DNA of 64,000 bases, taken from the IMG/VR virus record IMGVR_UViG_3300044640_001538; one strand, given 5' to 3'. Shown one piece after another: positions 1 to 64,000 of this stretch. Positions within the stretch are counted from its first letter, which is position 1. Each line of letters starts with the position of its first letter. Below the pieces are notes generated by a model. It made no database searches. It saw only the letters and a program-made list of their open reading frames with translations, and was not told the DNA's origin. The DNA comes from a virus. Taxonomy: Duplodnaviria > Heunggongvirae > Uroviricota > Caudoviricetes. The translations under genes were made by a program, and so were the position numbers.

Positions 1-172
1 TATCACAACTTATTGTTAATATAAGTATTGTAATTAATGTTAAAAATTTTTTCATAGTTTTATTGTTTTAAATACCGTTCTACAATAGAAGTTATTAATT
101 CTTTTTCTTCTCTAAATGCTTCGTCTTTAACATACCATTTTAAGAATTTTACAAGTTGTTCTCTTTCCATTT

Positions 173-391
173 TTAATTATTTTGCGCCGCCAATAAAACA
201 TTAACAGCATCAGTTATTTTTTCAGTTTCTCTTTGACAAGCATTACAAGGGTGTACTGCTATCTTTAAATTCACTTCATAGGCAGAGTTAGCTTTAATAT
301 TTGATAATTCTGTGCTAAAAGTTAGTTTTTCGTTTGGATGTTTTGAACAATACATTGCAAAATCCAGTTTGTTTCTTAGATTATCTTCCAT
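173..391 (-). CDS. hypothetical protein (Cys-containing, 72 aa)
   Basis: ORF in track; same orientation as neighbouring early genes; no recognisable motif. Confidence 0.3.
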   Translation of the reverse strand: MEDNLRNKLDFAMYCSKHPNEKLTFSTELSNIKANSAYEVNLKIAVHPCNACQRETEKITDAVNVLLAAQNN

Positions 392-394
392 GTT

Positions 395-730
395 TCAATG
401 TTTAAGTGAAATACATACTCCAATTATTAAAAACAGTATGTTTATTAAATATCTTATGTTTTCTTCTTTTTGGAGCCAGTTTTTTCTAATTTGATATAAA
501 AGAATAAATGTTTGAAACGGATTTGTTTTAATTATATATTCATTATTTACTAAATATACTCTTTTTAAAAAAATATCTTCTTCATAAACTCTTTCTAAAG
601 TTTGTATTTTATCTCTATAAATCGACAGCCAATCTACTTTATTCTCTCCATCATATTGATTTCTTAACTCTTTAGATATACAACCTTTACTGATAATTGA
701 CCTTCTGTCTTTATCTTCTTTTATTACCAT
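395..730 (-). CDS. hypothetical protein (111 aa, hydrophobic C-terminus)
   Basis: ORF in track; no recognisable domain. Confidence 0.3.
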   Translation of the reverse strand: MVIKEDKDRRSIISKGCISKELRNQYDGENKVDWLSIYRDKIQTLERVYEEDIFLKRVYLVNNEYIIKTNPFQTFILLYQIRKNWLQKEENIRYLINILFLIIGVCISLKH

Positions 731-797
731 TACTTTTATTTTTTTATTAAGGGAAGACTAACACAGCCTCCCCAATTCCAAAACACAAAATTAAATT

Positions 798-1250
798 TTA
801 ATATATTCTCTCTATAAAATATGTTGGTAAATACTGAGTTTCAGTAGCTCGTATTATAAACTTTTTATCTGGTATACCTGGGGATTTACAAATGAAAGTC
901 CAAGTTCTATCGTATAATACATTATTATATTTCATAGCTCTACATACTACATCAGAAGATATAGCCTTTGAGTCATAAGTAAAATACCCATTAACTCTTT
1001 TCTTTACTTCTATAAACCTTTCCCCAGATACTAATTTACTGCTAAATCTATAACCACTTGTGCCTTGTAAACAAGATGTGCATTCAATATTTGAACCAAG
1101 AATCCATAGGTAATTATCTGGTGTAATAACTTCAATTGTAGTAGTTGAAGGTGTTGGGTTAACTTCTTGAACTGTTTCTTGTGGTGCATCTGGAGTTGAA
1201 CAACTAATCATTGATACTCCTAATACTAATACTGCTAATAATTTTTTCAT
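798..1250 (-). CDS. putative lipoprotein; start revised to internal Met (MKKLLAVLVLGVSMISCS...)
   Basis: Signal peptide plus lipobox (ISCS) begins at the internal Met. The track start at 1298 falls inside the promoter -7 box at 1296..1303, so the 5' 48 nt are unlikely to be coding. Confidence 0.5.
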   Translation of the reverse strand: MKKLLAVLVLGVSMISCSTPDAPQETVQEVNPTPSTTTIEVITPDNYLWILGSNIECTSCLQGTSGYRFSSKLVSGERFIEVKKRVNGYFTYDSKAISSDVVCRAMKYNNVLYDRTWTFICKSPGIPDKKFIIRATETQYLPTYFIERIY

Positions 1251-1283
1251 AGTGTTTTTTTTTTGTGTTTTAATTAATAATTT

Positions 1284-1326
1284 ATTTATCTTCTGCAAAT
1301 ATACGAAATTTATTTTATATAGGCAA
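1284..1326 (-). promoter_or_regulatory. Bacteroidetes-type promoter (TTG-N20-TATATTTG) for lipoprotein gene
   Basis: Minus-strand sequence TTTCGTATATTTGCAGAAG (plus-strand caaatata at 1296..1303) with TTG 20 nt upstream; one of 8 near-identical copies in the window. Confidence 0.6.
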
Positions 1327-2112
1327 ACTTATTTTACTTAAAGTTTTATTTGAAACATGACAATAAATCTGGGTTGTTCTAATGTTCTGATGTCCAGCTA
1401 ATTGTCTTATTATTTGCAAATCTGTTCCTGATTCTAAAAGTGTTGTAAAACTACTATGACGTAGCAAGTGAAAATGATAGTCCTTACCTATATATTTTTT
1501 AACTATCTCGTTACAACTTCTGTGAGAATATTGTAAACCAAACTGTCCGTTAAACAAGAACTCTTTTGGTCTGTACTCCTTAAAATATTCGCGCAAAAGA
1601 TTTAAAACAACAGAAGATAAAGGTACAAACCTGTCTTTTCTTCCTTTACCGTTTTTAATTAAAATCAACATCCTTTTAGAATCAATATCTTCTAATTTTA
1701 AATTACAAACTTCACTAACTCGCATCCCTGTAGAGAAAGCTAAAGTGATTATTGCTTTGTGCTTTAAATTTTCAATCTTTGAAATCTTAGCTAACAAAAA
1801 ATCTTTGTCAATTACTCTCGGTAGTTTCTTTTCAGTTTTGGGTCTTTCTATTTTGTTTAGGTGAACATCTTTTCTATCTAAAATATATCGCGCAAAAAGT
1901 TTTAAACAGCCAATAAACTGATTTTGTTGAGCAATAGAAGAAAATTCCTTACTTTCAAGAAAACAAACAATATCTTTAGTTGAAACTTTGTATGGGTCTT
2001 TACAATTTACTTCTTTTAAGTATTGAAAAAGTACTTGTTTATAAACCTTAATTGTGTTTTGAGAATAGTTTTTATATCTTAATTTATTTTCAAAAATTTC
2101 GAGAACTTTCAT
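1315..2112 (-). CDS. int: tyrosine recombinase/integrase (phage integrase family)
   Basis: C-terminal catalytic region HxxR...Y: LLRHSSFTTLLESGTDLQIIRQLAGHQNIRTTQIYCHVS; upstream Arg box GMRVSEVCNLKLEDID. Confidence 0.85.
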   Translation of the reverse strand: MKVLEIFENKLRYKNYSQNTIKVYKQVLFQYLKEVNCKDPYKVSTKDIVCFLESKEFSSIAQQNQFIGCLKLFARYILDRKDVHLNKIERPKTEKKLPRVIDKDFLLAKISKIENLKHKAIITLAFSTGMRVSEVCNLKLEDIDSKRMLILIKNGKGRKDRFVPLSSVVLNLLREYFKEYRPKEFLFNGQFGLQYSHRSCNEIVKKYIGKDYHFHLLRHSSFTTLLESGTDLQIIRQLAGHQNIRTTQIYCHVSNKTLSKISLPI

Positions 2113-2165
2113 AGTTAAAGTATTGATTTTATTGATATTTTTTATTAGTTGTGGATATATAATAG

Positions 2166-2555
2166 TTAGGCGAGATTCAAAGAAACCGTTAACTCAACAT
2201 ATTTTAAAACCGCTTCATAAACAGAATTAATCATAGGTTGTCCTTCGTTTATTATATTTATATCTTCAAATTCTCCAACTACTAAAGAATGGATTTTACA
2301 TTGGTCGCTGTAAATTGTAACCCAATCTCTTTTATTTATTTTTTCAACAACAGGCATCAAATAATTCCATTCTTTATAAGTTGGTAATGCTTCATAATCT
2401 TTCATTTCAGCATTATTGTAATACCAATATTCATTTCTTGTATGTTCATTAAATCCTTTAATAGGAGTTATCCCCATATATTGAGCAATAAGAACCTCGC
2501 CTAACACAGGTTTTGTGCTATTGCTACTTTCTGCTTGTTTGTTAACTTTGTTCAT
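2166..2555 (-). CDS. hypothetical protein
   Basis: ORF in track; co-oriented. Confidence 0.4.
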   Translation of the reverse strand: MNKVNKQAESSNSTKPVLGEVLIAQYMGITPIKGFNEHTRNEYWYYNNAEMKDYEALPTYKEWNYLMPVVEKINKRDWVTIYSDQCKIHSLVVGEFEDINIINEGQPMINSVYEAVLKYVELTVSLNLA

Positions 2556-2628
2556 TATTTTATACTTTTAGTTATTATTTGTTTAATTTAGTGTACATTA
2601 TACGCAACAGACACAAAGCCTGATAACG

Positions 2629-2991
2629 TTATGCCTCAGTTTGACCTAGCAACGTGATAACTACAACATTTGGAACTTGATACTCTACATTCGCGACATA
2701 AAACAAAGTTTCTTTTAAATCTCCAAAAATATGCGGAGCATCAATATTCTTAAATGTTATTAGATTTGTTTCTACTGGAATATATACAGGATTCCAATCT
2801 CTGTGAATTTCTTTTTGTTTTTTTGTAACATAAATTACGACTAACTGTTTATTAGATTGATTTTTTTCTTTTTCAAAAACACCTCTAATAAAATCTTTTG
2901 CTTCTTTAATTTCTGACATAATGTTTAATTTAAAATTACTTCCGACTTGAAACGGTGTGGAAGCTAAACCGTATAAAAAAACCGAAGGCAT
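2629..2991 (-). CDS. hypothetical protein
   Basis: ORF in track. Confidence 0.4.
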   Translation of the reverse strand: MPSVFLYGLASTPFQVGSNFKLNIMSEIKEAKDFIRGVFEKEKNQSNKQLVVIYVTKKQKEIHRDWNPVYIPVETNLITFKNIDAPHIFGDLKETLFYVANVEYQVPNVVVITLLGQTEA

Positions 2992-3115
2992 AACAGCAGT
3001 TACACGAGATTTGGGTTTTAGGCAAACTATAAAGTTTGTTTTGTACTTTTGTGGTTAGTGATAAACCGAAAGTTAAAGGTGTACTTTTTCCCAAACCTCG
3101 TGTAGCTGCGAAACG

Positions 3116-3616
3116 TTATATGCTATTTAAAATAGACACACTTTCAAATTTTGATTTTTTAGGGTAAGCAAAATAAGACAACTCACAACCAATTTCTGAT
3201 AGATAACTTACTTTTAGGTACAATGCCATTTTTGAAAAGTCGTCTATCGACTTGTCTGTTGCACCTAAATTTCGTCTTAACTCACTTTCGTATTCGTTTA
3301 GAATTATGTCTTCATTTGGTATGATTTTTAAAAAAACAGAATTTTTTAATTCTTCTATTTTCTTTTTAAATGAATTCATTTCTTTGTCAAAATCATCTTT
3401 TCGCCATTCGGTATTTGACCAATATTTTTCATAATAATAATCTACTGCTTTATTGATAGCAATTTCTTCATTATTAGACTTTACTTCAATGTTTACAAAC
3501 TGATAATCTCTGTTACCATCTTTTGCTGATAATTTTACTACATACATATTTTTATAATTTGCGAAAGAAAAACAGCATATAACAGCGTGTATAAAAAATG
3601 GCGGGTTTCGTGCCAT
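3116..3616 (-). CDS. hypothetical protein
   Basis: ORF in track; preceded by promoter copy at 3708..3738. Confidence 0.4.
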   Translation of the reverse strand: MARNPPFFIHAVICCFSFANYKNMYVVKLSAKDGNRDYQFVNIEVKSNNEEIAINKAVDYYYEKYWSNTEWRKDDFDKEMNSFKKKIEELKNSVFLKIIPNEDIILNEYESELRRNLGATDKSIDDFSKMALYLKVSYLSEIGCELSYFAYPKKSKFESVSILNSI

Positions 3617-3699
3617 TTAGAAACATTTGTGATAATATAAACTGCATTGCTTTCAAGTTAATTTTGTGCTTTAATTCCGCCACTTCTTATACACGCAAA

Positions 3700-3740
3700 A
3701 CGTTATGCAAATATACAAAATTTATTTGACAATTACAAAT
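3700..3740 (-). promoter_or_regulatory. Bacteroidetes-type promoter copy (TTTG-N20-TATATTTG)
   Basis: Plus-strand caaatata at 3708..3715; RC TTTG 20 nt upstream. Confidence 0.5.
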
Positions 3741-4204
3741 TTATCTTTAACATCTTCTAAAAAAGTTAATCTACCCTTATCTGAAACGGCAAATAATAAA
3801 CTGTTCTTTTCTTTATATTTTAAATCTTTATGATGAAATTCTATTGAGTGTCTTTCATAAGTTTCTCCGTTTAATTTTTTTACGCCGCTGTAATAATTTA
3901 AAGCAGAGATATACTCCATTCTTCTATACGTTTTACCCTTATAAAAAGCTGTATACCACACTTTTAATTTTTCATCATACATCTTAACATCTTCTAAACA
4001 AAGTGCCTTAAAACTTCCTAAATACTGTTTGAAAGGCTCTTGACCTACTTCCATCCAGGCATTTTCTGGTTTGCCGAAATTAGAACTTAAATAAGTGATT
4101 GCTACTTTATCTATTGCTTGTTCGTAACATCTTGTAGGTTTACAAGCTAATAATACATCGTGTAAACAAGTGTTTAATAAATCTAATTTGAATTTTTCTA
4201 GCAA
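3722..4204 (-). CDS. hypothetical protein
   Basis: ORF in track. Confidence 0.4.
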   Translation of the reverse strand: MLEKFKLDLLNTCLHDVLLACKPTRCYEQAIDKVAITYLSSNFGKPENAWMEVGQEPFKQYLGSFKALCLEDVKMYDEKLKVWYTAFYKGKTYRRMEYISALNYYSGVKKLNGETYERHSIEFHHKDLKYKEKNSLLFAVSDKGRLTFLEDVKDKFVIVK

Positions 4205-4542
4205 AGCTCTTGTATGTTTTTAATTAATCTTCTTTCTTTTTCCGCCATTTTTTCTAACGCTTCGTCTGTTTCTTGGTTGATATTTTTTATTACCAAATCT
4301 TTTAAGCGCGTTAAAAAAGTACTACCTAATCTTTCTTTTGTTGAGAAATTAGTATTTTGTATTGTTATTCCTGTTTCGTCTAAAAGAATAAACAGTTGTT
4401 TTTCTTCGTTCTCAATTAAAATGTTTGTTTTGTTTACTTCTAACTTTACTCTCTTTTTAGAATCTTTGTGCGCCAAAAGTTTAATGACAACTTGCTCTAA
4501 TTCTAATTCTTTCTCTGTTAATTTCTTTTCAAATTTAAACAT
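4198..4542 (-). CDS. hypothetical protein (charged, coiled-coil-like)
   Basis: ORF in track. Confidence 0.35.
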   Translation of the reverse strand: MFKFEKKLTEKELELEQVVIKLLAHKDSKKRVKLEVNKTNILIENEEKQLFILLDETGITIQNTNFSTKERLGSTFLTRLKDLVIKNINQETDEALEKMAEKERRLIKNIQELC

Positions 4543-4780
4543 TATCGTGCAAAATAAATTAAATCAAAAAACTCGTCAAAACAACTGTTAAAAACTATTT
4601 GAGCTTCTTCTGTAAATTGTTTCTCTCCTTTTATGATTTTATATGGGTTACTAAATATTTTCTCTACTTCTTTTGTTGCTAAACCTACTGCTTTTTCTAC
4701 CATTTAAACTTTTTTATTCAATTTTATTAAACATATAATCGCCGAAACAAAAAATAAATCGGCTAAAATTAACAATATTA

Positions 4781-5200
4781 TCATAGTGTATATATCTCTG
4801 AATCTGTCATTACTGCTAATTTTTCTATTGGGTATTTACCTTTTAACTCTTCAATCATTTTTTTGCGGTCGATTTGAAAATTTCTGTAAACAACTGTTTC
4901 AGAAACTACTTCATAACCTAAACTTCTAACAACGTTTTTCCATTGATTTTTAGACTTGATATTAAAATGTTCTAATAAATCGCCAATAGTTTCAAAAGTA
5001 GTAGTCTTATTGTCTTTTTTAAGTTCTACTACAATAGTATTTATTTTTGGAAAATACTTATGTGATACTGTTTCTCTTTTTCCAGACTGTAATCTTTTTA
5101 TTGTTTTAAAATCTTCTTCTGTAAAACTTGAAAAATCTTTATTGTTTAGAGTATTTTTTGGAAACTTTCTTAAAACTGTTGCTACTTCTTTTGCTGTCAA
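4781..5200 (-). CDS. hypothetical protein
   Basis: ORF in track. Confidence 0.4.
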   Translation of the reverse strand: MTAKEVATVLRKFPKNTLNNKDFSSFTEEDFKTIKRLQSGKRETVSHKYFPKINTIVVELKKDNKTTTFETIGDLLEHFNIKSKNQWKNVVRSLGYEVVSETVVYRNFQIDRKKMIEELKGKYPIEKLAVMTDSEIYTL

Positions 5201-5202
5201 AA

Positions 5203-5640
5203 CTATTGCATTTTTAATATTAATTCTTCAACTGTTATTGGTTTACCATAGTATTTTAAATCTACTTGTCGCATACCTAATAAACGTTCTGTAATTCTCT
5301 CTCTTACTATTTCTTTTACTCTTGGTATATTGTCGTCCCAATCGTTATATAAATGCTCTGGAAGGTCTTTAAATGCGTCTGAATAGTCTGTTACATTAAA
5401 ACCCCTCTTAATACACTCTTCTGTTAGTTCGTTATATCTTTTGTGGATATACTTTAATTTATTGTAAAAATAAACTACATGTAAGTTACCTAAACGAAAA
5501 TCTTTCGGTATCTTTTTTAAATCTACTTTAGCTTTGCCGTTTTTTATAGTATTCGGGATTCTAAGTATTTCTATCCTTTCTTTTCTTAGGTGGACATCTG
5601 TTAAAGACCTTCCTGATATTCCTGAACTAATTCTTGTCAT
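5203..5640 (-). CDS. hypothetical protein
   Basis: ORF in track. Confidence 0.4.
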   Translation of the reverse strand: MTRISSGISGRSLTDVHLRKERIEILRIPNTIKNGKAKVDLKKIPKDFRLGNLHVVYFYNKLKYIHKRYNELTEECIKRGFNVTDYSDAFKDLPEHLYNDWDDNIPRVKEIVRERITERLLGMRQVDLKYYGKPITVEELILKMQ

Positions 5641-5805
5641 TTATTTATTTTCTTTTAAAAAGTCTAAAAAATCCATAGTCATCATACCTACAATTAGTAT
5701 CGCTATAAAACCAACTGCGTTGTATGATAAATTATTAATTGATGCTGGGTTTATTGCATTTGCTACAAATAGTAGCCCTAAAAATATTGCTGTTCTCATC
5801 TTATA

Positions 5806-5977
5806 TTATCTCTTTAAAATAAATTAAAAAATCTTCTTCTTCTATTTTATAATCTACATCATCGCATAGATTTACTAAAACTGTGTCTGTATCTTCGTAT
5901 AATGCTTGTTTTAAAGTGCTTAAAGAACCATATCGTTCCATTATTGCTTTTAACATTGTTGTTTTATTGTCTTTCAT
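5806..5977 (-). CDS. small hypothetical protein (about 57 aa, MKDNKTTMLKAIMERYG...) not in track
   Basis: Hand translation of minus strand; the GC-palindrome motif lies immediately upstream (5984..6012). Confidence 0.3.
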
Positions 5978-5983
5978 TTTTTT

Positions 5984-6012
5984 AGTTTTTTTGCGCCGAA
6001 AAAGATTAAACA
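5984..6012 (-). repeat. GC-palindrome motif copy
   Basis: TTTTTTTGCGCCGAAAAAGATTAAACAGGCACG. Confidence 0.5.
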
Positions 6013-6290
6013 GGCACGTTAATTATACGAATAACATCTGTAAAAGTATTAACATCTCCATAGTTAAATGCTTCTTGAAAAGTTGGTAAAGTGTAAACCC
6101 TACCTAAACCTTCTGCTAAAGTCATAAACATATCATCTGTTAGATGTTTTGTGTTATGTTCTTGGCTATCTACTACATAAACTCTTGTTTCACTTTGTTG
6201 TGGCATATCATTATTGGAAATATCTAAAGCTAAATATAGATTTTCTATTTCATACTCTGCCCCTGTGAATTGTGTTGTTATTGTGTTCAT
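6006..6290 (-). CDS. hypothetical protein
   Basis: ORF in track. Confidence 0.4.
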   Translation of the reverse strand: MNTITTQFTGAEYEIENLYLALDISNNDMPQQSETRVYVVDSQEHNTKHLTDDMFMTLAEGLGRVYTLPTFQEAFNYGDVNTFTDVIRIINVPV

Positions 6291-6450
6291 TTTAATACGT
6301 TTTTATAGTTATTAACCTGTTCTTCTGTTTTTATTTCAAATTTTTCTCCGCGCATTTCACAACCTCTAAACTGCTCGGCTTGTTCTAAAGTGCAAGGTTT
6401 TGATAATAAAACCCAATAGTTGTCTTTTATTGCTACTGCTACATACATAA

Positions 6451-6672
6451 TTAATCTTCTTTTCTTGTTAAACCCATATATTCTGCTGAATCATCTATTG
6501 CATCAAAAATCTGTTCTTGTGTATATTCATTTGTTAATGCACCTTCTAAAACTTCCATAGCTTCTTCGTCTGTGCAATTATAGTTCTGTTTTACATCGTC
6601 TATGTGCCAAAGATTATCTACAAAATAACCTGCATCTCTTAATACTTGTTTTGCTTTTTCTATTTCGTTCAT
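6451..6672 (-). CDS. small acidic hypothetical protein
   Basis: ORF in track; tightly packed with neighbours. Confidence 0.4.
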   Translation of the reverse strand: MNEIEKAKQVLRDAGYFVDNLWHIDDVKQNYNCTDEEAMEVLEGALTNEYTQEQIFDAIDDSAEYMGLTRKED

Positions 6673-6675
6673 AAT

Positions 6676-6879
6676 TTAATTATTGTTAGGTAAAACTTTA
6701 TCTTCGTCTTCAAACTCACTCATATCTACGGTAAATTTTTCTCCTGTTTCTTCATCTTCGACATCATAAATAAGCAAATTCATATCTTCTTCTAATGCAC
6801 TTATAAATTTTCTTACTGCCTCTAATGGGTTTTCTGCTGGTTGGTCTGTAAATTCTACAGAAATTTTATATGTTTTCAT
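6676..6879 (-). CDS. small acidic hypothetical protein
   Basis: ORF in track. Confidence 0.4.
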   Translation of the reverse strand: MKTYKISVEFTDQPAENPLEAVRKFISALEEDMNLLIYDVEDEETGEKFTVDMSEFEDEDKVLPNNN

Positions 6880-7006
6880 AACTTTACTTGTTTAAATAGT
6901 TTAATGCTTCTTGTTCTGTTTTAAATGTTTTGTACCACTCTGGTTCTGTTTTTATTTCAACTTTTTTCGCGCCAAAAGACTCTAAAGGTTCTTCCGTCAT
7001 TAAAAT

Positions 7007-7375
7007 TTAATTGATATAAGGTTGTTTCCATAATTCTAAAGTGTTACTTTCTATTTTATTAATCTGTTGTTGAATATAGTTTTCTATTAGTGGCTCTAAA
7101 TCTCTTTTCCAAATGAATGTATTTTCAAAATCTATGCTGTCATAGTTGTCATACTCTACTATACTTTCTAAAATCTGTTGTTTTGTTTTGAAAGTGTAGT
7201 TGTTTTGAACCTCTTTTTTAATTTTTTCGCGCAAAGAAAGAAAATAGAACTGCAAATATAAGTAATCTATTCTGTTATTCAAAGAAAAATATCTATTTTT
7301 TTGCACCCAACTTAATTTAGATAAGTTTTTAGGTTGAGAATCTACTGCTTTTTGAAGTACTTGTAACTTTGTCAT
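7007..7375 (-). CDS. hypothetical protein (contains an internal promoter-like copy at 7253..7283)
   Basis: ORF in track; 4-nt overlap with upstream gene. Confidence 0.35.
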   Translation of the reverse strand: MTKLQVLQKAVDSQPKNLSKLSWVQKNRYFSLNNRIDYLYLQFYFLSLREKIKKEVQNNYTFKTKQQILESIVEYDNYDSIDFENTFIWKRDLEPLIENYIQQQINKIESNTLELWKQPYIN

Positions 7376-7695
7376 AACTGAAACTCTTTTAATTTTTCTT
7401 CAAACTTTTTTGTATTATTACCATAAGCATAAGCTAAATCACCTAAAAGTTTTATTTTTAGTTCTTCGGTAAGAGGTTGTTCTTTAATTTTTTCTGCCAA
7501 GCGTTCTAAATTAACTTGGTGAATTTGTCCCCAATCTGCATCAGGTTCTCTATCTCTAAACACTCCAAAATCAACTTCTTTCCCTGCTGAAATTCCTTTT
7601 ACTGTGTCTAATATTGGTTGTCCGTAATAAGTTTTAATTGTTTTCATAATTTTTAAGTTTTTAAATATTCCACGCCACAAAATAGAGAACGGCAA
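7372..7695 (-). CDS. hypothetical protein
   Basis: ORF in track. Confidence 0.4.
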   Translation of the reverse strand: MPFSILWRGIFKNLKIMKTIKTYYGQPILDTVKGISAGKEVDFGVFRDREPDADWGQIHQVNLERLAEKIKEQPLTEELKIKLLGDLAYAYGNNTKKFEEKLKEFQL

Positions 7696-7743
7696 AAAGA
7701 ATAAAAGTTATCAAATAATAAATACCTACTGATGCTTGTCTTT

Positions 7744-8058
7744 TCATAACTTTTGCATATTTTCAATTAAATAAAGTCTATCTTCAATAGTAGCTAAATC
7801 TTGAAAACCAATATAATATCTTTGATTATTATCGTCTAATTCTACTATTTCAATACCATTTTCATTTACTTGTATAATGTGTGCGTCAAAAACATTACCT
7901 GTAATATCGCTTCTAACTTCAAAATATTCATCAAAATCTCCGATTTCAATATCTTCATCTGATAAAAATTTAAACTCTTTTTTATCTTTTTTTAGTGCCG
8001 AATAAGTGTTACTTAATTCACTTTCTAATTCTTCGTATTTTCCTCTAATTGAGTTCAT
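7744..8058 (-). CDS. acidic hypothetical protein
   Basis: ORF in track. Confidence 0.4.
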   Translation of the reverse strand: MNSIRGKYEELESELSNTYSALKKDKKEFKFLSDEDIEIGDFDEYFEVRSDITGNVFDAHIIQVNENGIEIVELDDNNQRYYIGFQDLATIEDRLYLIENMQKL

Positions 8059-8061
8059 AGC

Positions 8062-8280
8062 TTAATAAGTTTTAATAAATTCTTCTAAATATTCTCTGTT
8101 GTTGTGTAGATAATCTACAATACAATCAAACTCTGATTTTTCTTGTTTATTTTCTTCTGAATTTTCAAATCTTTCGTATAAAAGTTTTGATACATCAAAT
8201 AATAGGTCGTACTCTTTCTCGTTTGCCGAATTTACTACATCTCTTAATAATTGGCTGAATAAAAATTGATTATAGGTCAT
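8062..8280 (-). CDS. hypothetical protein
   Basis: ORF in track. Confidence 0.4.
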   Translation of the reverse strand: MTYNQFLFSQLLRDVVNSANEKEYDLLFDVSKLLYERFENSEENKQEKSEFDCIVDYLHNNREYLEEFIKTY

Positions 8281-8443
8281 AATGTTATTGTATATTTAAT
8301 TCTTTTGTTGTAAAACTTGGAAAATTCTGTTTGTAAAGTTTCAATGCTTCTTTTTTACTATATCCGTAATAGTCTGCAATAAATCTTTCTGAAATGTATT
8401 GTTTTGGTGCTATTCTATAATGTGTCATAATATTTTCTGTTTT

Positions 8444-8632
8444 TTAATATTTTCGCCCGCCAAAAAGAATATAAAGCAAGAAAGAAACTGCTAAACTTTT
8501 ATAACAAACTTCCCAAACTAAATGTAAATTACTTGGTGTAAAGTTAAACAACCATAAAATACCAACTAATAAAGTTATAAAACCTGTTATTGATAATAAC
8601 AAAGCAAATATTCCTGTTATAAAATCTCTCAT
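8444..8632 (-). CDS. small membrane protein (2 TM helices)
   Basis: Hydrophobic stretches ALLLSITGFITLLVGILWLF and LAVSFLLYILFGG. Confidence 0.4.
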   Translation of the reverse strand: MRDFITGIFALLLSITGFITLLVGILWLFNFTPSNLHLVWEVCYKSLAVSFLLYILFGGRKY

Positions 8633-8635
8633 AGT

Positions 8636-9058
8636 TTATCTGTATAAATACGTTTTACCTCTAAACACTACTTCTGAATAATCTTGTCGCATATCATCTG
8701 CAATACCTTCCCAATCAATGTTGTTTCTGATTAAACTTGGCGTGTCTTTTGAAATAAAACCGCAACTTTCAACAAAATCCTCGCAATATTCTTCAAAATA
8801 ATATTCTTCAATTAAAGTAACTCCATAATCCCACTCTCCGTTACAAATTTCATCTTCGAGTTTGTTAATTTCTTTAATAGATTGTAAATCGTCTAAAAAA
8901 TAATCTTTCCAACTTTCAATTTCTTCCTCTTCAAATCTTATATCTTCAAAGGATTCTGTCATTTCTTCATATTGTGGAAAACTCTCAATAAAACTATCAA
9001 AAATAGCTGTTTTTAAATTATCCCTTTCTTCTATTAAATCTCTACTATCTAAATACAT
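8636..9058 (-). CDS. highly acidic hypothetical protein
   Basis: ORF in track; Asp/Glu-rich. Confidence 0.4.
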   Translation of the reverse strand: MYLDSRDLIEERDNLKTAIFDSFIESFPQYEEMTESFEDIRFEEEEIESWKDYFLDDLQSIKEINKLEDEICNGEWDYGVTLIEEYYFEEYCEDFVESCGFISKDTPSLIRNNIDWEGIADDMRQDYSEVVFRGKTYLYR

Positions 9059-9207
9059 ATCTAATTATTTTAAGGTTATTTGTTCTACAATTACATCATC
9101 ATACCCGTCTTGTTCGTACTCAAATGCTAAATTTTCTGCTTGTTGTTTTGTTAGATAGTTGTCGTTTACTTCTGTACCGCCTACCCAAACGGTGTATTTA
9201 TTGTTTT

Positions 9208-9420
9208 TCATATCTCACAAAGTCTTAACCCAAAATCTGTTTCTACTAAAATAACGTTTAGTTCGTTTTCTTTACAATACTCTAACTCTTCCAAAGGGTA
9301 ATCCCAAATAGTCCAATCTAAATGTTCTTCGCAATGGTCTTGTATTTCTTGTAAAGTAAAGTATTGATTTTCATTAAATCCTAATTTCTTTGCATAATCC
9401 TGTAATGATATTGGTTTCAT
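9208..9420 (-). CDS. hypothetical protein
   Basis: ORF in track; GC-palindrome motif just upstream. Confidence 0.4.
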   Translation of the reverse strand: MKPISLQDYAKKLGFNENQYFTLQEIQDHCEEHLDWTIWDYPLEELEYCKENELNVILVETDFGLRLCEI

Positions 9421-9440
9421 AAATTATTATTTTTAAGTTT

Positions 9441-9470
9441 ATTTTTTCGCGCAAAAAGATTAAAAAGACA
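9441..9470 (-). repeat. GC-palindrome motif copy (plus strand TTTTTTCGCGCAAAAAGATTAAAAAGACAGCC)
   Basis: One of more than 20 copies of consensus TTTT(T)CGCGCGAAAAAGATTAAAAAGACAG located 10-40 nt upstream of minus-strand start codons. Confidence 0.6.
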
Positions 9471-9657
9471 GCCTTTTTTCAAACTCATCTAAATTCTCTT
9501 CAAAAGTTAATAAGTTCTGATAATACTCATAAAAATCTTCCAACTCTATTAAACTATAATCTGTATGATTAAGCATATAAGAAACCCAATCTTCAAAGTA
9601 ATATATCTCTTGTTCCATATTTTTAGCAAATGTAATTATTAATTTTATATTGTGCAA
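9460..9657 (-). CDS. hypothetical protein (C-terminal codons RLSF* lie within the GC-palindrome motif)
   Basis: ORF in track. Confidence 0.4.
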   Translation of the reverse strand: MHNIKLIITFAKNMEQEIYYFEDWVSYMLNHTDYSLIELEDFYEYYQNLLTFEENLDEFEKRLSF

Positions 9658-9682
9658 ATAGTTTTAGTAATTTATAATGATT

Positions 9683-10069
9683 TTAAATAATATCTTCTTT
9701 ATCAATATAAGTTTCTGTTCTAAATCCTGAATAATCACTAAATTTATATTTTGAAACTTTTATTTTATCCATTTTAAAGCCTAAAATAGTTCCATATAAT
9801 GGTTCTATACTATTTTTTCTTGTTTTATATTTAACTTTGTCGCCTATTTTCATAGTTTTTTCGCCCGAAAAAGAATTAAGAACAGACAAATTAAAAGGTA
9901 CTCCCTCTAAATCATATTCACAAGTGTAACCTACTTCTTCAAGTGCATTAATTAAATCTTCACAAAGTTCATAACTATTTTCTGTAACATCTGTATTCAA
10001 GTTAAAAACATCTATAATATCTTTTACCTTTTTTGGTAAAGTTTCATATTGTTCAAATAAATCTGTCAT
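9683..10069 (-). CDS. hypothetical protein
   Basis: ORF in track. Confidence 0.4.
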   Translation of the reverse strand: MTDLFEQYETLPKKVKDIIDVFNLNTDVTENSYELCEDLINALEEVGYTCEYDLEGVPFNLSVLNSFSGEKTMKIGDKVKYKTRKNSIEPLYGTILGFKMDKIKVSKYKFSDYSGFRTETYIDKEDII

Positions 10070-10241
10070 AATACTATTAATTAAAATCTTCCTCTACAAA
10101 TGAAATGTGTGCATAATGTTCAAAGATAATCTCTTTTGGTATTGAATAAGGGGTTTCATAATCATTTGCTACTTCACAAAAGTAGTTCCACTTTAATTGT
10201 TCTAATTGGTCTTGGTTTAATTCTTGTACGTTCATAATAAA

Positions 10242-10553
10242 TTATATTAAATTATATTCTCTTGCTTTACTTTCTAAAATATAGAAGTTTTCCCTATCTT
10301 CTATTACATATCCGTTTCTTGTTGCATAAAAATCAACTCCTGTTAAGTCGCAAAAATCTTCCCAATCTAAGATTCGGCGTAAAAAACCATAAGAAAAGGG
10401 TATTTTTTCTTCTTTAAAAACTTCATTTAAACTATTGATATACTCATCTTCATCAAGTGGTGCATCAAAATAATTTCCAGCTTGGTCAAAAGCACCTCTT
10501 TCATGCCCTGCTTGAAATGCTTTTCTTAAATCTTCTTCGTTATATGTTTTCAT
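10242..10553 (-). CDS. hypothetical protein
   Basis: ORF in track. Confidence 0.4.
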   Translation of the reverse strand: MKTYNEEDLRKAFQAGHERGAFDQAGNYFDAPLDEDEYINSLNEVFKEEKIPFSYGFLRRILDWEDFCDLTGVDFYATRNGYVIEDRENFYILESKAREYNLI

Positions 10554-10631
10554 TTTGTTAGTTTTAAACGTTTATTTTTATCAAAGGTATATCTCAATAC
10601 CAAAATTATATAAAAGTGTCTTACAATCGTT

Positions 10632-10820
10632 TTAAATGTATCTAAATTGAATATAGTTTGTATTTATATCTTCATTATTAAGTTGTGATAAAAACAAAGA
10701 TATATCTTCCCACACTAACCCATGTATTTCTGCTTCTTCAATAAATTGTTCGTCTGTACAATTAATATAATCAATTTCTGTATCATCTATATTAACTCCG
10801 TAAATTCTTTTTGTGTTCAT
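10632..10820 (-). CDS. small acidic hypothetical protein
   Basis: ORF in track. Confidence 0.35.
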   Translation of the reverse strand: MNTKRIYGVNIDDTEIDYINCTDEQFIEEAEIHGLVWEDISLFLSQLNNEDINTNYIQFRYI

Positions 10821-10846
10821 AATATTAAATTTTTATTTAAAAAGGG

Positions 10847-11050
10847 TTAAACAATAACCCTCTTACCTGTTTGTATATCTATTAAAAAACTATTAATTTC
10901 TGTTTTATATCCTTTTGGTAATTTTTCAAAATATTTTACTTTACCATTATCTAAAACTTCTGCAACTTTTTTACCTTGATACTCAAAAAATAAATCTGTT
11001 TCGTTGCACGTTAAGAATAAATCTTCTTTGTCTAATTTAATGTAGTTCAT
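10847..11050 (-). CDS. hypothetical protein
   Basis: ORF in track. Confidence 0.35.
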   Translation of the reverse strand: MNYIKLDKEDLFLTCNETDLFFEYQGKKVAEVLDNGKVKYFEKLPKGYKTEINSFLIDIQTGKRVIV

Positions 11051-11152
11051 AATGTTTGTGTTTTAAATTCATTACAAATGTATAAATAATTTCCGCAATA
11101 AAAAAATATAAAGTCAAATAAATTTTCCTAAAAACAGAAATTTATAATAAGT

Positions 11153-11371
11153 CTAAATAAGAAACGTTCTTGTTTTTTCAGTTAAATAATTCTGTACATA
11201 AATTTTATTATCTTCTTCACAATAATAATAACAATAGTCGTTATCAATACTAATCTTATCTTTTACTATTCCGTTTTCATCAACTACTGCAAAGTATGGA
11301 TAGATATTTGTAAAATTTTTACCTTTGTTACTTCTTATAAAGTCGATTATATTTTTAATTGTTTGTTTCAT
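11153..11371 (-). CDS. hypothetical protein
   Basis: ORF in track; GC-palindrome motif 11385..11412 upstream. Confidence 0.4.
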   Translation of the reverse strand: MKQTIKNIIDFIRSNKGKNFTNIYPYFAVVDENGIVKDKISIDNDYCYYYCEEDNKIYVQNYLTEKTRTFLI

Positions 11372-11384
11372 TGTTTTATGTTTT

Positions 11385-11412
11385 TAAATTTCGCGCGAAA
11401 AAAGGTTAAAAA
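11385..11412 (-). repeat. GC-palindrome motif copy (AAATTTCGCGCGAAAAAAGGTTAAAAAGATA)
   Basis: Perfect 14-bp palindrome TTTCGCGCGAAA embedded in AT-rich DNA. Confidence 0.6.
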
Positions 11413-11416
11413 GATA

Positions 11417-11623
11417 CTATTCAAATTCATATTCATAACAAGCAAACGGACAAACTTCTCCTGTGTCTGCATCTTGAAAGTTACATAACATTTGTGGGTA
11501 CATTGTATCATCATATCCTAAACCATTATTTGAAGCATAAGTAATAACTAAATCTCTATCAATCCAATCAATATAGTTTTCGTTATCGCTTTTTATTCTA
11601 ACTATTGTATTTACTAAACTCAT
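11417..11623 (-). CDS. small Cys-containing hypothetical protein
   Basis: ORF in track. Confidence 0.35.
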   Translation of the reverse strand: MSLVNTIVRIKSDNENYIDWIDRDLVITYASNNGLGYDDTMYPQMLCNFQDADTGEVCPFACYEYEFE

Positions 11624-11685
11624 AATTTTATATTTTTAAATTGTTATACAAATATATTATTAATTATTTTAATGTGCAAATGTTT

Positions 11686-11892
11686 TTATGTTAGGTTATC
11701 TGATAAATTTAATTTTAAATCAAATTCACTTTTTAAATTATCCCACACACAAAGGTAAATTTCATAATCATACATTAAATATTGTAAATTTCCAATATAC
11801 TTTGTTAATTTTTCTGTTTCTTTTAAATTGAAACTTTTATCTGGGTTGACTGCACTATCACACTCAACTAAATAATACGCTTGTTTACTCAT
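11686..11892 (-). CDS. hypothetical protein
   Basis: ORF in track; motif copy 11910..11945 upstream. Confidence 0.4.
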   Translation of the reverse strand: MSKQAYYLVECDSAVNPDKSFNLKETEKLTKYIGNLQYLMYDYEIYLCVWDNLKSEFDLKLNLSDNLT

Positions 11893-11909
11893 AATTTTTT
11901 ATTTTATAT

Positions 11910-11945
11910 TAAATTTCGCCGCGAAAAAAGATTAAAGACAGAAAA
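11910..11945 (-). repeat. GC-palindrome motif copy
   Basis: AAATTTCGCCGCGAAAAAAGATTAAAGACAGAAAAAAC. Confidence 0.55.
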
Positions 11946-11952
11946 AACTATC

Positions 11953-12120
11953 TACAATACTCTAAAGAAGTTCCTACATCTTCTCCTAAGGTCATATTCT
12001 CTCTAATAGTAGAAGATACTTTAATAACTTCATACATATATATTCCTTTACTATAATCATAAGTAGATAGTATCTCTACATATTTACCTTTGTACTTTTT
12101 ATTTACCTGTTGTTTTGTCA
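11953..12120 (-). CDS. small hypothetical protein (about 55 aa, MTKQQVNKKYKGKYVEILSTYDYSKG...) not in track
   Basis: Hand translation; the stop codon abuts the motif copy. Confidence 0.3.
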
Positions 12121-12418
12121 TTTTTTACCCTTTTTAAATTAAACATTTTATAGTAATGCATTATTAATTTTTTAGTGTTTACCACTTTAAGCCACAAAAT
12201 ACCACTTTTTGACACTCTGAAAATTGTGGTGGGTGGGTTGTCCTCCCCTATAAACACTGGCACTCACACGTTTTTTACTTTTTTCAAACGTCACTAATAA
12301 TAAACCAAACACAACTACTAACACGATTAAACAAAGTGTTGTTTTTGCCTATCAAAACTAACACAATATTACTTTTTGTTGTGCGTTTATATCCCTTAGG
12401 ATACATTGCACAATAAAT

Positions 12419-12661
12419 TTAATATTCATTCTTTTCGAGCCACTTTGCTTGTCTTTCTTTTAAAGATAAAGTGTTTCCACTACTGACGTTGTTTTTAAGA
12501 AAAGTACCTTTGTATATGGTATATTCGCCTATTGTTGTGGGATTATTTTTGTTTAGGCTGTTTGTTATAGTGTTTCTATGTACTCCTATGTAACTTGCTA
12601 CTATTGTTTTTTGATTAGTAGTAGTTGCTTTATTTGTTTTGTTGTTTATTATTATGTACAT
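12419..12661 (-). CDS. putative HTH DNA-binding protein (AlpA/excisionase-like helix IVASYIGVHRNTITNSL)
   Basis: HTH-like segment; Asn/Thr-rich low-complexity flanks. Confidence 0.35.
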   Translation of the reverse strand: MYIIINNKTNKATTTNQKTIVASYIGVHRNTITNSLNKNNPTTIGEYTIYKGTFLKNNVSSGNTLSLKERQAKWLEKNEY

Positions 12662-12698
12662 TTTTTTCTTCTGTTTTTATTCTTTTTCCGCGAAATTA

Positions 12699-13100
12699 TT
12701 ACTCCCTCGTATAAGAGCCATTTGTTACATAAACATTTGGTGTGTCACTATCTGTTATAGTAATACCTAAAACATCGTCGTTTGGTGTGTCTTGGTTATA
12801 GGTTGCTAATAGAAGTATTAAGGTTTCCCCATTACCTAAGTCGGCTTTGAATAGTGTACTACCATTATCTTCTGTAACTGTTCCTTTTGTTCTTGTAATG
12901 TTTTCTTGTATAATAGATAGTTTATTAGTTTCTATTTTACACTTTGTATTTCCTGTTGGTGTCTTTTCCCAATTACCTATAAACCTTTGTGGTATATTTA
13001 AAGTTTGACCTTGATTATTTTCTGTTGTTGGTTGGTCTGGTGTACTACAACTTGTTAAGGTTAGTAATACTAATGCTATTGATGAGATTATTTTTATCAT
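12699..13100 (-). CDS. lipoprotein
   Basis: N-terminal signal peptide MIKIISSIALVLLTLTSCSTP with lipobox (LTSC). Confidence 0.55.
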   Translation of the reverse strand: MIKIISSIALVLLTLTSCSTPDQPTTENNQGQTLNIPQRFIGNWEKTPTGNTKCKIETNKLSIIQENITRTKGTVTEDNGSTLFKADLGNGETLILLLATYNQDTPNDDVLGITITDSDTPNVYVTNGSYTRE

Positions 13101-13284
13101 AATTTTTCTGTTTTTTAATTTCTTTCGCCGAAAACCTCCATAGTTTTGGTAACGATTTTTTGTTTCTTAATACCTATTAACTTTACACAAAAACCGACTG
13201 CCTTAAATTCATATCGGTCTTGGTTTTTTATTACCCACTTATTTAAGCAAGTAATATTTTTGAATTTTATTACTCCGTACATAA

Positions 13285-13629
13285 TTAAAAATAGTGTATT
13301 TCATTTGATAAACTAAATGTTATTTTTCCCTCTGTGTTTACTCTGTTCTTTATTAATCTTTTTACCGCGATTTCAACACCTTTCAAAGAAACATATTTTT
13401 GCCTGTTCATACCTTTGTTAGTCCTACAATAATAATTCCCTCTAAACGAACTCAAAAGAAAATCGGGCGTTTTATCTCTACCAACTAAAACTAAAGTATA
13501 AACGTGGTCTTTATCTGATAAATAGACTTTTATTTGTTTTTCTTCGTTGTATAACTGCTCTAAAGTTACACCTAAACTTTTAATTGTTTTCATAATACTC
13601 TGTATAAATGTTATAGCAATATTCTTCAA
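13285..13629 (-). CDS. hypothetical protein
   Basis: ORF in track; 50-nt overlap with upstream ORF in a different frame. Confidence 0.35.
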   Translation of the reverse strand: MKNIAITFIQSIMKTIKSLGVTLEQLYNEEKQIKVYLSDKDHVYTLVLVGRDKTPDFLLSSFRGNYYCRTNKGMNRQKYVSLKGVEIAVKRLIKNRVNTEGKITFSLSNEIHYF

Positions 13630-13945
13630 AACATAACCATACTACAAATGTGTAATGCGGTAAATTGTGTCTGTTTTTTATTGGTTCGCCTATTTCTTCT
13701 TCATAATCCTGTTTCATTTCTTCGAGTTCGTCAATATGTTTTATGTAGAAGTTTTTACAATCGTTATGATAAATAAAGTCGCCAACCATTCCACTTATAC
13801 AACCGCCCTTTTGCATATCTTCTAAAAATGCTTTTAACTGGTCTTTTTTCTTTCCGTCATAACCTTGCATTTTATTTAAGATTATTATATTGAAGTCTTT
13901 TGATACCTCTAAACTACTGAAACGGTTTTCTTTTAATGTTTTCAT
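13580..13945 (-). CDS. hypothetical protein (Cys/His-containing)
   Basis: ORF in track. Confidence 0.4.
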   Translation of the reverse strand: MKTLKENRFSSLEVSKDFNIIILNKMQGYDGKKKDQLKAFLEDMQKGGCISGMVGDFIYHNDCKNFYIKHIDELEEMKQDYEEEIGEPIKNRHNLPHYTFVVWLCFEEYCYNIYTEYYENN

Positions 13946-14034
13946 AACTATATATGTTTTTTAATTATTGTTATACAAATGTATTAAATTGTTTTTAAAT
14001 ATACAACTGTTTTTTATTTTTTTTTCGCGAAATT

Positions 14035-14403
14035 TTAATAAATTATTTCGACTTCTTTCAGTTCGTGAATAGTTAAAAAGATATTGTTAGAATATAATAC
14101 TTTTTCTTCTTGTTTCCACTCGTTTACTTCTGTTTCACTTGCCTCGCAATTTTCTTCATCAACTAAAACTGAATAATGTAAAATGTTTTTTTCTTCCGTT
14201 TCTTCTTCTTCGTGTGGTAACATTGCACCCGCCCAACTGAAACTATAATATAAAAAGTCTTTAAAATACTTTTCAATGGCTTGTTTAGGACTTTCGGCTT
14301 TTACTTCCTTATCTAAACTATATGCGTTTACTTGATTAAGTTCGCCTTGTTCGTAACTATCTACATAAACAATATGTTCTGTATTTATTTTATATGTTTT
14401 CAT
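14035..14403 (-). CDS. acidic hypothetical protein
   Basis: ORF in track. Confidence 0.4.
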   Translation of the reverse strand: MKTYKINTEHIVYVDSYEQGELNQVNAYSLDKEVKAESPKQAIEKYFKDFLYYSFSWAGAMLPHEEEETEEKNILHYSVLVDEENCEASETEVNEWKQEEKVLYSNNIFLTIHELKEVEIIY

Positions 14404-14411
14404 TTTCTTAA

Positions 14412-14582
14412 ATTTTAAAGTATTACTTCCAATCTACCAATTTCTTTACTTCTTAATATGTAACAAGTCTTTAAACCTCTACTTACTTTTACATATTCTA
14501 CTTTATGTTTTTTTAGTGCCGATTTTAAGGCAACCATACTTCCCGCATTTTCTAAAACTATATTTTTTATTTGTTCGTGCAT
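14412..14582 (-). CDS. small hypothetical protein (56 aa, MHEQIKNIVLENAGSMVALKSALKKHKVEY...) not in track
   Basis: Hand translation of minus strand. Confidence 0.25.
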
Positions 14583-15240
14583 ATTATTTTAATTTAATTG
14601 AGATAAACAAATTTGTTTTAATTCTTTTGGCAAACTACTTAATAATTCCGCCAAAGAAAAAGCAATAAAGCAATAATATAAAGTATTAAATTCATACCAT
14701 TGCAACCCGTTTTTAGTTACTATTCTAATCATTGAAAAATTAATCTAAATAAAAATTGATAAACAAACATATATAAAAATATAACTACTAAAATGATTTT
14801 GATATACTTATTCATAATATATTGGGTTTTTAAATTAGTTCCGTTGTATGTTTCGCTCATATTATACTAACAACTATTTAGCAACGGATAATATTTTTTT
14901 ACACATTCATTATTTATAGTTGCAAGATAGTGCTAATACAACTTTTGTTATTCTCTGTAAGGTGCTAACTCACGCCTTTACGCTTTGAGGAAGATTCAAC
15001 CTTAATAACTTGTTACACAATATGTCAAAGAGCGTTGTTCTAATTTGATATAGCAAAGATAAAACAAATTTTTAAACTACCAAATAAAATTTTAATTATT
15101 TTATTAATTTAAAATCATTCTAAATAAGAGCGTTATATCTTTATTCAATCATTTTGATAGTACAAATGTATATTAAACATTTTAAATAAAAAAGTTGTTT
15201 ATTAATTATTTTATTCGTATAATACGTGCGCGTGCGCAAT

Positions 15241-15275
15241 TCAATATATAATCGGCGCAAAGAAACTAAAAACAG
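15241..15275 (-). repeat. GC-palindrome motif copy inside the large non-coding region
   Basis: ATCGGCGCAAAGAAACTAAAAACAGCCC preceded by GTGCGCGTGCGCA. Confidence 0.45.
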
Positions 15276-16120
15276 CCCTAAAATTAAATACAATACATTT
15301 AAACAAAGATAATATAAATAACATATCTACATATCAAAATAAAAAGATAATGCAACCAAAACAATATTTGAATAATGCAAATTATTTATGTTAAAAGTTA
15401 TGCCGCAAAAGAAAATAAATAAAAAACAAATATAAACTGTTAAATTATTATAATCAATATCAATTCTAAATAAGCAATAATATAGAATGAATATAAACTA
15501 CAATATTGTTAACAAATAACACAATAAAAATTTTGAAAATCAAAAACTTTTTTAGAGCGTTTCTCCTGGACCGAAATGCAAGTGTAATAGAGTGGTGGGT
15601 GTGGAGTAAAAACGCTTTGGAGACTACGGCGGTTTCTGTATGGTCATAAGACAGAGAACCACGTACGACCAATTTTTAAACTATTTCCAAGTTTTGCTAT
15701 TTATCACATCTTTTATAGTGTGTTCCCCACAATTAAAAATTCTTGCTAGTTCTTTGACGGGGGTATATTTATACACACCATACCTAATTTCATTAACTAT
15801 ATCCCAATTCATTTTAGTGTTCCTTGTCTTTTTAACATTTTCTTTAAGTGGTATCCATTGACAATTATCTGCTGAATAGTTTCCATCATTGTTTATTCTG
15901 TCTATAGATAATTTTATTCTATTCTTTTATTTCTTTTACGCGGCAATCTTTTTTACCAACTACGATACATTTTAATTTTGAATACTGGCATCAATCCTAA
16001 GCCACTATAACAATAAAGTAATACAAGTATATAAAAATAAAAAAGTTTTTGTCTTAAAACGCCTAAAATGAAAAAGTGTAAATATATTAGGTGGGGGGTA
16101 CATTTTAAGAGGTGGGGTAT

Positions 16121-16156
16121 ATAAAATAAAAAACCCCTACTTGTTATAAGTAAGGG
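16121..16156 (-). terminator. rho-independent terminator on minus strand (9-bp stem CCCTTACTT/AAGTAGGGG plus TTTTTTATTTT)
   Basis: Hairpin followed by a T-tract on the minus strand, at the end of the 16302..16913 early transcription unit. Confidence 0.55.
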
Positions 16157-16301
16157 TTAAGGTTAGTATTCTAATCTGTCTTTTATTGCTTCTGCTTTTT
16201 CTATTAGTTGTTTACTTTCTTCTCCTGGTATTGTTTTTAGAAAGTCTATTAGTTCTTTGTATAGCCATTTCATTTTATTTCTGTTTTTTACGCGCGAAAT
16301 T

Positions 16302-16913
16302 CTAACTTACACTTCTTGCAAAATCTATTGCCATTTGTTTTGCATCTTCTAATGTTTTTGCTGTCCATTCTCCTTTGCCCCATTTTTCAGGATATTCAGA
16401 AAACATACCACTTATTTGACCTCTCATTTTTTCATTAGGTGTTTTATCATCATAGGTATAACGTACCCATATTCCTAATTTTCCATCTTGTTCTCCCTCT
16501 TCAGCAATTGGATTTACTTTATGTGTCTCATACATATCTGTGTCACCCCAAAAACGTAAACAGTCTTGTTTAAAATCTTCTTTATTTGATGGTTCAAAAC
16601 CACAATTACCTTGTTTACATTCACTCCCTATACCAAATCCAAATATCGCTCTGTGTGACCAACCATACCATTTCTGTTCTGTGGGGTTAAATCCTATACA
16701 GCAAGTTTTTGGTTCTCCATATCCATCTTGTATTTGTTCAGTGATTCCTTTTTTTAGTAGAAAGTTTAATTCTTCTTCCATTCCTACTCTTGTTAAATAG
16801 GCACCGTCTACTTTTGAATAATAAATTTTACCTTCATCATTAGGGATTCTTGAATCTCCTATATTTGCAATTGAATTAATAAACTCTTGCAACTCTTTTT
16901 TGTTTTCTTTCAT
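16302..16913 (-). CDS. hypothetical protein (203 aa, Cys/Gly/Trp-rich central region)
   Basis: ORF in track; no recognisable motif. Confidence 0.45.
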   Translation of the reverse strand: MKENKKELQEFINSIANIGDSRIPNDEGKIYYSKVDGAYLTRVGMEEELNFLLKKGITEQIQDGYGEPKTCCIGFNPTEQKWYGWSHRAIFGFGIGSECKQGNCGFEPSNKEDFKQDCLRFWGDTDMYETHKVNPIAEEGEQDGKLGIWVRYTYDDKTPNEKMRGQISGMFSEYPEKWGKGEWTAKTLEDAKQMAIDFARSVS

Positions 16914-16944
16914 TTTTCTGTTTTTAAGTTTTTTCCGCCGAAAT

Positions 16945-17151
16945 TTATTTCGTATTATACTCTTCTATTACAGGGCACTTTAATATTTCTATTTCTAGTA
17001 TGAGGTTCTTTCTTTCATACTCTTCTCTAGTTATTTTTTCTTCGTGCCACAAATATTGAAAATTAGGTTTGTTATAATCTTCTGTAGATAGTATTGTATG
17101 TTTTAAATATTCTGACCACTCTTCTTGAGTTTTTAACATTTCTTCTTTCAT
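16945..17151 (-). CDS. hypothetical protein
   Basis: ORF in track. Confidence 0.35.
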   Translation of the reverse strand: MKEEMLKTQEEWSEYLKHTILSTEDYNKPNFQYLWHEEKITREEYERKNLILEIEILKCPVIEEYNTK

Positions 17152-17155
17152 GGTC

Positions 17156-17698
17156 TTATCTTTTATCTTCCATATCTAATCTTGAATACCCATAAGATTG
17201 GTCTTGAATAAGTCTGAAGGTTTTAACAACAGCAAAATTAGCTATTTTAAAATATTCAAAATTTAGTCCATACCCCATCTCTTTAAATTTATCTAAAACT
17301 GATTTTTCTATATTGTCTGGAGTTATGTCTTTTATATTGTTCGTAAATACAAAATTAGCAACTTCACTCATAGCAATATTCTGAAGAGTTTCTTCTGGGT
17401 GATATAAAGTGTTGTATAATGTTTCTATATCTTCAACTGAATAACCAAAAGAACTGCTGATAGTGAGCGTTTGTAAATCTTTTGAAGTTAAAGTTTGAAT
17501 AGGTACTTCTCCAACTCTTAGTCTTGTTTCTTGTATAAAAACGCTATCGAAATAAGGTATTCTGAAGTATATTCCTTTATTTAACTTTTTTATTTTTCTT
17601 CCGTTTCTTACTCTTAATCCTGTTTGCCACGGCTGAATTATTACAAACACTTTAACGGCGTTAAATATATATTCAAAAAATTGTTGTACTTGATTCAA
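17156..17698 (-). CDS. SPFH/band-7 (stomatin/prohibitin-like) domain protein
   Basis: Region VKVFVIIQPWQTGLRVRNGRKIKKLNKGIYFRIPYFDSVFIQETRLRVGEVPIQTLTSKDLQTLTISSSFGYSV fits the SPFH core pattern (qtGl..r.G....l.pG.hf.iP..d.v...d.R). Confidence 0.45.
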   Translation of the reverse strand: MNQVQQFFEYIFNAVKVFVIIQPWQTGLRVRNGRKIKKLNKGIYFRIPYFDSVFIQETRLRVGEVPIQTLTSKDLQTLTISSSFGYSVEDIETLYNTLYHPEETLQNIAMSEVANFVFTNNIKDITPDNIEKSVLDKFKEMGYGLNFEYFKIANFAVVKTFRLIQDQSYGYSRLDMEDKR

Positions 17699-17699
17699 A

Positions 17700-18017
17700 T
17701 TATAATCTTTTTAATATTTCTTGTTTTACTTCATTATATTCTTCCTCTTCAATCTTTTTTCCCGACTTACCTAAAATAAACTCTAAAAATTTATATGGTA
17801 AATCTTCTTCATCTGTAACCCAATCTTTTCTGATTCTAATTCCATATAAATCTGAGTTAGGTATAACTGTTTCAAAAATAAAATCCGTTACATCCTCACC
17901 ATTATCTTGTTCTAAAACTATTTTATTGTAGTTTTGTTCGGCGCAAGAAAAATAATAAGTTCCTGGATTTACTTCTATTTCTTCTGTTACTACTTGTTTA
18001 GTCTTTGTTATTTTCAT
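17700..18017 (-). CDS. hypothetical protein
   Basis: ORF in track. Confidence 0.4.
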   Translation of the reverse strand: MKITKTKQVVTEEIEVNPGTYYFSCAEQNYNKIVLEQDNGEDVTDFIFETVIPNSDLYGIRIRKDWVTDEEDLPYKFLEFILGKSGKKIEEEEYNEVKQEILKRL

Positions 18018-18391
18018 ATCGTATATAGTTTTTCCGTGTCGTAATATTTATATTTCTGTTTCTCCACCGCCTCAATCATCCAAGGCAATAATTCAAATTC
18101 TTCCTTTATTATTTCAAATTCTATTTTCGGCAGATACCCTTTAGCTCTATCTTGAGCGTATTCTTTTATTTGAAAGTTTATTGCTTCTTTACATTTGAAT
18201 ATCTGTTGTAATAGTTCTGGTTCTTTAGTTGGTACTAATTTACCTTGGCTATCGTATAGGTAGAAAGCTTCTTTTGCTGAATATTTATCTCCTTTTTCAA
18301 TCTTTTTTGGCGGCGAACCAGAAAAAGTAAAGGTATCTCTGTATTTGAAATACCAATTCCAATCTCTGTCAAAGTTTTTACTGAATTTCAT
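18014..18391 (-). CDS. hypothetical protein
   Basis: ORF in track; 4-nt overlaps with neighbours. Confidence 0.4.
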   Translation of the reverse strand: MKFSKNFDRDWNWYFKYRDTFTFSGSPPKKIEKGDKYSAKEAFYLYDSQGKLVPTKEPELLQQIFKCKEAINFQIKEYAQDRAKGYLPKIEFEIIKEEFELLPWMIEAVEKQKYKYYDTEKLYTI

Positions 18392-18587
18392 TACTACAAT
18401 AGCATTTTACGTTGCCCGATGTATTTCCGCTACAATTACTAATACCGCATTTTGGACATAAAACTGTTAGCGTTAACCTATATAGATGTTTATTAGCCTC
18501 TATAAGCATTTTTATTAACTGCTCTTTTGATAACAAATCGTACATTTCAAACTTTTCTTGGTCGGTTGTTATTACTGTTGTAATCAT
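18378..18587 (-). CDS. small zinc-finger-like protein (CPKCG...C..N....C.C)
   Basis: Cys cluster CPKCGISNCSGNTSGNVKCYC. Confidence 0.35.
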   Translation of the reverse strand: MITTVITTDQEKFEMYDLLSKEQLIKMLIEANKHLYRLTLTVLCPKCGISNCSGNTSGNVKCYCSNEIQ

Positions 18588-18799
18588 AATTTATAATCTG
18601 TTATAAAAGAAACTTTCTCTATACCTGGCAGACTTGTTGTATTTTCATTAACCATTCGTAAATCTATATTTTTTAAATACTCTGTCCAGTGCTCTGTATC
18701 GAAATCAAATTTTTGTGGTATTACAGTTAAATCAATTGAGAAAAACGGCTCTATATAATCGTATTGTAATCCTAAAATTGTATCGTAGTAGAAATTCAT
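18584..18799 (-). CDS. hypothetical protein (in-frame continuation of the P-loop ORF across a single TAA)
   Basis: Same reading frame as 18803..19045; the two are separated only by TAA-CTT. Confidence 0.3.
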   Translation of the reverse strand: MNFYYDTILGLQYDYIEPFFSIDLTVIPQKFDFDTEHWTEYLKNIDLRMVNENTTSLPGIEKVSFITDYKL

Positions 18800-18802
18800 A
18801 AG

Positions 18803-19045
18803 TTAACAAGTAATTATTATGTGGTCACTTTTAGTTTCAATCTCATAAGTTTTGTAATGCTCTGATTCTAATCTTGCAAGTAATATTCTTAAAAAATAAC
18901 TTTGAGCTAAATCGTATAATTCTGCATCTGGGTCTAAAACACCACTTCTTTTATCAAAACCTTTATATAAAACTAATTTTTTATCTGTAAACAGTCTTTG
19001 TATTGCTTGGTCTACTGCTCTTGTCGTTTTTCCACTTCTTCTCAT
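18803..19045 (-). CDS. short P-loop (Walker A) protein MRRSGKTTRAV...
   Basis: Walker-A-like RSGKTT at the N-terminus; 80 aa is too short for a full NTPase unless read through into the next ORF. Confidence 0.35.
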   Translation of the reverse strand: MRRSGKTTRAVDQAIQRLFTDKKLVLYKGFDKRSGVLDPDAELYDLAQSYFLRILLARLESEHYKTYEIETKSDHIIITC

Positions 19046-19046
19046 G

Positions 19047-19358
19047 TTATAATAATTTTAATTTTTTAGCTCTCTTTAAAAGAATCTTAATATCTCTATA
19101 GGTTTCTTTCCAATCATACCCTTTTGATTTTAGTTCTTCTTTACACTCTTCTTTAAATTCTTTTTTGCCGCACTCTAAGAAGAAGGTTAGATTGTCATAA
19201 AACAAAGGTTTATCTCCAATTTTACCATCTGTTATTTGAATATATCCAAATTGATAAAGAGGTTCATTTTCTTTATATCCAGATAAATCTTTTTTAACAG
19301 AAATGTTTAATTCTATATCGTTTAGATAAAATTGTACGTTAGTTTGTATTTCGTTCAT
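19047..19358 (-). CDS. hypothetical protein
   Basis: ORF in track. Confidence 0.4.
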   Translation of the reverse strand: MNEIQTNVQFYLNDIELNISVKKDLSGYKENEPLYQFGYIQITDGKIGDKPLFYDNLTFFLECGKKEFKEECKEELKSKGYDWKETYRDIKILLKRAKKLKLL

Positions 19359-19360
19359 AT

Positions 19361-20011
19361 TTATTTAGTATAATTACCAATTAAAAAAGCACCTACAGCA
19401 ACACCAACTGTTACGAAGAAGTTTTTTGTTTTTAACTTTTTATTCTGTTTCTTTAGATTGTTTATATTTTCTTCTGCCGATTTTTCTAACTGTTTTCTTG
19501 CTTCAATTTCTTTTTCCGCCGCAAATAACATTAAATCGTTACCTTTAATTATATCATTCTGCTCCGCAATAATAGTATCTTTATTTTGAGAAATCAGTTC
19601 TAAAATATCACCCTCTTCTAACTCTAAAGCAACTTCTTGAGCAACACAAACTTCCATTCTTAAAGAATCATTAACTAAAGCAGTTGAACCGACCTTATAT
19701 CTATTATTATAATATAAAGCCAAACCGTCTTTTGAAATTTTATCTTTTTTTACAGCCTCTAAAACTTTAATTCTTTTAGTAACAGTTACAATTCTGTCTT
19801 TTCTGTTGTTTATAACATTTTCTAGAGAGTCTTTTAATATAATTCTCTCCTTTTCTAATGTTTTTACGCCGTCTTTTTGTACTTTGTATTTATCTTCTAA
19901 AATAGAATACTCTCCTTTTAACTGTTGGTATCTATCGTTAGAACATTTTGAAAGGAGTAAAAATAAAGCTACAATTACTCCTAAAATTACTAAATTTCTT
20001 TTATTTAACAT
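19361..20011 (-). CDS. membrane-anchored coiled-coil protein
   Basis: N-terminal TM helix LVILGVIVALFLLLS, long charged coiled-coil, C-terminal hydrophobic helix. Confidence 0.45.
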   Translation of the reverse strand: MLNKRNLVILGVIVALFLLLSKCSNDRYQQLKGEYSILEDKYKVQKDGVKTLEKERIILKDSLENVINNRKDRIVTVTKRIKVLEAVKKDKISKDGLALYYNNRYKVGSTALVNDSLRMEVCVAQEVALELEEGDILELISQNKDTIIAEQNDIIKGNDLMLFAAEKEIEARKQLEKSAEENINNLKKQNKKLKTKNFFVTVGVAVGAFLIGNYTK

Positions 20012-20201
20012 CTTTAAAAAATTTATTTAGTTCGTTTTTATCTACTTGCCAAAACAAATAGTCATCTTCCTCTACGGGGTCCAAGTTTTCAATAATGCAA
20101 TCCGAAAAATCTGCAAAATACATCTGCCCTAAATATCTACCGATTTCATCTATAATTAAAACCGTATCTGTACCTCTTATTTGTTCTATTCTAACCAACA
20201 T
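20001..20201 (-). CDS. hypothetical protein
   Basis: ORF in track. Confidence 0.35.
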   Translation of the reverse strand: MLVRIEQIRGTDTVLIIDEIGRYLGQMYFADFSDCIIENLDPVEEDDYLFWQVDKNELNKFFKDVK

Positions 20202-20204
20202 TTC

Positions 20205-21803
20205 TTAAACTTTTGGGTATAGGACTACAACGCCTATGTTAAACATTTTTATTGCCGACTCTGAAGCTGATTCTAAAGCAACTCTAATAGATTTTTTACT
20301 GTCAATAATACCATCTGTTAATAGATTTGAAATTTCATCTTTAACTGCATTATACCCAACTCCAAACTTATCTTCCGAGTGTTTTAAATAGTTTATTCCA
20401 AAGTACTTTTTATTTTTTCTGTTGGCGTTTTTCAAGATTTGCAACATTGGCGACTTTAAAACTGTTTTTACTAAGTTATATCCCTTTTGTTCATCTTTAT
20501 TTGCAAACTTTTTGTACATTAAATTAGAAATAAACACTAAAGTACTTCCTCCACCTGGAATATATCCTTCTGAAATAGCAGATTTAACTGAAGCAAGTGC
20601 ATCGTCAACTCTGTCATACTTCTCTCTAATATCATTTGGTGTTAAACCCCCTACTTCAATAAGACAAGATTTGCCAGATAATCTTTTCATTCTAGCCAAG
20701 TCTGAAGGTGTTTTATCTTCTTTATCTCTCAAAATTTCAACTGCATCGAACACTTCTTGAGGGATATTCGCTACCGAAAGTACAGTTTGGTCATCTGAAA
20801 TAACTGCTTTATCGGCAAAACCTGTAACAAAAATAGGATTATTATCTTTATCTCTCTTAACGGTGTCTGGATTGTAAACTTCTGCTCCAGTGAACATAGC
20901 AATATCGTTCAATAAAGATACATTTTCATATTCTGATTGAACAGCAAGTCCAACTAAACAAATATTTACTCCTGCATTCTTTAAAACAATCAATCTGTCT
21001 TTAAATTCTGTAATAGGTCGTTCTGTAAAGATTAATAAAGGCGCTTTATTACCGTTTCTTTGTACAAAGTATTTTAAAAAGTCTAAAACCTCTGTATTTT
21101 CTTGCCAGATAGATAAACATAAAACAGAAACCTTCTCGTCTTCAAATACTGGTTTAGATTCTTTGTTTATAAAAAATGGAGAAGAAAAACCTTGATTAGG
21201 TAACACCATTCCACTTTGCTCAATAACTTTTATATCTTCTGTATTTTCATTTTTTGAAACTTCTATAACGCCGTCTCTACCAACAGAATTAAAAGCTTGA
21301 ACTATCTTACCACCTAACTCTGTATCGTTATTACAAGAAGTGTTAGCAATCATTCTAAGTGAATTTTCATCTGTATCTATAGCAAAATAATCTAAATTAC
21401 TATACACTTCACTAACTGCTGCTTTTATACCTCTTTCTACGGCTTTATTGAAATTTTTTCTCTTGAAATTGTTTAAGAAAGCTTTTTGAAAGACCATTGT
21501 TGTAGTAGTACTATCTCCAGACTTTTTTAAAGTGGATACAGCACCTTGAATAGCTTGTAAAGCACCAAAGTTTTTTGCTGGCTCTGCAAACCTAATTCTT
21601 AAAGCTACAGAAACACCGTCTTTTGTTAAAATTGGTGCATCTTTATCGTTTCCGCTGTCTAATAGCGAATACTTACCTTCAGCACCTAAAGTTTGAGCAA
21701 CTGCCTCACAAGCTTGTAAATAACCTTCATCTAAAAGGTCATAATCTTTAATCAATATATTGACAACCCCCTTTAACGGAGTTCTTTTTAAACTATTTAT
21801 CAT
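20205..21803 (-). CDS. groEL: phage-encoded GroEL-like chaperonin (Cpn60 family)
   Basis: Cpn60 hallmarks: TKDGVSVA, GDSTTTTMV (compare GDGTTTATV), a GGG ATP-binding loop near the C-terminus (PGGGSTLV), and DGIIDSKKSIRVALESA (compare GIIDPTKVTRSAL). Length 532 aa. Confidence 0.85.
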   Translation of the reverse strand: MINSLKRTPLKGVVNILIKDYDLLDEGYLQACEAVAQTLGAEGKYSLLDSGNDKDAPILTKDGVSVALRIRFAEPAKNFGALQAIQGAVSTLKKSGDSTTTTMVFQKAFLNNFKRKNFNKAVERGIKAAVSEVYSNLDYFAIDTDENSLRMIANTSCNNDTELGGKIVQAFNSVGRDGVIEVSKNENTEDIKVIEQSGMVLPNQGFSSPFFINKESKPVFEDEKVSVLCLSIWQENTEVLDFLKYFVQRNGNKAPLLIFTERPITEFKDRLIVLKNAGVNICLVGLAVQSEYENVSLLNDIAMFTGAEVYNPDTVKRDKDNNPIFVTGFADKAVISDDQTVLSVANIPQEVFDAVEILRDKEDKTPSDLARMKRLSGKSCLIEVGGLTPNDIREKYDRVDDALASVKSAISEGYIPGGGSTLVFISNLMYKKFANKDEQKGYNLVKTVLKSPMLQILKNANRKNKKYFGINYLKHSEDKFGVGYNAVKDEISNLLTDGIIDSKKSIRVALESASESAIKMFNIGVVVLYPKV

Positions 21804-22971
21804 AATTCTCTAGTAGCGTTTGTCCACGCTTTAAAATTGTTAATGACGCTAAAAAATCTGCATTACCTTCGTGAGAACATTTAACACATTTAAACGTTTC
21901 TTGATTAGGTCTGTTTTCTTTTGCAACATACCCACAATTATTACATTCTTGTGAACTATATTTAGCATCTATTTTTATTAATTCTGTTTTGTACTCTAAG
22001 TATTGAGCAAATTTACTCCAACTAACATCTGAAATAGCTTTTGAATAGTTTTTATTTTGTACCATTTTTGATACGTCTAAATCCTCTACAAAAACTGTTT
22101 GATAATTATTAGCTAACTCTCTTGAAACTTTATGAAGATAATCTTCTCTAACTCTTTGTATTTTTAAATAGATTTTCTTTACTTTTTCTACTTCTTTGTA
22201 AAAGTTGTTAGAACCTCTTTTCTTCAAAGCTAACTTTCTTTGAGCATCTGCTAATTTTTTAGCATACTTGTTAGTTGTTTTAATATTCTCAAAAAATTGA
22301 CCGTCTGAGGTAACTGCAAAATGTGTTATCCCTACATCAATTCCTACTTGTGCTTGGTTATTGCATTTTTGGATTTCGTGGTCTGTAACTATTTGTAAGT
22401 ACCAACCGTCAACTTTTTTAACTACTCTTGCTAATTTTATGTTTCCATATACTTCTCTACTTTTAAATATTTTTACTTTTCCTAATTTTGGTAAATTAAA
22501 TTTTCCGTCTTTTTCAAATCTTAAATCTGGAGTTATTCTTTTTGTATTACCTTGATTAAATTCTATTGATTCCCAGTCTTTTTTCTTTGCCCATTTGGGC
22601 TTTCCAATTTCAAATAGTTTCTTTTGATTAATTTCTGTTCCATTTTTTAAACATTTGTTGATGTAATCCTGTTTTAGTTTTGAAATTTTACCTTCTTTAA
22701 AATCTTTGAAAAACTTTTTATAGCTTTTATCAAGTCTTTCTATTGTACTTTGTAATGTGTTAGCATTTACATTAAAAATCCAAGTAAATTCTTTTTTAAG
22801 TTCTGGTAATTGTTTGCATAAATCAAACTTACTTAATTTCACACCTTTAGAATAAGCATATTCTTTAGTCTCTTTTGCTAAATTGTAGATATATCTAGTT
22901 ATGTTTAGATGCTCTTCAAACTTTAATTCAAGGGATTTAGTAGTTTTTATTTTAAAGGTATAGGTTATCAT
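21793..22971 (-). CDS. tnpB: TnpB (IS200/IS605-family OrfB; RNA-guided RuvC nuclease), solo with no tnpA
   Basis: RuvC-I GIDVGITHFAVTSDG, RuvC-II FVEDLDVSKM, zinc finger CNNCGYV...CVKCSHEGNAD, RuvC-III NADFLASLTI; OrfB-type N-terminus. Catalytic D/E/D are present. Confidence 0.85.
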   Translation of the reverse strand: MITYTFKIKTTKSLELKFEEHLNITRYIYNLAKETKEYAYSKGVKLSKFDLCKQLPELKKEFTWIFNVNANTLQSTIERLDKSYKKFFKDFKEGKISKLKQDYINKCLKNGTEINQKKLFEIGKPKWAKKKDWESIEFNQGNTKRITPDLRFEKDGKFNLPKLGKVKIFKSREVYGNIKLARVVKKVDGWYLQIVTDHEIQKCNNQAQVGIDVGITHFAVTSDGQFFENIKTTNKYAKKLADAQRKLALKKRGSNNFYKEVEKVKKIYLKIQRVREDYLHKVSRELANNYQTVFVEDLDVSKMVQNKNYSKAISDVSWSKFAQYLEYKTELIKIDAKYSSQECNNCGYVAKENRPNQETFKCVKCSHEGNADFLASLTILKRGQTLLENYDK

Positions 22972-23105
22972 TACTCTTTCAAGTCTTTAAGAATTAATGT
23001 TCTAACCCAAGAAGATAAAGATAAACCACCTGACTTCGCTTTTTGTTTAGCTTTATTTTTAGTTTCTTCATCAATCCTTATTAAGATATCCTTTTCTTTT
23101 ATCAT
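22971..23105 (-). CDS. ribbon-helix-helix (CopG/Arc-like) protein, 44 aa, not in track; translationally coupled to tnpB (TAATG overlap)
   Basis: Hand translation MIKEKDILIRIDEETKNKAKQKAKSGGLSLSSWVRTLILKDLKE: a beta-strand (ILIRID) followed by two helices is the classic RHH pattern. Its stop shares 1 nt with the tnpB ATG. Confidence 0.6.
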   Translation of the reverse strand: MIKEKDILIRIDEETKNKAKQKAKSGGLSLSSWVRTLILKDLKE

Positions 23106-23117
23106 TGTATTTAATTT

Positions 23118-23160
23118 TATATTGCAAATATACTACATTTATTTTAATTATGCAAATTTA
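23118..23160 (-). promoter_or_regulatory. Bacteroidetes-type promoter driving the RHH-tnpB-groEL operon
   Basis: caaatata at 23125..23132 (RC TATATTTG), with RC TTTG 20 nt upstream (tgcaaattta at 23151..23160). Confidence 0.6.
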
Positions 23161-23189
23161 TTACAACTATTGTACCAATAAATTTTTTA

Positions 23190-23387
23190 TTAAAGTTCAG
23201 TAGAGTATTGTTCGAACTCATCGTCTAAATCTAAATTTACGTGTAAATTGTTAGCTATATTCTCTAACTCTGTTTGTTGTTTTATAAAACTCTTCTTATC
23301 TTTTTCCCAAACTCCTGTCATATTACGACAAAAGTCTTGAAGCTCCCCACTCTCAGCGAGAGCTTCATATAACTTTTTAAAACTCAT
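23190..23387 (-). CDS. hypothetical protein
   Basis: ORF in track. Confidence 0.35.
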   Translation of the reverse strand: MSFKKLYEALAESGELQDFCRNMTGVWEKDKKSFIKQQTELENIANNLHVNLDLDDEFEQYSTEL

Positions 23388-23390
23388 TTT

Positions 23391-23603
23391 TTATTCTTCA
23401 ATTGACTCCAAAAGACTTAAATAGGTTTCCAAAGTAACGTTTTCAAAACTGCCGTCTAAAATGAAATAATTTGGCTGTTTGTCTTTCACTATTTTCAACC
23501 TTAAAGTATCTCCCGTAGTTTCCCAAGATACAAAACTAGCTTTAGTTTTTGCTTTTATTTGGTTCAGCCAGTAACTGTGCGATATCGTGTTCTTGTCCTC
23601 CAT
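23391..23603 (-). CDS. hypothetical protein
   Basis: ORF in track; 62-nt overlap with upstream ORF. Confidence 0.35.
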   Translation of the reverse strand: MEDKNTISHSYWLNQIKAKTKASFVSWETTGDTLRLKIVKDKQPNYFILDGSFENVTLETYLSLLESIEE

Positions 23604-23973
23604 CTTTTAAGTTTTTTGCAACGCCAGTGTTAATATTTTTTTCGTGAATTACGCCCAAAGAAAATAAAACCTGGTCTGCTAATAATGATAATTCTGTTGC
23701 TCCTCTAACTGGTTTGTCTACGTTTCTAAAGAATACGTTTGCTTCTTCTCCCGCATATTCTTGCCATTCAACTAAACTGTCTGTTAAAAAACCTTCTTTA
23801 TTAAAAGTATTATTAACTGTCTTTGGGTATTCGTAAGGTAAAAACAGTTCTGGTTGACTTTCTTTTACTTTTTGCGCAAAAAACATTAAACTAAGTAAGT
23901 TATTTGCTGGTATCAAAATAGATTGGTCATCTGTGTAACCATAATCTAAAGGGTTAATTTGTGTGTTCTCCAT
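23542..23973 (-). CDS. hypothetical protein
   Basis: ORF in track. Confidence 0.4.
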   Translation of the reverse strand: MENTQINPLDYGYTDDQSILIPANNLLSLMFFAQKVKESQPELFLPYEYPKTVNNTFNKEGFLTDSLVEWQEYAGEEANVFFRNVDKPVRGATELSLLADQVLFSLGVIHEKNINTGVAKNLKDGGQEHDIAQLLAEPNKSKN

Positions 23974-23975
23974 GA

Positions 23976-24686
23976 TTAAAAAGGAAGTTTTTGTTCTTTT
24001 GGTTCTGCAAATGCTTGAGCAGGAGTTGCTGTTGGTACTGCGTTTTTAGGCGCTTCTGCTTTTGGTGTAGTGGTATTATTACCCTCTTTCCAAGCTAATC
24101 TTTCAACACTTTCAATTAATGCACCATATAAGAATTCTAATTTAGCCTCTTTTGATGTTGCTGATACTTTTTTCTTACCTGCGAAATCTTTAAACTCTAA
24201 TCTCGGAATATCTCCTTTTGGATTATTTTCTGTCTGATAAGATAATGCTGGTTCGATTTTATTTTCTCCTACTTTTACTGTTAAACCTTTATTATCGTAT
24301 TTAACTTCTTCACCATTAACAGTCTCTCCTTTTTTCATATACCAATTGTTAATTGTATATACTGTTCCCTTTTCCATGTTTGGTAAATACCTTGTAAGTT
24401 GTTCAGTATACTCATCAACTTGGTCTCCTTGCCCCATAACTCTAAAAGTTACTACATAAGTTTCTTCTCCATCTTTTAAATGTACTCTTACTTCTTCTGT
24501 GTTGTTAAGTTTTTCATTAACCCTCTTGTCTACGTGACTTAAAACTCCCGTAACCCCTTTGTTATAATATTTTCTATAACTTTTTGTGCCAGCAGTGTTT
24601 GTATGCTCTACAAATCCTTCTTTAGCTTCTTTTGAGTACTGGAATAAAGTTCCATCGTAATTCACTTGTAAATAGTTTGTCGCCAT
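23976..24686 (-). CDS. hypothetical protein; possible single-stranded DNA-binding protein (C-terminal ...KLPF tail)
   Basis: Flexible Pro/Ala-rich C-terminus ending in LPF, reminiscent of the SSB tail (DIPF); no other motif confirmed. Confidence 0.3.
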   Translation of the reverse strand: MATNYLQVNYDGTLFQYSKEAKEGFVEHTNTAGTKSYRKYYNKGVTGVLSHVDKRVNEKLNNTEEVRVHLKDGEETYVVTFRVMGQGDQVDEYTEQLTRYLPNMEKGTVYTINNWYMKKGETVNGEEVKYDNKGLTVKVGENKIEPALSYQTENNPKGDIPRLEFKDFAGKKKVSATSKEAKLEFLYGALIESVERLAWKEGNNTTTPKAEAPKNAVPTATPAQAFAEPKEQKLPF

Positions 24687-24693
24687 CCTTTAT

Positions 24694-24966
24694 TTAATTA
24701 TTTAATTTGTTACTAATTTCTTCTATTGTTTCTTTCACTGTGAAATTTAATCCAGCTTTAGTAAAGATAACTGTTTCTTTTTGTTCGACGCGCACAAGAG
24801 ATACAATCTCATCTGTAAATATCGCCATTTCTTGTTCTATTTCTGCGTAATCTTCTTCGTTTAATTCGTAATCATCTCCTTCTGCTTCGAGGAATTTTAC
24901 TTTTGCCTCTGCTTCTTTTGTTAAGGATTCTCCAATTCCTGTAAGTGTAATTAGTTTTCTGTTCAA
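24694..24966 (-). CDS. hypothetical protein
   Basis: ORF in track; promoter copy just upstream. Confidence 0.4.
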   Translation of the reverse strand: MNRKLITLTGIGESLTKEAEAKVKFLEAEGDDYELNEEDYAEIEQEMAIFTDEIVSLVRVEQKETVIFTKAGLNFTVKETIEEISNKLNN

Positions 24967-24987
24967 AATGTTTTTATTTAAATTTTA

Positions 24988-25026
24988 CTTCTGCAAATAT
25001 ACGAAAAATTTTTGACATGTGCAAGT
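24988..25026 (-). promoter_or_regulatory. Bacteroidetes-type promoter copy
   Basis: caaatata at 24994..25001; RC TTG in gtgcaag 20 nt upstream. Confidence 0.55.
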
Positions 25027-25036
25027 TTTTTATTAT

Positions 25037-25780
25037 TTATTTTTCTTCCATTAATAACTCCAATTCAGCGAGTGCATTCCAGGCAACATGATAACAATGT
25101 GGTAACATACTTTCTAAATCTATCCCTTGTTGCATTCTATGACGTAATCCTGCGTCTGCATAAGCTTTACTTCCACCTTCTACACGTTTGAAATTAAGGT
25201 AATCTTTATCTGTTTCTTTATATTTGTTGTGCCCGTATTCAGAACATCTTACAATAGCCTCTAAAGCTTTAGGAAACTGCTTGAATAATAAAGACATTTG
25301 AGGTTTTAATTCATTTAGTTTTATCCCTTTTCCTTCAGTTTCTTTTACGCCGTGTTGTGCTTCAACTGCTCCGTCAATTAGTTCTTTCCATTGCGCTATA
25401 GCCTTATCTAACTTTGTCATCTTTTCTCCCTCTCCGCGAGAAACGTTTGTAATTGTATCGTCTTTTTCTAGTTTGTCATACTCTTCTTGTGTAATAAGGT
25501 TTGGGTTATTAAAATACATAGTATCAAGAAATTCTTGTTTATACCCTTCCGCTAAATTTAATCTATCTTTAACCTCTTTTAATTTTTCTTCTTGCTCTAT
25601 AGCTTCATCTAAGTATATCATTTTTTCTCCTGCTTTATGTCTTGTGCTTAATCCTATTGCTTCTTTAACTGCTTCGTTTACTTGTTTTTCGCCGCGAAAA
25701 GGATTAGAAACAGACAAATTATTCGAACTGTAAAACTCTTCTTCACTAACTTCTTTATTATTAAGATAATACTTTTGCAT
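25037..25780 (-). CDS. hypothetical protein (247 aa)
   Basis: ORF in track; contains an internal copy of the GC-palindrome motif (25683..25720). Confidence 0.45.
   Translation of the reverse strand: MQKYYLNNKEVSEEEFYSSNNLSVSNPFRGEKQVNEAVKEAIGLSTRHKAGEKMIYLDEAIEQEEKLKEVKDRLNLAEGYKQEFLDTMYFNNPNLITQEEYDKLEKDDTITNVSRGEGEKMTKLDKAIAQWKELIDGAVEAQHGVKETEGKGIKLNELKPQMSLLFKQFPKALEAIVRCSEYGHNKYKETDKDYLNFKRVEGGSKAYADAGLRHRMQQGIDLESMLPHCYHVAWNALAELELLMEEK
25683..25720 (-). repeat. GC-palindrome motif copy (inside CDS 25037..25780)
   Basis: TTTTTCGCCGCGAAAAGGATTAGAAACAGACAAATT. Confidence 0.5.
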
Positions 25781-25923
25781 ATATAATCAAATTTTCACTG
25801 TTAACTTCTATCTCCACTTGCACGTTTTTAATCGCCTTTTCAAAAGCATCAAAACTGTCATATTCTTTACCGTCTAAAAAATACCTAAAATTTCCTTGTG
25901 TTTTCATATCATTTTAAATTTAG

Positions 25924-25994
25924 ATGTTCAACCAAGACTTGAACTTGGAATAACTGCACCAAAAACAGTTGTGTTACCATTACACCATTGAACA
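25924..25994 (-). tRNA. tRNA-Gln (anticodon UUG)
   Basis: Hand-folded cloverleaf: 7-bp acceptor TGTTCAA/TTGAACA, D-stem GTGT/ACAC with loop AATGGTA, anticodon stem ACTGT/GCAGT with loop TTTTGGT (U33, UUG at 34-36, G37), T-arm CCAAG-TTCAAGT-CTTGG, discriminator T; CCA not encoded. Confidence 0.75.
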
Positions 25995-25999
25995 ATTTA

Positions 26000-26510
26000 G
26001 AGTAGCTACTTTAAAGCTTTTTCACTACTCTTTTTTACACTATGTTATTTTATTATTTTAATCCAAATAAGGCATTATCATCGCCAGGAAGGAAGATAGG
26101 TTTTAAAGTTTAACCTCTATAACTGCTGTATTACAATCAATCTCTGTTTATTTTACGTTGAACAGAATCCTCTACAGCGGAGTACAAAACAACGGCTTGA
26201 GAAAGTGGGTGAATTTGAATCACCAACGCCGTTTTTAACTCGGACTCTCCGTAAGGATAGCATCTACCAATGTTGTAGTCTTACTCTACACTCTTTCGCC
26301 ACACTTTCTACCACGTTTACGGTCCGCCGACAAAAAATTAAAAACGCATCCATCAAGATTGGGATAAAGCAACCTAAACCATAGGTATTAAATGAGGAAT
26401 CGAACTCTCTACTTTTATCATACTCGAACAAACATTAACACCTCTTGATAGTGTTGTAACTGTACTAGAAAAGTCCCATTACTTGTTTGTCTTTCTCTGT
26501 GTTTTTAATT
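26000..26510 (-). ncRNA. promoter-driven non-coding leader upstream of tRNA-Gln, with tRNA-like fragments (perfect T-arm GGTGATTCAAATTCACC at 26209..26225; 7-bp acceptor-like pairing GAAAGTG/CACTTTC spanning 26200..26308)
   Basis: No ORF across about 500 nt; a promoter copy at 26517..26547 points into it; T-loop consensus and complementary ends are present, but the 109-nt span does not fold as a canonical cloverleaf. Confidence 0.3.
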
Positions 26511-26550
26511 CTTCTGCAAATATACGAAATTATTTTTAATTGTGCAAATT
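26511..26550 (-). promoter_or_regulatory. Bacteroidetes-type promoter copy oriented into the ncRNA/tRNA region
   Basis: caaatata at 26517..26524; RC TTTG (tgtgcaaatt) 20 nt upstream. Confidence 0.55.
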
Positions 26551-26554
26551 TATT

Positions 26555-27223
26555 TTATTCTTTTTCTAAAAAATTTATAATGTCAGTTAAAATAGGATTT
26601 CTGTGGTTTGATTTTAATGTGATATAACCTACTAATCCTGTTCCTTCTAACCTCATAGTGTCATAAATACAACTATTTTTTCCAATTTGTTTATCAATCT
26701 GTTCTTTTGAACCACAGAAAATCATCTTACTTCCTTTTGATAAACGGGTTAAAATCGTTCTAAAATCTGCGTAAGTCATATCTTCATACTCGTCTACAAT
26801 AACTACGGAGTCTATAAAACTACATCCTTTTGCAACTTCTATTGGCATAATTTTTACAAGACCATCTTTTAGCATCTTATCTGTCATTTCTTTACCTTGG
26901 CAAACTTCCATATTTTGAGTAATCGGAAAAGTATATGGGCTCATTTTTTCCTCAAGCGTTCCTGGAAGTGCTGATAATGAGGTCTTTAACATTGGTCGAG
27001 TAATCCAAATATTATTAAACTGTTTCTTTCTAAATGATGTTAGTGCTGTATGAACCGCCGCCAAAGATTTCCCACTCCCAAAATCGCCGTGTAAAAATAG
27101 AACATCGTATTCATAAAAAAGCTTTACAAATTCTTTCTGTTCGTCATTTAAATCTACTTTTAATTTTGGTTCTGTTTTAAGAACTCTTTTCTCTTTGTTT
27201 TCTTTTGCTTTTTGCTGTGTCAT
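26555..27223 (-). CDS. phoH: PhoH-like P-loop ATPase
   Basis: Walker A GDFGSGKS, ITRP motif, Walker B VVIVDEYED, GSKEQID and HRNP motifs collinear with the PhoH family. Confidence 0.75.
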   Translation of the reverse strand: MTQQKAKENKEKRVLKTEPKLKVDLNDEQKEFVKLFYEYDVLFLHGDFGSGKSLAAVHTALTSFRKKQFNNIWITRPMLKTSLSALPGTLEEKMSPYTFPITQNMEVCQGKEMTDKMLKDGLVKIMPIEVAKGCSFIDSVVIVDEYEDMTYADFRTILTRLSKGSKMIFCGSKEQIDKQIGKNSCIYDTMRLEGTGLVGYITLKSNHRNPILTDIINFLEKE

Positions 27224-27229
27224 ATTAAA

Positions 27230-28471
27230 TTATTTTGAATATAGTGGTAATAAGTGTCTAAATTTTTTATGGATTACATTATATAATTTCATAGAGCTAC
27301 TCCTTAATTCATTTAAGGTGGTATACTTTTTAATCTCTTCTGTAATTTTTTCTTCTGTCCAAATTATTCTATCTGTTGTTAAATGCTCTGTTAACTCTGG
27401 ATATAATTTTTTTGCAATATTATAAGCAGATGGATTTTTCTCTATAACTTCTTTAACTGTTTTATACTTTAACATTTCTTCTTTTAAAGTATCTTTGTCC
27501 CACTTTACCTTTATATAAGGTAAGTCTTTATTATATTTTCTATACCTTCTGTATAATAAAGGAAAATTTTTGTATATATCCTCTAATGAACACTCATTTA
27601 TTATATCTTGTTCCTCTTTTGTAAATAAAGGTTTCTTTTCTTTTTTAAATAAAGGCTTATCTAAATCTTCCTCATATACCCAACCAATAGTGTTTGAATT
27701 TATTCTAAGTAACTGTGCTCTTATACAACCTATGCTTTTACCTAATAATATAGATAATTCTCTAACTGAATTTATTTTTTCTTTAGAATAATAATTAAAA
27801 ACAGGTTTTAATTGTGTACTAATTCTTTTTTGTATAGTTTCTAAGGATTGTTTTTTACCTCTATTAGGGTTTCTATCACTTAGCATAAAATCTCTTATTT
27901 TATTTTTTTCCTCATCTGATAATGTTCTTCCAAAAGAAGGGTGGTCGCTACCCTTTTTACCTTTCCAATATTTTGCATTATTCAAGCTCATTCGTTTTTT
28001 ACTTTCTTCAGATGCTTTTTTACCTTTTTGAGCGTTACTTACATTAATTTTGTGATTATCTAGTTCTTCTTGTGTCTTACCTTGTCTCCAATCTTTTCCA
28101 AACATTGGGTGTTTCTCTCCCTTAGATGATTCGCTTAATTTTTTTCTAGTTTCTTCTGATATTTTAGCAGGGTGTTCTTTACAAGCAGTAAGTATGCAAT
28201 TCAAACCGTTACTGCCTAATACATCATAAAAATCTTGCCAATAACGTTCTCGACAATATAAATCAGAGACTTCACATTCTTCTATAATTTCAAAAATATG
28301 ATTTTCTACTCCGTATTTTTGAAAAGAGTTATATAACCTTACTTGAGTCTTTACTTTGTCTGATTTTTTATATGAATTTAATCTGCTCTTTATATTTTTA
28401 CTTTTACCTATATAAATTTTATTGGAGGGAGATGTTATTTTATAAATCCCAGATTTTTCTTTATATGCCAT
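27230..28471 (-). CDS. GIY-YIG homing endonuclease (I-TevI-like, with NUMOD-type repeats)
   Basis: N-terminal SGIYKITSPSNKIYIGKSKNIKSRLNSY (GIY-N10-YIG...R); repeated SEE(T/S)(R/K)KK(L/M)S motifs typical of NUMOD3. Confidence 0.8.
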   Translation of the reverse strand: MAYKEKSGIYKITSPSNKIYIGKSKNIKSRLNSYKKSDKVKTQVRLYNSFQKYGVENHIFEIIEECEVSDLYCRERYWQDFYDVLGSNGLNCILTACKEHPAKISEETRKKLSESSKGEKHPMFGKDWRQGKTQEELDNHKINVSNAQKGKKASEESKKRMSLNNAKYWKGKKGSDHPSFGRTLSDEEKNKIRDFMLSDRNPNRGKKQSLETIQKRISTQLKPVFNYYSKEKINSVRELSILLGKSIGCIRAQLLRINSNTIGWVYEEDLDKPLFKKEKKPLFTKEEQDIINECSLEDIYKNFPLLYRRYRKYNKDLPYIKVKWDKDTLKEEMLKYKTVKEVIEKNPSAYNIAKKLYPELTEHLTTDRIIWTEEKITEEIKKYTTLNELRSSSMKLYNVIHKKFRHLLPLYSK

Positions 28472-28883
28472 TAGAACCTTTTGTTAGTTGATGTTGCCAA
28501 ACTTTTAACGATATCCATCTATTTAAACAACTACTATCTTCTAAACCATTGTTACAAATAATTAGTCTAGCTTCTTCTAAACTAAGTTCAGCCTTAGAAA
28601 AACAAAACTTAATAATACTTTTTTTTATTATAGCTCCATTTTTGACTAATTGTTTAACTTCTTTTGACGAAGACTCATAATTTCGCCAGTTAGATTCCTT
28701 TGTTACAGCTTTTTTCCCGCGCCCACGAGTAGAAGTAAGATTCTTTTTTCCATAATAGTAAAAAGGAGTTCCTATTATCTCTATAAGGTATGTGAAGCCT
28801 ATAGCCAGAGGAGGTACAGTAAAATCTTTTTTACCTTGATATGTCCATTCTATTTTTTCTGTTGTTTTTTTAACTGCCATCAA
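28461..28883 (-). CDS. hypothetical protein
   Basis: ORF in track; 11-nt overlap with the GIY-YIG gene. Confidence 0.35.
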   Translation of the reverse strand: MMAVKKTTEKIEWTYQGKKDFTVPPLAIGFTYLIEIIGTPFYYYGKKNLTSTRGRGKKAVTKESNWRNYESSSKEVKQLVKNGAIIKKSIIKFCFSKAELSLEEARLIICNNGLEDSSCLNRWISLKVWQHQLTKGSNGI

Positions 28884-29142
28884 ACATTTTATTTAGTTCT
28901 TCTTTTGTTTCATATTTATAATCTTTGTTTTTCCACCTTTCAAATGCGCAATTTTCTAACCAGCAATCACATATTAAACATTCTCCGTTGTGGTCTGGTT
29001 TACATGGAGTTTCCATATCTTTTTTATTTATTTTTCGCGCCAAAAAAAGTTTAAAACGGAAATATCTAAAACAGAAATTATCCTCACTCTCAACACAATG
29101 GTTAAGACACATTTTTAAAAACCAAATTTTTAGCTTGTTCAT
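28870..29142 (-). CDS. small Cys-rich protein (likely true start at internal Met, METPCKPDHNGECLICDCWLENC)
   Basis: The GC-palindrome motif (29028..29065) sits inside the 5' part of the track ORF, consistent with a start at about 29016. Confidence 0.35.
   Translation of the reverse strand: MNKLKIWFLKMCLNHCVESEDNFCFRYFRFKLFLARKINKKDMETPCKPDHNGECLICDCWLENCAFERWKNKDYKYETKEELNKMFDGS
29028..29065 (-). repeat. GC-palindrome motif copy
   Basis: TTTTTCGCGCCAAAAAAAGTTTAAAACGGAAATATC. Confidence 0.5.
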
Positions 29143-29192
29143 TTTTTAAGTTATAATTCTGGCAAAAATGTTTAGTTTCTGCCAGATGTTAA

Positions 29193-30191
29193 TTAGAATT
29201 TTTCTTTACATAAATTTATAATTTCTAAACAAAGTTCTGGATTATCTTTTAACGTTATTTTAGCTTTATCTTTTCCTTGTCCGATATTAGTTCCATCGTA
29301 ACTGAAGAAAGCCCCAGACTGTTTAACAACACCTAAATCAACTGCATTATTTAAAATATCTAATTCAATGTCAAAGCCTAATCTATTATCATAAGGAAGA
29401 TTAAATTTTGCACCTCTATTTCCAGATAGTTTATCTTTATTAACAGTTACGTTTACTTCTTGACCGATAGTTTTTCCAGTTTTTGTATCCTTGACATTAC
29501 TTCTTGTAAGGTATAATTTTTGACTTGCAAAATCATGTATAGCTCTTCCACCTGGTTCTTTAAATGGTTCAAAAACATTTCCAATATTTTCATAAAGGTG
29601 ATTAGTTATAATCAACGCTGCTTTTGATTTATAGATTTTACCCATTGAACGTCTAAAGAATTTTTTATAAGCTCTTGCTTGTAAACCCATTTGCTGTTCT
29701 TCCATAGTTGCTTGGTATTCTCCTTTTGGAGCCAATGAATCAAAACCGTCAAATATTACAATATCAGCCACCTCACATAAATCTTCTACCATCTCTGCAC
29801 CCTCTTCTAAATAAGTTGGCTGTAGAACGTGAATTCTTTCTTTTTCAATACCAAAATATTTATCAATCCACAAATAAGATGAATCTGACCAGTTAAATTC
29901 ATTATCACAAAAACCAATTATACTGTCTTTATTAGCTCCAGCTAGTGCTAAAGCCATACTCGTTTTACCACAGCTCGCAAAAGCTGAATAAGTTGTTATT
30001 TTTCCTTTTGCTGGTGCTCCACCTAAATATCTATCAAAGGATAAGAACGGATTAACTAATCTTTCTACAGAAGTATCAATATCTTCTAAACTTTTAGGAG
30101 CTTCAAATATCTGTTCTGTCTTCTTGTACTTTGCGTACATTTTATCAATTGCTGATAATTCTCCTTCTTCTGATGTTACTTTTTTTGCCAT
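29193..30191 (-). CDS. RecA/UvsX-like recombinase
   Basis: Walker A SCGKTS, and loop-2 region ITNHLYENIGNVFEPFKEPGGRAIHDFASQKLYLTRS matching RecA NQIR.[30 protein letters not shown]. Confidence 0.7.
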   Translation of the reverse strand: MAKKVTSEEGELSAIDKMYAKYKKTEQIFEAPKSLEDIDTSVERLVNPFLSFDRYLGGAPAKGKITTYSAFASCGKTSMALALAGANKDSIIGFCDNEFNWSDSSYLWIDKYFGIEKERIHVLQPTYLEEGAEMVEDLCEVADIVIFDGFDSLAPKGEYQATMEEQQMGLQARAYKKFFRRSMGKIYKSKAALIITNHLYENIGNVFEPFKEPGGRAIHDFASQKLYLTRSNVKDTKTGKTIGQEVNVTVNKDKLSGNRGAKFNLPYDNRLGFDIELDILNNAVDLGVVKQSGAFFSYDGTNIGQGKDKAKITLKDNPELCLEIINLCKEKF

Positions 30192-30202
30192 TTTTTATTT
30201 AA

Positions 30203-30613
30203 TTATTTATCTTTGATTATGTTCAATCTACTACTAATAGAATTAAGGATTTGTTGAACTGACATTAATACTATTTCTGCTCTTTTTTTCTTTCTTAATG
30301 ATTCTTTACAATTATCAACTTCTTCATTACATTCAATTCTAGCCCTATTTGCAGCCTCTGCAATTGTCATTGATTTTCCGTCATCATCTTTTTGTGTTCT
30401 CCAAAACTGCTCTCTTTCTGCCATTTTGCTTTTTCTTATGTGCTCATTTCTTTCGTAGTCAGATATATACTCTGAAAAACTATCTGAAAGGAAAAATAAA
30501 TTTAAGCTAATTTTTTCTCTAAGAGTTTGTAATTTTTCTGAATCATAACTTTCTCTATTTTCAGAATAATCTTCAATAAGATGATTTAATATTGCCCATG
30601 AATCTTTACTCAT
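30203..30613 (-). CDS. hypothetical protein
   Basis: ORF in track. Confidence 0.4.
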   Translation of the reverse strand: MSKDSWAILNHLIEDYSENRESYDSEKLQTLREKISLNLFFLSDSFSEYISDYERNEHIRKSKMAEREQFWRTQKDDDGKSMTIAEAANRARIECNEEVDNCKESLRKKKRAEIVLMSVQQILNSISSRLNIIKDK

Positions 30614-31058
30614 TTCTAAACTTTTTTATTATTTCTATGTAATCTTCTTTGTAAAATATTTTCATTTGTTTTGACCGTTCTGTTAATTTGTCAAACTCTT
30701 CTTGCCCGTATTTTTCAATTAAAAACTCTTGATATTCTTTGTGATGTTTTGACTTATAGCCTTCTACTTGAACTTGCGCGTCAAAAGTATTAGAAACAGA
30801 AGAAATTAAATGACAGTTAACTAAATCATATCTTGTGCTCATGATGCCCCTATCATAGTAATGACAGACATGTATTTTATCGTAATGATAACTTTGCTTT
30901 TTTAGTGGACACCAAATTCTTTCTCCAAATCCAGCATTCGATTCTATTTTTAATAAATACTGCCTTAACCAATAGTCTGCAACTTTTTTTAAATCAGAAT
31001 TAGATAAACTTTCTAAATCTTCTGTATTATAATCTAGTTTTTTATAGTTGTACTTCAA
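30606..31058 (-). CDS. putative HNH-like nuclease (HVCHYYDRG...NCH)
   Basis: HxxH...G....N..H arrangement resembles the HNH motif; weak. Confidence 0.3.
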   Translation of the reverse strand: MKYNYKKLDYNTEDLESLSNSDLKKVADYWLRQYLLKIESNAGFGERIWCPLKKQSYHYDKIHVCHYYDRGIMSTRYDLVNCHLISSVSNTFDAQVQVEGYKSKHHKEYQEFLIEKYGQEEFDKLTERSKQMKIFYKEDYIEIIKKFRNE

Positions 31059-31764
31059 ATCCTAAATATTTAATTTCTGCTTGCTTTCTAGCTTCAATAG
31101 CATCTTCTAATTTTTCAAACATACCTAGCTCATAACTTATACCTTTTACAGATATTCTTGCTCTATATTTATTTAAATTTTTATAGAAAATAACACCTCT
31201 ATTTTTTACATTGTTTTTATTTAGATTTTGAGTATGAATATCAGCCCATCTACAATTTTCTGGAGAATAATCGCCATTAAAATCTATTCTATCTAAAGTA
31301 TACCCATCTGGTCTTTCTCCCATATCTTCAATAAAATTAAAAAACCCATCTACACCTAACCACCTATCACAAATCTTTATACCTTTACCACCATATCTTT
31401 GGTAATCTTTATCTGTTTCTTGTAGACATCTCTTTTTTATACCGCAGTAGGTATTGTATAAAGGGTGTGTAGTTTGACCGTCTCTTCTTTTTTGTACGGT
31501 ATTTACATCACCGTTGTCCATAAGCCTTCTGTAATGTAATTCACATAAACCTCTTATATATGGTTTAGGTCTTTCGCAATTTTCAACAGAACAACATTGC
31601 GGTCTTATTTTATCTGCCTCAACAATATCTCTATTTTCTTTTACAAATTTTTTATAGTGTGTATTACAAAAACCTCTTGGGTAAAATCTTTTACCATTTC
31701 TATGAAGCTTACCTTGGTTTTTACAACCCTCTACTTTACAACAATCGTAACTCATTTTATTCAC
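31042..31764 (-). CDS. HNH homing endonuclease with C-terminal AP2 DNA-binding domain
   Basis: Two Cys-x-Cys/His zinc modules (CKVEGCKN...FCNTHYKKF; CSVENCER...LCELHYRRL), HNH core DGYTLDRIDFNGDYSPENCRWADIHTQNLN, and AP2-like GVIFYKNLNKYRARISVKGISYELGMFEKLEDAIEARKQAEIKY. Confidence 0.75.
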   Translation of the reverse strand: MNKMSYDCCKVEGCKNQGKLHRNGKRFYPRGFCNTHYKKFVKENRDIVEADKIRPQCCSVENCERPKPYIRGLCELHYRRLMDNGDVNTVQKRRDGQTTHPLYNTYCGIKKRCLQETDKDYQRYGGKGIKICDRWLGVDGFFNFIEDMGERPDGYTLDRIDFNGDYSPENCRWADIHTQNLNKNNVKNRGVIFYKNLNKYRARISVKGISYELGMFEKLEDAIEARKQAEIKYLGFEVQL

Positions 31765-32041
31765 TTAAAAAATAAGCACAGAACTGATACTGTTTATAGT
31801 AATGGTCTAAATACAGCACTTTACCTTCTAAATCAACAAGATAAGTTCTTAATTTTTTCAATTTTCTCGTTCTTTTTATAATGCCGTTTAAATGTAAAAA
31901 TCTAAACTGTTCTGGTGACATGTATTCGTAGTTTGGATTTTCTCTAATTTCTTTTACCGCCGAAATTTGCTCTTCTGTGTAACCATACCTTTCAAGCATT
32001 TCTTTATAATCTTCCCAATCAATTCTTTTATATTCTTCCAT
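31757..32041 (-). CDS. hypothetical protein
   Basis: ORF in track; promoter copy 32060..32100 upstream. Confidence 0.4.
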   Translation of the reverse strand: MEEYKRIDWEDYKEMLERYGYTEEQISAVKEIRENPNYEYMSPEQFRFLHLNGIIKRTRKLKKLRTYLVDLEGKVLYLDHYYKQYQFCAYFLSE

Positions 32042-32059
32042 GTTTTTTTTAATTTTTTA

Positions 32060-32100
32060 TTATTGCAAATATACGAAATTTTTTTGAATTATGCAAGTTT
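32060..32100 (-). promoter_or_regulatory. Bacteroidetes-type promoter copy
   Basis: caaatata at 32066..32073; RC TTG (atgcaag) 20 nt upstream. Confidence 0.55.
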
Positions 32101-33483
32101 TTTATAGATTAATTTCACTTGTCTTTCTAACTCTTTGTCTTTAAAATCGAAATCGGAATTAGCTAACCATTTTAAGTAGTGCCGTTTTCTATAATAAAGT
32201 TCTTTTACTTTTTTACCTTTGTTTGCGCCGAAAGTTATTACAGCATCTCCTGGATTATGTTCTCCAAATACATATTCAACTTTTGGTTTACCGCCTTTTC
32301 TCAAAAAATCTTTTGTGAATACCTTTTCGCTGTCCATTGGTACATCGTTTATTAATATGTCTTTTTTGAATAACCCCCAGCCGTACCCTTCTATGTATTC
32401 GTAATTTAAATCTCTTACGTCTCCATGTGTTCTAACATTTCCCGCAAAATCTATAATTCTGCCAAACTTTTTATCTTTATGTATCCTTGTTATTCGCCCA
32501 GTCTTTTGCATGTGCAACCTTATTGAGTTAGTTGGCGTGCAATCTACTAAATTTTTAAGACTTGGTTTATCAAAACCGACTGTTAATGCTAAAGGAGTTA
32601 TAGCAACTCTGTATTTGTCTTCTTTAAAGCCGTCAACAAATTCCTTTCTTTGTTTTTTAGTTATTTTAGAATGTATTGCAACAGAGTTAGGTATCAGTTT
32701 TTGTAGTTCTTCTGCTTCTTCTATGCTCGGCACAAAAACTAAAGCATCTTCTCCTTCTGGTAGACGGCTTAAAAATTGTGCAACTTTTTCTTTTAAATTA
32801 CAAGCTTCATAAAACGATTTTTTAGATTCTTCTGTAAAATCGCTACCGCTACTATTCGTTACGAGTATTGGTTGCTTAGAATGGTCAAAAACATCAAAAT
32901 ATTGAATGTCTGACCAATAATTCTTACTAACCAATTCACTAATTTGTGTTACAAAACAAATATCTGTAAAAAACGCTCCTTTTACGTTGTGCATCATTCT
33001 TGTAACAGCTCCGTCCATTGTTTGTTCTAAATAGAAAGCACTTGCTGTTAAGCCAAGGCAAGATTTTATTTTTAACTTTTTTAACAGCTTCACCATTTCT
33101 GAATCTGGCTTACTTGCAAAGTCGCACTCGTCGACTATTACATATTTTATGTTTAAATCTTTAAAGTCTTTATAGGTCAAAGATTTTGGAGTGGCATAAA
33201 TTAAATTTTCTTCTGTTTCTTTTTTTCCCGCAGAAGCAGAAAAAGTGGAGTATTTAGCCCCAATTGCTTCTAACTTTTCAATACCTTGATTAAGTAAATC
33301 AATGTTTGGCTGTAATACTAAAACCTTACCATCTGTTAGCTCTTTACTTATGTGTGCAATTATAATCGCTTTTCCAGCAGCGGTGGGCAGAATTGCAACT
33401 TCTTTTCTACCAAGCTCGTCTCTTAAAACAGATAAACATGTTTTGACACATTCTTCTTGGTAATCTCTTAATTTATAAATCAT
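32089..33483 (-). CDS. SF2 (DExD/H-box) DNA helicase
   Basis: Motif I LPTAAGKA, motif II VIVDECDF, motif III LTASAF, motif VI QKTGRITR. Confidence 0.7.
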   Translation of the reverse strand: MIYKLRDYQEECVKTCLSVLRDELGRKEVAILPTAAGKAIIIAHISKELTDGKVLVLQPNIDLLNQGIEKLEAIGAKYSTFSASAGKKETEENLIYATPKSLTYKDFKDLNIKYVIVDECDFASKPDSEMVKLLKKLKIKSCLGLTASAFYLEQTMDGAVTRMMHNVKGAFFTDICFVTQISELVSKNYWSDIQYFDVFDHSKQPILVTNSSGSDFTEESKKSFYEACNLKEKVAQFLSRLPEGEDALVFVPSIEEAEELQKLIPNSVAIHSKITKKQRKEFVDGFKEDKYRVAITPLALTVGFDKPSLKNLVDCTPTNSIRLHMQKTGRITRIHKDKKFGRIIDFAGNVRTHGDVRDLNYEYIEGYGWGLFKKDILINDVPMDSEKVFTKDFLRKGGKPKVEYVFGEHNPGDAVITFGANKGKKVKELYYRKRHYLKWLANSDFDFKDKELERQVKLIYKKLA

Positions 33484-33485
33484 TA

Positions 33486-33824
33486 CTAGTATGCTATAAA
33501 ATCATCTCCGACAACTCCAAAAAACTCTTGTTTACCATCTTCAAATTTAGTTAAATCTTTGAATATATTTAAAAGCGTGTCAGATTCCGTATCTTCCGTA
33601 GCGTAGTTATATTCAATTATTATATTATTCATTTCTCTATTGCTTAATAAATGAACATTTTTTGTATCATATTCGCCTGCATAATCCATAATACCATTTT
33701 TAATATTCATATTAACAAGTTCTACAATTGCGTGAACTTTAGAATAGGCAATAACAAAATAATTACTATTATCTAATACCTCTACTCTATACATTTTTTG
33801 GTCAAACTGATGCATACCTTTCAT
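33486..33824 (-). CDS. hypothetical protein
   Basis: ORF in track. Confidence 0.4.
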   Translation of the reverse strand: MKGMHQFDQKMYRVEVLDNSNYFVIAYSKVHAIVELVNMNIKNGIMDYAGEYDTKNVHLLSNREMNNIIIEYNYATEDTESDTLLNIFKDLTKFEDGKQEFFGVVGDDFIAY

Positions 33825-33830
33825 ATTTAT

Positions 33831-34058
33831 TTATATTTCGTTTTTTAATATATCGGACAAAGTTTTAAAAATAAAAACTAAACCTTCTCTCTCTATTGAA
33901 CCTTTTATTTTAAAAGACGTTTCAATGTTTTCAATTGAGTCTGACTTTATATACACTTCTGTTATTGTTGAATTACCTTCGTATTCCCCAAGCCTTACTC
34001 CAAAAACTATTTCTTCTGGTGAATTTATAAATCTTTCTATAGTTTTTAACTTTTCCAT
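33831..34058 (-). CDS. hypothetical protein (start revised to internal Met; the track start overlaps the promoter)
   Basis: Promoter -7 box at 34077..34084 overlaps the track start at 34079. Confidence 0.35.
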   Translation of the reverse strand: MEKLKTIERFINSPEEIVFGVRLGEYEGNSTITEVYIKSDSIENIETSFKIKGSIEREGLVFIFKTLSDILKNEI

Positions 34059-34069
34059 TTTTAATATTT

Positions 34070-34110
34070 TAGACTGCAAATATACAAAAAATAATTATAC
34101 TTTGCAAGTT
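34070..34110 (-). promoter_or_regulatory. Bacteroidetes-type promoter copy
   Basis: caaatata at 34077..34084; RC TTG (tttgcaagtt) 20 nt upstream. Confidence 0.55.
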
Positions 34111-35282
34111 TTATTCAACATTTCTATTTCTTTTTTATAATCTTTATAATATTTTTCAATTGTTTTTTTTGAAATATTATGATTTTTATAAATACTTTGC
34201 TGTGTTATTTTTCCTAATTTAACAAAATCCCAACAATCTAAAATATTTTGTATTTTCTCTCGTGACGCTTTTTCTTTCGATTCGGAAGACACTTCTCTAC
34301 AAACTGCTAATTTTTCGTTTTTACTTAATCCGCAGTATTTACCAAATAAAGCTTTTCTTTTTATAACTCCAGTAGGTCTTAAAGTACCTTCTTTTTTGTA
34401 TTTTAAAATAGAACTAATAATCCTTTGTAATTGTGGCTCATCAACAGGGTTTGTAAAATTATTAAAGTTTACTGCTGTCATAATAGCGTGCAATCTATCT
34501 TCGTATATATTTGGATTCAACCAAACTAAATTTGTACAATATGCTAATAATATATTATTTCTATTTTTTGATACTTTTTTGTAAAGTAGTTTTGCTTGTA
34601 TAAAATCAAAGCCTTCTATGTTCTTTATAACAGACTCTTCATTTTCTAAATAGTCTGCTCGATTATCAAATCTTACATTGTTTCCATTTTCCCCCCACTG
34701 TGTGCTATATGCTTTCTTTTTTTTATTTATTTCACAAAGGGGGGAAAGATTAATACTTTTAAATATTTTAGATTTAGTATTAAGGTAAAGATTCTCATCA
34801 TAAGAGAGTACATTGAATTGTGTAGTTTTTTTAGCTCCTAAATCAACATAATTAGATATTTCTAATTTAGAACATACGTACGCATAGGTTTCATTAAAAT
34901 TATCCTCTGTTAATCCGTCTACACGAATAACAATAGAATAACCTTTACCACCAAATGATTTATAGTATGCAAAAATATCTGATTTATTTACATTTTCTAT
35001 TTTAAAATCTGGTGCATCAATATCAACATACAGTAACCCAGTAGGTGCAACTATGTTTGACTTATTTTTATAACCGTTAAAATTAAAGTTGTAAACAACA
35101 CAAGGAAGTTGTTCTGTTTTTGTTGTATCATAATCTAATTCTCCGTTTCTAGCTTTTAATATTAAATCTGAATACTCTCCTTCTTTAATACAGTTAAACC
35201 AGTCATAAACAGAAATTTGTTTTATAACGTTACAATTCTTTGTGCAATAAAAGTAATCTAATATGTAATTATCTTTTTCCAT
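34095..35282 (-). CDS. putative replication initiation / primase-polymerase protein (prim-pol-like N-domain plus PriCT-like C-domain)
   Basis: LLYVDIDAPDF (DxD catalytic-like), GKGYSIVIRV, and a C-terminal helical region resembling PriCT_1. Confidence 0.4.
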   Translation of the reverse strand: MEKDNYILDYFYCTKNCNVIKQISVYDWFNCIKEGEYSDLILKARNGELDYDTTKTEQLPCVVYNFNFNGYKNKSNIVAPTGLLYVDIDAPDFKIENVNKSDIFAYYKSFGGKGYSIVIRVDGLTEDNFNETYAYVCSKLEISNYVDLGAKKTTQFNVLSYDENLYLNTKSKIFKSINLSPLCEINKKKKAYSTQWGENGNNVRFDNRADYLENEESVIKNIEGFDFIQAKLLYKKVSKNRNNILLAYCTNLVWLNPNIYEDRLHAIMTAVNFNNFTNPVDEPQLQRIISSILKYKKEGTLRPTGVIKRKALFGKYCGLSKNEKLAVCREVSSESKEKASREKIQNILDCWDFVKLGKITQQSIYKNHNISKKTIEKYYKDYKKEIEMLNKTCKV

Positions 35283-35466
35283 TTTTATAAAATGCGAAAA
35301 GCCCTAAAAACAAAAAACAGTAATGGTGCGAAGATATACTGTTCTGTTAATAGAGCTTTTCAGTTCTTTATATTTTAATCTCTACATGTATCTTCGCCAA
35401 CATATAAAGTGTTTATTCCAATAAAATTTTGTTTGTTTGCGGCACAAAACAATAAAACCGAATTTT

Positions 35467-35505
35467 AAAATGCAAATATACGAAAAATATTCGACAAAAA
35501 CAAAT
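35467..35505 (-). promoter_or_regulatory. Bacteroidetes-type promoter copy (leader of about 180 nt to the 35282 start)
   Basis: caaatata at 35473..35480; RC TTTG 20 nt upstream. Confidence 0.5.
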
Positions 35506-35510
35506 TTAAA

Positions 35511-35795
35511 TTAAACTAAATCTTCTGGAAGTTCACCAGACGGATTATATTTAAAGAAACTGTATAAAAATACGTCAAATAGTTTAACACAACTACTTAT
35601 ACTAATTGGGTTATACAAATCATTCTTATACATCTCATACATTTTGAAGATAACAGAAATATAGAAATCATAGTTTTCTTCAATATGCGCGCGATTAGTA
35701 ATTACTTTAGAAATATTCTCTAAAACAACTTCTTTAAACTCTTCGTAGCCTAACTTTTCACGGTCTTTTGCTACATTATCTTCTAATTCAAACAT
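35511..35795 (-). CDS. hypothetical protein (last minus-strand early gene)
   Basis: ORF in track. Confidence 0.4.
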   Translation of the reverse strand: MFELEDNVAKDREKLGYEEFKEVVLENISKVITNRAHIEENYDFYISVIFKMYEMYKNDLYNPISISSCVKLFDVFLYSFFKYNPSGELPEDLV

Positions 35796-35875
35796 GCCAC
35801 AAAGATAGAAAAATAAGATGAGTTATACAAATTAATGACAACGATTGTAATAATATGTTAAAAAAATGTTAAAGT

Positions 35876-35910
35876 TCTTGCATATTACAAAAATTATTTG
35901 TATATTTGCA
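35876..35910 (+). promoter_or_regulatory. plus-strand Bacteroidetes-type promoter (TTG-N20-TATATTTG) opening the rightward gene block
   Basis: TTG at 35878..35880 and TATATTTG at 35901..35908; divergent from the minus-strand promoters. Confidence 0.55.
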
Positions 35911-36051
35911 CAAGAATTAAAAACCATAAAATTGATAGCTCTTTTATTTTACCAATATTTATTGCGAACTTTAAGGCGGCATCAAGATACAAAATCTTAC
36001 GCTAAGTTTGGTTATAGGTACCATTTCATTCGTTTTGATTGTGTGACTATT

Positions 36052-36216
36052 ATGATTTATAAGGAAAGAAAAACGGCACACATAGTTGTAACTTTTTGTG
36101 ATGATATAGCTCAAAAAGTAGTTAAGATAAAAACATTCAGAAGTAATTATTACTTAAAAGTATTAAAGTTAATTTTAAAAGAAGTAGAAAATGTTAGAAG
36201 TAACGCTAAAAAATAA
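36052..36216 (+). CDS. small hypothetical protein (track ORF 35866..36216, probably starting at the internal Met, MIYKERK)
   Basis: The promoter lies inside the 5' part of the track ORF. Confidence 0.3.
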   Translation: MIYKERKTAHIVVTFCDDIAQKVVKIKTFRSNYYLKVLKLILKEVENVRSNAKK

Positions 36217-36472
36217 AGAAGTTCTGGTCAAGAAAAAACCGCAAGAAAAAACAGAAGATATGTTTTCAAAGCATATTTCAAATGATATGGATTCTTTAGA
36301 AGAATATATTGTTGTTCAAGTGGGAACAGACTGCGTAAAATACAAAGACTCTTTAAACAAAACGATTTTATGCAGAAAAGATATGATTAGAGAAGTCAAG
36401 CATGAGAGTTTTAAAGGTTATCAAATTATACTTAATGAAGATTTAATTTTTGCAGAGTGCCACAACAGTTAG
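36191..36472 (+). CDS. hypothetical protein
   Basis: ORF in track. Confidence 0.4.
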   Translation: MLEVTLKNKEVLVKKKPQEKTEDMFSKHISNDMDSLEEYIVVQVGTDCVKYKDSLNKTILCRKDMIREVKHESFKGYQIILNEDLIFAECHNS

Positions 36473-36819
36473 TAAGATGCAGTGATAATGCAGTAGAGAG
36501 AGTTAGGCAGTTGGTACATATTTTATGTATAACTACCTTTCAAGATGTAACTCCGAGAGAACTAGATGTTTTATGTGAGTTTGTTTTATTTGATTACGGC
36601 AAAGAAGCTAAAAACAGTTTTATGTTAAACCATAACACTACAGAGGCAAACTTTAATCAAATAGTTAAAAGATTGACGGACAAAGGAATATTAATCCCAA
36701 AACCTTATAAAAACGGGAAACTAATGCATCCAGACTTCAAAAAATTAAAAGAGTTATATATTGATGATAGTAATGATTTTTTAATTGTGCAAGTGAATAA
36801 TGGAACAGACGTGGAATAA
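36457..36819 (+). CDS. hypothetical protein (possible HTH)
   Basis: ORF in track. Confidence 0.4.
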   Translation: MPQQLVRCSDNAVERVRQLVHILCITTFQDVTPRELDVLCEFVLFDYGKEAKNSFMLNHNTTEANFNQIVKRLTDKGILIPKPYKNGKLMHPDFKKLKELYIDDSNDFLIVQVNNGTDVE

Positions 36820-37270
36820 AAGGCTTACACACGATGATGACGTAATAAAAGCTTACATAGAAAAGCAAGGTGATAAAGTACCACCAGAAGTTTTAAAAGA
36901 TATTTTAAGAGTTTTAAAGAAGTATATAAAAACCAAACTTCAACAAAAACAAGATTTATCAATTCTTGATATAGATTGTTTAGGAACTTTTAAAAAGAGG
37001 TATACTATAGCTGACATTGAAGACCCAGAAAAAATAGAAAAAGGAAAAGTTGCATTAGAAAAAATATTATATCATGGCTTTAAAGATTATAAATTGCGCC
37101 ATATCATACACTTTGTAGAAAACACTTATGTCCATACTGAAGAGTCTATTCGAGACAGAGAGAACAGAAGATTGGCGTGGAGAAGGGATAGAGATATGAA
37201 AAAACACAACTTTAACATAAAAAAAGTAAATTTTGAAAAAGATTTTAACGATAGTAAAAAGCCGCTTTAA
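36800..37270 (+). CDS. hypothetical protein (basic)
   Basis: ORF in track. Confidence 0.4.
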   Translation: MEQTWNKRLTHDDDVIKAYIEKQGDKVPPEVLKDILRVLKKYIKTKLQQKQDLSILDIDCLGTFKKRYTIADIEDPEKIEKGKVALEKILYHGFKDYKLRHIIHFVENTYVHTEESIRDRENRRLAWRRDRDMKKHNFNIKKVNFEKDFNDSKKPL

Positions 37271-37529
37271 AAAAAATAAAGAGGAAGCTTGGGTAGAAGA
37301 TAGAAGAAAGATTTGTAAAGGTTGTGAATACAATTCAAAAAACGTAGAAAAAATAGGATTAACCAAAAAACTAACTATTAAACTTTCAGACTTTTATTCT
37401 TTTATAACAGGTAAAAAGAAAGAAGATAATTTAGGTTCGTGCTTGGCATGTGAAGCCTGTAGTATCTACTTCAAAACCAACGAGTTAGAAGAAACGTGTA
37501 AGATGGATTACTGGGCAGAACAAAATTAA
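37233..37529 (+). CDS. Cys-cluster (zinc-binding-like) small protein
   Basis: CKGCEYN...GSCLACEAC. Confidence 0.4.
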   Translation: MKKILTIVKSRFKKNKEEAWVEDRRKICKGCEYNSKNVEKIGLTKKLTIKLSDFYSFITGKKKEDNLGSCLACEACSIYFKTNELEETCKMDYWAEQN

Positions 37530-37536
37530 AAAACAA

Positions 37537-37848
37537 ATGGAATTAAGTAAACTAACAGAAAACAATTTTAATCTTTACAAAGAAGGCGAAGATTATATTT
37601 TAGCTTTAGGGGCTATAACAAGAAAAACAGAAAGAGAAACACAAATTTTAGTTTCTGATGTAGATGCAAAAACATTTGAAATAAAAGCTACTTGTGGATG
37701 TACCGCCGCTACAAGTTCAAAACAAACTGATAATGCAGTAATTATAACAGTAAGATATAAAGACTGTGACAGAAGTTTCGCAAAAACAGTTACTTTAACA
37801 GATAAAAACCAAAACAAAAAATTAAAAATCAAAGGAACATGTCAGTAA
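37537..37848 (+). CDS. hypothetical protein
   Basis: ORF in track. Confidence 0.4.
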   Translation: MELSKLTENNFNLYKEGEDYILALGAITRKTERETQILVSDVDAKTFEIKATCGCTAATSSKQTDNAVIITVRYKDCDRSFAKTVTLTDKNQNKKLKIKGTCQ

Positions 37849-38075
37849 TCAATTTCACAGGAGCGTTTTATACAAAATTATTTAGTTTGTTTAAAGCACA
37901 AGACGGATTAACAATTGGAGAGAAACTTGCGTTACTAGAAGTCGCCACAAAAAAAGGATTTAGAAAAGCAACAGACAAAGAAATGTATGAAGCTTTAGAT
38001 TTATTATTAACAGAAGACTTAACAGACGAACCTTTAACAGATGAAGAGTTTCAAGAGTGGGTTGACAAACATTAA
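37839..38075 (+). CDS. hypothetical protein
   Basis: ORF in track. Confidence 0.4.
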   Translation: MSVINFTGAFYTKLFSLFKAQDGLTIGEKLALLEVATKKGFRKATDKEMYEALDLLLTEDLTDEPLTDEEFQEWVDKH

Positions 38076-38078
38076 GAA

Positions 38079-38486
38079 ATGAAAAATTTAGAGACATACG
38101 TAGAAAAAATATTCCGAGAATATATGGAATATAAAAACTATCTTTTAGAAGAATCTAAAAATATAGAAGAAGTACAGCAAAAAATAGTAGATGAATCTGA
38201 AGGTTTAGACAATAAAGATTTACACAGATTGTATTTTGATAAAGTAGCATGGGTTATGATTGCACAATCTGATTTAGCTGAATTAAAAGCAAGACTGTAT
38301 TTTACTATGGAGGCATATAAAGATTTTATTGAGCCGCCAACAGAAATAAAAGAAGCAATAGAGACAGAACTCGAAGGAGTAGGTTTAGACCAAGTTTTCG
38401 CCATAAAAAATGGAGAAAGGACTGTAATAAACAAAACCAAATATGACCTCATAGAGAAGACATATTTTGAAAGAATATCAAATTAA
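38079..38486 (+). CDS. hypothetical protein
   Basis: ORF in track; followed by a terminator-like hairpin. Confidence 0.4.
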   Translation: MKNLETYVEKIFREYMEYKNYLLEESKNIEEVQQKIVDESEGLDNKDLHRLYFDKVAWVMIAQSDLAELKARLYFTMEAYKDFIEPPTEIKEAIETELEGVGLDQVFAIKNGERTVINKTKYDLIEKTYFERISN

Positions 38487-38490
38487 TTTT

Positions 38491-38514
38491 AGGGGGCAAT
38501 TACTGTCCCCTTTT
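38491..38514 (+). terminator. candidate rho-independent terminator
   Basis: AGGGGGCA-ATTAC-TGTCCCCT followed by TTTT. Confidence 0.4.
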
Positions 38515-38525
38515 CAAGTTTATAA

Positions 38526-39707
38526 ATGAGAACAGCACATAATAAATTAACACAAGAAAAAGTAATTGAACAGTTTAAAGATGTTCATGGAGACGCTTTT
38601 GATTATAGTAAAGTGGAGTATGTTGATACCAATACTAAGGTAAAGATAAGATGTAAAAAGCACGATTACACATTTCAACAAATTCCAAAAAATCATAAAA
38701 AAGGAACAACCTGTCCACTTTGTGAAAGAGAAAAAATGTCAAAATTAAACTCTAAAGGTAAAGAAAAATTTGTAGAAGAAGCTTTAGAAAAATACGGAGA
38801 TTTAGATGATTATTCAAAAGTAGAGTATAAAAATACAAAAACAGAAGTTACTTTTACATGTAAAAAACATAACTTGGAGTATGAAAAACAACCTGACCAC
38901 TATCTTAGAGGATATCGTTGTCCAGAGTGTTCTAGAGAAAGTAGAAGAAGTAGGTTAAATGATAAAGAATTATTTATTCAATCTGCTATAAACAAACATG
39001 GTGATGAGCATGATTATACAAACACAGATATATATCCTTCTGTAAAAGATGTAGAAATTAGATGTAAAAAACACGACCATACTTTTAAAATAAATATTAG
39101 TAGTTATCTAAGCGGTCAAAAATGTCCAAAGTGTTCTCGTGAAAATTATACAGCACTTAGAATGAAAACAACAGAAGAATTCATAAAAGAGGCTGTACAA
39201 GTATGGGGAGATAACAATGACTATACAGTTACTGATTATAAAGGTGCCTTGAATTATATCAATGTAAGATGTAAAAAACATGATTATATATATCCTGTCC
39301 TACCTAAAAATCACACAAATGGTAAAGGTTGTCCAAAATGCAAACACGGATATAACGGAAAAGGTCATCACCATACTAAAAAAGAATATGTTGAATTAGC
39401 TAATGGGCGGGTAACTTCTTTATATTTAATAAAATGTTTTGATGAATACGAAGAGTTTTACAAAATAGGTAAAACATTCAGAGGTTTAAAAAAGAGGTAC
39501 ACTAGTGTGAATATGCCTTATGATTATGAGGAAATATTTTTATACAACTCAGATGCAGAAACTATATGGGATTTAGAGGAGGAGCTACATAAAAAATATG
39601 TTAGATATAATTACAGAGTAAATAAAATATTTGACGGATATTCCGAATGTTACACTCTTAAATTACCAATACAAGAAGTAATAGATTTACAATGTCAGAA
39701 AGAGTAG
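38526..39707 (+). CDS. T5orf172 (GIY-YIG-superfamily) domain endonuclease with four N-terminal CxxH...CPxC zinc-ribbon repeats
   Basis: Four repeats CKKH(D/N)(Y/H/L)...CP(L/E/K)C; C-terminal region YLIKCFDEYEEFYKIGKTFRGLKKRY...EEELHKKY...GYSECYTL fits the T5orf172 motif. Confidence 0.6.
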   Translation: MRTAHNKLTQEKVIEQFKDVHGDAFDYSKVEYVDTNTKVKIRCKKHDYTFQQIPKNHKKGTTCPLCEREKMSKLNSKGKEKFVEEALEKYGDLDDYSKVEYKNTKTEVTFTCKKHNLEYEKQPDHYLRGYRCPECSRESRRSRLNDKELFIQSAINKHGDEHDYTNTDIYPSVKDVEIRCKKHDHTFKINISSYLSGQKCPKCSRENYTALRMKTTEEFIKEAVQVWGDNNDYTVTDYKGALNYINVRCKKHDYIYPVLPKNHTNGKGCPKCKHGYNGKGHHHTKKEYVELANGRVTSLYLIKCFDEYEEFYKIGKTFRGLKKRYTSVNMPYDYEEIFLYNSDAETIWDLEEELHKKYVRYNYRVNKIFDGYSECYTLKLPIQEVIDLQCQKE

Positions 39708-42307
39708 ATAAGTTTATAAGACAACATAAAGAGTATTTTAAAAGAAACTCTACCGTAATTGAATCTAACAGATGGACAGACGAGCCAGATTTAGGTAAAA
39801 GAGTAAAGCTATTTAAGCAAGAGAACGAATTAACAACTTCTATTGTTGGGAGGTTATCTGCATTTATAAAAATAGCAGATGCTGATAGAAAATTACCAAA
39901 GACTCAAAAATTCATAGATACTACGGTTAAAATAATAAACATACATTTAGCAAAATGTGATGGGTATTTAGATTACAAGCTAGATGAGTTAATAGAATCA
40001 ACAGACGACACAGAAGAAGAAATTGATTTAAAGACACAAGAAATAGCATTTCAAGATAAGGTTTTTAATGATAAGATATCTATACAAGATAAAATGGACG
40101 CACTTAGTCTAAAAAGTGAACCTGATGATTTAAAGTTTAATTTTTATAGCGGTCAAATTGCATCATTACCGATGACTGAGGTTTTAACTGTTGTAAACAA
40201 CGACATAAAAGAAGCAACGGACTCGCTTAACTTATCTACGGAAGTAGGTGATAAAACATTTTATAAGGAGTTATTAAAAGAAGGCAAAGTTCCACAATGG
40301 AATGAAAAAAAGCATTTTTGGGAGCAAGATAAAGAAGAAGTACTACCTTTTTGGCAAAACGAGTGGCTTAAAATCAAAAACGGATTTGAATTAGATGGCT
40401 ATTTTATACACCCTTGGTTATACTTCCATATCAACTTTTTTAAAACACCTATACCACAAGATGATGGTTCCGAACCTATAATCAACCCAGACTTTAGAGA
40501 TAACGAGTGGTTATTTGTAGAAGAGATAAAAAGAGCTGAGAAAGCAGGTAACAGAGGTGTTATACTTTATGGAAGCCGAAGACTTGGAAAATCTACTTTG
40601 ATGTCTTCATACTGTTATTGGAAAGCGTTAACAAAACCAAACTCATCTGCAACTATTACATCTGGTTCCGAGGGAGATTTAATTGACCTGACACATAAAA
40701 TAAAAACTGCTATGAAGTATATACCTAAAGCTTTTTATTTATACATTCAAAGTCAGGAGTGGTTAGGAGGTTCTGTAGAATTAGGTTTAAAAACAACGGC
40801 AAGTAACCTTGTAGAGTATTCGAGATTTGTTATTAAAAACTTAGCAGGAGGAACAACAAAAGCTACACAGAAGACAGCTGGAGGGGCTCCGTCGGTCTAC
40901 CTTATCGAAGAAATAGGAAAATTCGATTGGAAAAAGTCATACTTAGCCGCTAAACCTTCGTTTGAAACAAAGGATAGATGGAAATGTGTACCTATAGCTG
41001 TTGGTACAGGTGGGGAGGCAAGTTTATCTGGAGACGCTATGTCTGCATTAGCTAATCCCACATCTTTAAACTTTTTAGAAATGGATTGGGATAGTTTTGA
41101 ATCTAAAATACCAGTTGAATCTATAAGTTGGAAACGTAGAAAATTTGCAACGTTTGTCCCAGCACAAATGTCATATAAAACAGGACTCAGAAGTATTAAA
41201 AAACCATTTGGTGAGTTTTTAGGGATAAAGTCAAAAGAACTAGATAAAGTAATTATACACCAAGCAGATTGGGAACATAACTTAAAAGTACTACTAGAAG
41301 ATAGAAGATTGGTAAAAGATGATAACCTTTTATTACAACAAGAGACTGTACAATACCCAATTGACCCAGAAGAAGTTTTTTTAAGTTCCGAAGTATCTCC
41401 TTTTTCAAATGTATACGAAGAGGCAAGAAAACACAGAGAGTACTTATTGGAAACTGGTGGCTGGGATGCTAGATATGAATTAAGTAGAAACTCAAACGGT
41501 GTTGTAGAAGCAACATTATCTACAAAAAAATTAGTAGAGTTTCCATTTAGAGGTGAAAATCAAGACGCACCGTTTCTATTGTTTGAATTACCAGGACAAA
41601 AATCACCAAAATACCTTTATGTAGCAAGTGGCGACTTTTACAAACAAGAAAAAACAACAACAACAGATTCGGTTTGTACTATAGGTATTTATAAGTATCC
41701 TATGTTTGGTGACCCAAATGGTAAAAAATTAGTAGCCACTTATGCGGGAAGACCTAAAACATATAAAGAACTTAATGACAAAGTGCTTTTACTTTTAGAA
41801 TACTATAATGCAGCATTTTTTCCAGAGAATGAAGATATAGGTGTGTTTCAAACATATTTAGAATCTTTAAGATTAGAAGACACTTATTTAGAGAAACACA
41901 TAGATTTTAACAGCTCTCTAACTTATTCTGAAAATGATGCTAGAAAATACGGCTGGACACCTAGACAATCTAAAAAGAAACTTATAGGAATGTATGCTAA
42001 TTACCTAGATGAAAACATAAAAATAATAGATGACTACGGTAAAGAAGCAATAGTAAAAAGAGTACAAACAATAAATGATATATGGTTGCTTTCTGAAATT
42101 ATGAACTATACGGAAAGTGGAAACTTCGATAGAGTGTCTGGACATATAGGTTGTATAGGATTTTTACATTACCTTGAAAAAAACTACATATACCCAAAAG
42201 GATTATCTAAAAAAAGAGAGGAAACACAAATAGACCTACCAAAACAAGCTAAGAAAGTAGAATTCTTTAGAAAAACGCCGCAAAGAAGCTTTTACAAGAA
42301 AAGGTAA
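39692..42307 (+). CDS. terL: terminase large subunit (T4 gp17-like) with a long N-terminal extension
   Basis: Walker A GSRRLGKSTLMSSYCYWKA (compare T4 SRQLGKTTVVAIFLAHFV), Walker B YLIEEIGKFDW, and nuclease-domain start LYVASGDFYKQEKTTTTDSVCTIGIY. Confidence 0.75.
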   Translation: MSERVDKFIRQHKEYFKRNSTVIESNRWTDEPDLGKRVKLFKQENELTTSIVGRLSAFIKIADADRKLPKTQKFIDTTVKIINIHLAKCDGYLDYKLDELIESTDDTEEEIDLKTQEIAFQDKVFNDKISIQDKMDALSLKSEPDDLKFNFYSGQIASLPMTEVLTVVNNDIKEATDSLNLSTEVGDKTFYKELLKEGKVPQWNEKKHFWEQDKEEVLPFWQNEWLKIKNGFELDGYFIHPWLYFHINFFKTPIPQDDGSEPIINPDFRDNEWLFVEEIKRAEKAGNRGVILYGSRRLGKSTLMSSYCYWKALTKPNSSATITSGSEGDLIDLTHKIKTAMKYIPKAFYLYIQSQEWLGGSVELGLKTTASNLVEYSRFVIKNLAGGTTKATQKTAGGAPSVYLIEEIGKFDWKKSYLAAKPSFETKDRWKCVPIAVGTGGEASLSGDAMSALANPTSLNFLEMDWDSFESKIPVESISWKRRKFATFVPAQMSYKTGLRSIKKPFGEFLGIKSKELDKVIIHQADWEHNLKVLLEDRRLVKDDNLLLQQETVQYPIDPEEVFLSSEVSPFSNVYEEARKHREYLLETGGWDARYELSRNSNGVVEATLSTKKLVEFPFRGENQDAPFLLFELPGQKSPKYLYVASGDFYKQEKTTTTDSVCTIGIYKYPMFGDPNGKKLVATYAGRPKTYKELNDKVLLLLEYYNAAFFPENEDIGVFQTYLESLRLEDTYLEKHIDFNSSLTYSENDARKYGWTPRQSKKKLIGMYANYLDENIKIIDDYGKEAIVKRVQTINDIWLLSEIMNYTESGNFDRVSGHIGCIGFLHYLEKNYIYPKGLSKKREETQIDLPKQAKKVEFFRKTPQRSFYKKR

Positions 42308-42330
42308 AATAACAACGGCTTTTAACTTTT

Positions 42331-42360
42331 TTGAAATTAATAATTAAAGCACTATATTTG
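42331..42360 (+). promoter_or_regulatory. plus-strand Bacteroidetes-type promoter upstream of the portal gene
   Basis: TTG at 42331..42333 and TATATTTG at 42353..42360 (spacing 19). Confidence 0.5.
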
Positions 42361-42382
42361 CAAATTATAAAATGGAAAAGAA

Positions 42383-45178
42383 TTGGACGATTTAAATATA
42401 TTCAGTAACATCGGTGTAAACACAAGAAACAGGACTGTACCTGTGCAAACCCTACCAGACTCTAAAAAGAATGATGAGTGGGTTAAAGCTACTTTGGATA
42501 CATTTTATTGGGAAGCCACGCAACAAATTAAAAGAAACTCTGTATTTTCGGAAATAAGAAAAATGACAGAGGGTGAGTACACGTACAAAGCAGTTACTGT
42601 AGAGGAAACACTTACCGATTCTAAAATGAAGAGTGACTTTGCAAATCTTAATAAAGACTTTTACACACCTACTCACATTAAGCATTTTGATTTCATAGGA
42701 ATTATAGCCAACGCTATTAAAGGTATGTTTTCTGAACTTGACGATTTGTATAGAGTGCAATCTAACGATGAGTATTTTACAAATGAATATATTCGTTTAA
42801 GAACTGAAAAATTACATCAATACGCTCAAAAAGTATTTAAAGCGGAAATCGATAAAATGCTTATTGCAAAAGGCTTAAACCCAAACAAGCAAGATTTCCA
42901 ATCTGAAGAAGAAAAGCAACAATATTTACAGCAATTAGATGCGGAAGTAAAAAAATACACGCCCGAAGAAATTGAAAAAGAATTGTCTACAAACTTTAAA
43001 GTTGTAGCAACTGAATGGGCTAATAATGTATTAATTTCTGACAGAGATAAATTCAGTTTAGACAAAGAAGATAAAAAAGCACTTACAGATTATATTCTAA
43101 CTGGTAGATGGTTTAGACATTATAAAGTAGGATATGATTATTATGATGTTGAATATTGGAGACCAGAGGAAACATTCTTCTCGCAAGATGTAGATAGTGA
43201 ATATCCGCAAGATTCTGATTTTATAGGAAGATTGACAGAGATGTCGTCAAATAAAATCTTACAAAAATATGGTCACTTAATGACCACTAAACAACAAGAA
43301 AGAATTGGAGATTATTGGAACCAGAAAGACGATTACAAAAAAGGAAATGGTTTAGTTGGGTCGGCATTATCTCCATCACCATTTGCAGAAGCACATATAC
43401 TTCCATTTGAGAATTATTATGACCACCAAATAAACTTACAAATGGAAACTGCTTTGGGAGCACCTTTAGCACAATCTATGGATAAGAATACAGGAGAGGT
43501 AACAAGACATTGGATGCCAAGAAGTGATTACAGCATTCTATCTCCAGGTAAAAACTTTACAAGAAACTTAAGAACAGATATAGACGTAAGAACAGATACT
43601 ATTGAAGTATTAGATGTTTATTGGCGCTCTATGAAAAGAATAGGTATTGTTATTTTTAAAAACGATACTGGAGTAACACAAATCGAAATAGTTCAAGACA
43701 AACTTTTAAGAGAATTTATAGAGCAACACGAAATATCTATAAAAAGAAATTTAAGCCTACAAGAGCTACAAGATGCTTTAAGAAACGACAGAATTGAAGA
43801 ATATTCAAATACTTTAACATATCACTATATTCCAGAAATATGGCACGCCGTAGTATTAAAAGGTAGTAATGCCTCAATACTAACGGAAGATATGATTTTA
43901 GACGCTAAACCTTTAGACTATCAAATTAAAGGAGACAGCAACTTATTTCAAGTTAGAATACCAGTTGGAGGATTAATTTCAAAAGGAATCGTACCTAAAC
44001 TATTACCTTACCAACAATTACATAACGTTTGTTTAAACCAAGTTACAGAGTTATTAGGAGACGAGTTAGGTGTATTCTACACGTTTGATGTAAATGCATT
44101 ACCTGCCGAATATAAAGATGAAACTACTCAAGAAGCTTTGTATGCTATGGCAGATACAATTAAGCTTACTAAATTAGCGCCAGTAGATTTATCAAGAACA
44201 AACACTCAAGGAAGCTCTGTTTATCCAAATGTATTTCAAAGAAATGAAGTTGTGTTTGTACAACAAGTACAATACAGAAGAGAAATGGCGGCTTATTACA
44301 AACAAGAAGCTTTTCAACAAGTTGGAATTACACCTCAAATGTTAGGGGCGCCAACAAACTACGAAACAGCAGAAGGAGTAAAACAACAAGCAAGTGCAAC
44401 TTACGGATTAATTTCAAATATTATTGACGAGTTTAATACTTCAAAAGCAAAAGCAAATGAATTACACATAGCTATAGCACAATACTGCGAAGTTAATGGT
44501 AAGACAACTACAAGAGTAATTCAAAAATCAGATGCTTCAAATCACTTTATAGATATTTTAGCAGAAGACCCAGATTACTTCCCTTTAAGAAGATTAAACA
44601 TTTTACCAGCGTCAAATTCAAAAGACAGAAGCGTAGTAAAAGGAATTCAACAAATATTAATGTCAGACAATACAATACAGAAAGATATTGGAGATGTTAT
44701 AGACATTCTTACAAACCCTTATATTTCAGAATTAAAACAAATTGGTAGAGATATTAGAAAAAGAAGTCAAATGCAAGCACAAGAACAAAGAGCGTTTGAA
44801 GATTCTCAATTAACTAAACAATTAGAAGACGGACAAGCTAAATTAGCCGCAGATAGACAACACGAAATTGCTATTGTAGACAGAAAAGGAGAATGGAGTT
44901 ATAAAGAAGCTTACATTAATGCTCTAGGAAAAGATAGTATGTCAACTAAAACAGATGACACCGCCGAGATAGAAAAAGCGTATAAAGCAGAAACAGATTC
45001 TTACAAAATGTCTCAAGACTATGAAATAAAGAACAGAGAATTAAATAGAAAAGAGACCGCAGATATGGACTCAAAAGAAATAGCATTAAAACAAATAAAC
45101 CAGAAAAATGAGGAGCTAAGGCTTCGTCAAGAGCAAATGAATACACAAAAGTACGTCGCTCAAATCAACAAAAATTAG
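42383..45178 (+). CDS. putative portal protein (931 aa; apparent TTG start; charged C-terminal coiled-coil extension)
   Basis: Position immediately after terL; large size; no motif verified by eye. Confidence 0.45.
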   Translation: MDDLNIFSNIGVNTRNRTVPVQTLPDSKKNDEWVKATLDTFYWEATQQIKRNSVFSEIRKMTEGEYTYKAVTVEETLTDSKMKSDFANLNKDFYTPTHIKHFDFIGIIANAIKGMFSELDDLYRVQSNDEYFTNEYIRLRTEKLHQYAQKVFKAEIDKMLIAKGLNPNKQDFQSEEEKQQYLQQLDAEVKKYTPEEIEKELSTNFKVVATEWANNVLISDRDKFSLDKEDKKALTDYILTGRWFRHYKVGYDYYDVEYWRPEETFFSQDVDSEYPQDSDFIGRLTEMSSNKILQKYGHLMTTKQQERIGDYWNQKDDYKKGNGLVGSALSPSPFAEAHILPFENYYDHQINLQMETALGAPLAQSMDKNTGEVTRHWMPRSDYSILSPGKNFTRNLRTDIDVRTDTIEVLDVYWRSMKRIGIVIFKNDTGVTQIEIVQDKLLREFIEQHEISIKRNLSLQELQDALRNDRIEEYSNTLTYHYIPEIWHAVVLKGSNASILTEDMILDAKPLDYQIKGDSNLFQVRIPVGGLISKGIVPKLLPYQQLHNVCLNQVTELLGDELGVFYTFDVNALPAEYKDETTQEALYAMADTIKLTKLAPVDLSRTNTQGSSVYPNVFQRNEVVFVQQVQYRREMAAYYKQEAFQQVGITPQMLGAPTNYETAEGVKQQASATYGLISNIIDEFNTSKAKANELHIAIAQYCEVNGKTTTRVIQKSDASNHFIDILAEDPDYFPLRRLNILPASNSKDRSVVKGIQQILMSDNTIQKDIGDVIDILTNPYISELKQIGRDIRKRSQMQAQEQRAFEDSQLTKQLEDGQAKLAADRQHEIAIVDRKGEWSYKEAYINALGKDSMSTKTDDTAEIEKAYKAETDSYKMSQDYEIKNRELNRKETADMDSKEIALKQINQKNEELRLRQEQMNTQKYVAQINKN

Positions 45179-45276
45179 ATTTTTTGTAACATCTTAAATT
45201 TTTTGTAATAATTTACAGAGGATTTCAAAGATTTTGAAAATTGAAAAAATAATATAACCTTTGCAGAACAAAAACC

Positions 45277-46452
45277 ATGGAAAACCAAACACAAGAAAGA
45301 ACACAGACAGTTGATGTAGATATCAAAGCTTTAGTAGAACAAGCAAAATCTAAATCGCCACAAGAGAAAGTAGAAGAAAAATCAGCAGACGACGTACTAA
45401 AGAAATTAGGTATGAAACCTGCGGAAGTAGAAACTACAAAAACAGAAGCTGATGAACCTGTAGATGATGCAGAAGCTTTAAAAGCACAACAAGAGGCTTT
45501 AAAGAAGCAGGAAAAAGCAGAAGCTAAAAAAGAGTTAGAATTAAAAAAAGTAATAGGTAACGAGTGGAAAAGTAGATTAAACACACTTATCGAAGACGGA
45601 CTTATCGAAGATGTTGCAATAACATTAGACCCAGGAACAGAAAACGAAAAAAGTGTTTACTTATCAGAACTTGAAAATTTAGATGCCGCCACTTATAAAA
45701 GTATTGTAAACAACTACAAGGAAGCTAAAGATAAAGAGCTTAAAGAGAAGTATATTTCGGTAGAAGGCTTAGATGACACAACTAAAAAATTAGTTAATCT
45801 AAAAAAAGAAGGTGGAGACATCTCTACTCTTATTAAAGAAGAAGTTCAAGTTATTGACACTTTACAAAGAATCCAAAAATCTTTAGATGACGAAAACGAA
45901 CAAGCAAGAGTTGTTTATCACGATTTACTTTCTAAAGGAGTTACTAAAAGAGTAGCCGAAGTACAAATACAAGAACTAGCAGAAAACTTTCAATTAGAAA
46001 GCACAGCTAGAGACATTATAAAGAAAGAAATTGACGCATACGAAGAGTCAGTAGAGCAAAAGCAAAAAGAGCAGTTAAAACAGCTTGAAATAGCTAAAGA
46101 AGAACACAAAGCTTTCACTAAAGAAGTGTCTGCTAAATATAAAGAGTGGGGCGTAGAAGAAAACCTAAGAAGATTACTTGTACAAAACACAACGGTGAGA
46201 GACCAAAATGGGCTAACAAATACAGACAAATTATATTTCGATAGTATTAAGGACCCAGAAAAGCACGCAAAAGTTGCATTCTTGTTAAACAATTTAGAAA
46301 AATTTGAAGAGCACATTGCGGGAAAAAGAGTTGTAGAGGATAAGAAAAGAACAGTTAGCTCTTTATTTACATTATCTACAACCAACATTAAACAAGCAGA
46401 TAAAACATCAGACGATAAAACAGATAAGTTAATAGCAAAACTTAAAATGTAA
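45277..46452 (+). CDS. putative scaffolding protein (E/K-rich coiled coil)
   Basis: Highly charged heptad-like sequence between the portal and the capsid candidate. Confidence 0.45.
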   Translation: MENQTQERTQTVDVDIKALVEQAKSKSPQEKVEEKSADDVLKKLGMKPAEVETTKTEADEPVDDAEALKAQQEALKKQEKAEAKKELELKKVIGNEWKSRLNTLIEDGLIEDVAITLDPGTENEKSVYLSELENLDAATYKSIVNNYKEAKDKELKEKYISVEGLDDTTKKLVNLKKEGGDISTLIKEEVQVIDTLQRIQKSLDDENEQARVVYHDLLSKGVTKRVAEVQIQELAENFQLESTARDIIKKEIDAYEESVEQKQKEQLKQLEIAKEEHKAFTKEVSAKYKEWGVEENLRRLLVQNTTVRDQNGLTNTDKLYFDSIKDPEKHAKVAFLLNNLEKFEEHIAGKRVVEDKKRTVSSLFTLSTTNIKQADKTSDDKTDKLIAKLKM

Positions 46453-46481
46453 CAATTAAACACTAAAACAATAATTAAAAA

Positions 46482-48206
46482 ATGAGTTTCTTTTCAAATC
46501 AAAACTTACAAATGAATGGTGCATCCGTTATAGGATTCGACGCTATTAAGAAAGATGAAGCGAGTTTATTGGTTGCCCAACAAGGTTTCCAAGATGCATC
46601 GACTTTATCTAGTTTCATAGAGCTAGACCCTATGAAGAACATGCTTTTAATGGAAAGCGCATGGGACAAAAAAGTAGTTAAGAGAGTTTCTTTCGCAGAT
46701 TCAATCTATAGAGACGCTGTTTCAAGCAACGCTGTATTAGAAGTAAACGGACAAGATGGAGGTTTCCGCTACAAAATGGCTATCGAAACAGACAACTGCA
46801 TGAAAACAGTAGAAGATTCTTCTTCTCAAGCAGCAGATGGATATGTAGGAGCTGACGGAACATCTTTCAGAATCGTTTTAAACAAACAACTTTCTCCATT
46901 TACACCAATCTCTTGTGATATGGCATTTGGTGATGTTCTTATCGTTGATGACCAAGAAGTAACATTCTTAGGATACGGATTTGAGCACTGGGTTAAATTA
47001 GTAGGTTCTGAAGAAGACCGTTCTAAAGTTTATCCAGCATCTTTATTACAAAATGATGTAATGTACAAAGAAGTTGCAAGTTCATACATTGCTGAATACT
47101 CTGAAAAATTAGCTAAAGTTCACTTACCAAGCGGAACTTCTTACCTAGAATGTGAATTCAAATTAGGAAGTGGTCAAGGGGTTGAAACTTGGTTTACAGG
47201 TAAAGCAGACAGTGTTAAACTATTACCAGGTTATACAACAGCAGATACAGAAAATTATTTGAAAGAAATTCAAATGATGGGTATGGACGCAGATGCAGAA
47301 GTTATTGCTTCAGTTGCACAAGTAGGAAACAGAACTATTACAACTATTGCTAACTTATTAGAAATGTTGGCTATCAAACACTTCAACGAAAAATTCAATA
47401 CTTCGTTAATGTTTATGGTTGGAGCAAAAATCGCTACATCAAAAGGTTCTTTAGAATTCAATGAAGGATTATGGAGACAAATGAGACGTGGTAGAATTGT
47501 AACTTACAACAAAAAAGGTGGAGCTGAATTATCAGATTTACAAACTGTAAGAAACTACGTTCACAAATATAATAATTCAAGAGTAGAAGATACATATTTA
47601 CGTATGAAAGCTGGTTCTGAATTATATGACAATTTAGAAAGAATTATCCAACAACACGCTTTCCAACAAGTTACTAACTTAGCACCATTATTAGGTCAAG
47701 ATAGAGTTGTTGAGCAACGTTTTGTAACAGGACAATTAGATGCTTTATCAGTAGGATTAGTTAGATTCAAAGATGCTTACTTACCAGGAATTGGTAAATT
47801 CGAGGCAATCAGAGATACTACTTTAGACTATGTAAGTGGAGCAGATGTTCGTAGAAGAGGTAACAACCCAGGTGGAAAAGACCATACTACTTACTCTGGT
47901 ATTATTTGGGACGTAACAGACCAAATGTATTCTAACAACGCAACATTACCAGAAGGTACTACAGCAGTTGGTGGAGAAACTACAGCACGTCAAAACGTTT
48001 ATTTAGTACGTCCAGAAAGAAATGCAGTTGTTTGGGGTAGAGAGAATGGTAGATATAATTCTCAAAAAGCTTCAGATATCATTGCATCTTCTAAAACAAT
48101 GCATGAATCATTCTTCATGTACGGATTTGGAGCTATGTGGTTAACAGACCCTTCTAAATTTGTAATGTTAGAATTAAAAGAGCGTTACGGTTCAATCGTA
48201 AAGTAA
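46482..48206 (+). CDS. major structural protein (candidate major capsid protein)
   Basis: Follows the scaffold; followed by a strong terminator, suggesting high expression. Confidence 0.4.
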   Translation: MSFFSNQNLQMNGASVIGFDAIKKDEASLLVAQQGFQDASTLSSFIELDPMKNMLLMESAWDKKVVKRVSFADSIYRDAVSSNAVLEVNGQDGGFRYKMAIETDNCMKTVEDSSSQAADGYVGADGTSFRIVLNKQLSPFTPISCDMAFGDVLIVDDQEVTFLGYGFEHWVKLVGSEEDRSKVYPASLLQNDVMYKEVASSYIAEYSEKLAKVHLPSGTSYLECEFKLGSGQGVETWFTGKADSVKLLPGYTTADTENYLKEIQMMGMDADAEVIASVAQVGNRTITTIANLLEMLAIKHFNEKFNTSLMFMVGAKIATSKGSLEFNEGLWRQMRRGRIVTYNKKGGAELSDLQTVRNYVHKYNNSRVEDTYLRMKAGSELYDNLERIIQQHAFQQVTNLAPLLGQDRVVEQRFVTGQLDALSVGLVRFKDAYLPGIGKFEAIRDTTLDYVSGADVRRRGNNPGGKDHTTYSGIIWDVTDQMYSNNATLPEGTTAVGGETTARQNVYLVRPERNAVVWGRENGRYNSQKASDIIASSKTMHESFFMYGFGAMWLTDPSKFVMLELKERYGSIVK

Positions 48207-48218
48207 TATAAAAAGAAG

Positions 48219-48251
48219 ACACCTCCTCTTTAATTAGGGGAGGGTGTTTTT
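48219..48251 (+). terminator. rho-independent terminator
   Basis: ACACCTCC...GGAGGGTGT hairpin followed by TTTT. Confidence 0.6.
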
Positions 48252-48286
48252 AAAGAAATAAAAACCAAAACCAAAAAAAGAGAAAA

Positions 48287-49249
48287 ATGGCAGTAGCTAA
48301 AAAACCAGAAAAACTTATCATTGGTAACACTACCATAGAGATAGGAAAAAAATACTTGATTGATAATAAATTTGACGCATCAGCGCCAGACGGGATGAAA
48401 GCAATCAAAGCAACAAAATTCCCAATGAGAGAAAATGACACATTAGGTTGTGTCTATTATGATGAAATTTCTAATCAGTACGATACAGGTTTGTACGATT
48501 ATAGTAGATGCTTAAACAGATTACTTCCAGAGCAAGCTAGAGAAAGAGTAGCCATTTATAAAAAGCATATTAAAACGCCCTTTGAAAATTTAAGAAATGT
48601 AGATTTAGAGCCAAAAGCAAATAACGATTTTTGGAAAAACTATAGATACACTATCTTTGCAAACAAAGAGTTTGATACTAATAACGTCAGCGATTTATTT
48701 GATTTGTTCAATGCCTTAATGCAAGGTGATATTTGTAACGAAGACGAAAGAGACCCGATGTACAGACAAAATGCTATGTTTACTATTACTAATCCAGCAG
48801 AGGTTAAAGATAGAAGTAAAAACAACAGCAAGAAAAGAATGCAGACTATGATTATTTTCAATGAAATGGTCGACGCAAACAGAGAAAAAGTAGATAACAT
48901 TTTAAGTTATATCAATAGAGGTAACTCTAGTAAAATTGAAGACGAAGAATTGAAATTAATTTACTTTGACGTTATCAAGCATGAAAAAACTGGAATCGAT
49001 TTTGTTGACAGATTTACAGAAGCTTGTGAAAAATACGAAACGCCTAATGGAGAATTAGAAATGGAATACTTCTCAATGGTTCAATTACTTTTAACTAAAA
49101 ACTTAATTAAGAAAGTAGGAAGTAAGTATACAACAATTAACGACAACGTATTCCTAGGAAACAGTCCACAAGATATTGCAAAATTCTGTATTAACAAAGA
49201 AAGTGAACAACACAAAATAATTTCAGAACTTGTAGACAAGTTAAATTAA
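48287..49249 (+). CDS. hypothetical structural-module protein
   Basis: ORF in track. Confidence 0.4.
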   Translation: MAVAKKPEKLIIGNTTIEIGKKYLIDNKFDASAPDGMKAIKATKFPMRENDTLGCVYYDEISNQYDTGLYDYSRCLNRLLPEQARERVAIYKKHIKTPFENLRNVDLEPKANNDFWKNYRYTIFANKEFDTNNVSDLFDLFNALMQGDICNEDERDPMYRQNAMFTITNPAEVKDRSKNNSKKRMQTMIIFNEMVDANREKVDNILSYINRGNSSKIEDEELKLIYFDVIKHEKTGIDFVDRFTEACEKYETPNGELEMEYFSMVQLLLTKNLIKKVGSKYTTINDNVFLGNSPQDIAKFCINKESEQHKIISELVDKLN

Positions 49250-49255
49250 TAACAG

Positions 49256-49912
49256 ATGACAATAGAACAAGCAAAAGAGAGATACCTAATAAAGTCGGAA
49301 AAGAACGGAACTAATGATGGTATAACTGTAGATAATTTAAGATTTTGCTTGATATTTAATGAAAGTCAGAACAAGTTTGTGACACTTCATTTACAAAATA
49401 GAGGTATAGATGATGTAAGGTATATTCAAAAATTTTTAGTCTTAGACAAAAAAATACCTTACACATCGAAAACTCAAGACAAGTACAACTTTAAATTACC
49501 GAGTGATTACTTTGATTTAGCAGATGTTCGAGCAAAAGCTAAAAAAGAAAATTGCGAAGACACAATGTATTTATTTGAAATACAAACAGAAAACCTTTCT
49601 GAAATACTACAAGACGAGTTTAATAAACCGTCATTTGAATGGAGAGAAGCGCCTTACACAGTAAACTCTGACATGTTATCAATCTACACAGATAACTTCT
49701 CCATACAAACAATACTCTTAAATTATTATCGTTACCCAAATCAAATTAGATTAATTGATGAAGAAAACCCAGAATCTGGTTTTGACGAATCTTTACCAAT
49801 AGAATGGGACGACAAATCTCTAAATGATATTATATCTCTTATGGTAGCAAATTTAGATATGAACGAAAATAATCCAAGATTTCAAACAAACATAATAAGA
49901 ACACAAAAATAA
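49256..49912 (+). CDS. hypothetical structural-module protein
   Basis: ORF in track. Confidence 0.4.
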   Translation: MTIEQAKERYLIKSEKNGTNDGITVDNLRFCLIFNESQNKFVTLHLQNRGIDDVRYIQKFLVLDKKIPYTSKTQDKYNFKLPSDYFDLADVRAKAKKENCEDTMYLFEIQTENLSEILQDEFNKPSFEWREAPYTVNSDMLSIYTDNFSIQTILLNYYRYPNQIRLIDEENPESGFDESLPIEWDDKSLNDIISLMVANLDMNENNPRFQTNIIRTQK

Positions 49913-49942
49913 TAAATTAACAATCAAAATTAAATTTAAACT

Positions 49943-51661
49943 ATGCCACATTCAACAATTAACAAACCTTTAGTAGTATATAAAGGGGCAGTAAAAACAG
50001 ACGGAGGAGCAGCAAACTTAGCAAAAGGGCAATTAGCTTTTGTATTAGATAAAGCAACAGCTGGCGAAGGAGCCAAAGTTGTATCTAACTTCGCAACATT
50101 AAAAGGAAGTGATAGAATCGCTATCCGTGTAGGTAGAAATCAATTACCTGCAAACTTACGTGATAAACACGCACCTTACTACCAAACTGACTATTTCAGA
50201 TTAGATAGTATTGTTAACATTAAAGCAAACGCTCCAAAAGTAAACAAATTAAAAGTAGATGAATTTTTAATTGGTTATGACGGACTTGATGCAGACAAAG
50301 CATTATTTATTCCAGAAGGAAAATCTGCAAAATTTGAATTCGTTTTATACGGATTTCCAGTAGAAGCAGAATTTGGAGAAGAAATGCACTATGTAGAAGT
50401 TAGAGCTTCAAGAAAAGAAGGTCAAACTATGCAAGAAGTTATTCAAAATGTAGTTAAAGAATTAAACGATTATACTGTACCACGTTCTCGTAAGAAATTA
50501 TCTGAGTATGTAGACGTAAAAGTTGTAGATAGCTCTAACGACCCTTTAACAGGAACAGCTTGGATTACATCTACAATCGAAGTTTCTGACGAAGGTACTT
50601 CTAATGATTTAGCAGAAGTTCAAGCACAATACAACGGATATAAAGTAGTTAGAACAGAAAGAGAAGGAACAACTTCTACTTATTCTATCTTACACTTAGT
50701 TGCAGATGCTTTGGACCCTTACGTACAACAAGTTAACACAACTTATGTAAAAGACTGTGAAGAGTGTAAAGAAGGATTTACAGAAATTGAAGCAGAAGGT
50801 TTAGACACAGTTTGTAACAAAAAAGTAGAAACTGAATTCGAGTGGGTTGATGGAGCAACTTGTAACGCTAAAACAAGAACTTACAAATTACAATTAAAAG
50901 ATAACGATTGTGGAGAAACTCGTTTAGCAGAATTACAAGCTTACTACCCAGAATTAACAATTACAGAAACTGCAACAGTTGGTGGATGTCAAAGAGTTTA
51001 TTCAACTACTGTAGTAACAAACATTGTTTGTGATGAGTGTGACGATATCTTCTTACAACCTTTCTATGCAGAAGCTCCAGCAGAATTCAACGGAACTTAC
51101 TGGAAAGCAGACCCAATCGTTTATTCTGATGATGCTATGATGGGAATTGTAGTAAAAGGAAAACCTTATTTAATCAATCCACAAGATTATGCTAAAGACC
51201 AAATTCCTTTCGTAGAAACTTCAACTAAAATTCGTTCAGCTTCATTTGGAGTTAGAGAAATGGATTACTTGAACTTTACACCAGCTTATGACGTTGATAC
51301 AGAATTTGCAAACGTACTTCAAATTTCTCAATCAGAAGATGTAAATAATCTATCTCACAAAATGTTTGGATACGAAGAAATGTCAAGAGTTCACTATTTA
51401 GGAGAAGCAAGACATAAAGATAACTTGTTCGCAAGAACTAATTTAGGAGAAGAAAGTTTATTAGACTATAACAAACGTTTAATTACTTACCATATCTCTT
51501 ACCAAGATACAAGATTATCTCAAGCAGCAGGTGGAAGAAGTAATATCACTCACGAAGTACCTTTAATCGTAGAAGAAGGATACCACGTTGCAATCGAAAC
51601 TTTAATCAATGCTTTAGCAACTAAAGTAGGATTAGATAACGTAAACCCAACAGCAGAGTAA
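49943..51661 (+). CDS. second abundant structural protein (candidate tail sheath or alternative capsid protein)
   Basis: 572 aa; followed by a perfect terminator. Confidence 0.4.
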   Translation: MPHSTINKPLVVYKGAVKTDGGAANLAKGQLAFVLDKATAGEGAKVVSNFATLKGSDRIAIRVGRNQLPANLRDKHAPYYQTDYFRLDSIVNIKANAPKVNKLKVDEFLIGYDGLDADKALFIPEGKSAKFEFVLYGFPVEAEFGEEMHYVEVRASRKEGQTMQEVIQNVVKELNDYTVPRSRKKLSEYVDVKVVDSSNDPLTGTAWITSTIEVSDEGTSNDLAEVQAQYNGYKVVRTEREGTTSTYSILHLVADALDPYVQQVNTTYVKDCEECKEGFTEIEAEGLDTVCNKKVETEFEWVDGATCNAKTRTYKLQLKDNDCGETRLAELQAYYPELTITETATVGGCQRVYSTTVVTNIVCDECDDIFLQPFYAEAPAEFNGTYWKADPIVYSDDAMMGIVVKGKPYLINPQDYAKDQIPFVETSTKIRSASFGVREMDYLNFTPAYDVDTEFANVLQISQSEDVNNLSHKMFGYEEMSRVHYLGEARHKDNLFARTNLGEESLLDYNKRLITYHISYQDTRLSQAAGGRSNITHEVPLIVEEGYHVAIETLINALATKVGLDNVNPTAE

Positions 51662-51679
51662 ATTATAAATCTTAAATAC

Positions 51680-51707
51680 GGGGGAGTTAATTCTCCCCCT
51701 TTTTTTA
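51680..51707 (+). terminator. rho-independent terminator (GGGGGAG-TTAATT-CTCCCCC plus T8)
   Basis: Perfect 7-bp GC stem plus a U-tract. Confidence 0.8.
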
Positions 51708-51710
51708 GCT

Positions 51711-52022
51711 ATGAAAGAATTAATTAACAGATTATTCTCAAAAACACCAAAATTCTTTAGAGTTATCAGAAATATAGCATTATCTTTGATAGCTTTAGCT
51801 TTTTTTGTGAAAGGTATTTCATCTAATGGATTTGAAGTACCTAAATTATTAAAAATGATTGTTGATTTTTACACTATAAACGAAGCGCTTTTAGTTGTAT
51901 TATTAACTCAGCTTACAAAAATTTGGAAAGATGAAGAAGGAAATGTAGTGAATGATAAACCAGCTACTTCTAATAAAACAATCAATCCAGACACAAAACC
52001 AAACCCAAAAACCAAATTTTAA
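51711..52022 (+). CDS. holin-like membrane protein (2 TM)
   Basis: TM segments IALSLIALAFFV and ALLVVLLTQL; first gene of the lysis cassette. Confidence 0.45.
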   Translation: MKELINRLFSKTPKFFRVIRNIALSLIALAFFVKGISSNGFEVPKLLKMIVDFYTINEALLVVLLTQLTKIWKDEEGNVVNDKPATSNKTINPDTKPNPKTKF

Positions 52023-52407
52023 CAAGTTGAAAAATTTACTGATTATAATTTCTTTTATAATTTGGGTAGGTAGTTCACATATATGTGACTATTTTTACCC
52101 AACAAACTCCGAATACGATATAAATGGGTATTGGGAACTGAAGAAAATACTATATTCGGTAATAATATTTTTATTGCTTGTCTTTATTGACAAACTAAAA
52201 AACTTCATTTCTATTATATTCGTAGCCTACGTCGTAGAAGATATCACCGATAGACTTTTCGGCACAACAAAATTTGAATGGAATGATTTGTTAGTTTTAA
52301 TAACAACCCTAATCATAATAACTATTAAAACATATAAATATGCTAACAGCAATAAAGATACTATTTTTTACAACAATAACTATTTTAGGAATAAAAGAAA
52401 TGAATAA
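51952..52407 (+). CDS. membrane protein (multi-TM; start uncertain, ATG 51952 overlaps the previous gene by 71 nt, or TTG 52027)
   Basis: Hydrophobic helices LLIIISFIIWVG, ILYSVIIFLLLVFI, ISIIFVAYVV, LLVLITTLIIITI. Confidence 0.4.
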   Translation: MINQLLLIKQSIQTQNQTQKPNFNKLKNLLIIISFIIWVGSSHICDYFYPTNSEYDINGYWELKKILYSVIIFLLLVFIDKLKNFISIIFVAYVVEDITDRLFGTTKFEWNDLLVLITTLIIITIKTYKYANSNKDTIFYNNNYFRNKRNE

Positions 52408-52651
52408 AGATTTTTTACTAGATTTGGCGGAAAGCCCTTTCAGATACCTTGCAGGATTGACAACAGGATTATTTACATTTTTTAACATACCTGTAACTAT
52501 TATAGATAACATTTGGGTGGAGAATTTTATTAAAATGGGATTTGGTATAGTAACAGCGTCAATTTCTACAATTGTAATTTTTGCCACAAAAAGATTATTA
52601 AGTAAATTCGACAAAAAATCCAAAGATGAAGACCAAGGAGATAATAACTAA
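52340..52651 (+). CDS. membrane protein (lysis-cassette component; holin/spanin candidate)
   Basis: TM helices ILFFTTITILGI, GLTTGLFTFF, GIVTASISTIVIFA. Confidence 0.4.
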   Translation: MLTAIKILFFTTITILGIKEMNKDFLLDLAESPFRYLAGLTTGLFTFFNIPVTIIDNIWVENFIKMGFGIVTASISTIVIFATKRLLSKFDKKSKDEDQGDNN

Positions 52652-53090
52652 ATATGGAAAACCTAGCACTACAGGCGAAGGTTATTTAGTTACAATACAA
52701 TTACCATATCCTATGCGAATAGCTTGGGATACAGACACTACAGTTAGTAAAATGAGGTGTCACAAATTAGTAGCAGATAGATTTTTAGCAGTTTTTAATG
52801 AACTCATGAGAGTTTACGGTTACGAAAAAATTAAAGAATTAGGTATAGACTTATTTGGCGGATGTTTCAATTTCAGAAAAATGCGACAAGCAAATGAGTG
52901 GAGCACACACTCTTGGGCTATTGCAATAGATTTAGACCCAGCAAGAAACGGAATGAACACAGTAAAAGCAAAAGCACAATTTGGAAAACCAGAATACAAA
53001 CCTATGTTAGACATATTTAAAAAACACGGTTTTGAATGGGGAGGAGATTTATGGGGAAAAGATTGTATGCATTTTCAAACAAAATACTAA
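52626..53090 (+). CDS. endolysin, peptidase M15 family (zinc D-Ala-D-Ala carboxypeptidase / L-Ala-D-Glu peptidase-like)
   Basis: STHSWAIAIDLD (SxHxxGxAxD-type zinc motif) and C-terminal DCMHF (DxxH). Confidence 0.7.
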   Translation: MKTKEIITKYGKPSTTGEGYLVTIQLPYPMRIAWDTDTTVSKMRCHKLVADRFLAVFNELMRVYGYEKIKELGIDLFGGCFNFRKMRQANEWSTHSWAIAIDLDPARNGMNTVKAKAQFGKPEYKPMLDIFKKHGFEWGGDLWGKDCMHFQTKY

Positions 53091-53102
53091 AAATAAAAAT
53101 TT

Positions 53103-53693
53103 ATGCAAACAGTAATACAAGATTATTTTAACGGACTTTGTTGTACAGAAATACCACCAGTAACCTACAACTTTGACGTGGATAGTTCAGATTGGGCAGG
53201 AGCAGGGATTACGAATAAAGCAACTTTTGAAAGTGTTTTAGGTGTTACAACAGACCAATTCTTATTAGCTGGTAATAATATTCAAGCTAATATTTTAACT
53301 GGTGGTTATTACTTAATTTTAAATAATAGAAATATAACAAATGTAAACTATATAACATATAATGGAATTTATCATTTAGGTATAACTAATAATCCAATGA
53401 TTACATTTAATCCTACTTTACCATTACATAATAACTTATCTCACTTACATTTAAACGGTAACCAAATAGTTACATTTAACCCTAGTATTCCATTACCTAA
53501 TAGTTTAGCCACTTTAAATCTAGAAGGGAACCAAATGACAACAGTAGGTTACACAGCTTCAGAACCTTGGGCAAATACTTTACATACCGCACCAAGCGGA
53601 GGTGAAGTAATTTTTAATTTAAACACCAACTCCGTATCAGGAACAAATTTAGAAACAATCCTAGCCTTAAAAGGTTGGACAGTAAACGTATAA
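53103..53693 (+). CDS. leucine-rich-repeat (LRR) protein
   Basis: Tandem LxxLxLxxNxI units: LPLHNNLSHLHLNGNQIVTFNPSIPLPNSLATLNLEGNQMTTV. Confidence 0.45.
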   Translation: MQTVIQDYFNGLCCTEIPPVTYNFDVDSSDWAGAGITNKATFESVLGVTTDQFLLAGNNIQANILTGGYYLILNNRNITNVNYITYNGIYHLGITNNPMITFNPTLPLHNNLSHLHLNGNQIVTFNPSIPLPNSLATLNLEGNQMTTVGYTASEPWANTLHTAPSGGEVIFNLNTNSVSGTNLETILALKGWTVNV

Positions 53694-53696
53694 AAA

Positions 53697-54233
53697 ATGG
53701 CAGAAGTAGGACAAATACACATTGATTTTTATGTTTTAGAGACAGGTAGTCCTATGACAATATCTATTTATGATAATAGCGATTGGATATATGCCGAAAA
53801 CTTACCATCATATTTGGTTATAAAAGTGCCTGGCTCAAAAAAAGATAAAAACTTCACATTTAAAAAGAATGCAATAAACACCTTAAATTCTCACAATTTA
53901 GGGTTATCTTGCTTAAAAGGAGATTGTACAGAAGAAGAGTATGTAGAATTACCAGATGGAATATACACAATAACTTTAAAATCGGGTTATGAAGGTATAG
54001 AAGAAACGAAATACTATTTAAAAACAGATAAGTTTGAATTAGATTTCGCCAAAAAAATTAAAGAGAAAGGTTTAGAATACAATGATAAACTTTTTATAGA
54101 TGAAATGTTAAAAATGCAATGGTTAGTAACAGTAGCTAAAAACTATACAAAGTTAGGTGATTGGCAAAGTGCTGACAAATTTTTTACAGAGGCACAAAAT
54201 AAATTAAATAAAAAGTGCAATGGGTCAAATTAG
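53697..54233 (+). CDS. hypothetical protein
   Basis: ORF in track. Confidence 0.4.
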   Translation: MAEVGQIHIDFYVLETGSPMTISIYDNSDWIYAENLPSYLVIKVPGSKKDKNFTFKKNAINTLNSHNLGLSCLKGDCTEEEYVELPDGIYTITLKSGYEGIEETKYYLKTDKFELDFAKKIKEKGLEYNDKLFIDEMLKMQWLVTVAKNYTKLGDWQSADKFFTEAQNKLNKKCNGSN

Positions 54234-54391
54234 CATCGCAAAAAACACAGTAAATCAAAAAGATTACATTGATAAATTAATGAGTTTAGCTGAAGATTGG
54301 TATCTATTTGAAAAATTCAGAATAGGGCAAGAATTAGATTTAGACAAATTAAAACACACAATGTTAATAACAAATATAATTTGCAAATAAT

Positions 54392-55210
54392 ATGGATTCA
54401 TTATTACAAGAGTACCTAAATAATCCAACGTGTACAGAATCTGCTTGTGCGCAAGGACCACAAGGAGAACAAGGTATACAAGGACTGGCTGGTTTTGAAT
54501 GGGATACAACAAGAATAGGTGCAAAACAATACGTTATAGGCGATATTGTAAACTATTCTGGAGGTTACTATATTTGTATTGCTAACAACGATGCCATAGT
54601 TCCTACATCTTCTTTAGGGGTGTATTGGAATGCATATTCGTTTGTAGGTCCTCAAGGAATACAAGGATTAACAGGAGCACAAGGACCTACGGGACCTCAA
54701 GGTGTAGCAGGACCAGTTGGACCAGCAGGATTAGAGTGGAATAGTTCTTGGGTATCTGGAGCATCTTATGTAGAAAACGATGCTGTAGGATATAACGGCG
54801 CGTCTTACTTTTGTATTCAAGCAACTAGCGGAACAATTGCTCCAAACCTAGACACAGCTAATTGGGCTTTACTTGCCTCTCAAGGGTCTCAAGGACCTAC
54901 GGGACCACAAGGTATACAAGGACCTCAAGGAGCATCTAGCGTACCAGTTTTAGAAGAAAAAACAGCAACAGGAACAGTTGTACCAACAAGCTCAAAGTAC
55001 ACAGAAGTAGTAACAACGAGTTCTATAACTAGAACATTACCAACACCAACTGTAGCTTTAAAAGGATATATAGTAAATATAAAAAACGGAAGCTCTGGAA
55101 TAGTTTCTATTTCTGGACATATTGATAATGTGGCAGGATTTTTATTAACACAATCCTCTTTAACAAACTATCAGTTTCAATGTAGTGGTACAACTTGGTG
55201 GATTATTTAA
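54392..55210 (+). CDS. collagen-like repeat tail fibre protein
   Basis: Gly-X-Y tracts GPQGEQGIQGLAG, GPQGIQGLTGAQGPTGPQGVAGPVGPAGL, GSQGPTGPQGIQGPQGA. Confidence 0.6.
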   Translation: MDSLLQEYLNNPTCTESACAQGPQGEQGIQGLAGFEWDTTRIGAKQYVIGDIVNYSGGYYICIANNDAIVPTSSLGVYWNAYSFVGPQGIQGLTGAQGPTGPQGVAGPVGPAGLEWNSSWVSGASYVENDAVGYNGASYFCIQATSGTIAPNLDTANWALLASQGSQGPTGPQGIQGPQGASSVPVLEEKTATGTVVPTSSKYTEVVTTSSITRTLPTPTVALKGYIVNIKNGSSGIVSISGHIDNVAGFLLTQSSLTNYQFQCSGTTWWII

Positions 55211-55229
55211 CAACAAATAAAAAAATAAA

Positions 55230-57200
55230 ATGAGTTATAATCTTATAGAATCTCAAATTGATTCAATATTAAAACCAAAAGGAGCAACATCTCCTTGGGG
55301 TCCCAACGATGCACCAATATTAATTGTTTTAGGACAATCTAATAGTTACGGTCACGCTACAACATTACCTGCTGGAGAACAAATAACTACAGCCTATGCT
55401 AATGTACTTACATTAGATAGAACAGCTAGCTCTAACGCACTTTATAATGCAAATGTCGGAGCAAGTTCAATAGCTTGGACAGGGTTGACATCATTCGGTA
55501 GACATAATATTGCTACCACTAACAACACATTAGGAGCTCAAGACCACACATGTAATGCCGCTAATCAATTAGCTAGACTTTGGCAAGCACATATTACTGC
55601 TGGTAACGCTATGGGACTTCCTAATTTATACACTATTCTTATGGGATGGGGTTCTCAAGGAATTGATACTTCATTGTCAGGCAGTGGTGTAGACAGATGG
55701 TCGCCTGAAAGAGATGCAACAAACGTAGAATCTTTGTACCCTAGAGCTGTAAAAACTTTGTACTATGCAATACAAAATCTTAGAAACGCGGGTAAAAACC
55801 CTAGAATCATAGCTGTACATTGGAACCAATGGGAATCAGAAGCTGGATTTACAGATGCTGCATCATTTAACTCTTTAAAAAACTTCCAAAAAATAGTAGC
55901 AGGTGTTAACGATGCTTTAGGTTCTAATGAAGTTCCTTGGAGATTTTTCTACCCTTTATCTACAATATATCCAGCAGCAAGAACTGCTAGAGTAAGAGTT
56001 GCTATAGACTCTTTAATTAAGAGTGACCCTATTCGTTTTTCTTTATTAGATACAAGAACTGCACCTCACTACACAGGAACTTCTCCTGCATTTGGAGTAT
56101 TTGGAGGAGATAATGTACATTACAATATCGCCACTCAAAAATGGTTTGGGCAAAAAGAGTGGGACAGAATTTTAGAAGGTTGGAAAGGAGTAGCTTTACC
56201 AGAAACTAAAGGTAAACTACCTGCTTTATTAGCAAGTAATGTTTCAGTGGTTAATGATTTAACTACAGGTGGAACAACAACTGCTTTATCTGCGGAACAA
56301 GGAAAAATATTAAACACTTTAATCCCTAAAACTACAGAGTGGGAAGCTTATAAGTTCAATACAGGAATTGTAGCTAATACAACTACAAACCAGTTAGCAG
56401 CAACCACTTTAAAAACTACATCTGGATATGTTTATCAAATAGAAACTGTCGTAGATGCAACAACGGGTAAGAAAGTATTTTTACCAAAAGCTATATCAGG
56501 AACGGGAAGTAGTGGAGGACAAGTATTATTAGTATCTGATGCTACACCTACAGATGGTAAATTTGGCTATTATGAATGGGACCAAGTAGGAAACCCTTCT
56601 GTATCTATCTGCTTAGCAGTTAAACCTAGAACTGTTGCAAACACTTACAACACTTTAGGGTATGGATACTTTGCATTATGGATTGATGCCTTATATACAG
56701 GAAAACCTGTTTTTAGTTCTATAGGTATTACAGCGGCAGGGACCACACACGATACGGGAACTCCTTTTGCAATGGTTTGGGATTTAGCAAACATGGGCGC
56801 AGGAAATACAGGTATTAGAGTTATGCCTTTTACAGGAACACCTACAGCTGGAGTATATTCAGGAACACCTACTATTACAGCAACTCCTTTAACTAACCAA
56901 GCTAAACCTTTAATTACAGGATGGTCAATGACTACTTTGGTTAAATGGAGAGCAGGATTACTTGCAGCTAATAATGGAACACTAACCGTAGAATGGTACG
57001 ACACTGCAACATCTACTTGGAAAGTAGCTATTCAACAAAGAAACATGAATGCAATCAGAACTGTAGGAAATAATTTTGATGCAGGTCAATTAGCATTATT
57101 ATACGGGATGTCATCAATAGCAAACAATAGCGTTGCAAATATGAATTTAGCTTTATCGGGAGCTAGGATGACAAACATAACTTTTAAAAGCGACGACTAA
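55230..57200 (+). CDS. tail fibre/spike with SGNH-hydrolase (sialate-O-acetylesterase-like) domain
   Basis: N-terminal LIVLGQSNSYGH (GQSN block I of the SASA/SGNH esterases); long Thr/Gly-rich beta-rich C-terminus. Confidence 0.55.
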   Translation: MSYNLIESQIDSILKPKGATSPWGPNDAPILIVLGQSNSYGHATTLPAGEQITTAYANVLTLDRTASSNALYNANVGASSIAWTGLTSFGRHNIATTNNTLGAQDHTCNAANQLARLWQAHITAGNAMGLPNLYTILMGWGSQGIDTSLSGSGVDRWSPERDATNVESLYPRAVKTLYYAIQNLRNAGKNPRIIAVHWNQWESEAGFTDAASFNSLKNFQKIVAGVNDALGSNEVPWRFFYPLSTIYPAARTARVRVAIDSLIKSDPIRFSLLDTRTAPHYTGTSPAFGVFGGDNVHYNIATQKWFGQKEWDRILEGWKGVALPETKGKLPALLASNVSVVNDLTTGGTTTALSAEQGKILNTLIPKTTEWEAYKFNTGIVANTTTNQLAATTLKTTSGYVYQIETVVDATTGKKVFLPKAISGTGSSGGQVLLVSDATPTDGKFGYYEWDQVGNPSVSICLAVKPRTVANTYNTLGYGYFALWIDALYTGKPVFSSIGITAAGTTHDTGTPFAMVWDLANMGAGNTGIRVMPFTGTPTAGVYSGTPTITATPLTNQAKPLITGWSMTTLVKWRAGLLAANNGTLTVEWYDTATSTWKVAIQQRNMNAIRTVGNNFDAGQLALLYGMSSIANNSVANMNLALSGARMTNITFKSDD

Positions 57201-57246
57201 TAAATAAAACAAGTTAACACATATATTAATTTAACACGTACAAAAA

Positions 57247-60200
57247 ATGAGTACAATAGAAAACTTGGCACACAAAGTAACAATAGACAAATTAGGAGAA
57301 GGGGTATTTCTCCACAAAAAACACAAGGATAAAGACGACGGATTTATTTTCACAAAAGGATTTGGTGTAGTAAATGAAGAATATATCTGGTTCTACACAC
57401 CAGACGGAAAAGTACAAGGAAAACACAGAATTGTAGACACCTATGTAGACGGAGTTGTTTACCCAGACAAAGATGCATTATCTTTAAAATTAAAAGAGAT
57501 AGGGCATATTATTTATGACGCAACAGCCGCTGCACCAGCAGATTATACAGATGTTTTAAATAGTATTTTAGAAGCAGTTGATGGATTAGAGTTAAACACA
57601 GAAAATATTAACTTAAATGCAGAGCAAATAAATTTAAACACAGACGAAGTTGAAGAACTTTTAACTGATATTAAAGACTTATTAACGGCTGATACAATAG
57701 GGGTTGATTGCGATACACCTTCATTTACTAAAGACTGTGACAGAGCAGAATTATTAGATAAATTAAATGAAGTAGCAACACTTATTACAGAAAACGCTTC
57801 TGAAAATACAACAGATTTATCTACAATATTAAACGCTATAAAATTAGTTGCAGATTCTATACAAACAAACACTGCAACTTCTAACACAAACGAAGCGTTA
57901 ATAATCACAGAATTAGAAACAGCTAATACAAACCTAGAGGAAGTAAAAGCATCAATAGAGTTTGCTCAAGATGTGTTTCAAGTAGAAGATTGTGAAGGAA
58001 ATCCAATAGGAGCCGAACAAAATATTTTAAAAGTAGTACAGCTGTCAAAACAGTCTGTTAATATCTGTAATATTCAAGAATTAGCAGATGCTATAAACAA
58101 TGGAGCTTTAGATTACACTACATTATTAACTTCTATAGATACTAAATTAAACGAGTTAGAAGTAATCACGGCGGAATTAGAAACTGCTAATACAACCCTA
58201 ACATCCATTGAGGGAGATACAACAGCAATTTCAACAAATACAGCTGACATTTTAACTCAAGTTACTACTTCTAATACAAAGTTAGAAGATATTAAAACTA
58301 AGTTAGATACTCAAATAACTTTACTTGGAGAATTAAAGACAGAATTAGTTGATGTCAATGTAAGTTTAGATACAGCTAATGCAACTTTAAATACAATTAG
58401 TGGTGATGTAGCTTTAATAAAAGCCGACATTGCAGATATTAAAGTAGATATCGCCGCAATAAAAACTTCTGTACAAGCTATTGAGGCAGACACTGAAGAG
58501 ATTAAAGTAGCAGTACAATCAATTGATACAAAATTAACAACTGTAAACGACCACTTAACTACTATTGAAGGTAAGTTAGATACAATTAACACAACATTAC
58601 AAACAGAATTTGACCAAACTCAAGAGAAGTTAGACGATGTAATTACAGCTTTAGAATTTGCTCAAGATACATTCCAAATAAAAGATTGCGACGGCGTTGA
58701 TGTAGGAACTCCAGAGAACGTATTAAAAGTAGTTCAACTATCAAAACAAACGGCAGATATCTGTAATACAGATGATATTACAACTCCTATTGTAGATAAG
58801 TTAGATGAGATTTTACTTGCAATTAACTCTACAGAGGCTCCAGATTATACAGCTTTATTAACATCTATTGACACAAAATTAGATGAGTTAGCTGTAATAA
58901 CAACAGAATTAGAAACTGCCAACACAACTTTAACAGGAATTAAAGTAGATACGGCGGGAATAAAAACTGATACAGCAGGAATACTAACTCAAGTAACAAC
59001 TGCAAATACTAATTTAGTAAACATAAAAACTGAATTAGAAGCACAGACAACAAAGCTTGAAGATATTAAAACTTTAATTACAACTACAAACACAGAATTA
59101 GTAGCTGTAAACGCAGAGTTAGATACAATTAGTGGTAATATCCTTACAATAAAAAATGATATTGCAACTATTAAAGCTGACATTGCTGATATTAAAACTG
59201 GTGTTCAAAGTATTGACATAAAGCTAAACACGGTAATTGATATTTTAGAAAATATTGATACTGTTTTAGGACTAATACAAGACAGTTTATTAAACATTAC
59301 AGATATCTTACAAGATATTAAAGACGAGTTAGACTATGAATTAGTTTACACGGCGGCAACAAAAGTAAATAACAGTATTGCTAATTTCTATTCAAGAGAA
59401 AAAATAGTTTGGGATTCTGAAACAAATGCAGAAATTTCAAGAGTAACAGAATTTTCAACAGATGGTGTAGCTTGGACAGTTACAGCACCAACAGGAACTT
59501 TATTAATTGGATGGCTTGTAGAAGACACATCAACAGCATTACTTGACAAATTAGATGATGTAATCGCTGCAATTAATGATACGTCTGCCGCAGAACAAGT
59601 AATCTTAACTTCAATTGACACTAAATTAGAGGATTTAGCAGATATTAAAACAGAACTTGTAACTGCAAACACAACTTTGTCTGGAATTAAAACAGATACA
59701 ACGGACATTAATACCAACTTATTAGACGTTATTTCTAATTTAGATACACAAATAACTCTTTTAACAGATATTAAGGCTGAGGCGGTAGCTGGTAACGTTA
59801 AACTAGAAGATATTAAGGCGTTGTTAATTACAATTGACACAAATATTGAAGGTATTAGAAACGATTTAGTCGAAGTAAAAACCGACGTTGCCGCAATAAA
59901 AGCAAGTACTGCAAGCATTGATACTAAATTAACTTCGGTTGTTAGTAGCTTAACTGCTATTGAAGGTAAGCTTGATACGTTACATTCTGATTTAACTACA
60001 ATAAACTCAACATTACAAACAGAGTTTGACCAAACGCAAACTAAATTAGACGAAGTTGTAACTGCTTTAGAATACGCTCAAGACACTTTCCAATTACAAG
60101 ACTGTGAAGGTAATGATATCGGTGTACCAGAAAATGTAATTAAAGTAATACAAATAGCAAAACAAGAAGCTAAAGTTTGTAATACAGCAGAAATCTCTGA

Positions 60201-60579
60201 CCCGATTGTTGCCGCAATAGAAGCTCAAGCAGGAGTAGGTAAAAAACAAGATTTATTAACTTGGGTTGCAGCGGCTACAAATGTACTTTCAATACCACAA
60301 GGTAAGTTCAACACCATATCTTTACTTGCTTCAAAAGGAGAATTTAAAATTGAAAATAATTTTAATGATTTTTCAAGCGATTTTAGTTTTTCTGCTGGTA
60401 CTTTAAATACTTTTATTGAAATCTCAAGTGACGGAGTAGGAACAGCTTCAGGAGCAACAGACTTACCACAAGGAATTGATACAAGAGCAAATTCAAAAGA
60501 CTTAAACCCTTTAGCCAACAGTTACACTATTACGTGTGTAAGGGCAGGTGTTCTAACCATAGAAGCTTACAGAGAATAG
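57247..60579 (+). CDS. 1110-aa fibrous coiled-coil protein with three to four internal repeats of about 230 aa (tail fibre/whisker candidate)
   Basis: Repeats visible in DNA at about 57.95, 58.65 and 60.07 kb ((I/L)E(F/Y)AQD(V/T)FQ..DC(E/D)G.....(A/P)E(Q/N)(I/V)(L/I)KV(V/I)Q(L/I)(S/A)KQ); periodic LTSIDTKL/ETANTTLT units; strong terminator downstream. Confidence 0.55.
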   Translation: MSTIENLAHKVTIDKLGEGVFLHKKHKDKDDGFIFTKGFGVVNEEYIWFYTPDGKVQGKHRIVDTYVDGVVYPDKDALSLKLKEIGHIIYDATAAAPADYTDVLNSILEAVDGLELNTENINLNAEQINLNTDEVEELLTDIKDLLTADTIGVDCDTPSFTKDCDRAELLDKLNEVATLITENASENTTDLSTILNAIKLVADSIQTNTATSNTNEALIITELETANTNLEEVKASIEFAQDVFQVEDCEGNPIGAEQNILKVVQLSKQSVNICNIQELADAINNGALDYTTLLTSIDTKLNELEVITAELETANTTLTSIEGDTTAISTNTADILTQVTTSNTKLEDIKTKLDTQITLLGELKTELVDVNVSLDTANATLNTISGDVALIKADIADIKVDIAAIKTSVQAIEADTEEIKVAVQSIDTKLTTVNDHLTTIEGKLDTINTTLQTEFDQTQEKLDDVITALEFAQDTFQIKDCDGVDVGTPENVLKVVQLSKQTADICNTDDITTPIVDKLDEILLAINSTEAPDYTALLTSIDTKLDELAVITTELETANTTLTGIKVDTAGIKTDTAGILTQVTTANTNLVNIKTELEAQTTKLEDIKTLITTTNTELVAVNAELDTISGNILTIKNDIATIKADIADIKTGVQSIDIKLNTVIDILENIDTVLGLIQDSLLNITDILQDIKDELDYELVYTAATKVNNSIANFYSREKIVWDSETNAEISRVTEFSTDGVAWTVTAPTGTLLIGWLVEDTSTALLDKLDDVIAAINDTSAAEQVILTSIDTKLEDLADIKTELVTANTTLSGIKTDTTDINTNLLDVISNLDTQITLLTDIKAEAVAGNVKLEDIKALLITIDTNIEGIRNDLVEVKTDVAAIKASTASIDTKLTSVVSSLTAIEGKLDTLHSDLTTINSTLQTEFDQTQTKLDEVVTALEYAQDTFQLQDCEGNDIGVPENVIKVIQIAKQEAKVCNTAEISDPIVAAIEAQAGVGKKQDLLTWVAAATNVLSIPQGKFNTISLLASKGEFKIENNFNDFSSDFSFSAGTLNTFIEISSDGVGTASGATDLPQGIDTRANSKDLNPLANSYTITCVRAGVLTIEAYRE

Positions 60580-60588
60580 ACAAAGATT

Positions 60589-60613
60589 AGGGGAGTTAAG
60601 TCTCCCCTTTTTT
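60589..60613 (+). terminator. rho-independent terminator (AGGGGAG-TTAAGT-CTCCCCT plus T5)
   Basis: 7-bp GC stem plus a U-tract. Confidence 0.75.
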
Positions 60614-60634
60614 AACTAACACACACTTTTAACA

Positions 60635-60668
60635 TTTTGCAAAATTGATATTAAATAAGTATCTTTGC
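60635..60668 (+). promoter_or_regulatory. plus-strand Bacteroidetes-type promoter (TTTG-N20-TATCTTTG)
   Basis: TTG at 60637..60639 and TATCTTTG at 60660..60667. Confidence 0.5.
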
Positions 60669-60705
60669 AAAACTAACAACATAGGGATTTTTAATAATAA
60701 AAATT

Positions 60706-62256
60706 ATGTTTGAACAAAATTCACGAAGAATAATAACAGATGTATCCGCTTTACCTTTAACAGGAGAGACGAGATACATTTATCGTTTAACAACAGACGG
60801 AGCATTTTATGTATGGAATGACGTAACATCTGCATTCGATAAAATAACAAATGACGCTCAAGCAGGTTACACATCAAAAGTACAGCACGAAGTAAAATTA
60901 GCAGAAGATATTACTATTGGACAAGCTGTATATGTAAGTGGTGCAGATGGTACAAACATGCTTGTAGCAAAAGCCTCTAACACAACAGAAGCTTTATCAA
61001 GTAAAACTTTAGGGTTATTATTAACCAGCGGCGTTACGAACAATAAAAGACAAGTAATAACAGAAGGACTTTTTACAGGATTAAATACAAGTACTGCAAC
61101 AATAGGGGACCCAGTTTGGTTAGGAACTAATGGAGATTTAATCTACGGTCTTGCTAATAAACCAGTGGCTCCAGCACATTTAGTTTATATTGGAGTTGTA
61201 ACAAGAGTAAACTCAAGCAATGGAGAAATTTTTGTACATGTCCAAAACGGATACGAATTAGAAGAATTACACAATGTTCTAATTTCTTCTTTAGCAGACG
61301 GAGATATTTTAAAATATGACAGCGCTTCTGGACTTTGGAAAAACCTAAAAGAAACAAAAGCAAATTATATAGAAACAAATGTAACAGCTCCAGGGTTTAT
61401 TCAAAACAAACCTACAATAACAACAGGAGTAGGAATACCAATTGGTTCAGCTACAACAGGTTCTATTTATTTAGAAAATGATATTTTAGGAAATAGTATT
61501 GGAAGTTATGTTTACAACGGAACAGCCTGGGTATCTTTGGCATTCAGTCAAGTACAAGCAGATTGGACAGAAGTAGATACAAGTGACCCAAGTTATATAA
61601 AGAATAAACCTACATTAGCTAACGTAGCTACTTCTGGGGACTACACTTCTTTATTAAACAAGCCTGTAATACCAGCCGCACAAATACAAAGTGACTATAC
61701 ACAAACGGATAACTTACAATTAGATTTTATTAAAAATAAACCTGATTTAAGTGTTTATGAATTAGTTGCAAATAAAGGAGTGCCAAATGGATATGTACCT
61801 TTAAATGGAAGTGGATTAATTGACTCATCATTTTTATCTATAGCAGGTACCGAATATCGAGGTACGTGGAGTGCTGTAACTAATACACCTACTCTTACAG
61901 ATGGTTCAGGTACTAATGGTTGGTTTTACTATGTTTCTGATGACGCCCAAGTAGATTTAGGAAGTGGACCTATAGATTTTAAAGAAGGGAATATTGTCAT
62001 ATATGACACTGTATCTGGACAATGGAAAAAAGTAGGAGGACAACAATTAATCACAAATGATTTAGATATTTCAGTAACAGACTTTACTTCAACATCTGTT
62101 TATTATTATGGTGGAAATTCAGATGCTGGAGATTGGCAAGTGAACAAATGGGTTGTCGCAACAAATATAAAATCAATAGCAAATGTAACAAATAACGCAA
62201 CATATACATCTTTACCTACAGCGTGGGTTGATAGACTAACTTTAAATTATATATAA
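60706..62256 (+). CDS. tail fibre-like protein
   Basis: Ser/Thr/Gly/Asn-rich; sits in the fibre gene cluster. Confidence 0.4.
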   Translation: MFEQNSRRIITDVSALPLTGETRYIYRLTTDGAFYVWNDVTSAFDKITNDAQAGYTSKVQHEVKLAEDITIGQAVYVSGADGTNMLVAKASNTTEALSSKTLGLLLTSGVTNNKRQVITEGLFTGLNTSTATIGDPVWLGTNGDLIYGLANKPVAPAHLVYIGVVTRVNSSNGEIFVHVQNGYELEELHNVLISSLADGDILKYDSASGLWKNLKETKANYIETNVTAPGFIQNKPTITTGVGIPIGSATTGSIYLENDILGNSIGSYVYNGTAWVSLAFSQVQADWTEVDTSDPSYIKNKPTLANVATSGDYTSLLNKPVIPAAQIQSDYTQTDNLQLDFIKNKPDLSVYELVANKGVPNGYVPLNGSGLIDSSFLSIAGTEYRGTWSAVTNTPTLTDGSGTNGWFYYVSDDAQVDLGSGPIDFKEGNIVIYDTVSGQWKKVGGQQLITNDLDISVTDFTSTSVYYYGGNSDAGDWQVNKWVVATNIKSIANVTNNATYTSLPTAWVDRLTLNYI

Positions 62257-62258
62257 TT

Positions 62259-64000
62259 ATGGCTTGGAGTTTTGACGTAACAGCAAACATACCACGATTA
62301 ACACAATCGGGGACAGATACAGGATTAGCAGGTATTGCAACAGCTATTACAGCAGTAGCTAGGGTTGCAAGAAGTACAGCATATACAACAGTAATGTTAA
62401 GAAAGCCACCTATTGATAATGGTATGTGGTATAGATGTTCAACTGCTGGAACTTCAGCAGCAACAGAACCAATCTACAATTCAACACTTGGTAGCACTAC
62501 AACAGATGGAACTTCTGTCTGGACTGCATTTAAAGCACCTGATGTACAAACATTAGGAACAACAAACCATTATTATATGCCTGCTATTAGAGTTCAAATT
62601 ACAGGAACTTTAACCAACGCAAACCCACAACAACAAAACTTCCACTGTTTAGATTTATTTATTTTTGCAGGTAACTTTATAAGTGGTGCTTGGGCAAGTG
62701 ATGGAGTTACACCACGTTGGGACGGGGTGCATTTTGCAACAACAAGAACTAATGCAAGTGGAGCAGACCCGAGTGCATTTTTTATTCAAAATAATGGTCA
62801 ATGTACTTTTATTGGTGGAGAAGTTCAAGTTTCAGGTGGTATAAGTTTTGATAGCGGAACAACTCCAAGAACATATAAAACAAGATGGAGAAACACTAAA
62901 GAATTTGGAGCATCTTCGGCTCGTTTTAGAAGTTACACTACAAATGCTATATTTGAAAATGTTGAAATATACGATATAGCTTTTGACTTGTTTAGAATGC
63001 CAACAGTTCCACCAAGTATTAAAGCAATAGGCTCGGAATACGTTTATCAATATGTAGGGGCTGCTTTTGGTGGGGCAGACGCAAAGTTCGCAGCTTCTGC
63101 TTTAGAAAACCCTGATGGAACTTACGACTTTGACAATTTTGCAAGTGGCTGGGTAGAACTTTATAATTGCGCTAAAGGCGCAAACTTAAACGTAGTCACA
63201 CAACACCCAAGTTCAACTTTTTGGGTTAAACACTTAGTGCCTTTATATCAAGATTTAAGAATTACAGCAAAAGATACAAGCGGAGCAGTACTTGAAAACG
63301 TAAGATTTAATTGTACAGATACACCTACAAACAGCCCAACGGTTACTTTTACAACAGCAGGAAATCTAAAAACTTGGGATTTTAGAAACCCTTTCAGTTA
63401 CGAAACAACTACAAATGCAAGTGGGATAGCTTTATCAACTCCTGCGTTACAGGCTTGGTATTGGGAAGGTTCATTTAAAAAGAATTTAAGATTTCCTTTA
63501 AGTACAGCAACGTATCAAGGTAGAGCATACAACTATAAAACGATGAATGTTTCAGTTGTTTTAGGCTCAAATAGTATTCAAGACGTTAGTGCAGGTATGG
63601 TTGCATTAGATACAGCTACAACTATTACAGAAACGGCTGCAAGTGCAATTACAGGAATTACTCTAACTCCAAGTGGAGCAACAGGTGGAACAATTACAAT
63701 CAGCTCAAACCACGAATACAAAGATGTTTGGGAATACTACAGATGGTGGATTTCACAATTTGCAAATAAAACTTCAAATGATACTTGGACTTGCACAGGG
63801 GGAATTTTAAATACTCAAAACTGGAATATTGTAGTTAACAGTGGAGTGACACTTTCAGGCTCATCTAATATTTCAACTATAAAAACATTAGGTACGGTTA
63901 CAAATAATGGTTCAATTACAAGCACCTATGCGGATTCAACAGGAGTTTATGCAAAGTTATTAGTAAACGGTTTATCAACTAATATGATTGCCAAGTTAAT
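62259..64000 (+). CDS. partial CDS (runs off the window), tail fibre/tailspike-like (MAWSFDVTANIPRLTQSG...)
   Basis: Uninterrupted frame from ATG 62259 to the window end by hand translation; Thr/Ser/Gly/Asn-rich, beta-rich composition. Confidence 0.45.
   Translation, partial: MAWSFDVTANIPRLTQSGTDTGLAGIATAITAVARVARSTAYTTVMLRKPPIDNGMWYRCSTAGTSAATEPIYNSTLGSTTTDGTSVWTAFKAPDVQTLGTTNHYYMPAIRVQITGTLTNANPQQQNFHCLDLFIFAGNFISGAWASDGVTPRWDGVHFATTRTNASGADPSAFFIQNNGQCTFIGGEVQVSGGISFDSGTTPRTYKTRWRNTKEFGASSARFRSYTTNAIFENVEIYDIAFDLFRMPTVPPSIKAIGSEYVYQYVGAAFGGADAKFAASALENPDGTYDFDNFASGWVELYNCAKGANLNVVTQHPSSTFWVKHLVPLYQDLRITAKDTSGAVLENVRFNCTDTPTNSPTVTFTTAGNLKTWDFRNPFSYETTTNASGIALSTPALQAWYWEGSFKKNLRFPLSTATYQGRAYNYKTMNVSVVLGSNSIQDVSAGMVALDTATTITETAASAITGITLTPSGATGGTITISSNHEYKDVWEYYRWWISQFANKTSNDTWTCTGGILNTQNWNIVVNSGVTLSGSSNISTIKTLGTVTNNGSITSTYADSTGVYAKLLVNGLSTNMIAKL

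Follow-up and report, generated by a model that had tools for sequence, protein, structure and literature searches.

Near-identical bipartite repeats in a large virulent-type phage resemble Bacteroidota sigma-A promoters

A short bipartite sequence recurs ahead of gene units in the phage record studied here, which raises the question of which RNA polymerase reads it and why its copies are so alike. The window, that is, the whole 64,000-nucleotide stretch analyzed (64 kb of a genome of ~122 kb), is phage DNA: it encodes TerL, portal, UvsX, helicase, PhoH, and GroEL, and its replication and structural arms diverge. The nearest relatives in culture, Cellulophaga phages phi17:2 and phi4:1, infect Cellulophaga baltica, and we infer that the host belongs to the Bacteroidota. 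Our preferred reading, to which we assign a probability of about 0.85, is that the repeats are promoters for the primary RNA polymerase of the host (Bacteroidota sigma-A), placed before the units of a large virulent-type phage.

Using TGCAAATATACGAAA (the plus-strand form) as the search pattern and tolerating up to two mismatches, we found 11 matches in the window against 0.42 expected from shuffles, and none of 100 shuffles reached 11. Five copies are exact (starting at 1294, 24992, 26515, 32064, and 35471), two carry one mismatch (3706 and 34075), two carry two (23123 and 7251), and the plus-strand copy ends at 35910; another two-mismatch match, at 16855–16869, lies within an ORF and was set aside as unrelated to the set. 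The recurrence at eight minus-strand positions described in the sequence-only reading is real, although "recurs" was slightly generous since five of the eight are exact; the coordinates listed there (1296, 3708, and so on) give the minus-strand position of the G in TTTG and are therefore right within that convention. Nine strong copies, all on the minus strand except a plus-strand one at 35878–35910, have a 45-nt bipartite consensus in common, AAAnnTTGCAnAnTnnAAAAAnnATTTcGTATATTTGCA. The TTG reported upstream of the box is present in all nine, exactly 20 nt from TATATTTG, and none of their −7 boxes overlaps coding sequence. An additional copy does lie within ORF 7007..7375, as reported, with its G at 7253, but its spacer measures 19 nt and the extended consensus is missing.

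Such matches might be a product of chance, the genome being AT-rich (GC content 29%), and ~12 antisense or coding positions in the window do also fit the loose pattern TTG-N18-21-TAnnTTTG. The promoter PWM scan that had been suggested as a check was run on the 64-kb window with a matrix (N20 spacing) built only from 33 sites in six relatives. Sixteen sites scored above the 95th percentile of the null, every one of them in sense orientation relative to its own arm, and 12 of the 16 have a start codon 0–41 nt past the predicted transcription start site (TSS). The null maxima were 15–17, against 25–53 for the strong sites, so that shuffles and matrix scan together refute a chance origin, to which we give practically no weight. 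E. coli-type −35/−10 sites showed no enrichment in the window (81 vs. 73.7, sd 9.5). All three rightward sites reported earlier (35878–35908, 42331–42360, and 60637–60667) exist, but the latter two, with scores of 15.5 and 22.3, are weaker than the strong nine rather than matching them. At P35800, the predicted TSS is the A of ATG 35795; therefore, the mRNA would be leaderless.

The sites also bear on gene starts. In ORFs 798..1298 and 33831..34079, the supposed TTG "start" is the TTG within the −7 box TTTGCA, and the internal starts proposed in their place hold: an independent JGI gene call gives 150 aa from ATG 1250, and the orthologue in the related phage L124 has 75 aa, corresponding to ATG 34058. 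However, revision is not confined to these two. The mechanical TTG "start" of ORF 9460..9657, at 9657, is the −33 TTG of P9627; the real start of ORF 3116..3616 is ATG 3547; and ORF 35866..36216, which overlaps P35908, is probably not a gene.

Table 1. Predicted promoters and associated features of the window (PWM, matrix score; 15-mer, TGCAAATATACGAAA)
Feature	Coordinates	Strand	Details
P1296, strong	1294..1326	-	TTG-N20-TATATTTGCA; PWM 43.7; predicted TSS ~1291 and, 41 nt further, ATG 1250 of a 150-aa lipoprotein-like gene
P3708, strong	3706..3738	-	one mismatch in 15-mer; PWM 33.1; predicted TSS ~3703
P23125, strong	23123..23155	-	two mismatches; PWM 47.0; 44-aa RHH ORF begins 15 nt past predicted TSS, then TnpB
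P24994, strong	24992..25024	-	exact 15-mer; PWM 44.7; 90-aa ORF with TTG start at 24966
P26517, strong	26515..26547	-	exact 15-mer; PWM 53.0; downstream of PhoH
P32066, strong	32064..32096	-	exact 15-mer; PWM 44.9; predicted TSS 20 nt before ATG 32041
P34077, strong	34075..34107	-	one mismatch; PWM 29.9; predicted TSS 14 nt before ATG 34058
P35473, strong	35471..35503	-	exact 15-mer; PWM 24.7; upstream of primase-like gene
P35908, strong, first rightward promoter	35878..35910	+	PWM 39.3; first convincing ORF starts at 36191
P35800, weaker	35800..35830	-	TATCTTTG; PWM 16.0
P9627, weaker	9627..9657	-	TACATTTG; PWM 25.1; in-frame ATG 9618
P11649, weaker	11649..11679	-	TATATTTGTA variant; PWM 30.3; ATG 11623 downstream
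P13976, weaker	13976..14006	-	TACATTTGTA variant; PWM 32.2; ATG 13945 downstream
Candidate internal promoter in ORF 7007..7375	7253..7282	-	spacer 19 nt; fails N20 matrix
Weaker rightward promoter, upstream of portal gene	42331..42360	+	spacer 19; PWM 15.5
Weak candidate rightward promoter	45233..45263	+	AACCTTTG; PWM 19.6; 9 nt upstream of ATG 45277
Weaker rightward promoter	60637..60667	+	TATCTTTGCA (also given as TATCTTTG); spacer 20; PWM 22.3; upstream of ATG 60706
tRNA-Gln (UUG)	25923..25994	-	
518-nt stretch, predicted TSS of P26517 to tRNA-Gln	25995..26512	-	no convincing ORF
Structured leader between P3708 and ATG 3547	3548..3703	-	156 nt; 20-bp stem with two G-U pairs
Structured leader of primase-like gene	35283..35468	-	186 nt; z = -4.17
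Insertion relative to L124	21762..23217	-	1,456 bp; P23125, 44-aa RHH ORF (23105..22971), IS605-type TnpB (22971..21793)

The sigma-A (sigma-ABfr) promoter was defined in B. fragilis, and genome-wide work on B. thetaiotaomicron (PMC7366714) and F. psychrophilum (PMC9723704) confirmed it. Its consensus combines TTTG near −33 with TAnnTTTG at −7 (PMC7366714); in F. psychrophilum, the −7 box extends from −12 to −5 (PMC9723704), a position that implies a TSS ~5 nt past the G. The earlier assignment of the repeats to this type agrees with our data: the −33 TTG and the −7 TAnnTTTG are present, and the 20-nt spacing is the empirical host optimum. The combination TTGCA-N17-GTATATTTGCA occurs at at least 120 genome loci, and 68–71 of the 80 matches listed are from Bacteroidota. 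For the host control, we used 871 kb of chromosomal DNA, mostly from Bacteroidota, belonging to the matches listed; for the 918 other TAnnTTTG boxes in these loci, a TTG upstream is most frequent at spacer 20 (97 sites over a background of ~20; 39 at spacer 19). The profile of these 97 independent sites shows C-4 (75%), A-3 (66%), G-13 (42%), C-32 (48%), A-31 (52%), and an A-rich stretch from −24 to −18, and its preferences (GCA after both boxes, A-rich spacer, and G at −13) are the bases fixed in the phage copies. The nine copies rank at the 85th–98th percentile of host sites, and chance antisense matches in the same phage at the 1st–29th, on a profile that is mostly Bacteroidales with 46% GC versus 29% in the phage; AT-richness could lie behind part of the high score, yet the chance sites of the same phage score low. 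The repeats thus resemble host promoters in both boxes, the 20 nt from TTG to TA, the GCA after TTTG, and the A-rich spacer; they differ in being phage-borne, not chromosomal, and appear as nine sites near the top of the host scores that share 11 invariant bases. Their sequence, spacing, orientation, position, conservation, and agreement with the host profile are matters of direct observation.

Six relatives keep the sites at syntenic positions, and phi17:2 also has the same N20 sites, among them near-identical pairs ahead of its tRNA array. The counterpart of P26517 is kept in the five relatives whose DNA reaches PhoH (L124, L125, L126, L128, and L129); the identity with L125 is 94% over 96 nt, and the PhoH gene beside it has no blastn match to L125. 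A 412-kb IMG/VR phage carries seven copies of the same 15-mer within 13.6 kb.

A phage-encoded polymerase or sigma factor might instead read the motif, or a phage regulator might use it as an operator, the likeness to host promoters being resemblance only. The nine copies are indeed more alike (mean pairwise identity of 69% over 47 nt, with GTATATTTGCA as the invariant bases) than typical chromosomal promoters, the window covers about half of the genome, and crAss-like phages of the same host genus carry their own polymerase. However, every conserved position is a preference in the independent host sites, no polymerase, sigma factor, or obvious regulator was found among the ~50 window ORFs with PHROGs or Pfam, and the same 15-mer occurs singly in at least 120 unrelated viral contigs and also in Bacteroidota chromosomes. 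Moreover, P23125 is part of the RHH+TnpB insertion, which L124 lacks, and not of the backbone phage sequence; this fits a generic host signal better than a phage-specific one. In the crAss-like Cellulophaga phage phi14:2, early genes transcribed by the virion polymerase have no detectable common upstream motif, and it is the middle genes, transcribed by the host enzyme, that have the bipartite motif upstream (10.1101/2020.03.07.982082). Taken together, we consider a phage-specific reader quite improbable.

The region between P26517 and tRNA-Gln had been described as gene-free, and no ORF of ≥60 aa was found from 26512 down to the tRNA, only a 55-aa TTG ORF; 25995..26512 matched no Rfam family. 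A tRNA-like acceptor/T-arm remnant lies near 26199–26300. The proposal of a dedicated tRNA/ncRNA transcript fared less well: the next gene (25037..25780) has no other promoter before it, so that tRNA-Gln would sit in an operon leader and a transcript serving the tRNA alone is improbable. In L125, the equivalent promoter and 5′ end lead into a gene of 476 aa. Among crAss-like phages, 12 of 14 have one or more copies of the motif upstream of a tRNA gene, and highly transcribed non-coding regions were found in the same study (10.1101/2020.03.07.982082). Of the two structured leaders, that of P3708 accompanies the 143-aa gene in other phages, the two traveling as one cassette, and that of the primase-like gene, a nested hairpin with a U-run ending ~20 nt before ATG 35282, keeps its pairs through compensatory changes in L124, L125, and L127.

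The copies might also be alike mainly through descent or copying (duplication, gene conversion, or recombining promoter cassettes), in which case they would still be promoters but their identity would be historical. The base at −14, a position without host preference, is genome-specific, albeit in small counts (C in five of nine copies here, T in six of six in L124, and A in three of four in L129). Initial transcribed sequence is also shared, GCAGAAG by copies 1296, 24994, and 26517, and AAGAATTAAAAAC by 26517 and 35908. Homology with L125 stops 37 nt past the P26517 box, followed by different cargo; the leader+143-aa cassette is homologous to L254 and L253 from precisely the predicted TSS of P3708 onward; and P23125 came with its insertion. 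Against this, the repeat unit is only ~45 nt, no flanking inverted repeats or target duplications were found at the copies, and most copies have no stem-loop beside them. Spacer bases that vary within the phage are kept between orthologues (P32066 and L125:11412 are identical over 45 nt), which indicates long-term site-by-site conservation, not recent homogenization. Copying as the main cause is therefore unlikely in our judgment, while the sharing at −14 hints that it contributes to the identity besides selection. Promoter-early stem-loops (PeSLs) are mobile cassettes of T4-type phages. As with PeSLs, repeated promoter units here border exchangeable cassettes, and in three cases homology with other phages ends at the promoter or shortly past it; unlike PeSLs, they have no upstream terminator stem-loop, only two or three copies have a hairpin downstream, and promoter mobility is putative.

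The early promoters of T4, T5, and T7 (A1–A3) are recognized by host sigma-70 and capture the host polymerase without phage factors, and their early timing was established experimentally. The repeats may be analogous, as multiple near-consensus, very strong host-type promoters with AT-rich conservation reaching past the two hexamers, but they involve another sigma family and another consensus. The label "early" given to them in the sequence-only reading does not follow, as similar promoters are middle/late in phi14:2 and belong to all three classes in the B. fragilis phage Bf12P1. In phi14:2, the host-polymerase promoters are middle/late because the virion polymerase makes the early transcripts, and a related middle/late consensus was derived from other crAss-like genomes (Drobysheva et al., 10.1101/2020.03.07.982082). 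Compared by description, not by logos, both phages have an extended multi-block motif that resembles primary-sigma elements and is, or here would be, read by the host polymerase; unlike phi14:2, no virion polymerase was seen in this window, and the phages are unrelated. The predicted promoters of Bf12P1, recognized by TTTG elements at −7 and −33, are intergenic and precede blocks of co-expressed genes; they serve early, middle, and late modules supported by single-cell expression data (PMC13139388). The predicted promoters here have the same elements in intergenic positions, but the modules of Bf12P1 are backed by expression, whereas those of this phage are predicted from sequence; actual initiation, promoter strength, and timing are what we infer for it.

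Under the sigma-A reading, the host holoenzyme would recognize the −33 TTG(CA) and the −7 TAtaTTTG(CA), exactly 20 nt apart, and start transcription, in most cases at an A, ~5 nt past the G of TTTG. The nine copies would contain no phage-specific signal and would be near-identical because, at almost all informative positions, each is close to the host-profile optimum. Signals of this type have been described before. For the phage, the nine copies would be its strongest, factor-independent start sites, driving the replication and nucleotide-metabolism units of the minus arm, one rightward unit, the tRNA-containing unit, and two acquired cassettes, namely, the RHH+TnpB insertion and the leader with the 143-aa gene.

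Nine strong copies of a 45-nt bipartite element with the common consensus AAAnnTTGCAnAnTnnAAAAAnnATTTcGTATATTTGCA are present in the window, and each is named here by the position of the G in the TTTG of its −7 box (Table). Eight lie on the minus strand, exactly where the sequence-only reading had reported near-identical promoters (its coordinates are the G of TTTG), and one on the plus strand (G at 35908). The −7 element TATATTTG is found in 9/9 strong sites, and the gap between it and the upstream TTG, anticipated as 19–20 nt for the minus-strand copies, is exactly 20 nt in all nine. GTATATTTGCA is invariant in the nine copies, and their mean pairwise identity is 69% over 47 nt. Allowing ≤2 mismatches, the 15-mer of the motif has 11 matches in contrast to 0.42 expected, a number reached by 0/100 shuffles; among the eight minus-strand copies, five are exact, and the others differ at one position (two copies) or at two (one copy). 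The 15-mer is also present in >120 IMG/VR contigs, with seven copies within 13.6 kb of one 412-kb phage.

To Bacteroidota, the element is familiar: their primary-sigma promoters consist of TTTG near −33 and TAnnTTTG at −7 (PMC7366714), and the −7 box of Flavobacterium psychrophilum spans −12 to −5 (PMC9723704), which places the predicted transcription start site (TSS) 5 nt past the G. The composite pattern TTGCA-N17-GTATATTTGCA matched >120 bacterial genome loci; among the 80 matches listed, 68–71 are from Bacteroidota and 6 from Firmicutes, and this, along with the closest cultured relatives infecting Cellulophaga baltica, indirectly suggests a Bacteroidota host. The host test set comprised 871 kb of mostly Bacteroidota chromosomal DNA around those loci, in which the selected matches were set aside and the other 918 TAnnTTTG boxes were used. 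In these independent boxes, the spacing of the upstream TTG showed a sharp peak at 20 nt (97 boxes) with a shoulder at 19 nt (39) over a background of ~20. The profile of the 97 N20 sites has preferences at −4 (C, 75%), −3 (A, 66%), −13 (G, 42%), −32 (C, 48%), and −31 (A, 52%), with T-rich DNA from −28 to −26 and A-rich DNA from −24 to −18 and upstream of −36. The bases fixed by the phage copies are those that the host profile prefers at the same positions. When the host profile was applied to the non-fixed positions alone, the nine copies ranked within the 85th–98th percentile of host sites, and other places in this phage that fit the loose pattern by chance ranked within the 1st–29th. Because each promoter is near the host optimum, near-identity among the copies is to be expected. 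The proposed match to the Bacteroidetes sigma-A consensus is thus borne out by both boxes, the 20-nt spacing, and the host-chromosome profile. Judged from its sequence, the motif represents, with a probability of about 85%, promoters of the host sigma-A type that are probably functional. This −33/−7 kind of promoter is already known in chromosomes and phages of the phylum, and the present case is new and well documented rather than surprising.

Other classes of element were weighed against this reading. An E. coli-type (sigma-70) reading was dropped, as a scan of the window for −35/−10 sites revealed no enrichment (81 vs. 73.7 expected). Phage-polymerase promoters, such as those of T7-like, N4-like, and crAss virion polymerases, need a phage RNA polymerase and have motifs unlike the host bipartite consensus; no phage-encoded RNA polymerase was found among ~50 scanned ORFs of the window, and the motif here, in contrast to that class, is bipartite and fits the host profile. 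In PeSL-type cassettes, a promoter is coupled to a terminator stem-loop, and the pair is repeated at cassette borders. Hairpins do occur downstream of P3708 and P35473, but only there; none was detected upstream of the motif copies, and the window has no excess of terminator-like sites (5 vs. 4.5 expected).

The window (64 kb, 29% GC) belongs to an uncultured phage of ~120 kb represented by source contigs of 101.9 kb and 121.5 kb. Strand skew and coding direction both flip at ~35.85 kb. The minus arm (1–35.8 kb) contains a tyrosine-recombinase-like gene, many small ORFs, GroEL, and an IS605-type TnpB, together with dGTP-pyrophosphohydrolase-like, PhoH, GIY-YIG endonuclease, UvsX/RecA, helicase, and primase-like genes; the plus arm encodes an HNH endonuclease, the large terminase, the portal, and virion and tail proteins. 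The gene content of both arms, including the large terminase, portal, and tail proteins, identifies a tailed phage. A megablast search of the GenBank phages with 24 kb gave zero matches and no near-identical phage, so a close cultured relative is absent as a reference; the nearest ones, at ~31–32% identity in portal and helicase, are the Cellulophaga baltica phages phi17:2 and phi4:1 (genus Lightbulbvirus) and a gut phage. The portal protein revealed no relatives in IMG/VR. Since the helicase yielded a single distant locus among JGI metagenome contigs, relatives were reached via protein clusters instead, and helicase homologues of 57–78% identity led to six metagenomic relatives (L124–L129), all syntenic with the window.

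TTG-N20-TAnnTTTG sites are present in all six relatives, where they are intergenic and in sense orientation. We built a position weight matrix from 33 sites of the six relatives, excluding the window sequence, and set the cut-off at 15.1, the 95th percentile of null maxima. Sixteen window sites exceed it, 12 in the left arm (minus strand) and 4 in the right arm (plus strand), and all 16 are in sense orientation (antisense, 0). Seven of these lie beyond the strong nine (13976, 11649, 9627, 35800, 60667, 45263, and 42360): five (9627, 11649, 13976, 35800, and 60667) have TAnnTTTG with different bases at nn, 42360 also has TATATTTG, and 45263 has AACCTTTG. The rightward copies that had been proposed therefore all pass the relatives' matrix, but those at 42360 and 60667 are weaker than the strong nine; the extra copy noted inside ORF 7007..7375 (G at 7253), with its spacer of 19 nt, fails the matrix and is retained as a candidate only. 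In the DNA that flanks the window (2 kb on its left, 10 kb on its right), there is no extra strong copy and one weak rightward site. Orthologous promoters are much better conserved than the flanking DNA. For example, P32066 and its counterpart at L125:11412 are identical over 45 nt, and P26517 shares 94% identity with L125 over 96 nt while the adjoining PhoH gene has no nucleotide match. The cultured phage phi17:2 has the same N20 sites, with a near-identical pair ahead of its tRNA array. Given the relatives, phi17:2, and the IMG/VR contigs, it is thus common for phages of Bacteroidota to carry series of near-identical consensus promoters.

Predicted promoters and other features. Promoter positions are those of the G in TTTG; distance is from the predicted TSS (5 nt past the G) to the start codon.
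Feature	Position	Strand	Distance (nt)	Remarks
P1296	1296	minus	41	strong
P3708	3708	minus		strong
P9627	9627	minus	4	weaker
P11649	11649	minus	21	weaker
P13976	13976	minus	26	weaker
P23125	23125	minus	15	strong
P24994	24994	minus	23	strong
P26517	26517	minus		strong
P32066	32066	minus	20	strong
P34077	34077	minus	14	strong
P35473	35473	minus		strong
P35800	35800	minus	0	weaker; leaderless
P35908	35908	plus		strong
P42360	42360	plus		weaker
P45263	45263	plus	9	weaker
P60667	60667	plus	34	weaker
Insertion vs. L124	21762-23217	minus		1,456 bp; breakpoint L124:12620
P3708 leader	3548-3703	minus		156 nt; 20-bp stem, two G-U pairs
P35473 leader		minus		186 nt; z = -4.17
Nested hairpin + U-run	35283-35375	minus		~20 nt ahead of the ATG of the primase-like gene
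tRNA-like remnant	~26199-26300	minus		similar at L126:15995-16100
Variable island in relatives	L124:473-998, L125:7483-8231, L126:8035-8747, L127:7318-7698, L128:8101-9093; L256:15078-18545

The −7 boxes overlap coding sequence at 0/9 strong sites, at four of the nine the −33 half reaches into the end (3′) of the gene before it, and a start codon follows the predicted TSS by 0–41 nt at 12 of the 16 matrix sites. The predicted TSS of P35800 is the A of ATG 35795 (35795–35800, minus strand), so that the mRNA of the first leftward gene would be leaderless. Several annotated starts conflict with these promoters. In ORFs 798..1298 and 33831..34079, the TTG annotated as the start belongs to a −7 box, and moving the starts to internal Mets at 1250 and 34058, as the sequence-only reading had advised, is right: the product from ATG 1250 begins with a lipoprotein-type signal, MKKLLAVLVLGVSMISC, and JGI's caller picks the same start (150 aa), while ATG 34058 gives 75 aa, as called in L124. 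Likewise, the TTG start of ORF 9460..9657 is the −33 TTG of P9627, and the start of ORF 3116..3616 belongs at ATG 3547 (JGI call, 143 aa; all homologues, which make up 29 protein clusters, 139–143 aa). ORF 35866..36216 starts upstream of P35908, and its translation is implausible as a protein.

Two copies lie in variable DNA. The site at 23125 is promoter-like, as had been proposed, but relative to L124 it is part of an insertion rather than of the phage backbone. This insertion, which immediately precedes the phage's GroEL gene in the upstream direction, comprises P23125, a 44-aa ribbon-helix-helix ORF (23105..22971), and an IS605-type TnpB (22971..21793). P26517 had been thought to drive a dedicated tRNA/ncRNA transcript, which is probably not the case, as no other promoter lies ahead of the next gene. 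Between window 26478–26538 and L125:15331–15391, identity is 100% through the promoter and on to transcribed base 37, compared with 66% for the helicases; the cargo beyond is entirely different, being a 476-aa ORF in L125 and non-coding DNA with tRNA-Gln here. In L129, the same promoter and initial transcribed bases are followed by 730 non-coding bases with tRNA-Met. The P26517 slot is a hotspot of recombination or insertion, and its cargo varies.

The strong copies precede the genes for primase, helicase, and UvsX, the region downstream of PhoH, small genes of unknown function, and one rightward unit; the small-ORF region at 4–15 kb has weaker variants only (TTTGTA in place of TTTGCA). The copies had been termed "early", a timing that the sequence does not show; the host-type promoters of the Cellulophaga crAss-like phage phi14:2 are middle/late (bioRxiv 10.1101/2020.03.07.982082), and those of the B. 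fragilis phage Bf12P1 serve all expression classes (PMC13139388). A Pfam/PHROG scan of the genes directly after the promoters gave mostly no matches, so gene function offers no clue to timing. As a separate observation, GTTAAAG or TTTTAAC occurs 3–4 nt upstream of the −33 TTG in the rightward promoters of the structural arm and in those adjoining the divergence point (35866–35880, 42322–42333, and 60628–60640; L251:20620–20635; minus-strand sites of L124–L129), whereas a simple run of A is usual at this place in leftward promoters; it may mark a separate regulatory class.

Four of the nine strong promoters (P3708, P26517, P35473, and P35908) are followed by ORF-free stretches of 156–518 nt, and two of these four leaders are conserved structured RNAs with a hairpin and U-run ~20–40 nt ahead of the start codon; the U-runs lie near 3575 (P3708) and 35310 (P35473). 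The P3708 leader, with invariant ends (ATAACGTTTTGC ... GCTGTTATATGCTGTTTTTCTTTCG), recurs together with its 139–143-aa gene in unrelated phage contexts (L254:991–1168 and L253:96–265). The homology begins right at the predicted TSS of P3708, the promoter itself being absent from both phages, and the L253 stem is wholly different in sequence, yet its arms are still complementary. The terminal hairpin of the P35473 leader is kept by compensatory changes at 7/13 pairs in four genomes (the window's own, L124:900–998, L125:8140–8231, and L127:7600–7698), and is a possible attenuator or terminator before the primase-like gene. In the P35908 leader, folding is not significant (z = +1.14), and nothing homologous to the first rightward genes of the relatives was found. 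Rfam, applied to the whole window at the gathering threshold and permissively to three leader regions, detected only tRNA-Gln.

In the relatives, the slot that separates primase/helicase from the first leftward promoter is a variable island of 270–1000 nt with tRNA-Gln (L128), CAT-anticodon tRNA-like sequences (L125 and L127), and non-coding blocks conserved among L124, L125, and L128, e.g., GTCCGTGCAAAAATTGTGATGGAC...CTTCTAACTTACGGAGTTAGA; in phi17:2, the same slot holds a 22-tRNA array. The structured leaders and this variable RNA slot lead us to infer promoter-proximal attenuation or abundant small RNAs. It is a speculative and rather unlikely proposal that the family uses maximal host promoters for abundant small structured RNAs, acting as promoter-proximal attenuators or as stable ncRNAs or tRNA-like decoys against host defences. 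If the attenuator reading were true, replication-gene expression would hang on a later antitermination step.

Some further elements were recorded. Relaxed ARAGORN calls in PhoH-downstream regions, "tRNA-Pyl(CUA)" (~26199–26295) and "tRNA-Leu", were rejected as tRNA genes for their poor D and anticodon arms and folding z-scores of ~0, and count as tRNA-like remnants only; the tRNA-like remnant there has a clean 7-bp acceptor stem (GAAAGTG/CACTTTC), a T-arm (GGTGA TTCAAAT TCACC), and ~50 extra nt. A T-run/GC-rich core/A-run element (CTTTGCGCGAAAAAATTAAAA, CTTTTGCGGCATAAC, and TTTTTTGCGCGAAAAATAAAA), rare at 29% GC, recurs on the minus strand at 7236, 15411, 15262, 3567, and 35301 and past the PhoH promoter of L128 and L129, usually just past a hairpin or promoter. 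The ORF-poor 1.7 kb at 14583–16301 (minus strand) has a hairpin and T-run, CCCTTACTTATAACAAGTAGGGGTTTTTTATTTT (~16117–16150), followed by two TACCCC(CC)ACCT repeats, a GCGCACGCGCACG block near 15235, and promoter-like sites at 15427 and 15054; it may be a transcription-block boundary, an origin, or a packaging site. A search for iterons or an origin at 35200–36000 revealed only short weak repeats.

The transcription picture of the phylum is unchanged by these results, as the use of host-type −33/−7 promoters by Bacteroidota phages is already published. The gain is one of annotation: the transcription units of an uncultured ~120-kb phage are delineated, at least five gene starts are corrected, and four non-coding leaders are flagged. 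The motif also provides a compact 45-nt design template near the Bacteroidota sigma-A optimum (TTG-N20-TAnnTTTG, each box followed by GCA, a G at −13, and an A-tract from −24 to −18) that could drive strong constitutive expression in Flavobacteriia or Bacteroidia, and it is usable as a host-phylum signal for metagenomic phages.

What the first reader, a model, noticed from the sequence alone, without database searches (positions are those of the whole stretch)
20205..23160. RHH - solo TnpB - GroEL operon driven by a phage early promoter
A 44-aa ribbon-helix-helix ORF (22971..23105) shares its stop with the tnpB ATG (TAATG). The 392-aa TnpB keeps all three RuvC catalytic residues (D in GIDVGI, E in FVEDLD, D in NAD) and its zinc finger, but no tnpA is present anywhere in the window. 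Its stop overlaps the start of a GroEL-like chaperonin gene by 11 nt. One of the conserved TTG-N20-TATATTTG promoters sits 13-20 nt upstream of the RHH start. TnpB normally uses an omega/re-RNA encoded across its own 3' end and the adjacent right end of the IS. Here that region is the 5' end of groEL, so any guide would be derived from phage coding sequence. This looks like a domesticated TnpB. It could be a homing nuclease that cuts co-infecting genomes lacking the insertion, which would fit this genome's load of homing endonucleases. It could equally be an RNA-guided regulator or anti-host factor. The RHH partner and the chaperonin linkage are not standard features of IS605 elements.
Basis: partly seen in the sequence, partly recalled or inferred. 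Interest (0 to 1): 0.85.

Follow-up and report, generated by a model that had tools for sequence, protein, structure and literature searches.

The report
Arc-TnpB insertion sequence inside phage groEL
A 1.45-kb selfish insertion sequence, carrying a small repressor-like protein, an RNA-guided nuclease (TnpB) and its guide RNA, sits in the first codons of a phage chaperonin gene; sister phages lack it, so it is an ordinary mobile element of a known kind, not a domesticated phage function.

Summary
On the minus strand, a 44-aa RHH gene, a 392-aa TnpB with an intact RuvC triad and zinc finger, and a GroEL-like gene follow one another with overlapping stops and starts, behind a TTG-N20-TATATTTG promoter.

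The RHH gene, tnpB and the promoter are one 1,448-bp IS200/IS605-family element (window 21760..23207). A contig about 97% identical in the flanks (L108) has the same neighbours but no insert. There the upstream small gene overlaps groEL directly.

The right end is a conserved structured RNA ending in GTTGTCAA, with strong covariation. A model built without the window finds it only at 21760..21840 (49 bits). The 20 nt beyond it equal the empty site, which lies next to a CAA motif, as at the other left junctions read.

RHH-TnpB pairs occur at many different loci in related phages, so the GroEL linkage is incidental. The RHH partner is the already described "Arc" repressor of IS605 elements.

This copy lacks the conserved left-end block, and no tnpA is present. 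It probably spreads only by RNA-guided homing into empty alleles during co-infection (inferred). Verdict: a new member of a known kind, of moderate to low interest.

The parts
21760..23207 (-). Whole inserted element, 1,448 bp: left end, promoter, RHH/Arc gene, tnpB, omega-RNA and right end. The shared pentanucleotide CAATA at both junctions leaves the boundaries ambiguous by up to 5 nt.
   Evidence: It is absent from the syntenic contig L108. The flanks align at 96.9% (L108 1572-2339 with window 23973-23206) and 97.8% (L108 2335-3896 with window 21762-20201). The right boundary is set by the family-wide GTTGTCAA end.
23208..23212 (-). Left flank AACAA, the target- or transposon-adjacent motif (TAM-like, consensus NCAA) next to the left end.
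   Evidence: The left junctions read in 8 loci all end in CAA: TTCAA, ACCAA, ATCAA, ACCAA, AACAA, GTCAA, ATCAA, and AACAA in the window.
23106..23207 (-). Left end (LE). Its first about 28 nt (TACTCTACTGAACTTTAATAAAAAATTT) are unrelated to the family's conserved terminal block GAAMACCC..GGGATGAATTG. The rest (ATTGGTACAATAGTTGTAATAAATTTGCATAATTAAAATAAATGTAGTA...) is homologous to other elements. It also supplies the last codons (STEL, stop) of the upstream 65-aa gene.
   Evidence: Comparison of upstream regions. It is nearly identical to the LE of the element in L115 from ATTGGTACAAT onward. The upstream protein ends ..EQYSTEL only in filled alleles.
23125..23155 (-). Element-borne promoter of the TTG-N20-TAnnTTTG type, ending 19 nt upstream of the RHH ATG. 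It is the presumed Arc operator region.
   Evidence: Pattern match. The core ATGTAGTATATTTGCAATATAAAAT is conserved in L006, L009 and L113, with variants in L007 and L114. It is 87.5-89% identical over 36-40 nt to phage promoters at 26515-26554 and 32061-32096.
22971..23105 (-). arc-like ribbon-helix-helix gene, 44 aa.
   Evidence: Weak Pfam RHH hits: NikA-like 1.1e-5, RelB, HicB, CopG. PHROG Arc-like repressor. AlphaFold2 model with pLDDT 90.9, whose best PDB matches are Arc repressor, NikA, VapB, ParG, CopG and PutA RHH domains. Found directly upstream of tnpB in at least 13 relatives at different loci. 394 homologous clusters.
21793..22971 (-). tnpB, a 392-aa RNA-guided RuvC nuclease.
   Evidence: Pfam and PHROG matches. 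Invariant D212/E296/D372 and a C4 zinc finger. Homologous to ISDra2 TnpB structures 8bf8, 8exa and 8h1j, E = 6e-32.
21760..21840 (-). The 3' part of the omega-RNA scaffold and the right end (RE). It has two helices plus a variable middle hairpin and ends in GGGGGTTGTCAA. The scaffold probably extends further 5' into tnpB.
   Evidence: Covariation on 21 loci: 90.9% of cells paired against 30-51% when partners are slid, and 65 double-change cells against 16.5 in shuffles, 0/500. A covariance model built without the window gives one hit here, 49 bits, E = 6e-8; the next best is 12.9 bits.
21740..21759 (-). Predicted guide segment TATATTGATTAAAGATTATG, the flank immediately 3' of the RE. It is groEL codons for (N)ILIKDY.
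   Evidence: Identical to the empty site in L108, where AACAA precedes it. Unique in the window at up to 3 mismatches. The guide length is assumed from characterised TnpBs (my knowledge).
20205..21803 (-). GroEL-like chaperonin gene. Only 20205..21761 is native. The first 14 codons (MINSLKRTPLKGVV, 21803..21762) are read from the RE and replace the native MSSN. An in-frame TTG at 21755..21753 is an alternative start.
   Evidence: Pfam and PHROG matches. Empty-allele proteins P0121 (MSSNNILIKDY..) and P0232 (MSSTNNNILIKDY..) compared with the window's MINSLKRTPLKGVVNILIKDY...
23190..23387 (-). Upstream 65-aa phage gene. In empty alleles its 3' end overlaps the groEL start; here it is rebuilt by the LE.
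   Evidence: L108 2158-2349 compared with the window. Cluster members end ..EQYID..DEQQYID or ..DEQEYID when empty and ..EQYSTEL when filled.

Best explanation
Window 21760..23207 (minus strand) is a non-autonomous IS200/IS605-family insertion sequence. Its order is left end with its own promoter, arc-like RHH gene, tnpB, then omega-RNA and right end.

**Where it sits.** It lies immediately 3' of an AACAA motif, inside the 26-nt overlap between a small phage gene and groEL, and in the same orientation as phage transcription. Both interrupted genes stay open. The left end supplies a new C-terminus and stop for the upstream gene. The right end supplies an in-frame ATG and 14 codons for GroEL.

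**How it most likely works.**
1. Shown by sequence: the element promoter drives arc and tnpB. No terminator-like site separates them from groEL.
2. Inferred from the published Arc work: the RHH dimer binds this promoter and holds expression down.
3. Structure shown by covariation, expression inferred: the transcript across the tnpB 3' end and RE folds into the omega-RNA. Its 3' tail is the first roughly 16-20 nt of flanking groEL.
4. Inferred: TnpB with this RNA cuts any co-infecting relative that carries the uninterrupted site (AACAA + TATATTGATTAAAGATTATG). Recombinational repair from the filled genome then copies the element in. This is RNA-guided homing, analogous to phage homing endonucleases.
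5. Inferred: this copy lacks the conserved left-end block, has a shortened right-end hairpin, and has no tnpA available in the window. It is probably no longer transposable by a TnpA and persists by homing and vertical descent.

The GroEL neighbourhood is simply where this copy landed.
For: **Filled and empty alleles.** L108 and a second contig have the small gene followed directly by groEL, with no insert. The flanks are 96.9% and 97.8% identical and the junction is precise. The filled forms occur on 6-10 contigs: GroEL on 6, the upstream gene on 9, and tnpB and the RHH gene on 10. Empty forms of the upstream gene occur on 6 contigs.

**Mobility of the module.** The RHH gene directly precedes tnpB in different neighbourhoods. 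A phage with 98% identical GroEL has the groEL site empty but carries a different RHH-TnpB (49% identity) elsewhere.

**Ends.** All relatives share AAGAAT-stem-loop-stem-GAGTTGTCAA and then diverge completely. The left junctions all follow CAA.

**Structured RNA.** Covariation is strong. A covariance model built without the window hits only 21760-21840, at 49 bits.

**Nuclease intact.** The catalytic triad and zinc finger are conserved.

**Guide.** It equals the empty site and is unique in the window.

**RHH.** It has the Arc fold. Arc proteins of IS605 elements bind and repress the element promoter, including in elements with only arc and tnpB (10.64898/2026.09.24.754181).

**Source of the family.** A relative with a Y1 TnpA in place of the RHH gene has the same right end (L030).

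**Concept.** TnpB homing into vacant sites is established for IS605 elements (PMC10055086). Homing into co-infecting phages is listed as a category in PMC13565253.
Against: - There is no expression or cleavage data of any kind. The guide length, the TAM and activity itself are all inferred.
- The right end finishes in GTCAA, which resembles the NCAA left-flank motif. How the filled allele escapes self-cleavage is not explained. The only visible difference is position -5: A or T in 7 of 8 flanks, against G in the RE.
- The conserved left-end block is missing here, so the original insertion mechanism cannot be reconstructed. The 5-nt CAATA identity at both junctions would also fit a microhomology-mediated event.
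- Predicted ssDNA and RNA folding energies of the ends are no better than shuffles. Support for structure rests on covariation alone.
- No RHH operator could be defined. There is only a weak TACAA/TTGTA repeat pattern.
- The empty alleles could be products of precise loss rather than the ancestral state. That would not change what the element is.
Confidence: 0.8

Rival explanations
1. Domesticated TnpB. The nuclease has been recruited by the phage as an RNA-guided regulator of groEL, or as an anti-host or anti-competitor factor, and is no longer a selfish element.
For: There is no tnpA in the window. The left-end block is lost and the RE hairpin shortened in this copy. The element is translationally fused into an operon with groEL. 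The clade with at least 45% identity was not found in 185,579 species genomes, where the best match was 38% identity over a partial match and about 33% over full length, so it appears phage-restricted.
Against: - The insert is polymorphic between near-identical phages.
- Relatives sit at unrelated loci.
- The catalytic residues are intact, unlike nuclease-dead TldR-type regulators.
- The guide equals the element's own flank, exactly as in selfish IS605 elements.
- The guide matches nothing else in the window.
Confidence: 0.08
2. Toxin-antitoxin-like pair. The RHH protein is an antitoxin that binds and inhibits a TnpB toxin, as proposed for archaeal RHH/MazE-TnpB pairs.
For: JGI names the RHH "antitoxin component of RelBE/YafQ-DinJ". 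It has weak Pfam hits to RelB, HicB, FitA and CopG antitoxins. The TA hypothesis is stated in PMC10691335. The two genes are tightly coupled (TAATG).
Against: - The archaeal clade has a rearranged RuvC-III (D to H). Here D372 is canonical and invariant.
- The protein is only 44 aa, which is the bare RHH DNA-binding fold with no C-terminal toxin-binding tail.
- Some clade members lack the RHH gene altogether and keep tnpB (L109, L110, L011).
- Experimental work on IS605 Arc shows promoter repression (10.64898/2026.09.24.754181).
Confidence: 0.05
3. Fully active transposon. The element is still mobilised by a Y1 TnpA supplied in trans, from the host or another element, and TnpB serves only the classical role of restoring the donor site after excision.
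For: The left flanks obey a CAA rule typical of TnpA target choice. A relative with a Y1 TnpA and the same RE exists (L030). Many relatives keep the conserved LE block.
Against: - This copy lacks that LE block, and its RE hairpin has lost the CTTTAG loop shared by LE and RE in the relatives.
- No tnpA occurs in the window, and only 1 of about 20 loci examined has one.
- A lytic phage genome offers little time for excision and restoration cycles (inference).
Confidence: 0.07

Closest known systems
Arc-containing IS605-family elements (Zedaveinyte et al. 2023, 10.1101/2023.11.20.567912; Moon et al. 2026, 10.64898/2026.09.24.754181)
   Same: A small RHH ("Arc") gene lies inside the IS boundaries next to tnpB. 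The element carries its own promoter. Versions with only arc and tnpB exist. TnpB has a canonical catalytic triad.
   Different: - The published examples are bacterial (Clostridium, Petroclostridium), often with divergent arc-tnpA and tnpB genes and a bidirectional promoter. Here promoter, arc and tnpB are collinear.
- The promoter here is of the TTG/TAnnTTTG type.
- This clade was seen only on phage-like contigs.
- I did not test sequence relatedness to the characterised Arc proteins.
ISDra2 TnpB and its omega/reRNA (Karvelis et al. 2021, PMC8612924; structures 8exa, 8h1j)
   Same: Homologous protein (E = 6e-32) with an aligned D/E/D triad and zinc finger. The guide RNA is encoded across the tnpB 3' end and RE, with the guide taken from the flank. 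A TAM lies next to the LE.
   Different: - About 30% identity or less.
- The TAM here is NCAA-like rather than TTGAT (the ISDra2 TAM is from my knowledge).
- ISDra2 carries tnpA; this element does not.
IS1341-type (tnpB-only) members of the IS200/IS605 family (ISfinder grouping; my knowledge)
   Same: No tnpA. tnpB and the ends alone make a non-autonomous element found in many copies or loci.
   Different: This element carries an additional RHH gene and its own strong-consensus promoter. This copy also lacks the conserved LE block.
Free-standing homing endonucleases of phages (T4 SegF and similar; reviewed in PMC13565253)
   Same: Predicted behaviour: cut the allele of a co-infecting relative that lacks the gene, then get copied in by recombinational repair. 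The window also carries GIY-YIG endonuclease genes nearby.
   Different: Recognition is by an RNA guide plus a TAM, not by protein. Self and non-self are told apart by the presence or absence of the insert itself. The enzyme family is unrelated.
Archaeal RHH/MazE-TnpB pairs (Altae-Tran et al. 2023, PMC10691335)
   Same: A small RHH gene lies immediately upstream of tnpB.
   Different: Those TnpBs have a rearranged RuvC-III motif, are archaeal, and were proposed to be toxin-antitoxin modules. Here the triad is canonical and the element has IS ends.

Membership tests
IS200/IS605 family insertion sequence | Encodes a TnpB (OrfB) with a RuvC D-E-D triad and a zinc finger | tested here: met
   Pfam OrfB_IS605 and Cas12f1-like_TNB. 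D212/E296/D372 and four Cys are invariant. They align with the ISDra2 motifs.
IS200/IS605 family insertion sequence | Y1 (HUH) TnpA transposase in the element. It is required for autonomous members and absent from IS1341-type members. | tested here: not met
   No match in the window (best E = 0.035). The relative L030 has one directly upstream of tnpB. The element is therefore non-autonomous.
IS200/IS605 family insertion sequence | Insertion without a target-site duplication, immediately 3' of a short conserved motif | tested here: met
   The filled/empty comparison shows a precise 1,448-bp insert. CAA precedes the LE in 8 loci. Caveat: a 5-nt CAATA identity at both junctions, 3 nt of which come from the similarity between the TAM and the RE end.
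IS200/IS605 family insertion sequence | Related subterminal imperfect palindromes at both the left and right ends | tested here: inconclusive
   The RE stem-loop is present and covaries. Relatives have a conserved LE block GAAMACCC..GGGATGAATTG with a similar CTTTAG loop. The block is absent from the window's LE. Folding energies are not above shuffles.
IS200/IS605 family insertion sequence | Omega/reRNA spanning the tnpB 3' end and RE, with the guide taken from the adjacent flank | tested here: met
   Conserved structure with covariation. Covariance-model hit of 49 bits at 21760-21840, from a model built without the window. Expression of the RNA cannot be tested here.
Arc-like RHH accessory protein of IS605 elements | Ribbon-helix-helix fold, about 45-50 aa | tested here: met
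   AlphaFold2 model with pLDDT 90.9. Top PDB matches are Arc, NikA, VapB, ParG, CopG and PutA RHH domains, TM 0.6-0.79. Pfam and PHROG RHH hits are below the curated cut-offs.
Arc-like RHH accessory protein of IS605 elements | Encoded within the IS boundaries next to tnpB | tested here: met
   It lies inside the 1,448-bp insert. It is conserved upstream of tnpB in at least 13 relatives.
Arc-like RHH accessory protein of IS605 elements | Binds the element's promoter and represses it | not testable with these tools
   A conserved promoter lies 19 nt upstream of the gene. No operator could be defined. EMSA, ChIP or a reporter assay is needed.
Arc-like RHH accessory protein of IS605 elements | Sequence homology to the characterised Arc proteins (seed WP_003367503.1) | not tested
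TldR-type domesticated TnpB (nuclease-dead RNA-guided repressor) | Loss of the RuvC catalytic residues | tested here: not met
   The triad is invariant across the clade.
TldR-type domesticated TnpB (nuclease-dead RNA-guided repressor) | Stable association with one partner or target gene and no transposon ends | tested here: not met
   Neighbours differ from locus to locus. The ends and an empty site were identified.
IStron (group I intron fused to an IS605/IS607 element) | Group I intron at the element's 5' end, allowing splicing out of the host gene | tested here: not met
   No Rfam match at the gathering threshold in the window, nor at E <= 5 in 21600-23350. The LE is only 102 nt.
Archaeal RHH/MazE-TnpB putative toxin-antitoxin | Rearranged RuvC-III motif (Asp to His) | tested here: not met
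   D372 in the NAD motif is invariant.

The most novel reading that the evidence does not exclude
This is one copy of a phage-restricted lineage of Arc-TnpB elements that has given up TnpA-mediated transposition altogether. Under this reading the left-end block and the right-end loop have decayed and no tnpA remains. The lineage then lives purely as an RNA-guided homing gene drive, and possibly as a weapon against co-infecting relatives, among large phages that use TTG/TAnnTTTG promoters. Its right end doubles as a portable translation start, which lets it sit inside the 5' end of a conserved gene without inactivating it.
Probability: 0.3. Interest if true: 0.6.

Novelty: new member of a known kind. 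Interest (0 to 1): 0.36.

Why it matters
This is a clean natural example of a TnpB element caught as filled and empty alleles in near-identical phage genomes. The predicted guide exactly matches the empty allele. That is the configuration needed for RNA-guided homing between co-infecting viruses, an idea discussed in reviews, though I found no experimental demonstration for phages in the literature I searched.

It also shows how such an element can sit inside two overlapping genes without killing either, because each end rebuilds one reading frame.

For annotation it carries a warning. The RHH-TnpB-GroEL "operon", the "antitoxin" label on the RHH, and the extended GroEL N-terminus are all consequences of an IS insertion.

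It does not reveal a new kind of system. The Arc partner, the omega-RNA and the homing logic are all published.

Tried and rejected
- **Near-identity DNA search in INPHARED phages:** no match. Protein-level hits reach only about 31-34% identity.
- **GroEL as a probe in IMG/VR:** only 27% relatives. The empty site came from the protein database instead.
- **RE pattern scan of IMG/VR** (AAGAATC-N12-34-GAGTTGTCAA): more than 120 hits, mostly chance. Only 9 of 80 have a stem and only 5 have a tnpB upstream. It added nothing beyond two RE copies on a 270-kb contig.
- **Scan of 185,579 species genomes with the TnpB profile:** nothing above 38% identity, and that only over a partial match. No host or chromosomal source was identified.
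- **Rfam:** no omega-RNA, group I intron or other family at the locus. The IStron idea is rejected.
- **Thermodynamics:** the 170-nt RNA fold has z = -1.33, and ssDNA folds of the LE and RE hairpins are no better than shuffles. I did not use energies as evidence.
- **Sigma-70 promoter and terminator scan:** not enriched, and no terminators between the genes.
- **RHH operator:** I found only a short TACAA/TTGTA pattern flanking the promoter and an ATATT-TGC-AATAT near-palindrome that is not conserved in L007. Neither is claimed.
- **Could the odd first 28 nt of the LE be ancestral phage flank?** Rejected. Every empty allele ends ..YID, overlapping groEL; only filled alleles end ..YSTEL.
- **DNA for the closest relatives** (P0002 at 89%, P0003 at 82%) could not be fetched. 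Whether they share the truncated LE or the groEL site is unknown.

Full report
**1. The observation**

- A 44-aa ORF at 22971..23105 ends in TAATG, and that ATG starts a 392-aa ORF at 21793..22971. The TAG of the second ORF lies 8 nt after the ATG of a 532-aa ORF at 20205..21803, so 11 nt are shared.
- Pfam assigns the 392-aa protein to OrfB_IS605, Cas12f1-like_TNB and HTH_OrfB_IS605. It assigns the 532-aa protein to Cpn60_TCP1. The 44-aa protein gets weak hits to several ribbon-helix-helix families. PHROGs agrees: transposase, chaperonin groEL, Arc-like repressor.
- In an alignment of 28 homologues at 50-89% identity, D212, E296, D372 and the four zinc-finger cysteines are invariant. The three acidic residues align with the corresponding motifs of the solved ISDra2 TnpB.
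- The motif TTGCATAATTAAAATAAATGTAGTATATTTG lies at 23155..23125 and ends 19 nt before the RHH start.
- tblastn with a related Y1 TnpA finds nothing in the window. There is no second tnpB or RHH gene.

**2. The RHH gene, tnpB and the promoter are one insertion**

A search with the GroEL protein found P0121. It is 99% identical but has the N-terminus MSSNNILIKDY, where the window has MINSLKRTPLKGVVNILIKDY.

Its contig, L108, has the same neighbours as the window: the 143-, 70- and 63-aa genes upstream and the 66-, 216- and 104-aa genes downstream. It has no RHH gene and no tnpB.

In L108 the small upstream gene overlaps groEL..gacgATGagttcgaacaa|tatattgattaaagattatg... In the window the same sequence is split. 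The left junction reads ..gagttcgaacaa|tactctactgaac.. and the right junction reads ..gggggttgtcaa|tatattgattaaag...

blastn puts the flanks at 96.9% identity over 768 bp and 97.8% over 1,562 bp, with 5 nt (CAATA) shared by both junctions. Taking the family-wide right-end terminus as the boundary, the insert is window 21760..23207, 1,448 bp.

Protein clusters tell the same story. The upstream gene ends ..EQYSTEL on 9 contigs (filled). It ends ..EQYID..DEQQYID or ..DEQEYID on 6 contigs (empty). GroEL with the extended N-terminus is on 6 contigs.

**3. It is a mobile module, and GroEL is incidental**

The exact TnpB occurs on 10 contigs of up to 121 kb. Several hundred related clusters exist. 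In every relative whose context I could read, the neighbours differ:
- DnaB (P0003)
- a metallophosphatase and an HNH endonuclease (L006)
- Thy1 (L113)
- a DEAD helicase and RecA (L114)
- a thioredoxin-like gene (L109)
- structural-looking genes (L110)

A 43-44-aa RHH gene directly precedes tnpB in at least 13 of these loci. It is missing in L010, L011, L109 and L110. In L030 an IS200-type Y1 transposase takes its place.

A 108-kb contig whose GroEL is 98% identical to the window's has the groEL site empty (MSSTNNNILIKDY). It carries a different RHH-TnpB, 49% identical, somewhere else.

All these contexts are phage-like, with GIY-YIG endonucleases, PhoH, RecA, ribonucleotide reductase and GroEL. 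A profile scan of 185,579 species genomes found nothing closer than 38% identity, and that over a partial match. As far as that scan can see, the clade is confined to phages.

**4. The ends**

*Right end.* Downstream of every tnpB the sequences share AAGAAT-stem-loop-stem-GAGTTGTCAA and then become unrelated.

*Left end.* L006, L007, L009, L029, L031 and L114 share a block GAAMACCC..(imperfect palindrome with a CTTTAG-like loop)..GGGATGAATTG. After it come TTACAA, a -33 TTTG and the core ATGTAGTATATTTGCAATATAAAAT before the RHH ATG.

*Left flank.* The base triplet before the left end is CAA in all 8 loci: TTCAA, ACCAA, ATCAA, ACCAA, AACAA, GTCAA, ATCAA, and AACAA in the window. This is the behaviour of IS200/IS605 elements, which insert 3' of a short motif without a target duplication.

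*This copy is atypical.*
- Its first about 28 nt (TACTCTACTGAACTTTAATAAAAAATTT) replace the conserved terminal block. From ATTGGTACAAT onward it is almost identical to the left end of the L115 element.
- Its right-end hairpin is shortened to CTCC-GTTAAA-GGGG and has lost the CTTTAG loop.
- The relatives with short right-end hairpins whose upstream region I could read (L010, L011, L109, L110) also lack the left-end block. I read this as decay of the TnpA recognition structures. That is an inference, because folding energies of these short AT-rich hairpins do not differ from shuffles.

**5. The omega-RNA**

On 21 loci I tested a three-helix structure for the last roughly 100 nt. Of all cells, 90.9% are paired, against 30-51% when the partners are slid by 1-3 columns. 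Sixty-five cells carry changes on both sides, against 16.5 in shuffles (0 of 500 reach the observed value). Fourteen of 22 pairs show compensatory change (RNAalifold independently found two of the helices).

One helix lies in the codons for K-R-G-Q-S/T-L, and the protein sequence changes so as to keep the pairing.

A covariance model built from 20 loci without the window gives a single significant hit in the 64-kb window, at 21760..21840 on the minus strand, with 49 bits and E = 6e-8. The next best hit scores 12.9 bits. Rfam has no matching family.

The 20 nt after the right end, TATATTGATTAAAGATTATG, are unique in the window. They are identical to the empty site of L108, where AACAA precedes them.

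But this is the normal arrangement of a TnpB element: the guide is whatever lies beside the right end, and so it matches the uninterrupted site.

**6. The RHH protein**

A profile of ten RHH sequences from these loci finds 394 clusters of roughly 44-aa proteins, many on contigs of 60-160 kb.

An AlphaFold2 model has pLDDT 90.9. Its best PDB matches are Arc repressor, NikA, VapB, ParG, CopG and the PutA RHH domain, at TM 0.6-0.79. The E-values are not significant for so short a protein.

- An Arc-like RHH ORF associated with TnpB was reported in 2023 (10.1101/2023.11.20.567912).
- A 2026 preprint shows that Arc proteins of IS605 elements bind and repress the element's own promoter, including in elements that encode only arc and tnpB (10.64898/2026.09.24.754181).
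- A separate archaeal RHH/MazE-TnpB group was proposed to be toxin-antitoxin-like, but it has a rearranged RuvC-III motif (PMC10691335). That is not the case here.

By analogy I assign the 44-aa protein the role of autorepressor of the promoter at 23125..23155. I could not define an operator.

**7. The promoter**

The window holds 29 matches to TTG-N19-21-TAnnTTTG. About a dozen, on the minus strand between 1.3 and 35.5 kb, share an extended form TTGCAnAAnT..TTTCGTATATTTGCA.

The element's promoter resembles them. It is 87.5-89% identical over 36-40 nt to the sites at 26515-26554 and 32061-32096. However, its distinctive core, ATGTAGTATATTTGCAATATAAAAT, is conserved in elements sitting in other phages, and it lies inside the insert.

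It is the element's own promoter, of the type this phage and presumably its host use. TTG/TAnnTTTG is the Bacteroidota consensus as I know it, and the GroEL relatives are in Flavobacterium and Cellulophaga phages.

**8. Consequences for the phage genes**

The insertion lies inside the 26-nt overlap of two genes, and both remain open.
- The left end provides S-T-E-L-stop for the upstream gene.
- The right end provides ATG plus 14 codons in frame with groEL. Its terminal CAA replaces the CAA of the target motif, so the AAT codon across the junction is kept.
- An in-frame TTG at 21755 is an alternative start.
- No terminator-like site separates the genes. groEL is therefore probably read from transcripts that also carry the omega-RNA. 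Whether TnpB binding or processing affects GroEL synthesis is unknown.

**9. Mechanism and verdict**

The best-supported reading is a non-autonomous Arc-TnpB element of the IS200/IS605 family. Its nuclease, guided by an RNA ending in groEL sequence, would cut co-infecting relatives that lack the insert and would then be copied in by repair.
- Shown: the anatomy, the filled/empty polymorphism and the RNA structure.
- Inferred: expression, cleavage, the exact TAM, self-avoidance (the right end finishes in GTCAA, close to the NCAA motif) and homing.

TnpB-driven homing into vacant sites is established for bacterial IS605 elements (PMC10055086). Homing into co-infecting phages is listed as a category in a 2026 review (PMC13565253).

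The "domesticated TnpB" reading is not supported. What survives of it is that this particular copy seems to have lost the structures and the enzyme needed for transposition.

It is a new member of a known kind. Its value is as a tidy natural example and as a caution for annotation.

Noticed in passing
window 20201..20212 (compared with L108 3897..4230): L108 has an extra 92-aa gene between groEL and the 66-aa gene. The window lacks it. This is a second presence/absence polymorphism within 1.6 kb of the IS site.
   Followed up: no
window minus strand at 1326, 3738, 9657, 11679, 25024, 26547, 32096, 34107, 35503; plus strand at 35878: A family of extended promoters, TTGCAnAAnT..(A/T-rich)..TTTCGTATATTTGCA, lies upstream of minus-strand genes. 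A divergent pair at 35830(-) and 35878(+) sits where gene orientation switches.
   Followed up: partly
window 27230..28471 and 28461..28880 (minus strand): Two GIY-YIG homing-endonuclease-like genes (GIY-YIG + NUMOD3, 413 aa; SegE-like, 139 aa) lie next to PhoH. The phage therefore carries protein-guided homing genes as well as the RNA-guided one (gene table of L002).
   Followed up: no
window 25924..25994 (minus strand): A tRNA gene (Rfam RF00005, 59.8 bits). It is the only Rfam gathering-level hit in the window.
   Followed up: no
L027 2966..3041: Immediately after the right end of a related element, the flank AAAAAATAATTAAAATGTCTAAATGTAAAGATTGTCA is duplicated in tandem, and each copy ends in a TTGTCA like the RE terminus. 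This could be a repair footprint or a duplicated target.
   Followed up: no
L115 4720..4862 compared with window 23125..23178: The -33 part of the left end (TTGGTACAATAsTTGTAATAAATTTGsATAATTAAAATAAATGTA) is almost identical in two elements whose TnpBs are only 49% identical. They sit in sister phages, which suggests exchange of end sequences between elements.
   Followed up: partly
TnpB residues about 96-124 (window about 22600..22686): A roughly 25-aa insertion (ISKLKQDYINKCLKNGTEINQKKLFEIG) is present in some clade members (window, P0002, P0012, P0019, P0118, and variants in P0006, P0010, P0086) and absent in others, regardless of overall identity. The domain distribution is mosaic.
   Followed up: no
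L234 and L237 (IMGVR_UViG_3300023283_000076, 270 kb): Two copies of a related right end (AAGAATCCCCTTGCTTTAGCGAGGGGAGTTGTCAA), with about 70 nt of near-identical upstream sequence and different flanks, lie on one very large viral contig. One has a tnpB of 40% identity.
   Followed up: no
L109 5001 and L110 5001: In two relatives, tnpB starts within 1-4 nt of the stop of an unrelated upstream phage gene (TAATG, TAAAATG), with no RHH gene and no recognisable left end. These look like extreme left-end truncations.
   Followed up: partly

Follow-up and report, generated by a model that had tools for sequence, protein, structure and literature searches.

We report that a large phage carries a GroEL gene without a partner GroES gene. 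The window, i.e., the whole 64 kb stretch of DNA analysed here, contains the following gene:

20205..21803, minus strand: chaperonin ORF, 532 aa, homologue of group I chaperonins (GroEL/Cpn60)

This ORF is a real, full-length phage-encoded group I chaperonin homologue. The explanation that we favour, and hold to be rather probable, is that its product is an ATP-driven group I chaperonin of a large Bacteroidota phage, belonging to a clade that is never accompanied by a GroES gene, and that it cycles without the canonical GroES lid.

Identity of the chaperonin and of its phage

The ORF had been proposed as a Cpn60 protein in a preliminary description of this DNA, on the basis of four motifs, all of which are present in the translation: ILTKDGVSVA, SGDSTTTTMV, IPGGGSTLV and DGIIDSKKSIRVALESA. 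The HMM search suggested there matched Pfam PF00118 (Cpn60_TCP1) over residues 33-526 of 532 with E=1.4e-36 and 126.7 bits, above the gathering cut-off of 34.3; PHROG 5725 'chaperonin groEL' matched with E=1.4e-76 and solved bacterial GroELs in the PDB at E about 1e-50. The protein had been called highly diverged, and so it is: the identity with E. coli GroEL was 27% and with cellular GroELs ~27-31% at most, and all the NCBIfam GroEL models, including the TIGR02348 equivalog and the PRK subfamilies, scored 227-255 bits, under their curated cut-offs of 352-582. The AlphaFold prediction (AF2) gave a GroEL/Hsp60 fold with pLDDT 91.7, residues 1-10 being below 50, and the top 50 Foldseek matches of the model were all GroEL/Hsp60, with TM about 0.8 (0.77-0.84 for open/apo states). 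The equatorial-intermediate-apical three-domain fold of GroEL is superposable on the predicted structure.

Two findings had been named in advance as speaking against a Cpn60 protein: assignment to another GroEL-like family, e.g., the thermosome, and loss of the ATP-binding motifs. As to the first, GroEL profiles of NCBIfam matched the window protein at E=1e-75 to 3e-67 vs about 1e-10 to 2e-10 for thermosome profiles, the PDB comparison gave 1e-50 for GroEL vs 1e-7 for the thermosome, and the L-INS-i alignment contained no apical insertion of at least 4 residues relative to E. coli GroEL; with far weaker group II profiles and no apical lid insertion, a thermosome or group II (CCT) identity was ruled out. 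As to the second, the nucleotide-binding and catalytic residues were intact on alignment. D52, D87, T89-T91, D398, G414-416, N479 and D495 are all present in the window protein; across 104 members of its clade (see below), D52, D87, T89, D398, G414-416 and D495 are invariant and K51, T90, T91 and N479 near-invariant. Judged by its sequence, the chaperonin is probably functional as a phage GroEL-type machine.

Among the genes of the window are those for terminase, the portal (42383-45178), structural proteins, with a putative major capsid protein (46482-48206), UvsX/RecA, PhoH and homing endonucleases. These 64 kb belong to a phage of about 121-124 kb that is a distant relative of the Cellulophaga phages phi4:1/phi17:2 and of crAss-like phages; its host is probably in Bacteroidota. 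Megablast of positions 19000-24000 against deposited phages gave no match, and a scan of metagenome collections yielded nothing but relatives of 68-78% identity, on short contigs. We see a negligible chance that the gene is of cellular (bacterial) origin, its contig being contaminating or chimeric, or that it encodes a thermosome-type chaperonin: the best PDB matches are indeed bacterial GroELs, but phage genes lie on both flanks, the locus occurs on several independent contigs, and the low identity to any cellular GroEL, together with scores under all NCBIfam GroEL cut-offs, refutes bacterial contamination.

Absence of GroES and the remodelled helix I

Cpn10/GroES was not found in the 64 kb window (HMM and phmmer searches in six frames, and a Pfam scan of 90 small ORFs), nor in the ~53 kb beyond it, along which the phage was followed to the window-equivalent positions +87.5 kb and -29.8 kb. 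Nor did HMMs made from viral GroES sequences give a match in the ~117 kb of phage covered in this way, which correspond to about 95% of the genome, about 4-7 kb lying outside and the walked ends not overlapping. The walk used exact-sequence cluster ids and contigs, and part of it comes from the contig of a 99.65% identical strain. A lid protein without homology to GroES, or one very far diverged, would go undetected in HMM searches; in the positive controls the GroES of phage phi4:1 was detected at 1.6e-8, and of the 78 other viral GroEL loci 59 gave a GroES match (adjacent in 56/78). None of six clade loci (the window and five other members, up to 10 kb searched) had a GroES near the chaperonin. 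The preliminary description had noted that no GroES gene was nearby and had suggested a check of the whole genome for cpn10; the absence holds, and far beyond the window.

By sequence comparison the window chaperonin is a member of a separate metagenomic viral clade of >100 members, so far uncultured. The clade is cleanly separated, the nearest neighbour of each member being another clade member, and it bears the signatures TLGAEG, GDSTTT and D-S vs TLGPKG, GDGTTT and D-P in bacterial GroEL. The clade alignment was made with L-INS-i; a fast MAFFT alignment, which mis-registered helix H, was discarded. The aligned positions show that helix I, which binds GroES, is remodelled in the clade. N265 is L, I or F in 98% of the members vs N in 58/58 GroES-coupled viral GroELs; the L259 position is hydrophobic in 0.20 of the clade vs 0.83 of the GroES-coupled viral GroELs, and the V264 position in 0.08 vs 0.97. 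Throughout the clade, polar or varying residues occupy positions 259, 264 and 267, R268 and E238 are replaced, and the R197-E386 pair is lost.

In the window protein, the GroES-loop positions L234, L237, L259, V263, V264 and N265 correspond to L240, L243, K268, I272, V273 and L274. The apical hydrophobic residues are kept (Y199F, Y203F, F204F, L234L, L237L, V263I, V264V), and E238 is changed to K, L259 to K, R268 to A and N265 to L. The inter-ring positions R452, E461, S463, V464, K105 and A109, through which the two heptameric rings of bacterial GroEL meet back to back in a staggered manner, are not conserved: the window protein has L454, K463, K465/K466 and R115, and K105 is deleted. The C-terminus (...VVLYPKV) coincides with that of the equatorial domain, and a GGM tail was found in 0/104 clade members.

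These residues bear on the source of a lid. The host GroES could serve as such in a conventional GroEL/GroES machine for which the phage supplies the large subunit alone, an option that Marine et al. raised for their GroEL-only clade (PMC5649160). The lack of a phage GroES over about 95% of the genome and the retained apical hydrophobics listed above would fit this arrangement, and the window protein may interact weakly with host GroES through its hydrophobic helix H (L240, L243) and the kept I272/V273. However, we regard a host-supplied lid as somewhat unlikely: N265, present without exception in the GroES-coupled viral GroELs as well as in E. coli, is almost always replaced in the clade and is L274 in the window; the changes at L259, E238 and R268 and the polar or variable positions 259, 264 and 267 point the same way; and the chaperonin of phiEL, better studied than any other from a GroEL-only phage, does not bind GroES (PMC7185714).

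In the lid-free cycle that we prefer, the chaperonin would form heptameric rings, bind non-native phage proteins via the conserved hydrophobic apical segment (the equivalents of Y199/Y203/F204, and helix H), and use ATP hydrolysis to cycle these clients with no canonical GroES lid, in the manner described for the chaperonins of phages EL, OBP and AR9, with the GroES-free state presumably reached by independent descent. The clients would likely be large virion proteins of late infection. We infer this independence from a co-chaperonin from the protein sequences.

A lid or cofactor could also come from the small ORFs that adjoin the gene:

23391..23603, minus strand: p70, 70 aa, conserved upstream module, with homologues upstream of the chaperonin in the related contigs L013, L015, L029 and L030
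23190..23387, minus strand: p65, 65 aa, directly upstream, conserved beside clade chaperonins; its C-terminus is altered here by an insertion (see below)
20001..20201, minus strand: p66, 66 aa, directly downstream, kept close to the chaperonin in L013, L015 and L029

That one of them is an unrecognised phage cofactor acting in the place of GroES is decidedly unlikely in our estimation. The three ORFs accompany the chaperonin in L013, L015 and L029/L030 though chaperonin identity is no more than 41-44%, neither the GroEL-less phi4:1 nor any of the 78 non-clade GroEL loci has them, and the end of p65 overlaps the chaperonin start in the uninterrupted allele, which is consistent with translational coupling. 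But none of them resembles Cpn10 or gp31, no significant Pfam or PHROG match assigns any to a family, they are missing beside the chaperonin of L014, and synteny among related phages is expected without a functional link. A bolder proposal, which we consider unlikely, is that the clade is an independently evolved co-chaperonin-free lineage of Bacteroidota phages in which helix I, its N265 changed to L/I/F and its exposed face charged, gates or closes the ring in a new manner, or docks proteins of the p70-p65-chaperonin-p66 module as a replacement of GroES. If true, chaperonins would have a lid or cofactor system of a new type.

A TnpB element in the chaperonin gene

The start of the chaperonin gene is interrupted by a mobile element, with these features:

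21763..23205, minus strand: inserted mobile element, 1443 nt, with a 44-aa RHH ORF and tnpB; it interrupts the chaperonin in codon 5/6, between MSSNN and ILIK
21793..22971, minus strand: tnpB, 392 aa, RNA-guided endonuclease of IS200/IS605 type (Pfam OrfB_IS605 and Cas12f1-like_TNB)
22971..23105, minus strand: RHH ORF (NikA/RelB-like), 44 aa, upstream of tnpB (Pfam NikA-like, 1.1e-5)
23125..23156, minus strand: Bacteroidetes-type promoter-like motif TTTG-N20-TATATTTG, in the left end of the element
21743..21990, minus strand: expected omega-RNA region, comprising the 3' part of tnpB, the right end of the element and the first 20 nt of the flank

The phage of contig L013, 97.8% identical to the window phage, is without the element. 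Its empty site was located by blastn (window 23973..23206 = L013 1572..2339; window 21762..20201 = L013 2335..3896) and reads ...GAACAATA joined directly to TATTGATTAAAG...; the element ends are ambiguous by 5 nt, CAATA being present at both junctions. A second copy of the RHH ORF and TnpB (84%/73% aa identity) occurs at a different site in L030, where the 84% identical RHH ORF also adjoins TnpB, and the right ends of both copies are conserved up to ...GTTGTCAAT and diverge after it. The search of IMG/VR by TnpB gave a single relative, L028, which with 48% identity was too diverged for fixing the ends of the element, and L030 was used.

The tnpB product matched NF040570 (guided_TnpB) with 247 bits (cut-off 100) and the structures of ISDra2 TnpB at E=6e-32; in the alignment with its best PDB match, the AI-designed RNA-guided nuclease 9yyg, the motifs GIDVGI (D), VEDL (E), NAD (D) and CxxC..CxxC line up. 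The element lacks tnpA (Y1 transposase), and the RHH ORF occupies its usual place; NCBIfam YlcI/RelB-type matches to this ORF were 4e-5 to 6e-5, all under cut-off. The RNA fold of the right end (21743..21990) had -47.3 kcal/mol and z=-2.8, and no Rfam family for omega-RNA matched in the element. With the role of omega-RNA taken from published TnpB biology (PMC10055086, PMC10690162), we infer that the right end is the omega-RNA region, with a putative RNA ending in UAUUGAUUAAAGAUUAUGAC and codons 6-12 of the chaperonin (TATTGATTAAAGATTATGAC) as the presumed guide.

The tnpB gene is not a partner of the chaperonin but part of a mobile element that recently landed in its codon 5. The preliminary description had stated that the chaperonin is co-transcribed with TnpB. 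In the literal sense this is probably correct: both genes are on the same strand and overlap by 11 nt, no terminator was found, and the only nearby Bacteroidetes-type motif is that of the element left end. The association with the chaperonin is, however, accidental: TnpB sits in an inserted element that is absent from a 97.8% identical phage.

The insertion gave the chaperonin a new start. The protein of the uninterrupted allele has 522 aa in its native form; here residues 15-532 are native and residues 1-14 (MINSLKRTPLKGVV) come from the right end of the element, where the tnpB stop overlaps a new in-frame ATG (21803); a second in-frame start candidate is a TTG preceded by AAAGGGGG. In the window the TTTG-N20-type motif is 4-fold enriched (20 occurrences vs 5.2+-2.3, with 0/100 shuffles reaching 20) and in most cases lies upstream of a gene and on that gene's coding strand, and a sigma-70 promoter scan gave chance level only. 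The motif of the element (23125..23156) is kept in the L030 copy and is the nearest upstream of RHH-tnpB-chaperonin; it may act as a promoter. Expression of the chaperonin would be rescued by the ATG in the element right end, which would add a disordered 14-residue N-terminus, and its transcription by read-through from the element's own promoter.

It could be argued that the gene is decaying to a pseudogene, its expression lost with the native start and the upstream coupling. With the insertion in codon 5/6 the gene did lose its native ATG, the upstream ORF no longer overlaps it, and a promoter-like motif is absent between tnpB and the chaperonin. Decay is nevertheless very improbable: the full 532-codon frame is open and has the ATG at 21803 and the alternative TTG, the element has the same orientation and no terminator, which would allow read-through to the chaperonin, and the interrupted allele, with an identical protein, occurs on 6 contigs, from samples that belong to at least three datasets. 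The dN/dS between TnpB+ and TnpB- chaperonin alleles was 0.057 (27 synonymous and 6 non-synonymous changes), so the chaperonin gene is under purifying selection; the measured selection may be largely older than the TnpB insertion, and for this reason it does not establish continued expression of the interrupted allele.

Relation to known chaperonin systems

The window protein has in common with the bacterial GroEL-GroES system the three-domain fold (predicted, TM about 0.8), the ATP/Mg site, the Y199/Y203/F204 segment and helix H. It differs in that the phage has no groES and the protein has no GGM tail, N265, L259, E238, R268 or R197-E386 pair. GroEL-only phages have been described before, namely phiEL, OBP, AR9 and the virioplankton 'GroEL' clade (PMC5649160, PMC7185714, PMC9598537). 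The view in the preliminary description that phage chaperonins are rare was therefore overstated and the novelty is lower than it implied, because GroEL-only viral clades are already published (PMC5649160).

Pseudomonas phage EL (phiEL, gp146), OBP (gp246) and Bacillus phage AR9 have, like the window phage, a GroEL homologue without a co-chaperonin gene, the expected shared function being the folding of phage proteins without GroES, and a remodelled helix H/I groove was reported for phiEL (PMC7185714). The window protein is 'phiEL-type' in this functional sense but not by descent. The match of the phiEL chaperonin to the window protein was limited to residues 30-251 (E=3e-22), and that of OBP had 1e-11, both weaker than bacterial GroEL (1e-50), and AR9 was 18% identical in a structural alignment; membership of the phiEL lineage was rejected. 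The phages differ as well: those of phiEL, OBP and AR9 are jumbo phages of Pseudomonas or Bacillus, whereas the window phage is related to crAss/Lightbulbvirus, of about 120 kb, and of Bacteroidota.

The virioplankton 'GroEL' clade (Marine et al. 2017) consists of viral contigs without GroES, for which either no co-chaperonin or that of the host was considered (PMC5649160). The absence of GroES refers there to the neighbourhood on each contig and in the window phage to about 95% of the genome. Viral operons in the order GroES>GroEL or in the order GroEL>GroES (IMG/VR L031-L108; Cellulophaga phi38:1 type) encode GroELs about 30% identical to the window protein; in 56/78 of the L031-L108 loci GroES is adjacent and the protein retains N265, L259, V264, R268, G88 and P496, none of which is kept in the window clade.

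The nearest cultured relative, Cellulophaga phage phi4:1, shares a backbone with the window phage: a full-length terminase 32% identical, the portal/structural module and recA. In both phages a gene of the chaperonin system lies a few kb downstream of recA, but with opposite content: phi4:1 has GroES (gp096) and two DnaJ-domain proteins and no GroEL, and the window phage has GroEL and no GroES. The gp31 of phage T4 is a further example of the GroES-only strategy. To our knowledge, only three GroES-independent phage chaperonins have been studied so far (EL, OBP and AR9), all from jumbo phages.

GroES-free phage chaperonins serve as models of how a minimal chaperonin works and of single-ring cycles. 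Because its ATPase site is intact and its GroES-binding helix is systematically altered, the present clade, with >100 metagenomic members, would be an independent natural test of a lidless GroEL. The GroES-only phi4:1 and the GroEL-only window phage make a compact system in which to ask why phages take over either half of the chaperonin. In addition, the TnpB locus, with filled and empty alleles and a presumed guide that matches the first codons of the chaperonin, offers a case for TnpB homing between co-infecting phages.

Phage genome and host

The window is phage DNA: its genes encode a large terminase, a portal, virion proteins, a helicase, UvsX/RecA, PhoH, several homing endonucleases (HNH and GIY-YIG) and a small tyrosine recombinase.

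39692-42307: large terminase
42383-45178: portal
29193-30191: UvsX/RecA
27230-28471, 28461-28883, 31042-31764 and 38526-39707: homing-endonuclease genes, unusually dense in the window (GIY-YIG/NUMOD3, SegE-like, two HNH)

The nearest cultured phages were the 145 kb Cellulophaga phages phi4:1 and phi17:2 (genus Lightbulbvirus), whose terminases are 32% identical over the full length. Genes outside the window carry crAss ring-protein domains and are followed by a 2231-aa ORF, a layout that suggests crAss-like virion-packaged proteins and ties this phage group to Crassvirales-like phages.

L021 (retrieved contig) 14100-16115 and 16123 onward, and L027 (another) 10884-17579: CrAss_Ring_1/2 domains, just past the window 3' end

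The Bacteroidetes-type promoter motif TTTG-N17-21-TAnnTTTG was 4-fold enriched in the window (20 copies vs 5.2+-2.3), mostly just upstream of genes and on the coding strand; therefore the host is probably a member of the Bacteroidota. The motif, which often reads TTTGCACAATTAAAA..GTATATTTG, serves both host assignment and the mapping of transcription units.

1296-1327, 3708-3739, 11649-11680, 26517-26548 and 35473-35504, minus strand: promoter motif examples
42330-42360 and 60636-60667, plus strand: promoter motif examples

The chaperonin recurs unchanged on metagenomic contigs of 102-106 kb. The genome was estimated at ~121-124 kb (contigs of 19.4 and 101.9 kb in one sample, and one contig of 121.5 kb), so the window represents about half of it.

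Other genes included a 203-aa ORF (16302-16913, minus strand) matching Pfam Tad6, a type I Thoeris inhibitor (E=3.4e-43). In L013, a phage contig otherwise 93-99% identical here, the segment 16159-16914 is swapped for an unrelated ~307 nt, and several assemblies break between ~16.2 and 20.1 kb of the window; the region therefore looks like a variable anti-defence hotspot. A 140-aa ORF (8636-9058, minus strand) weakly resembled the antirestriction protein ArdA (E=2e-5; 25.7 bits, narrowly missing the cut-off of 27). An SPFH/Band 7 domain protein (17156-17698, minus strand; Pfam E=1.1e-14) has a counterpart in phi4:1, gp165, which carries a virion annotation.

Chaperonin family and search for GroES

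The 532-codon ORF (minus strand, 21803 to 20205) contains in its translation all the Cpn60 signature motifs quoted in the preliminary description. Residues 33-526 matched Pfam Cpn60_TCP1 (E=1.4e-36; 126.7 bits vs a gathering score of 34.3), and the protein also matched PHROG 5725 'chaperonin groEL' (E=1.4e-76) and solved bacterial GroELs (E ~1e-50), all far above chance. The AlphaFold2 model (67-sequence alignment as input; mean pLDDT 91.7) superposed on GroEL and mitochondrial Hsp60 chains over the full length with TM ~0.8. Membership of another family, for example the thermosomes, had been named as the finding that would overturn the GroEL-like assignment, and was rejected: GroEL profiles gave E=1e-75 vs 2e-10 for thermosome profiles. 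By fold and profile the protein is a group I member of the Cpn60 superfamily. It falls short of a bacterial GroEL proper in equivalog score, GroES partner, N265/L259 and GGM tail; the phiEL lineage was rejected as well.

A protein search returned ~105 relatives at 36-99% identity (at least 264 bits), followed by a steep fall to ~31% identity and at most 197 bits for other viral and cellular GroELs. When 107 sequences of this clade were aligned with 79 others, the nearest neighbour of every member was another member, and identity to outsiders was 36% at most. No member was found in deposited phage genomes (best match 31.6% identical), and IMG/VR held two only.

Among the six-frame ORFs of at least 40 aa in the window, the Cpn10 HMM, single-sequence queries and T4 gp31 gave nothing below E ~0.2, and a Pfam scan of the 90 small called ORFs included no Cpn10 among matches down to E=0.011. 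By exact-sequence look-ups the search was extended to window-equivalent 87.5 kb on the 3' side and to ~-29.8 kb on the 5' side, using contig L006 (100% identical to window 1-12112) and, further out, an ENA contig 99.65% identical to L006 in the overlap. The earlier observation that no GroES gene lies nearby thus held in the window and across ~117 kb of the ~121-124 kb genome, where the cellular HMM, phi4:1 GroES and two HMMs trained on 58 viral GroES sequences found no GroES-like ORF; PF00166 was missing from all precomputed Pfam lists for the loci examined. The searches were sensitive, because they detected phi4:1 GroES (1.6e-8) and a GroES in 59 of the 78 further viral GroEL loci taken from IMG/VR, 56 of these being immediately adjacent to GroEL, upstream or downstream. 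No GroES was found within up to 10 kb at any of six clade loci: the window, L013, L014, L015, L029 and L030.

Directly upstream of the chaperonin, 70-aa and 65-aa ORFs are kept beside it in L015 and L029/L030, whose chaperonins are 41-44% identical to that of the window, and in the uninterrupted allele the end of the 65-aa ORF runs into the chaperonin start. Downstream, 66-aa and 216-aa ORFs are conserved in L015 and L029. These four ORFs gave no family match and were not found in phi4:1, L014 or the 78 non-clade loci. They are the sole candidates for a clade-specific cofactor, and their conservation may be synteny and no more. An Acb3 (anti-CBASS) domain gene lies ~3 kb downstream of the L015 chaperonin, itself 41% identical (L015 14181-14945).

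Residues of the clade compared with GroES-coupled GroELs

Residues were numbered after E. coli GroEL, with a reference sequence checked as identical to PDB 4pkn. The ATP site of the window chaperonin is intact: D52, D87, T89, D398, G414-416 and D495 are invariant across 104 clade members and K51, T90, T91 and N479 nearly so. Clade signatures are TLGAEG for TLGPKG, GDSTTT for GDGTTT and D-S for D-P; G88 and P496 are kept in 58/58 viral GroELs coupled to GroES. The hydrophobic substrate-binding segment is retained (Y199F, S201, Y203F, F204).

The groove of GroEL that receives the GroES mobile loop is formed by helices H and I. Helix H is still hydrophobic (M233V, L234, L237), while helix I is remodelled. 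At position N265, 98% of clade members have L, I or F (the window has L274) vs N in all 58 GroES-coupled sequences. Hydrophobic residues occupy L259 in 20% of the clade vs 83% of the GroES-coupled set (K268 in the window), M267 in 5% vs 79%, and V264 in 8% vs 97%, the window keeping a hydrophobic V273 at the last, a minority state within the clade. Further swaps in the helix H/I region are R268 to V/I/A, E238 to K/Q/R and A258 to F/M/L.

The R197-E386 inter-subunit salt bridge is missing, inter-ring contact residues are unconserved (R452L, E461K, A109R, K105 deleted), and the C-terminal GGM tail was found in no clade member. Taken with those in helix I, such differences would be expected if the chaperonin has given up docking a canonical GroES and perhaps the canonical double ring as well. 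In the phiEL chaperonin, the H/I groove is closed and GroES is not bound (PMC7185714).

The TnpB element and the place of the chaperonin among phage systems

L013 has the gene order of the window and is 97.8% identical to it, without TnpB. Alignment of the two delimited the insertion, with CAATA at both junctions.

21763-23205, minus strand: insertion (1443 nt)
21793-22971, minus strand: tnpB
22971-23105, minus strand: 44-aa ribbon-helix-helix (RHH; NikA/RelB-like) ORF
L013 around 2335-2339: empty site

The empty site reads ...GACG ATG AGT TCG AAC AAT A/TA TTG ATT AAA... (slash, insertion point), encoding the chaperonin start MSSNNILIK; therefore the element sits within chaperonin codon 5/6. 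TnpB passes the NCBIfam guided_TnpB cut-off, and its RuvC D/E/D residues and zinc-finger cysteines align in a PDB alignment. The element lacks tnpA, the RHH ORF and tnpB being its two genes. The RHH ORF occupies the usual place of tnpA, accompanies TnpB in L030 too, and may regulate the element. The RHH+TnpB unit is a discrete mobile element: it recurs, 84%/73% identical, at a different place in the clade phage L030 (2173-3410), and the right ends of both copies are conserved to ...GTTGTCAAT and divergent beyond. Besides the dense homing-endonuclease genes of the window, a DUF723 ORF (L025 10001-10798) splits the RNR genes that lie outside it; this phage carries a heavy load of selfish elements.

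An ATG in the element right end, overlapping the tnpB stop, restores the chaperonin frame and creates the chimeric N-terminus MINSLKRTPLKGVV, with residues 1-10 disordered in the AlphaFold2 model. An alternative start is an in-frame TTG preceded by AAAGGGGG. There is no terminator-like site between tnpB and the chaperonin, and the nearest Bacteroidetes-type promoter motif on the chaperonin strand (23156-23125) lies in the element left end and is conserved in L030, so that the co-transcription with TnpB proposed in the preliminary description is likely, as a result of the insertion rather than of any functional partnership. Six contigs carried the interrupted allele with an identical protein, and dN/dS between interrupted and uninterrupted alleles was 0.057. 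We consider from these sequences that the interrupted allele is still functional, although much of the measured selection may predate the insertion.

The guide of the TnpB omega-RNA is taken from the flank immediately 3' of the element right end (PMC10055086, PMC10690162), and here should correspond to chaperonin codons 6-12. The right-end RNA, the expected omega-RNA region, folds with z=-2.8 and has no Rfam match. If the guide is as proposed, TnpB would cleave the uninterrupted allele carried by a co-infecting relative, driving homing.

Phage GroEL homologues with, without or instead of GroES are already described: a 'GroEL' clade that lacks GroES was delineated in a virioplankton survey (PMC5649160), and phiEL, OBP and AR9 are studied phage chaperonins (PMC7185714, PMC9598537). 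Phage phi4:1 lacks GroEL but has a GroES (gp096) along with two DnaJ-domain proteins, and the window phage is its mirror image.

NC_021788.1 101511-101810 (1511-1810 of the retrieved stretch L018): phi4:1 GroES
gp120 and gp151: phi4:1 DnaJ-domain proteins

The window chaperonin is best filed as a new lineage in the known category of phage-encoded GroEL-only chaperonins. Its clade is sizeable and the helix I signature clear-cut, and the pair of alleles with and without TnpB in codon 5 is a tidy natural experiment.
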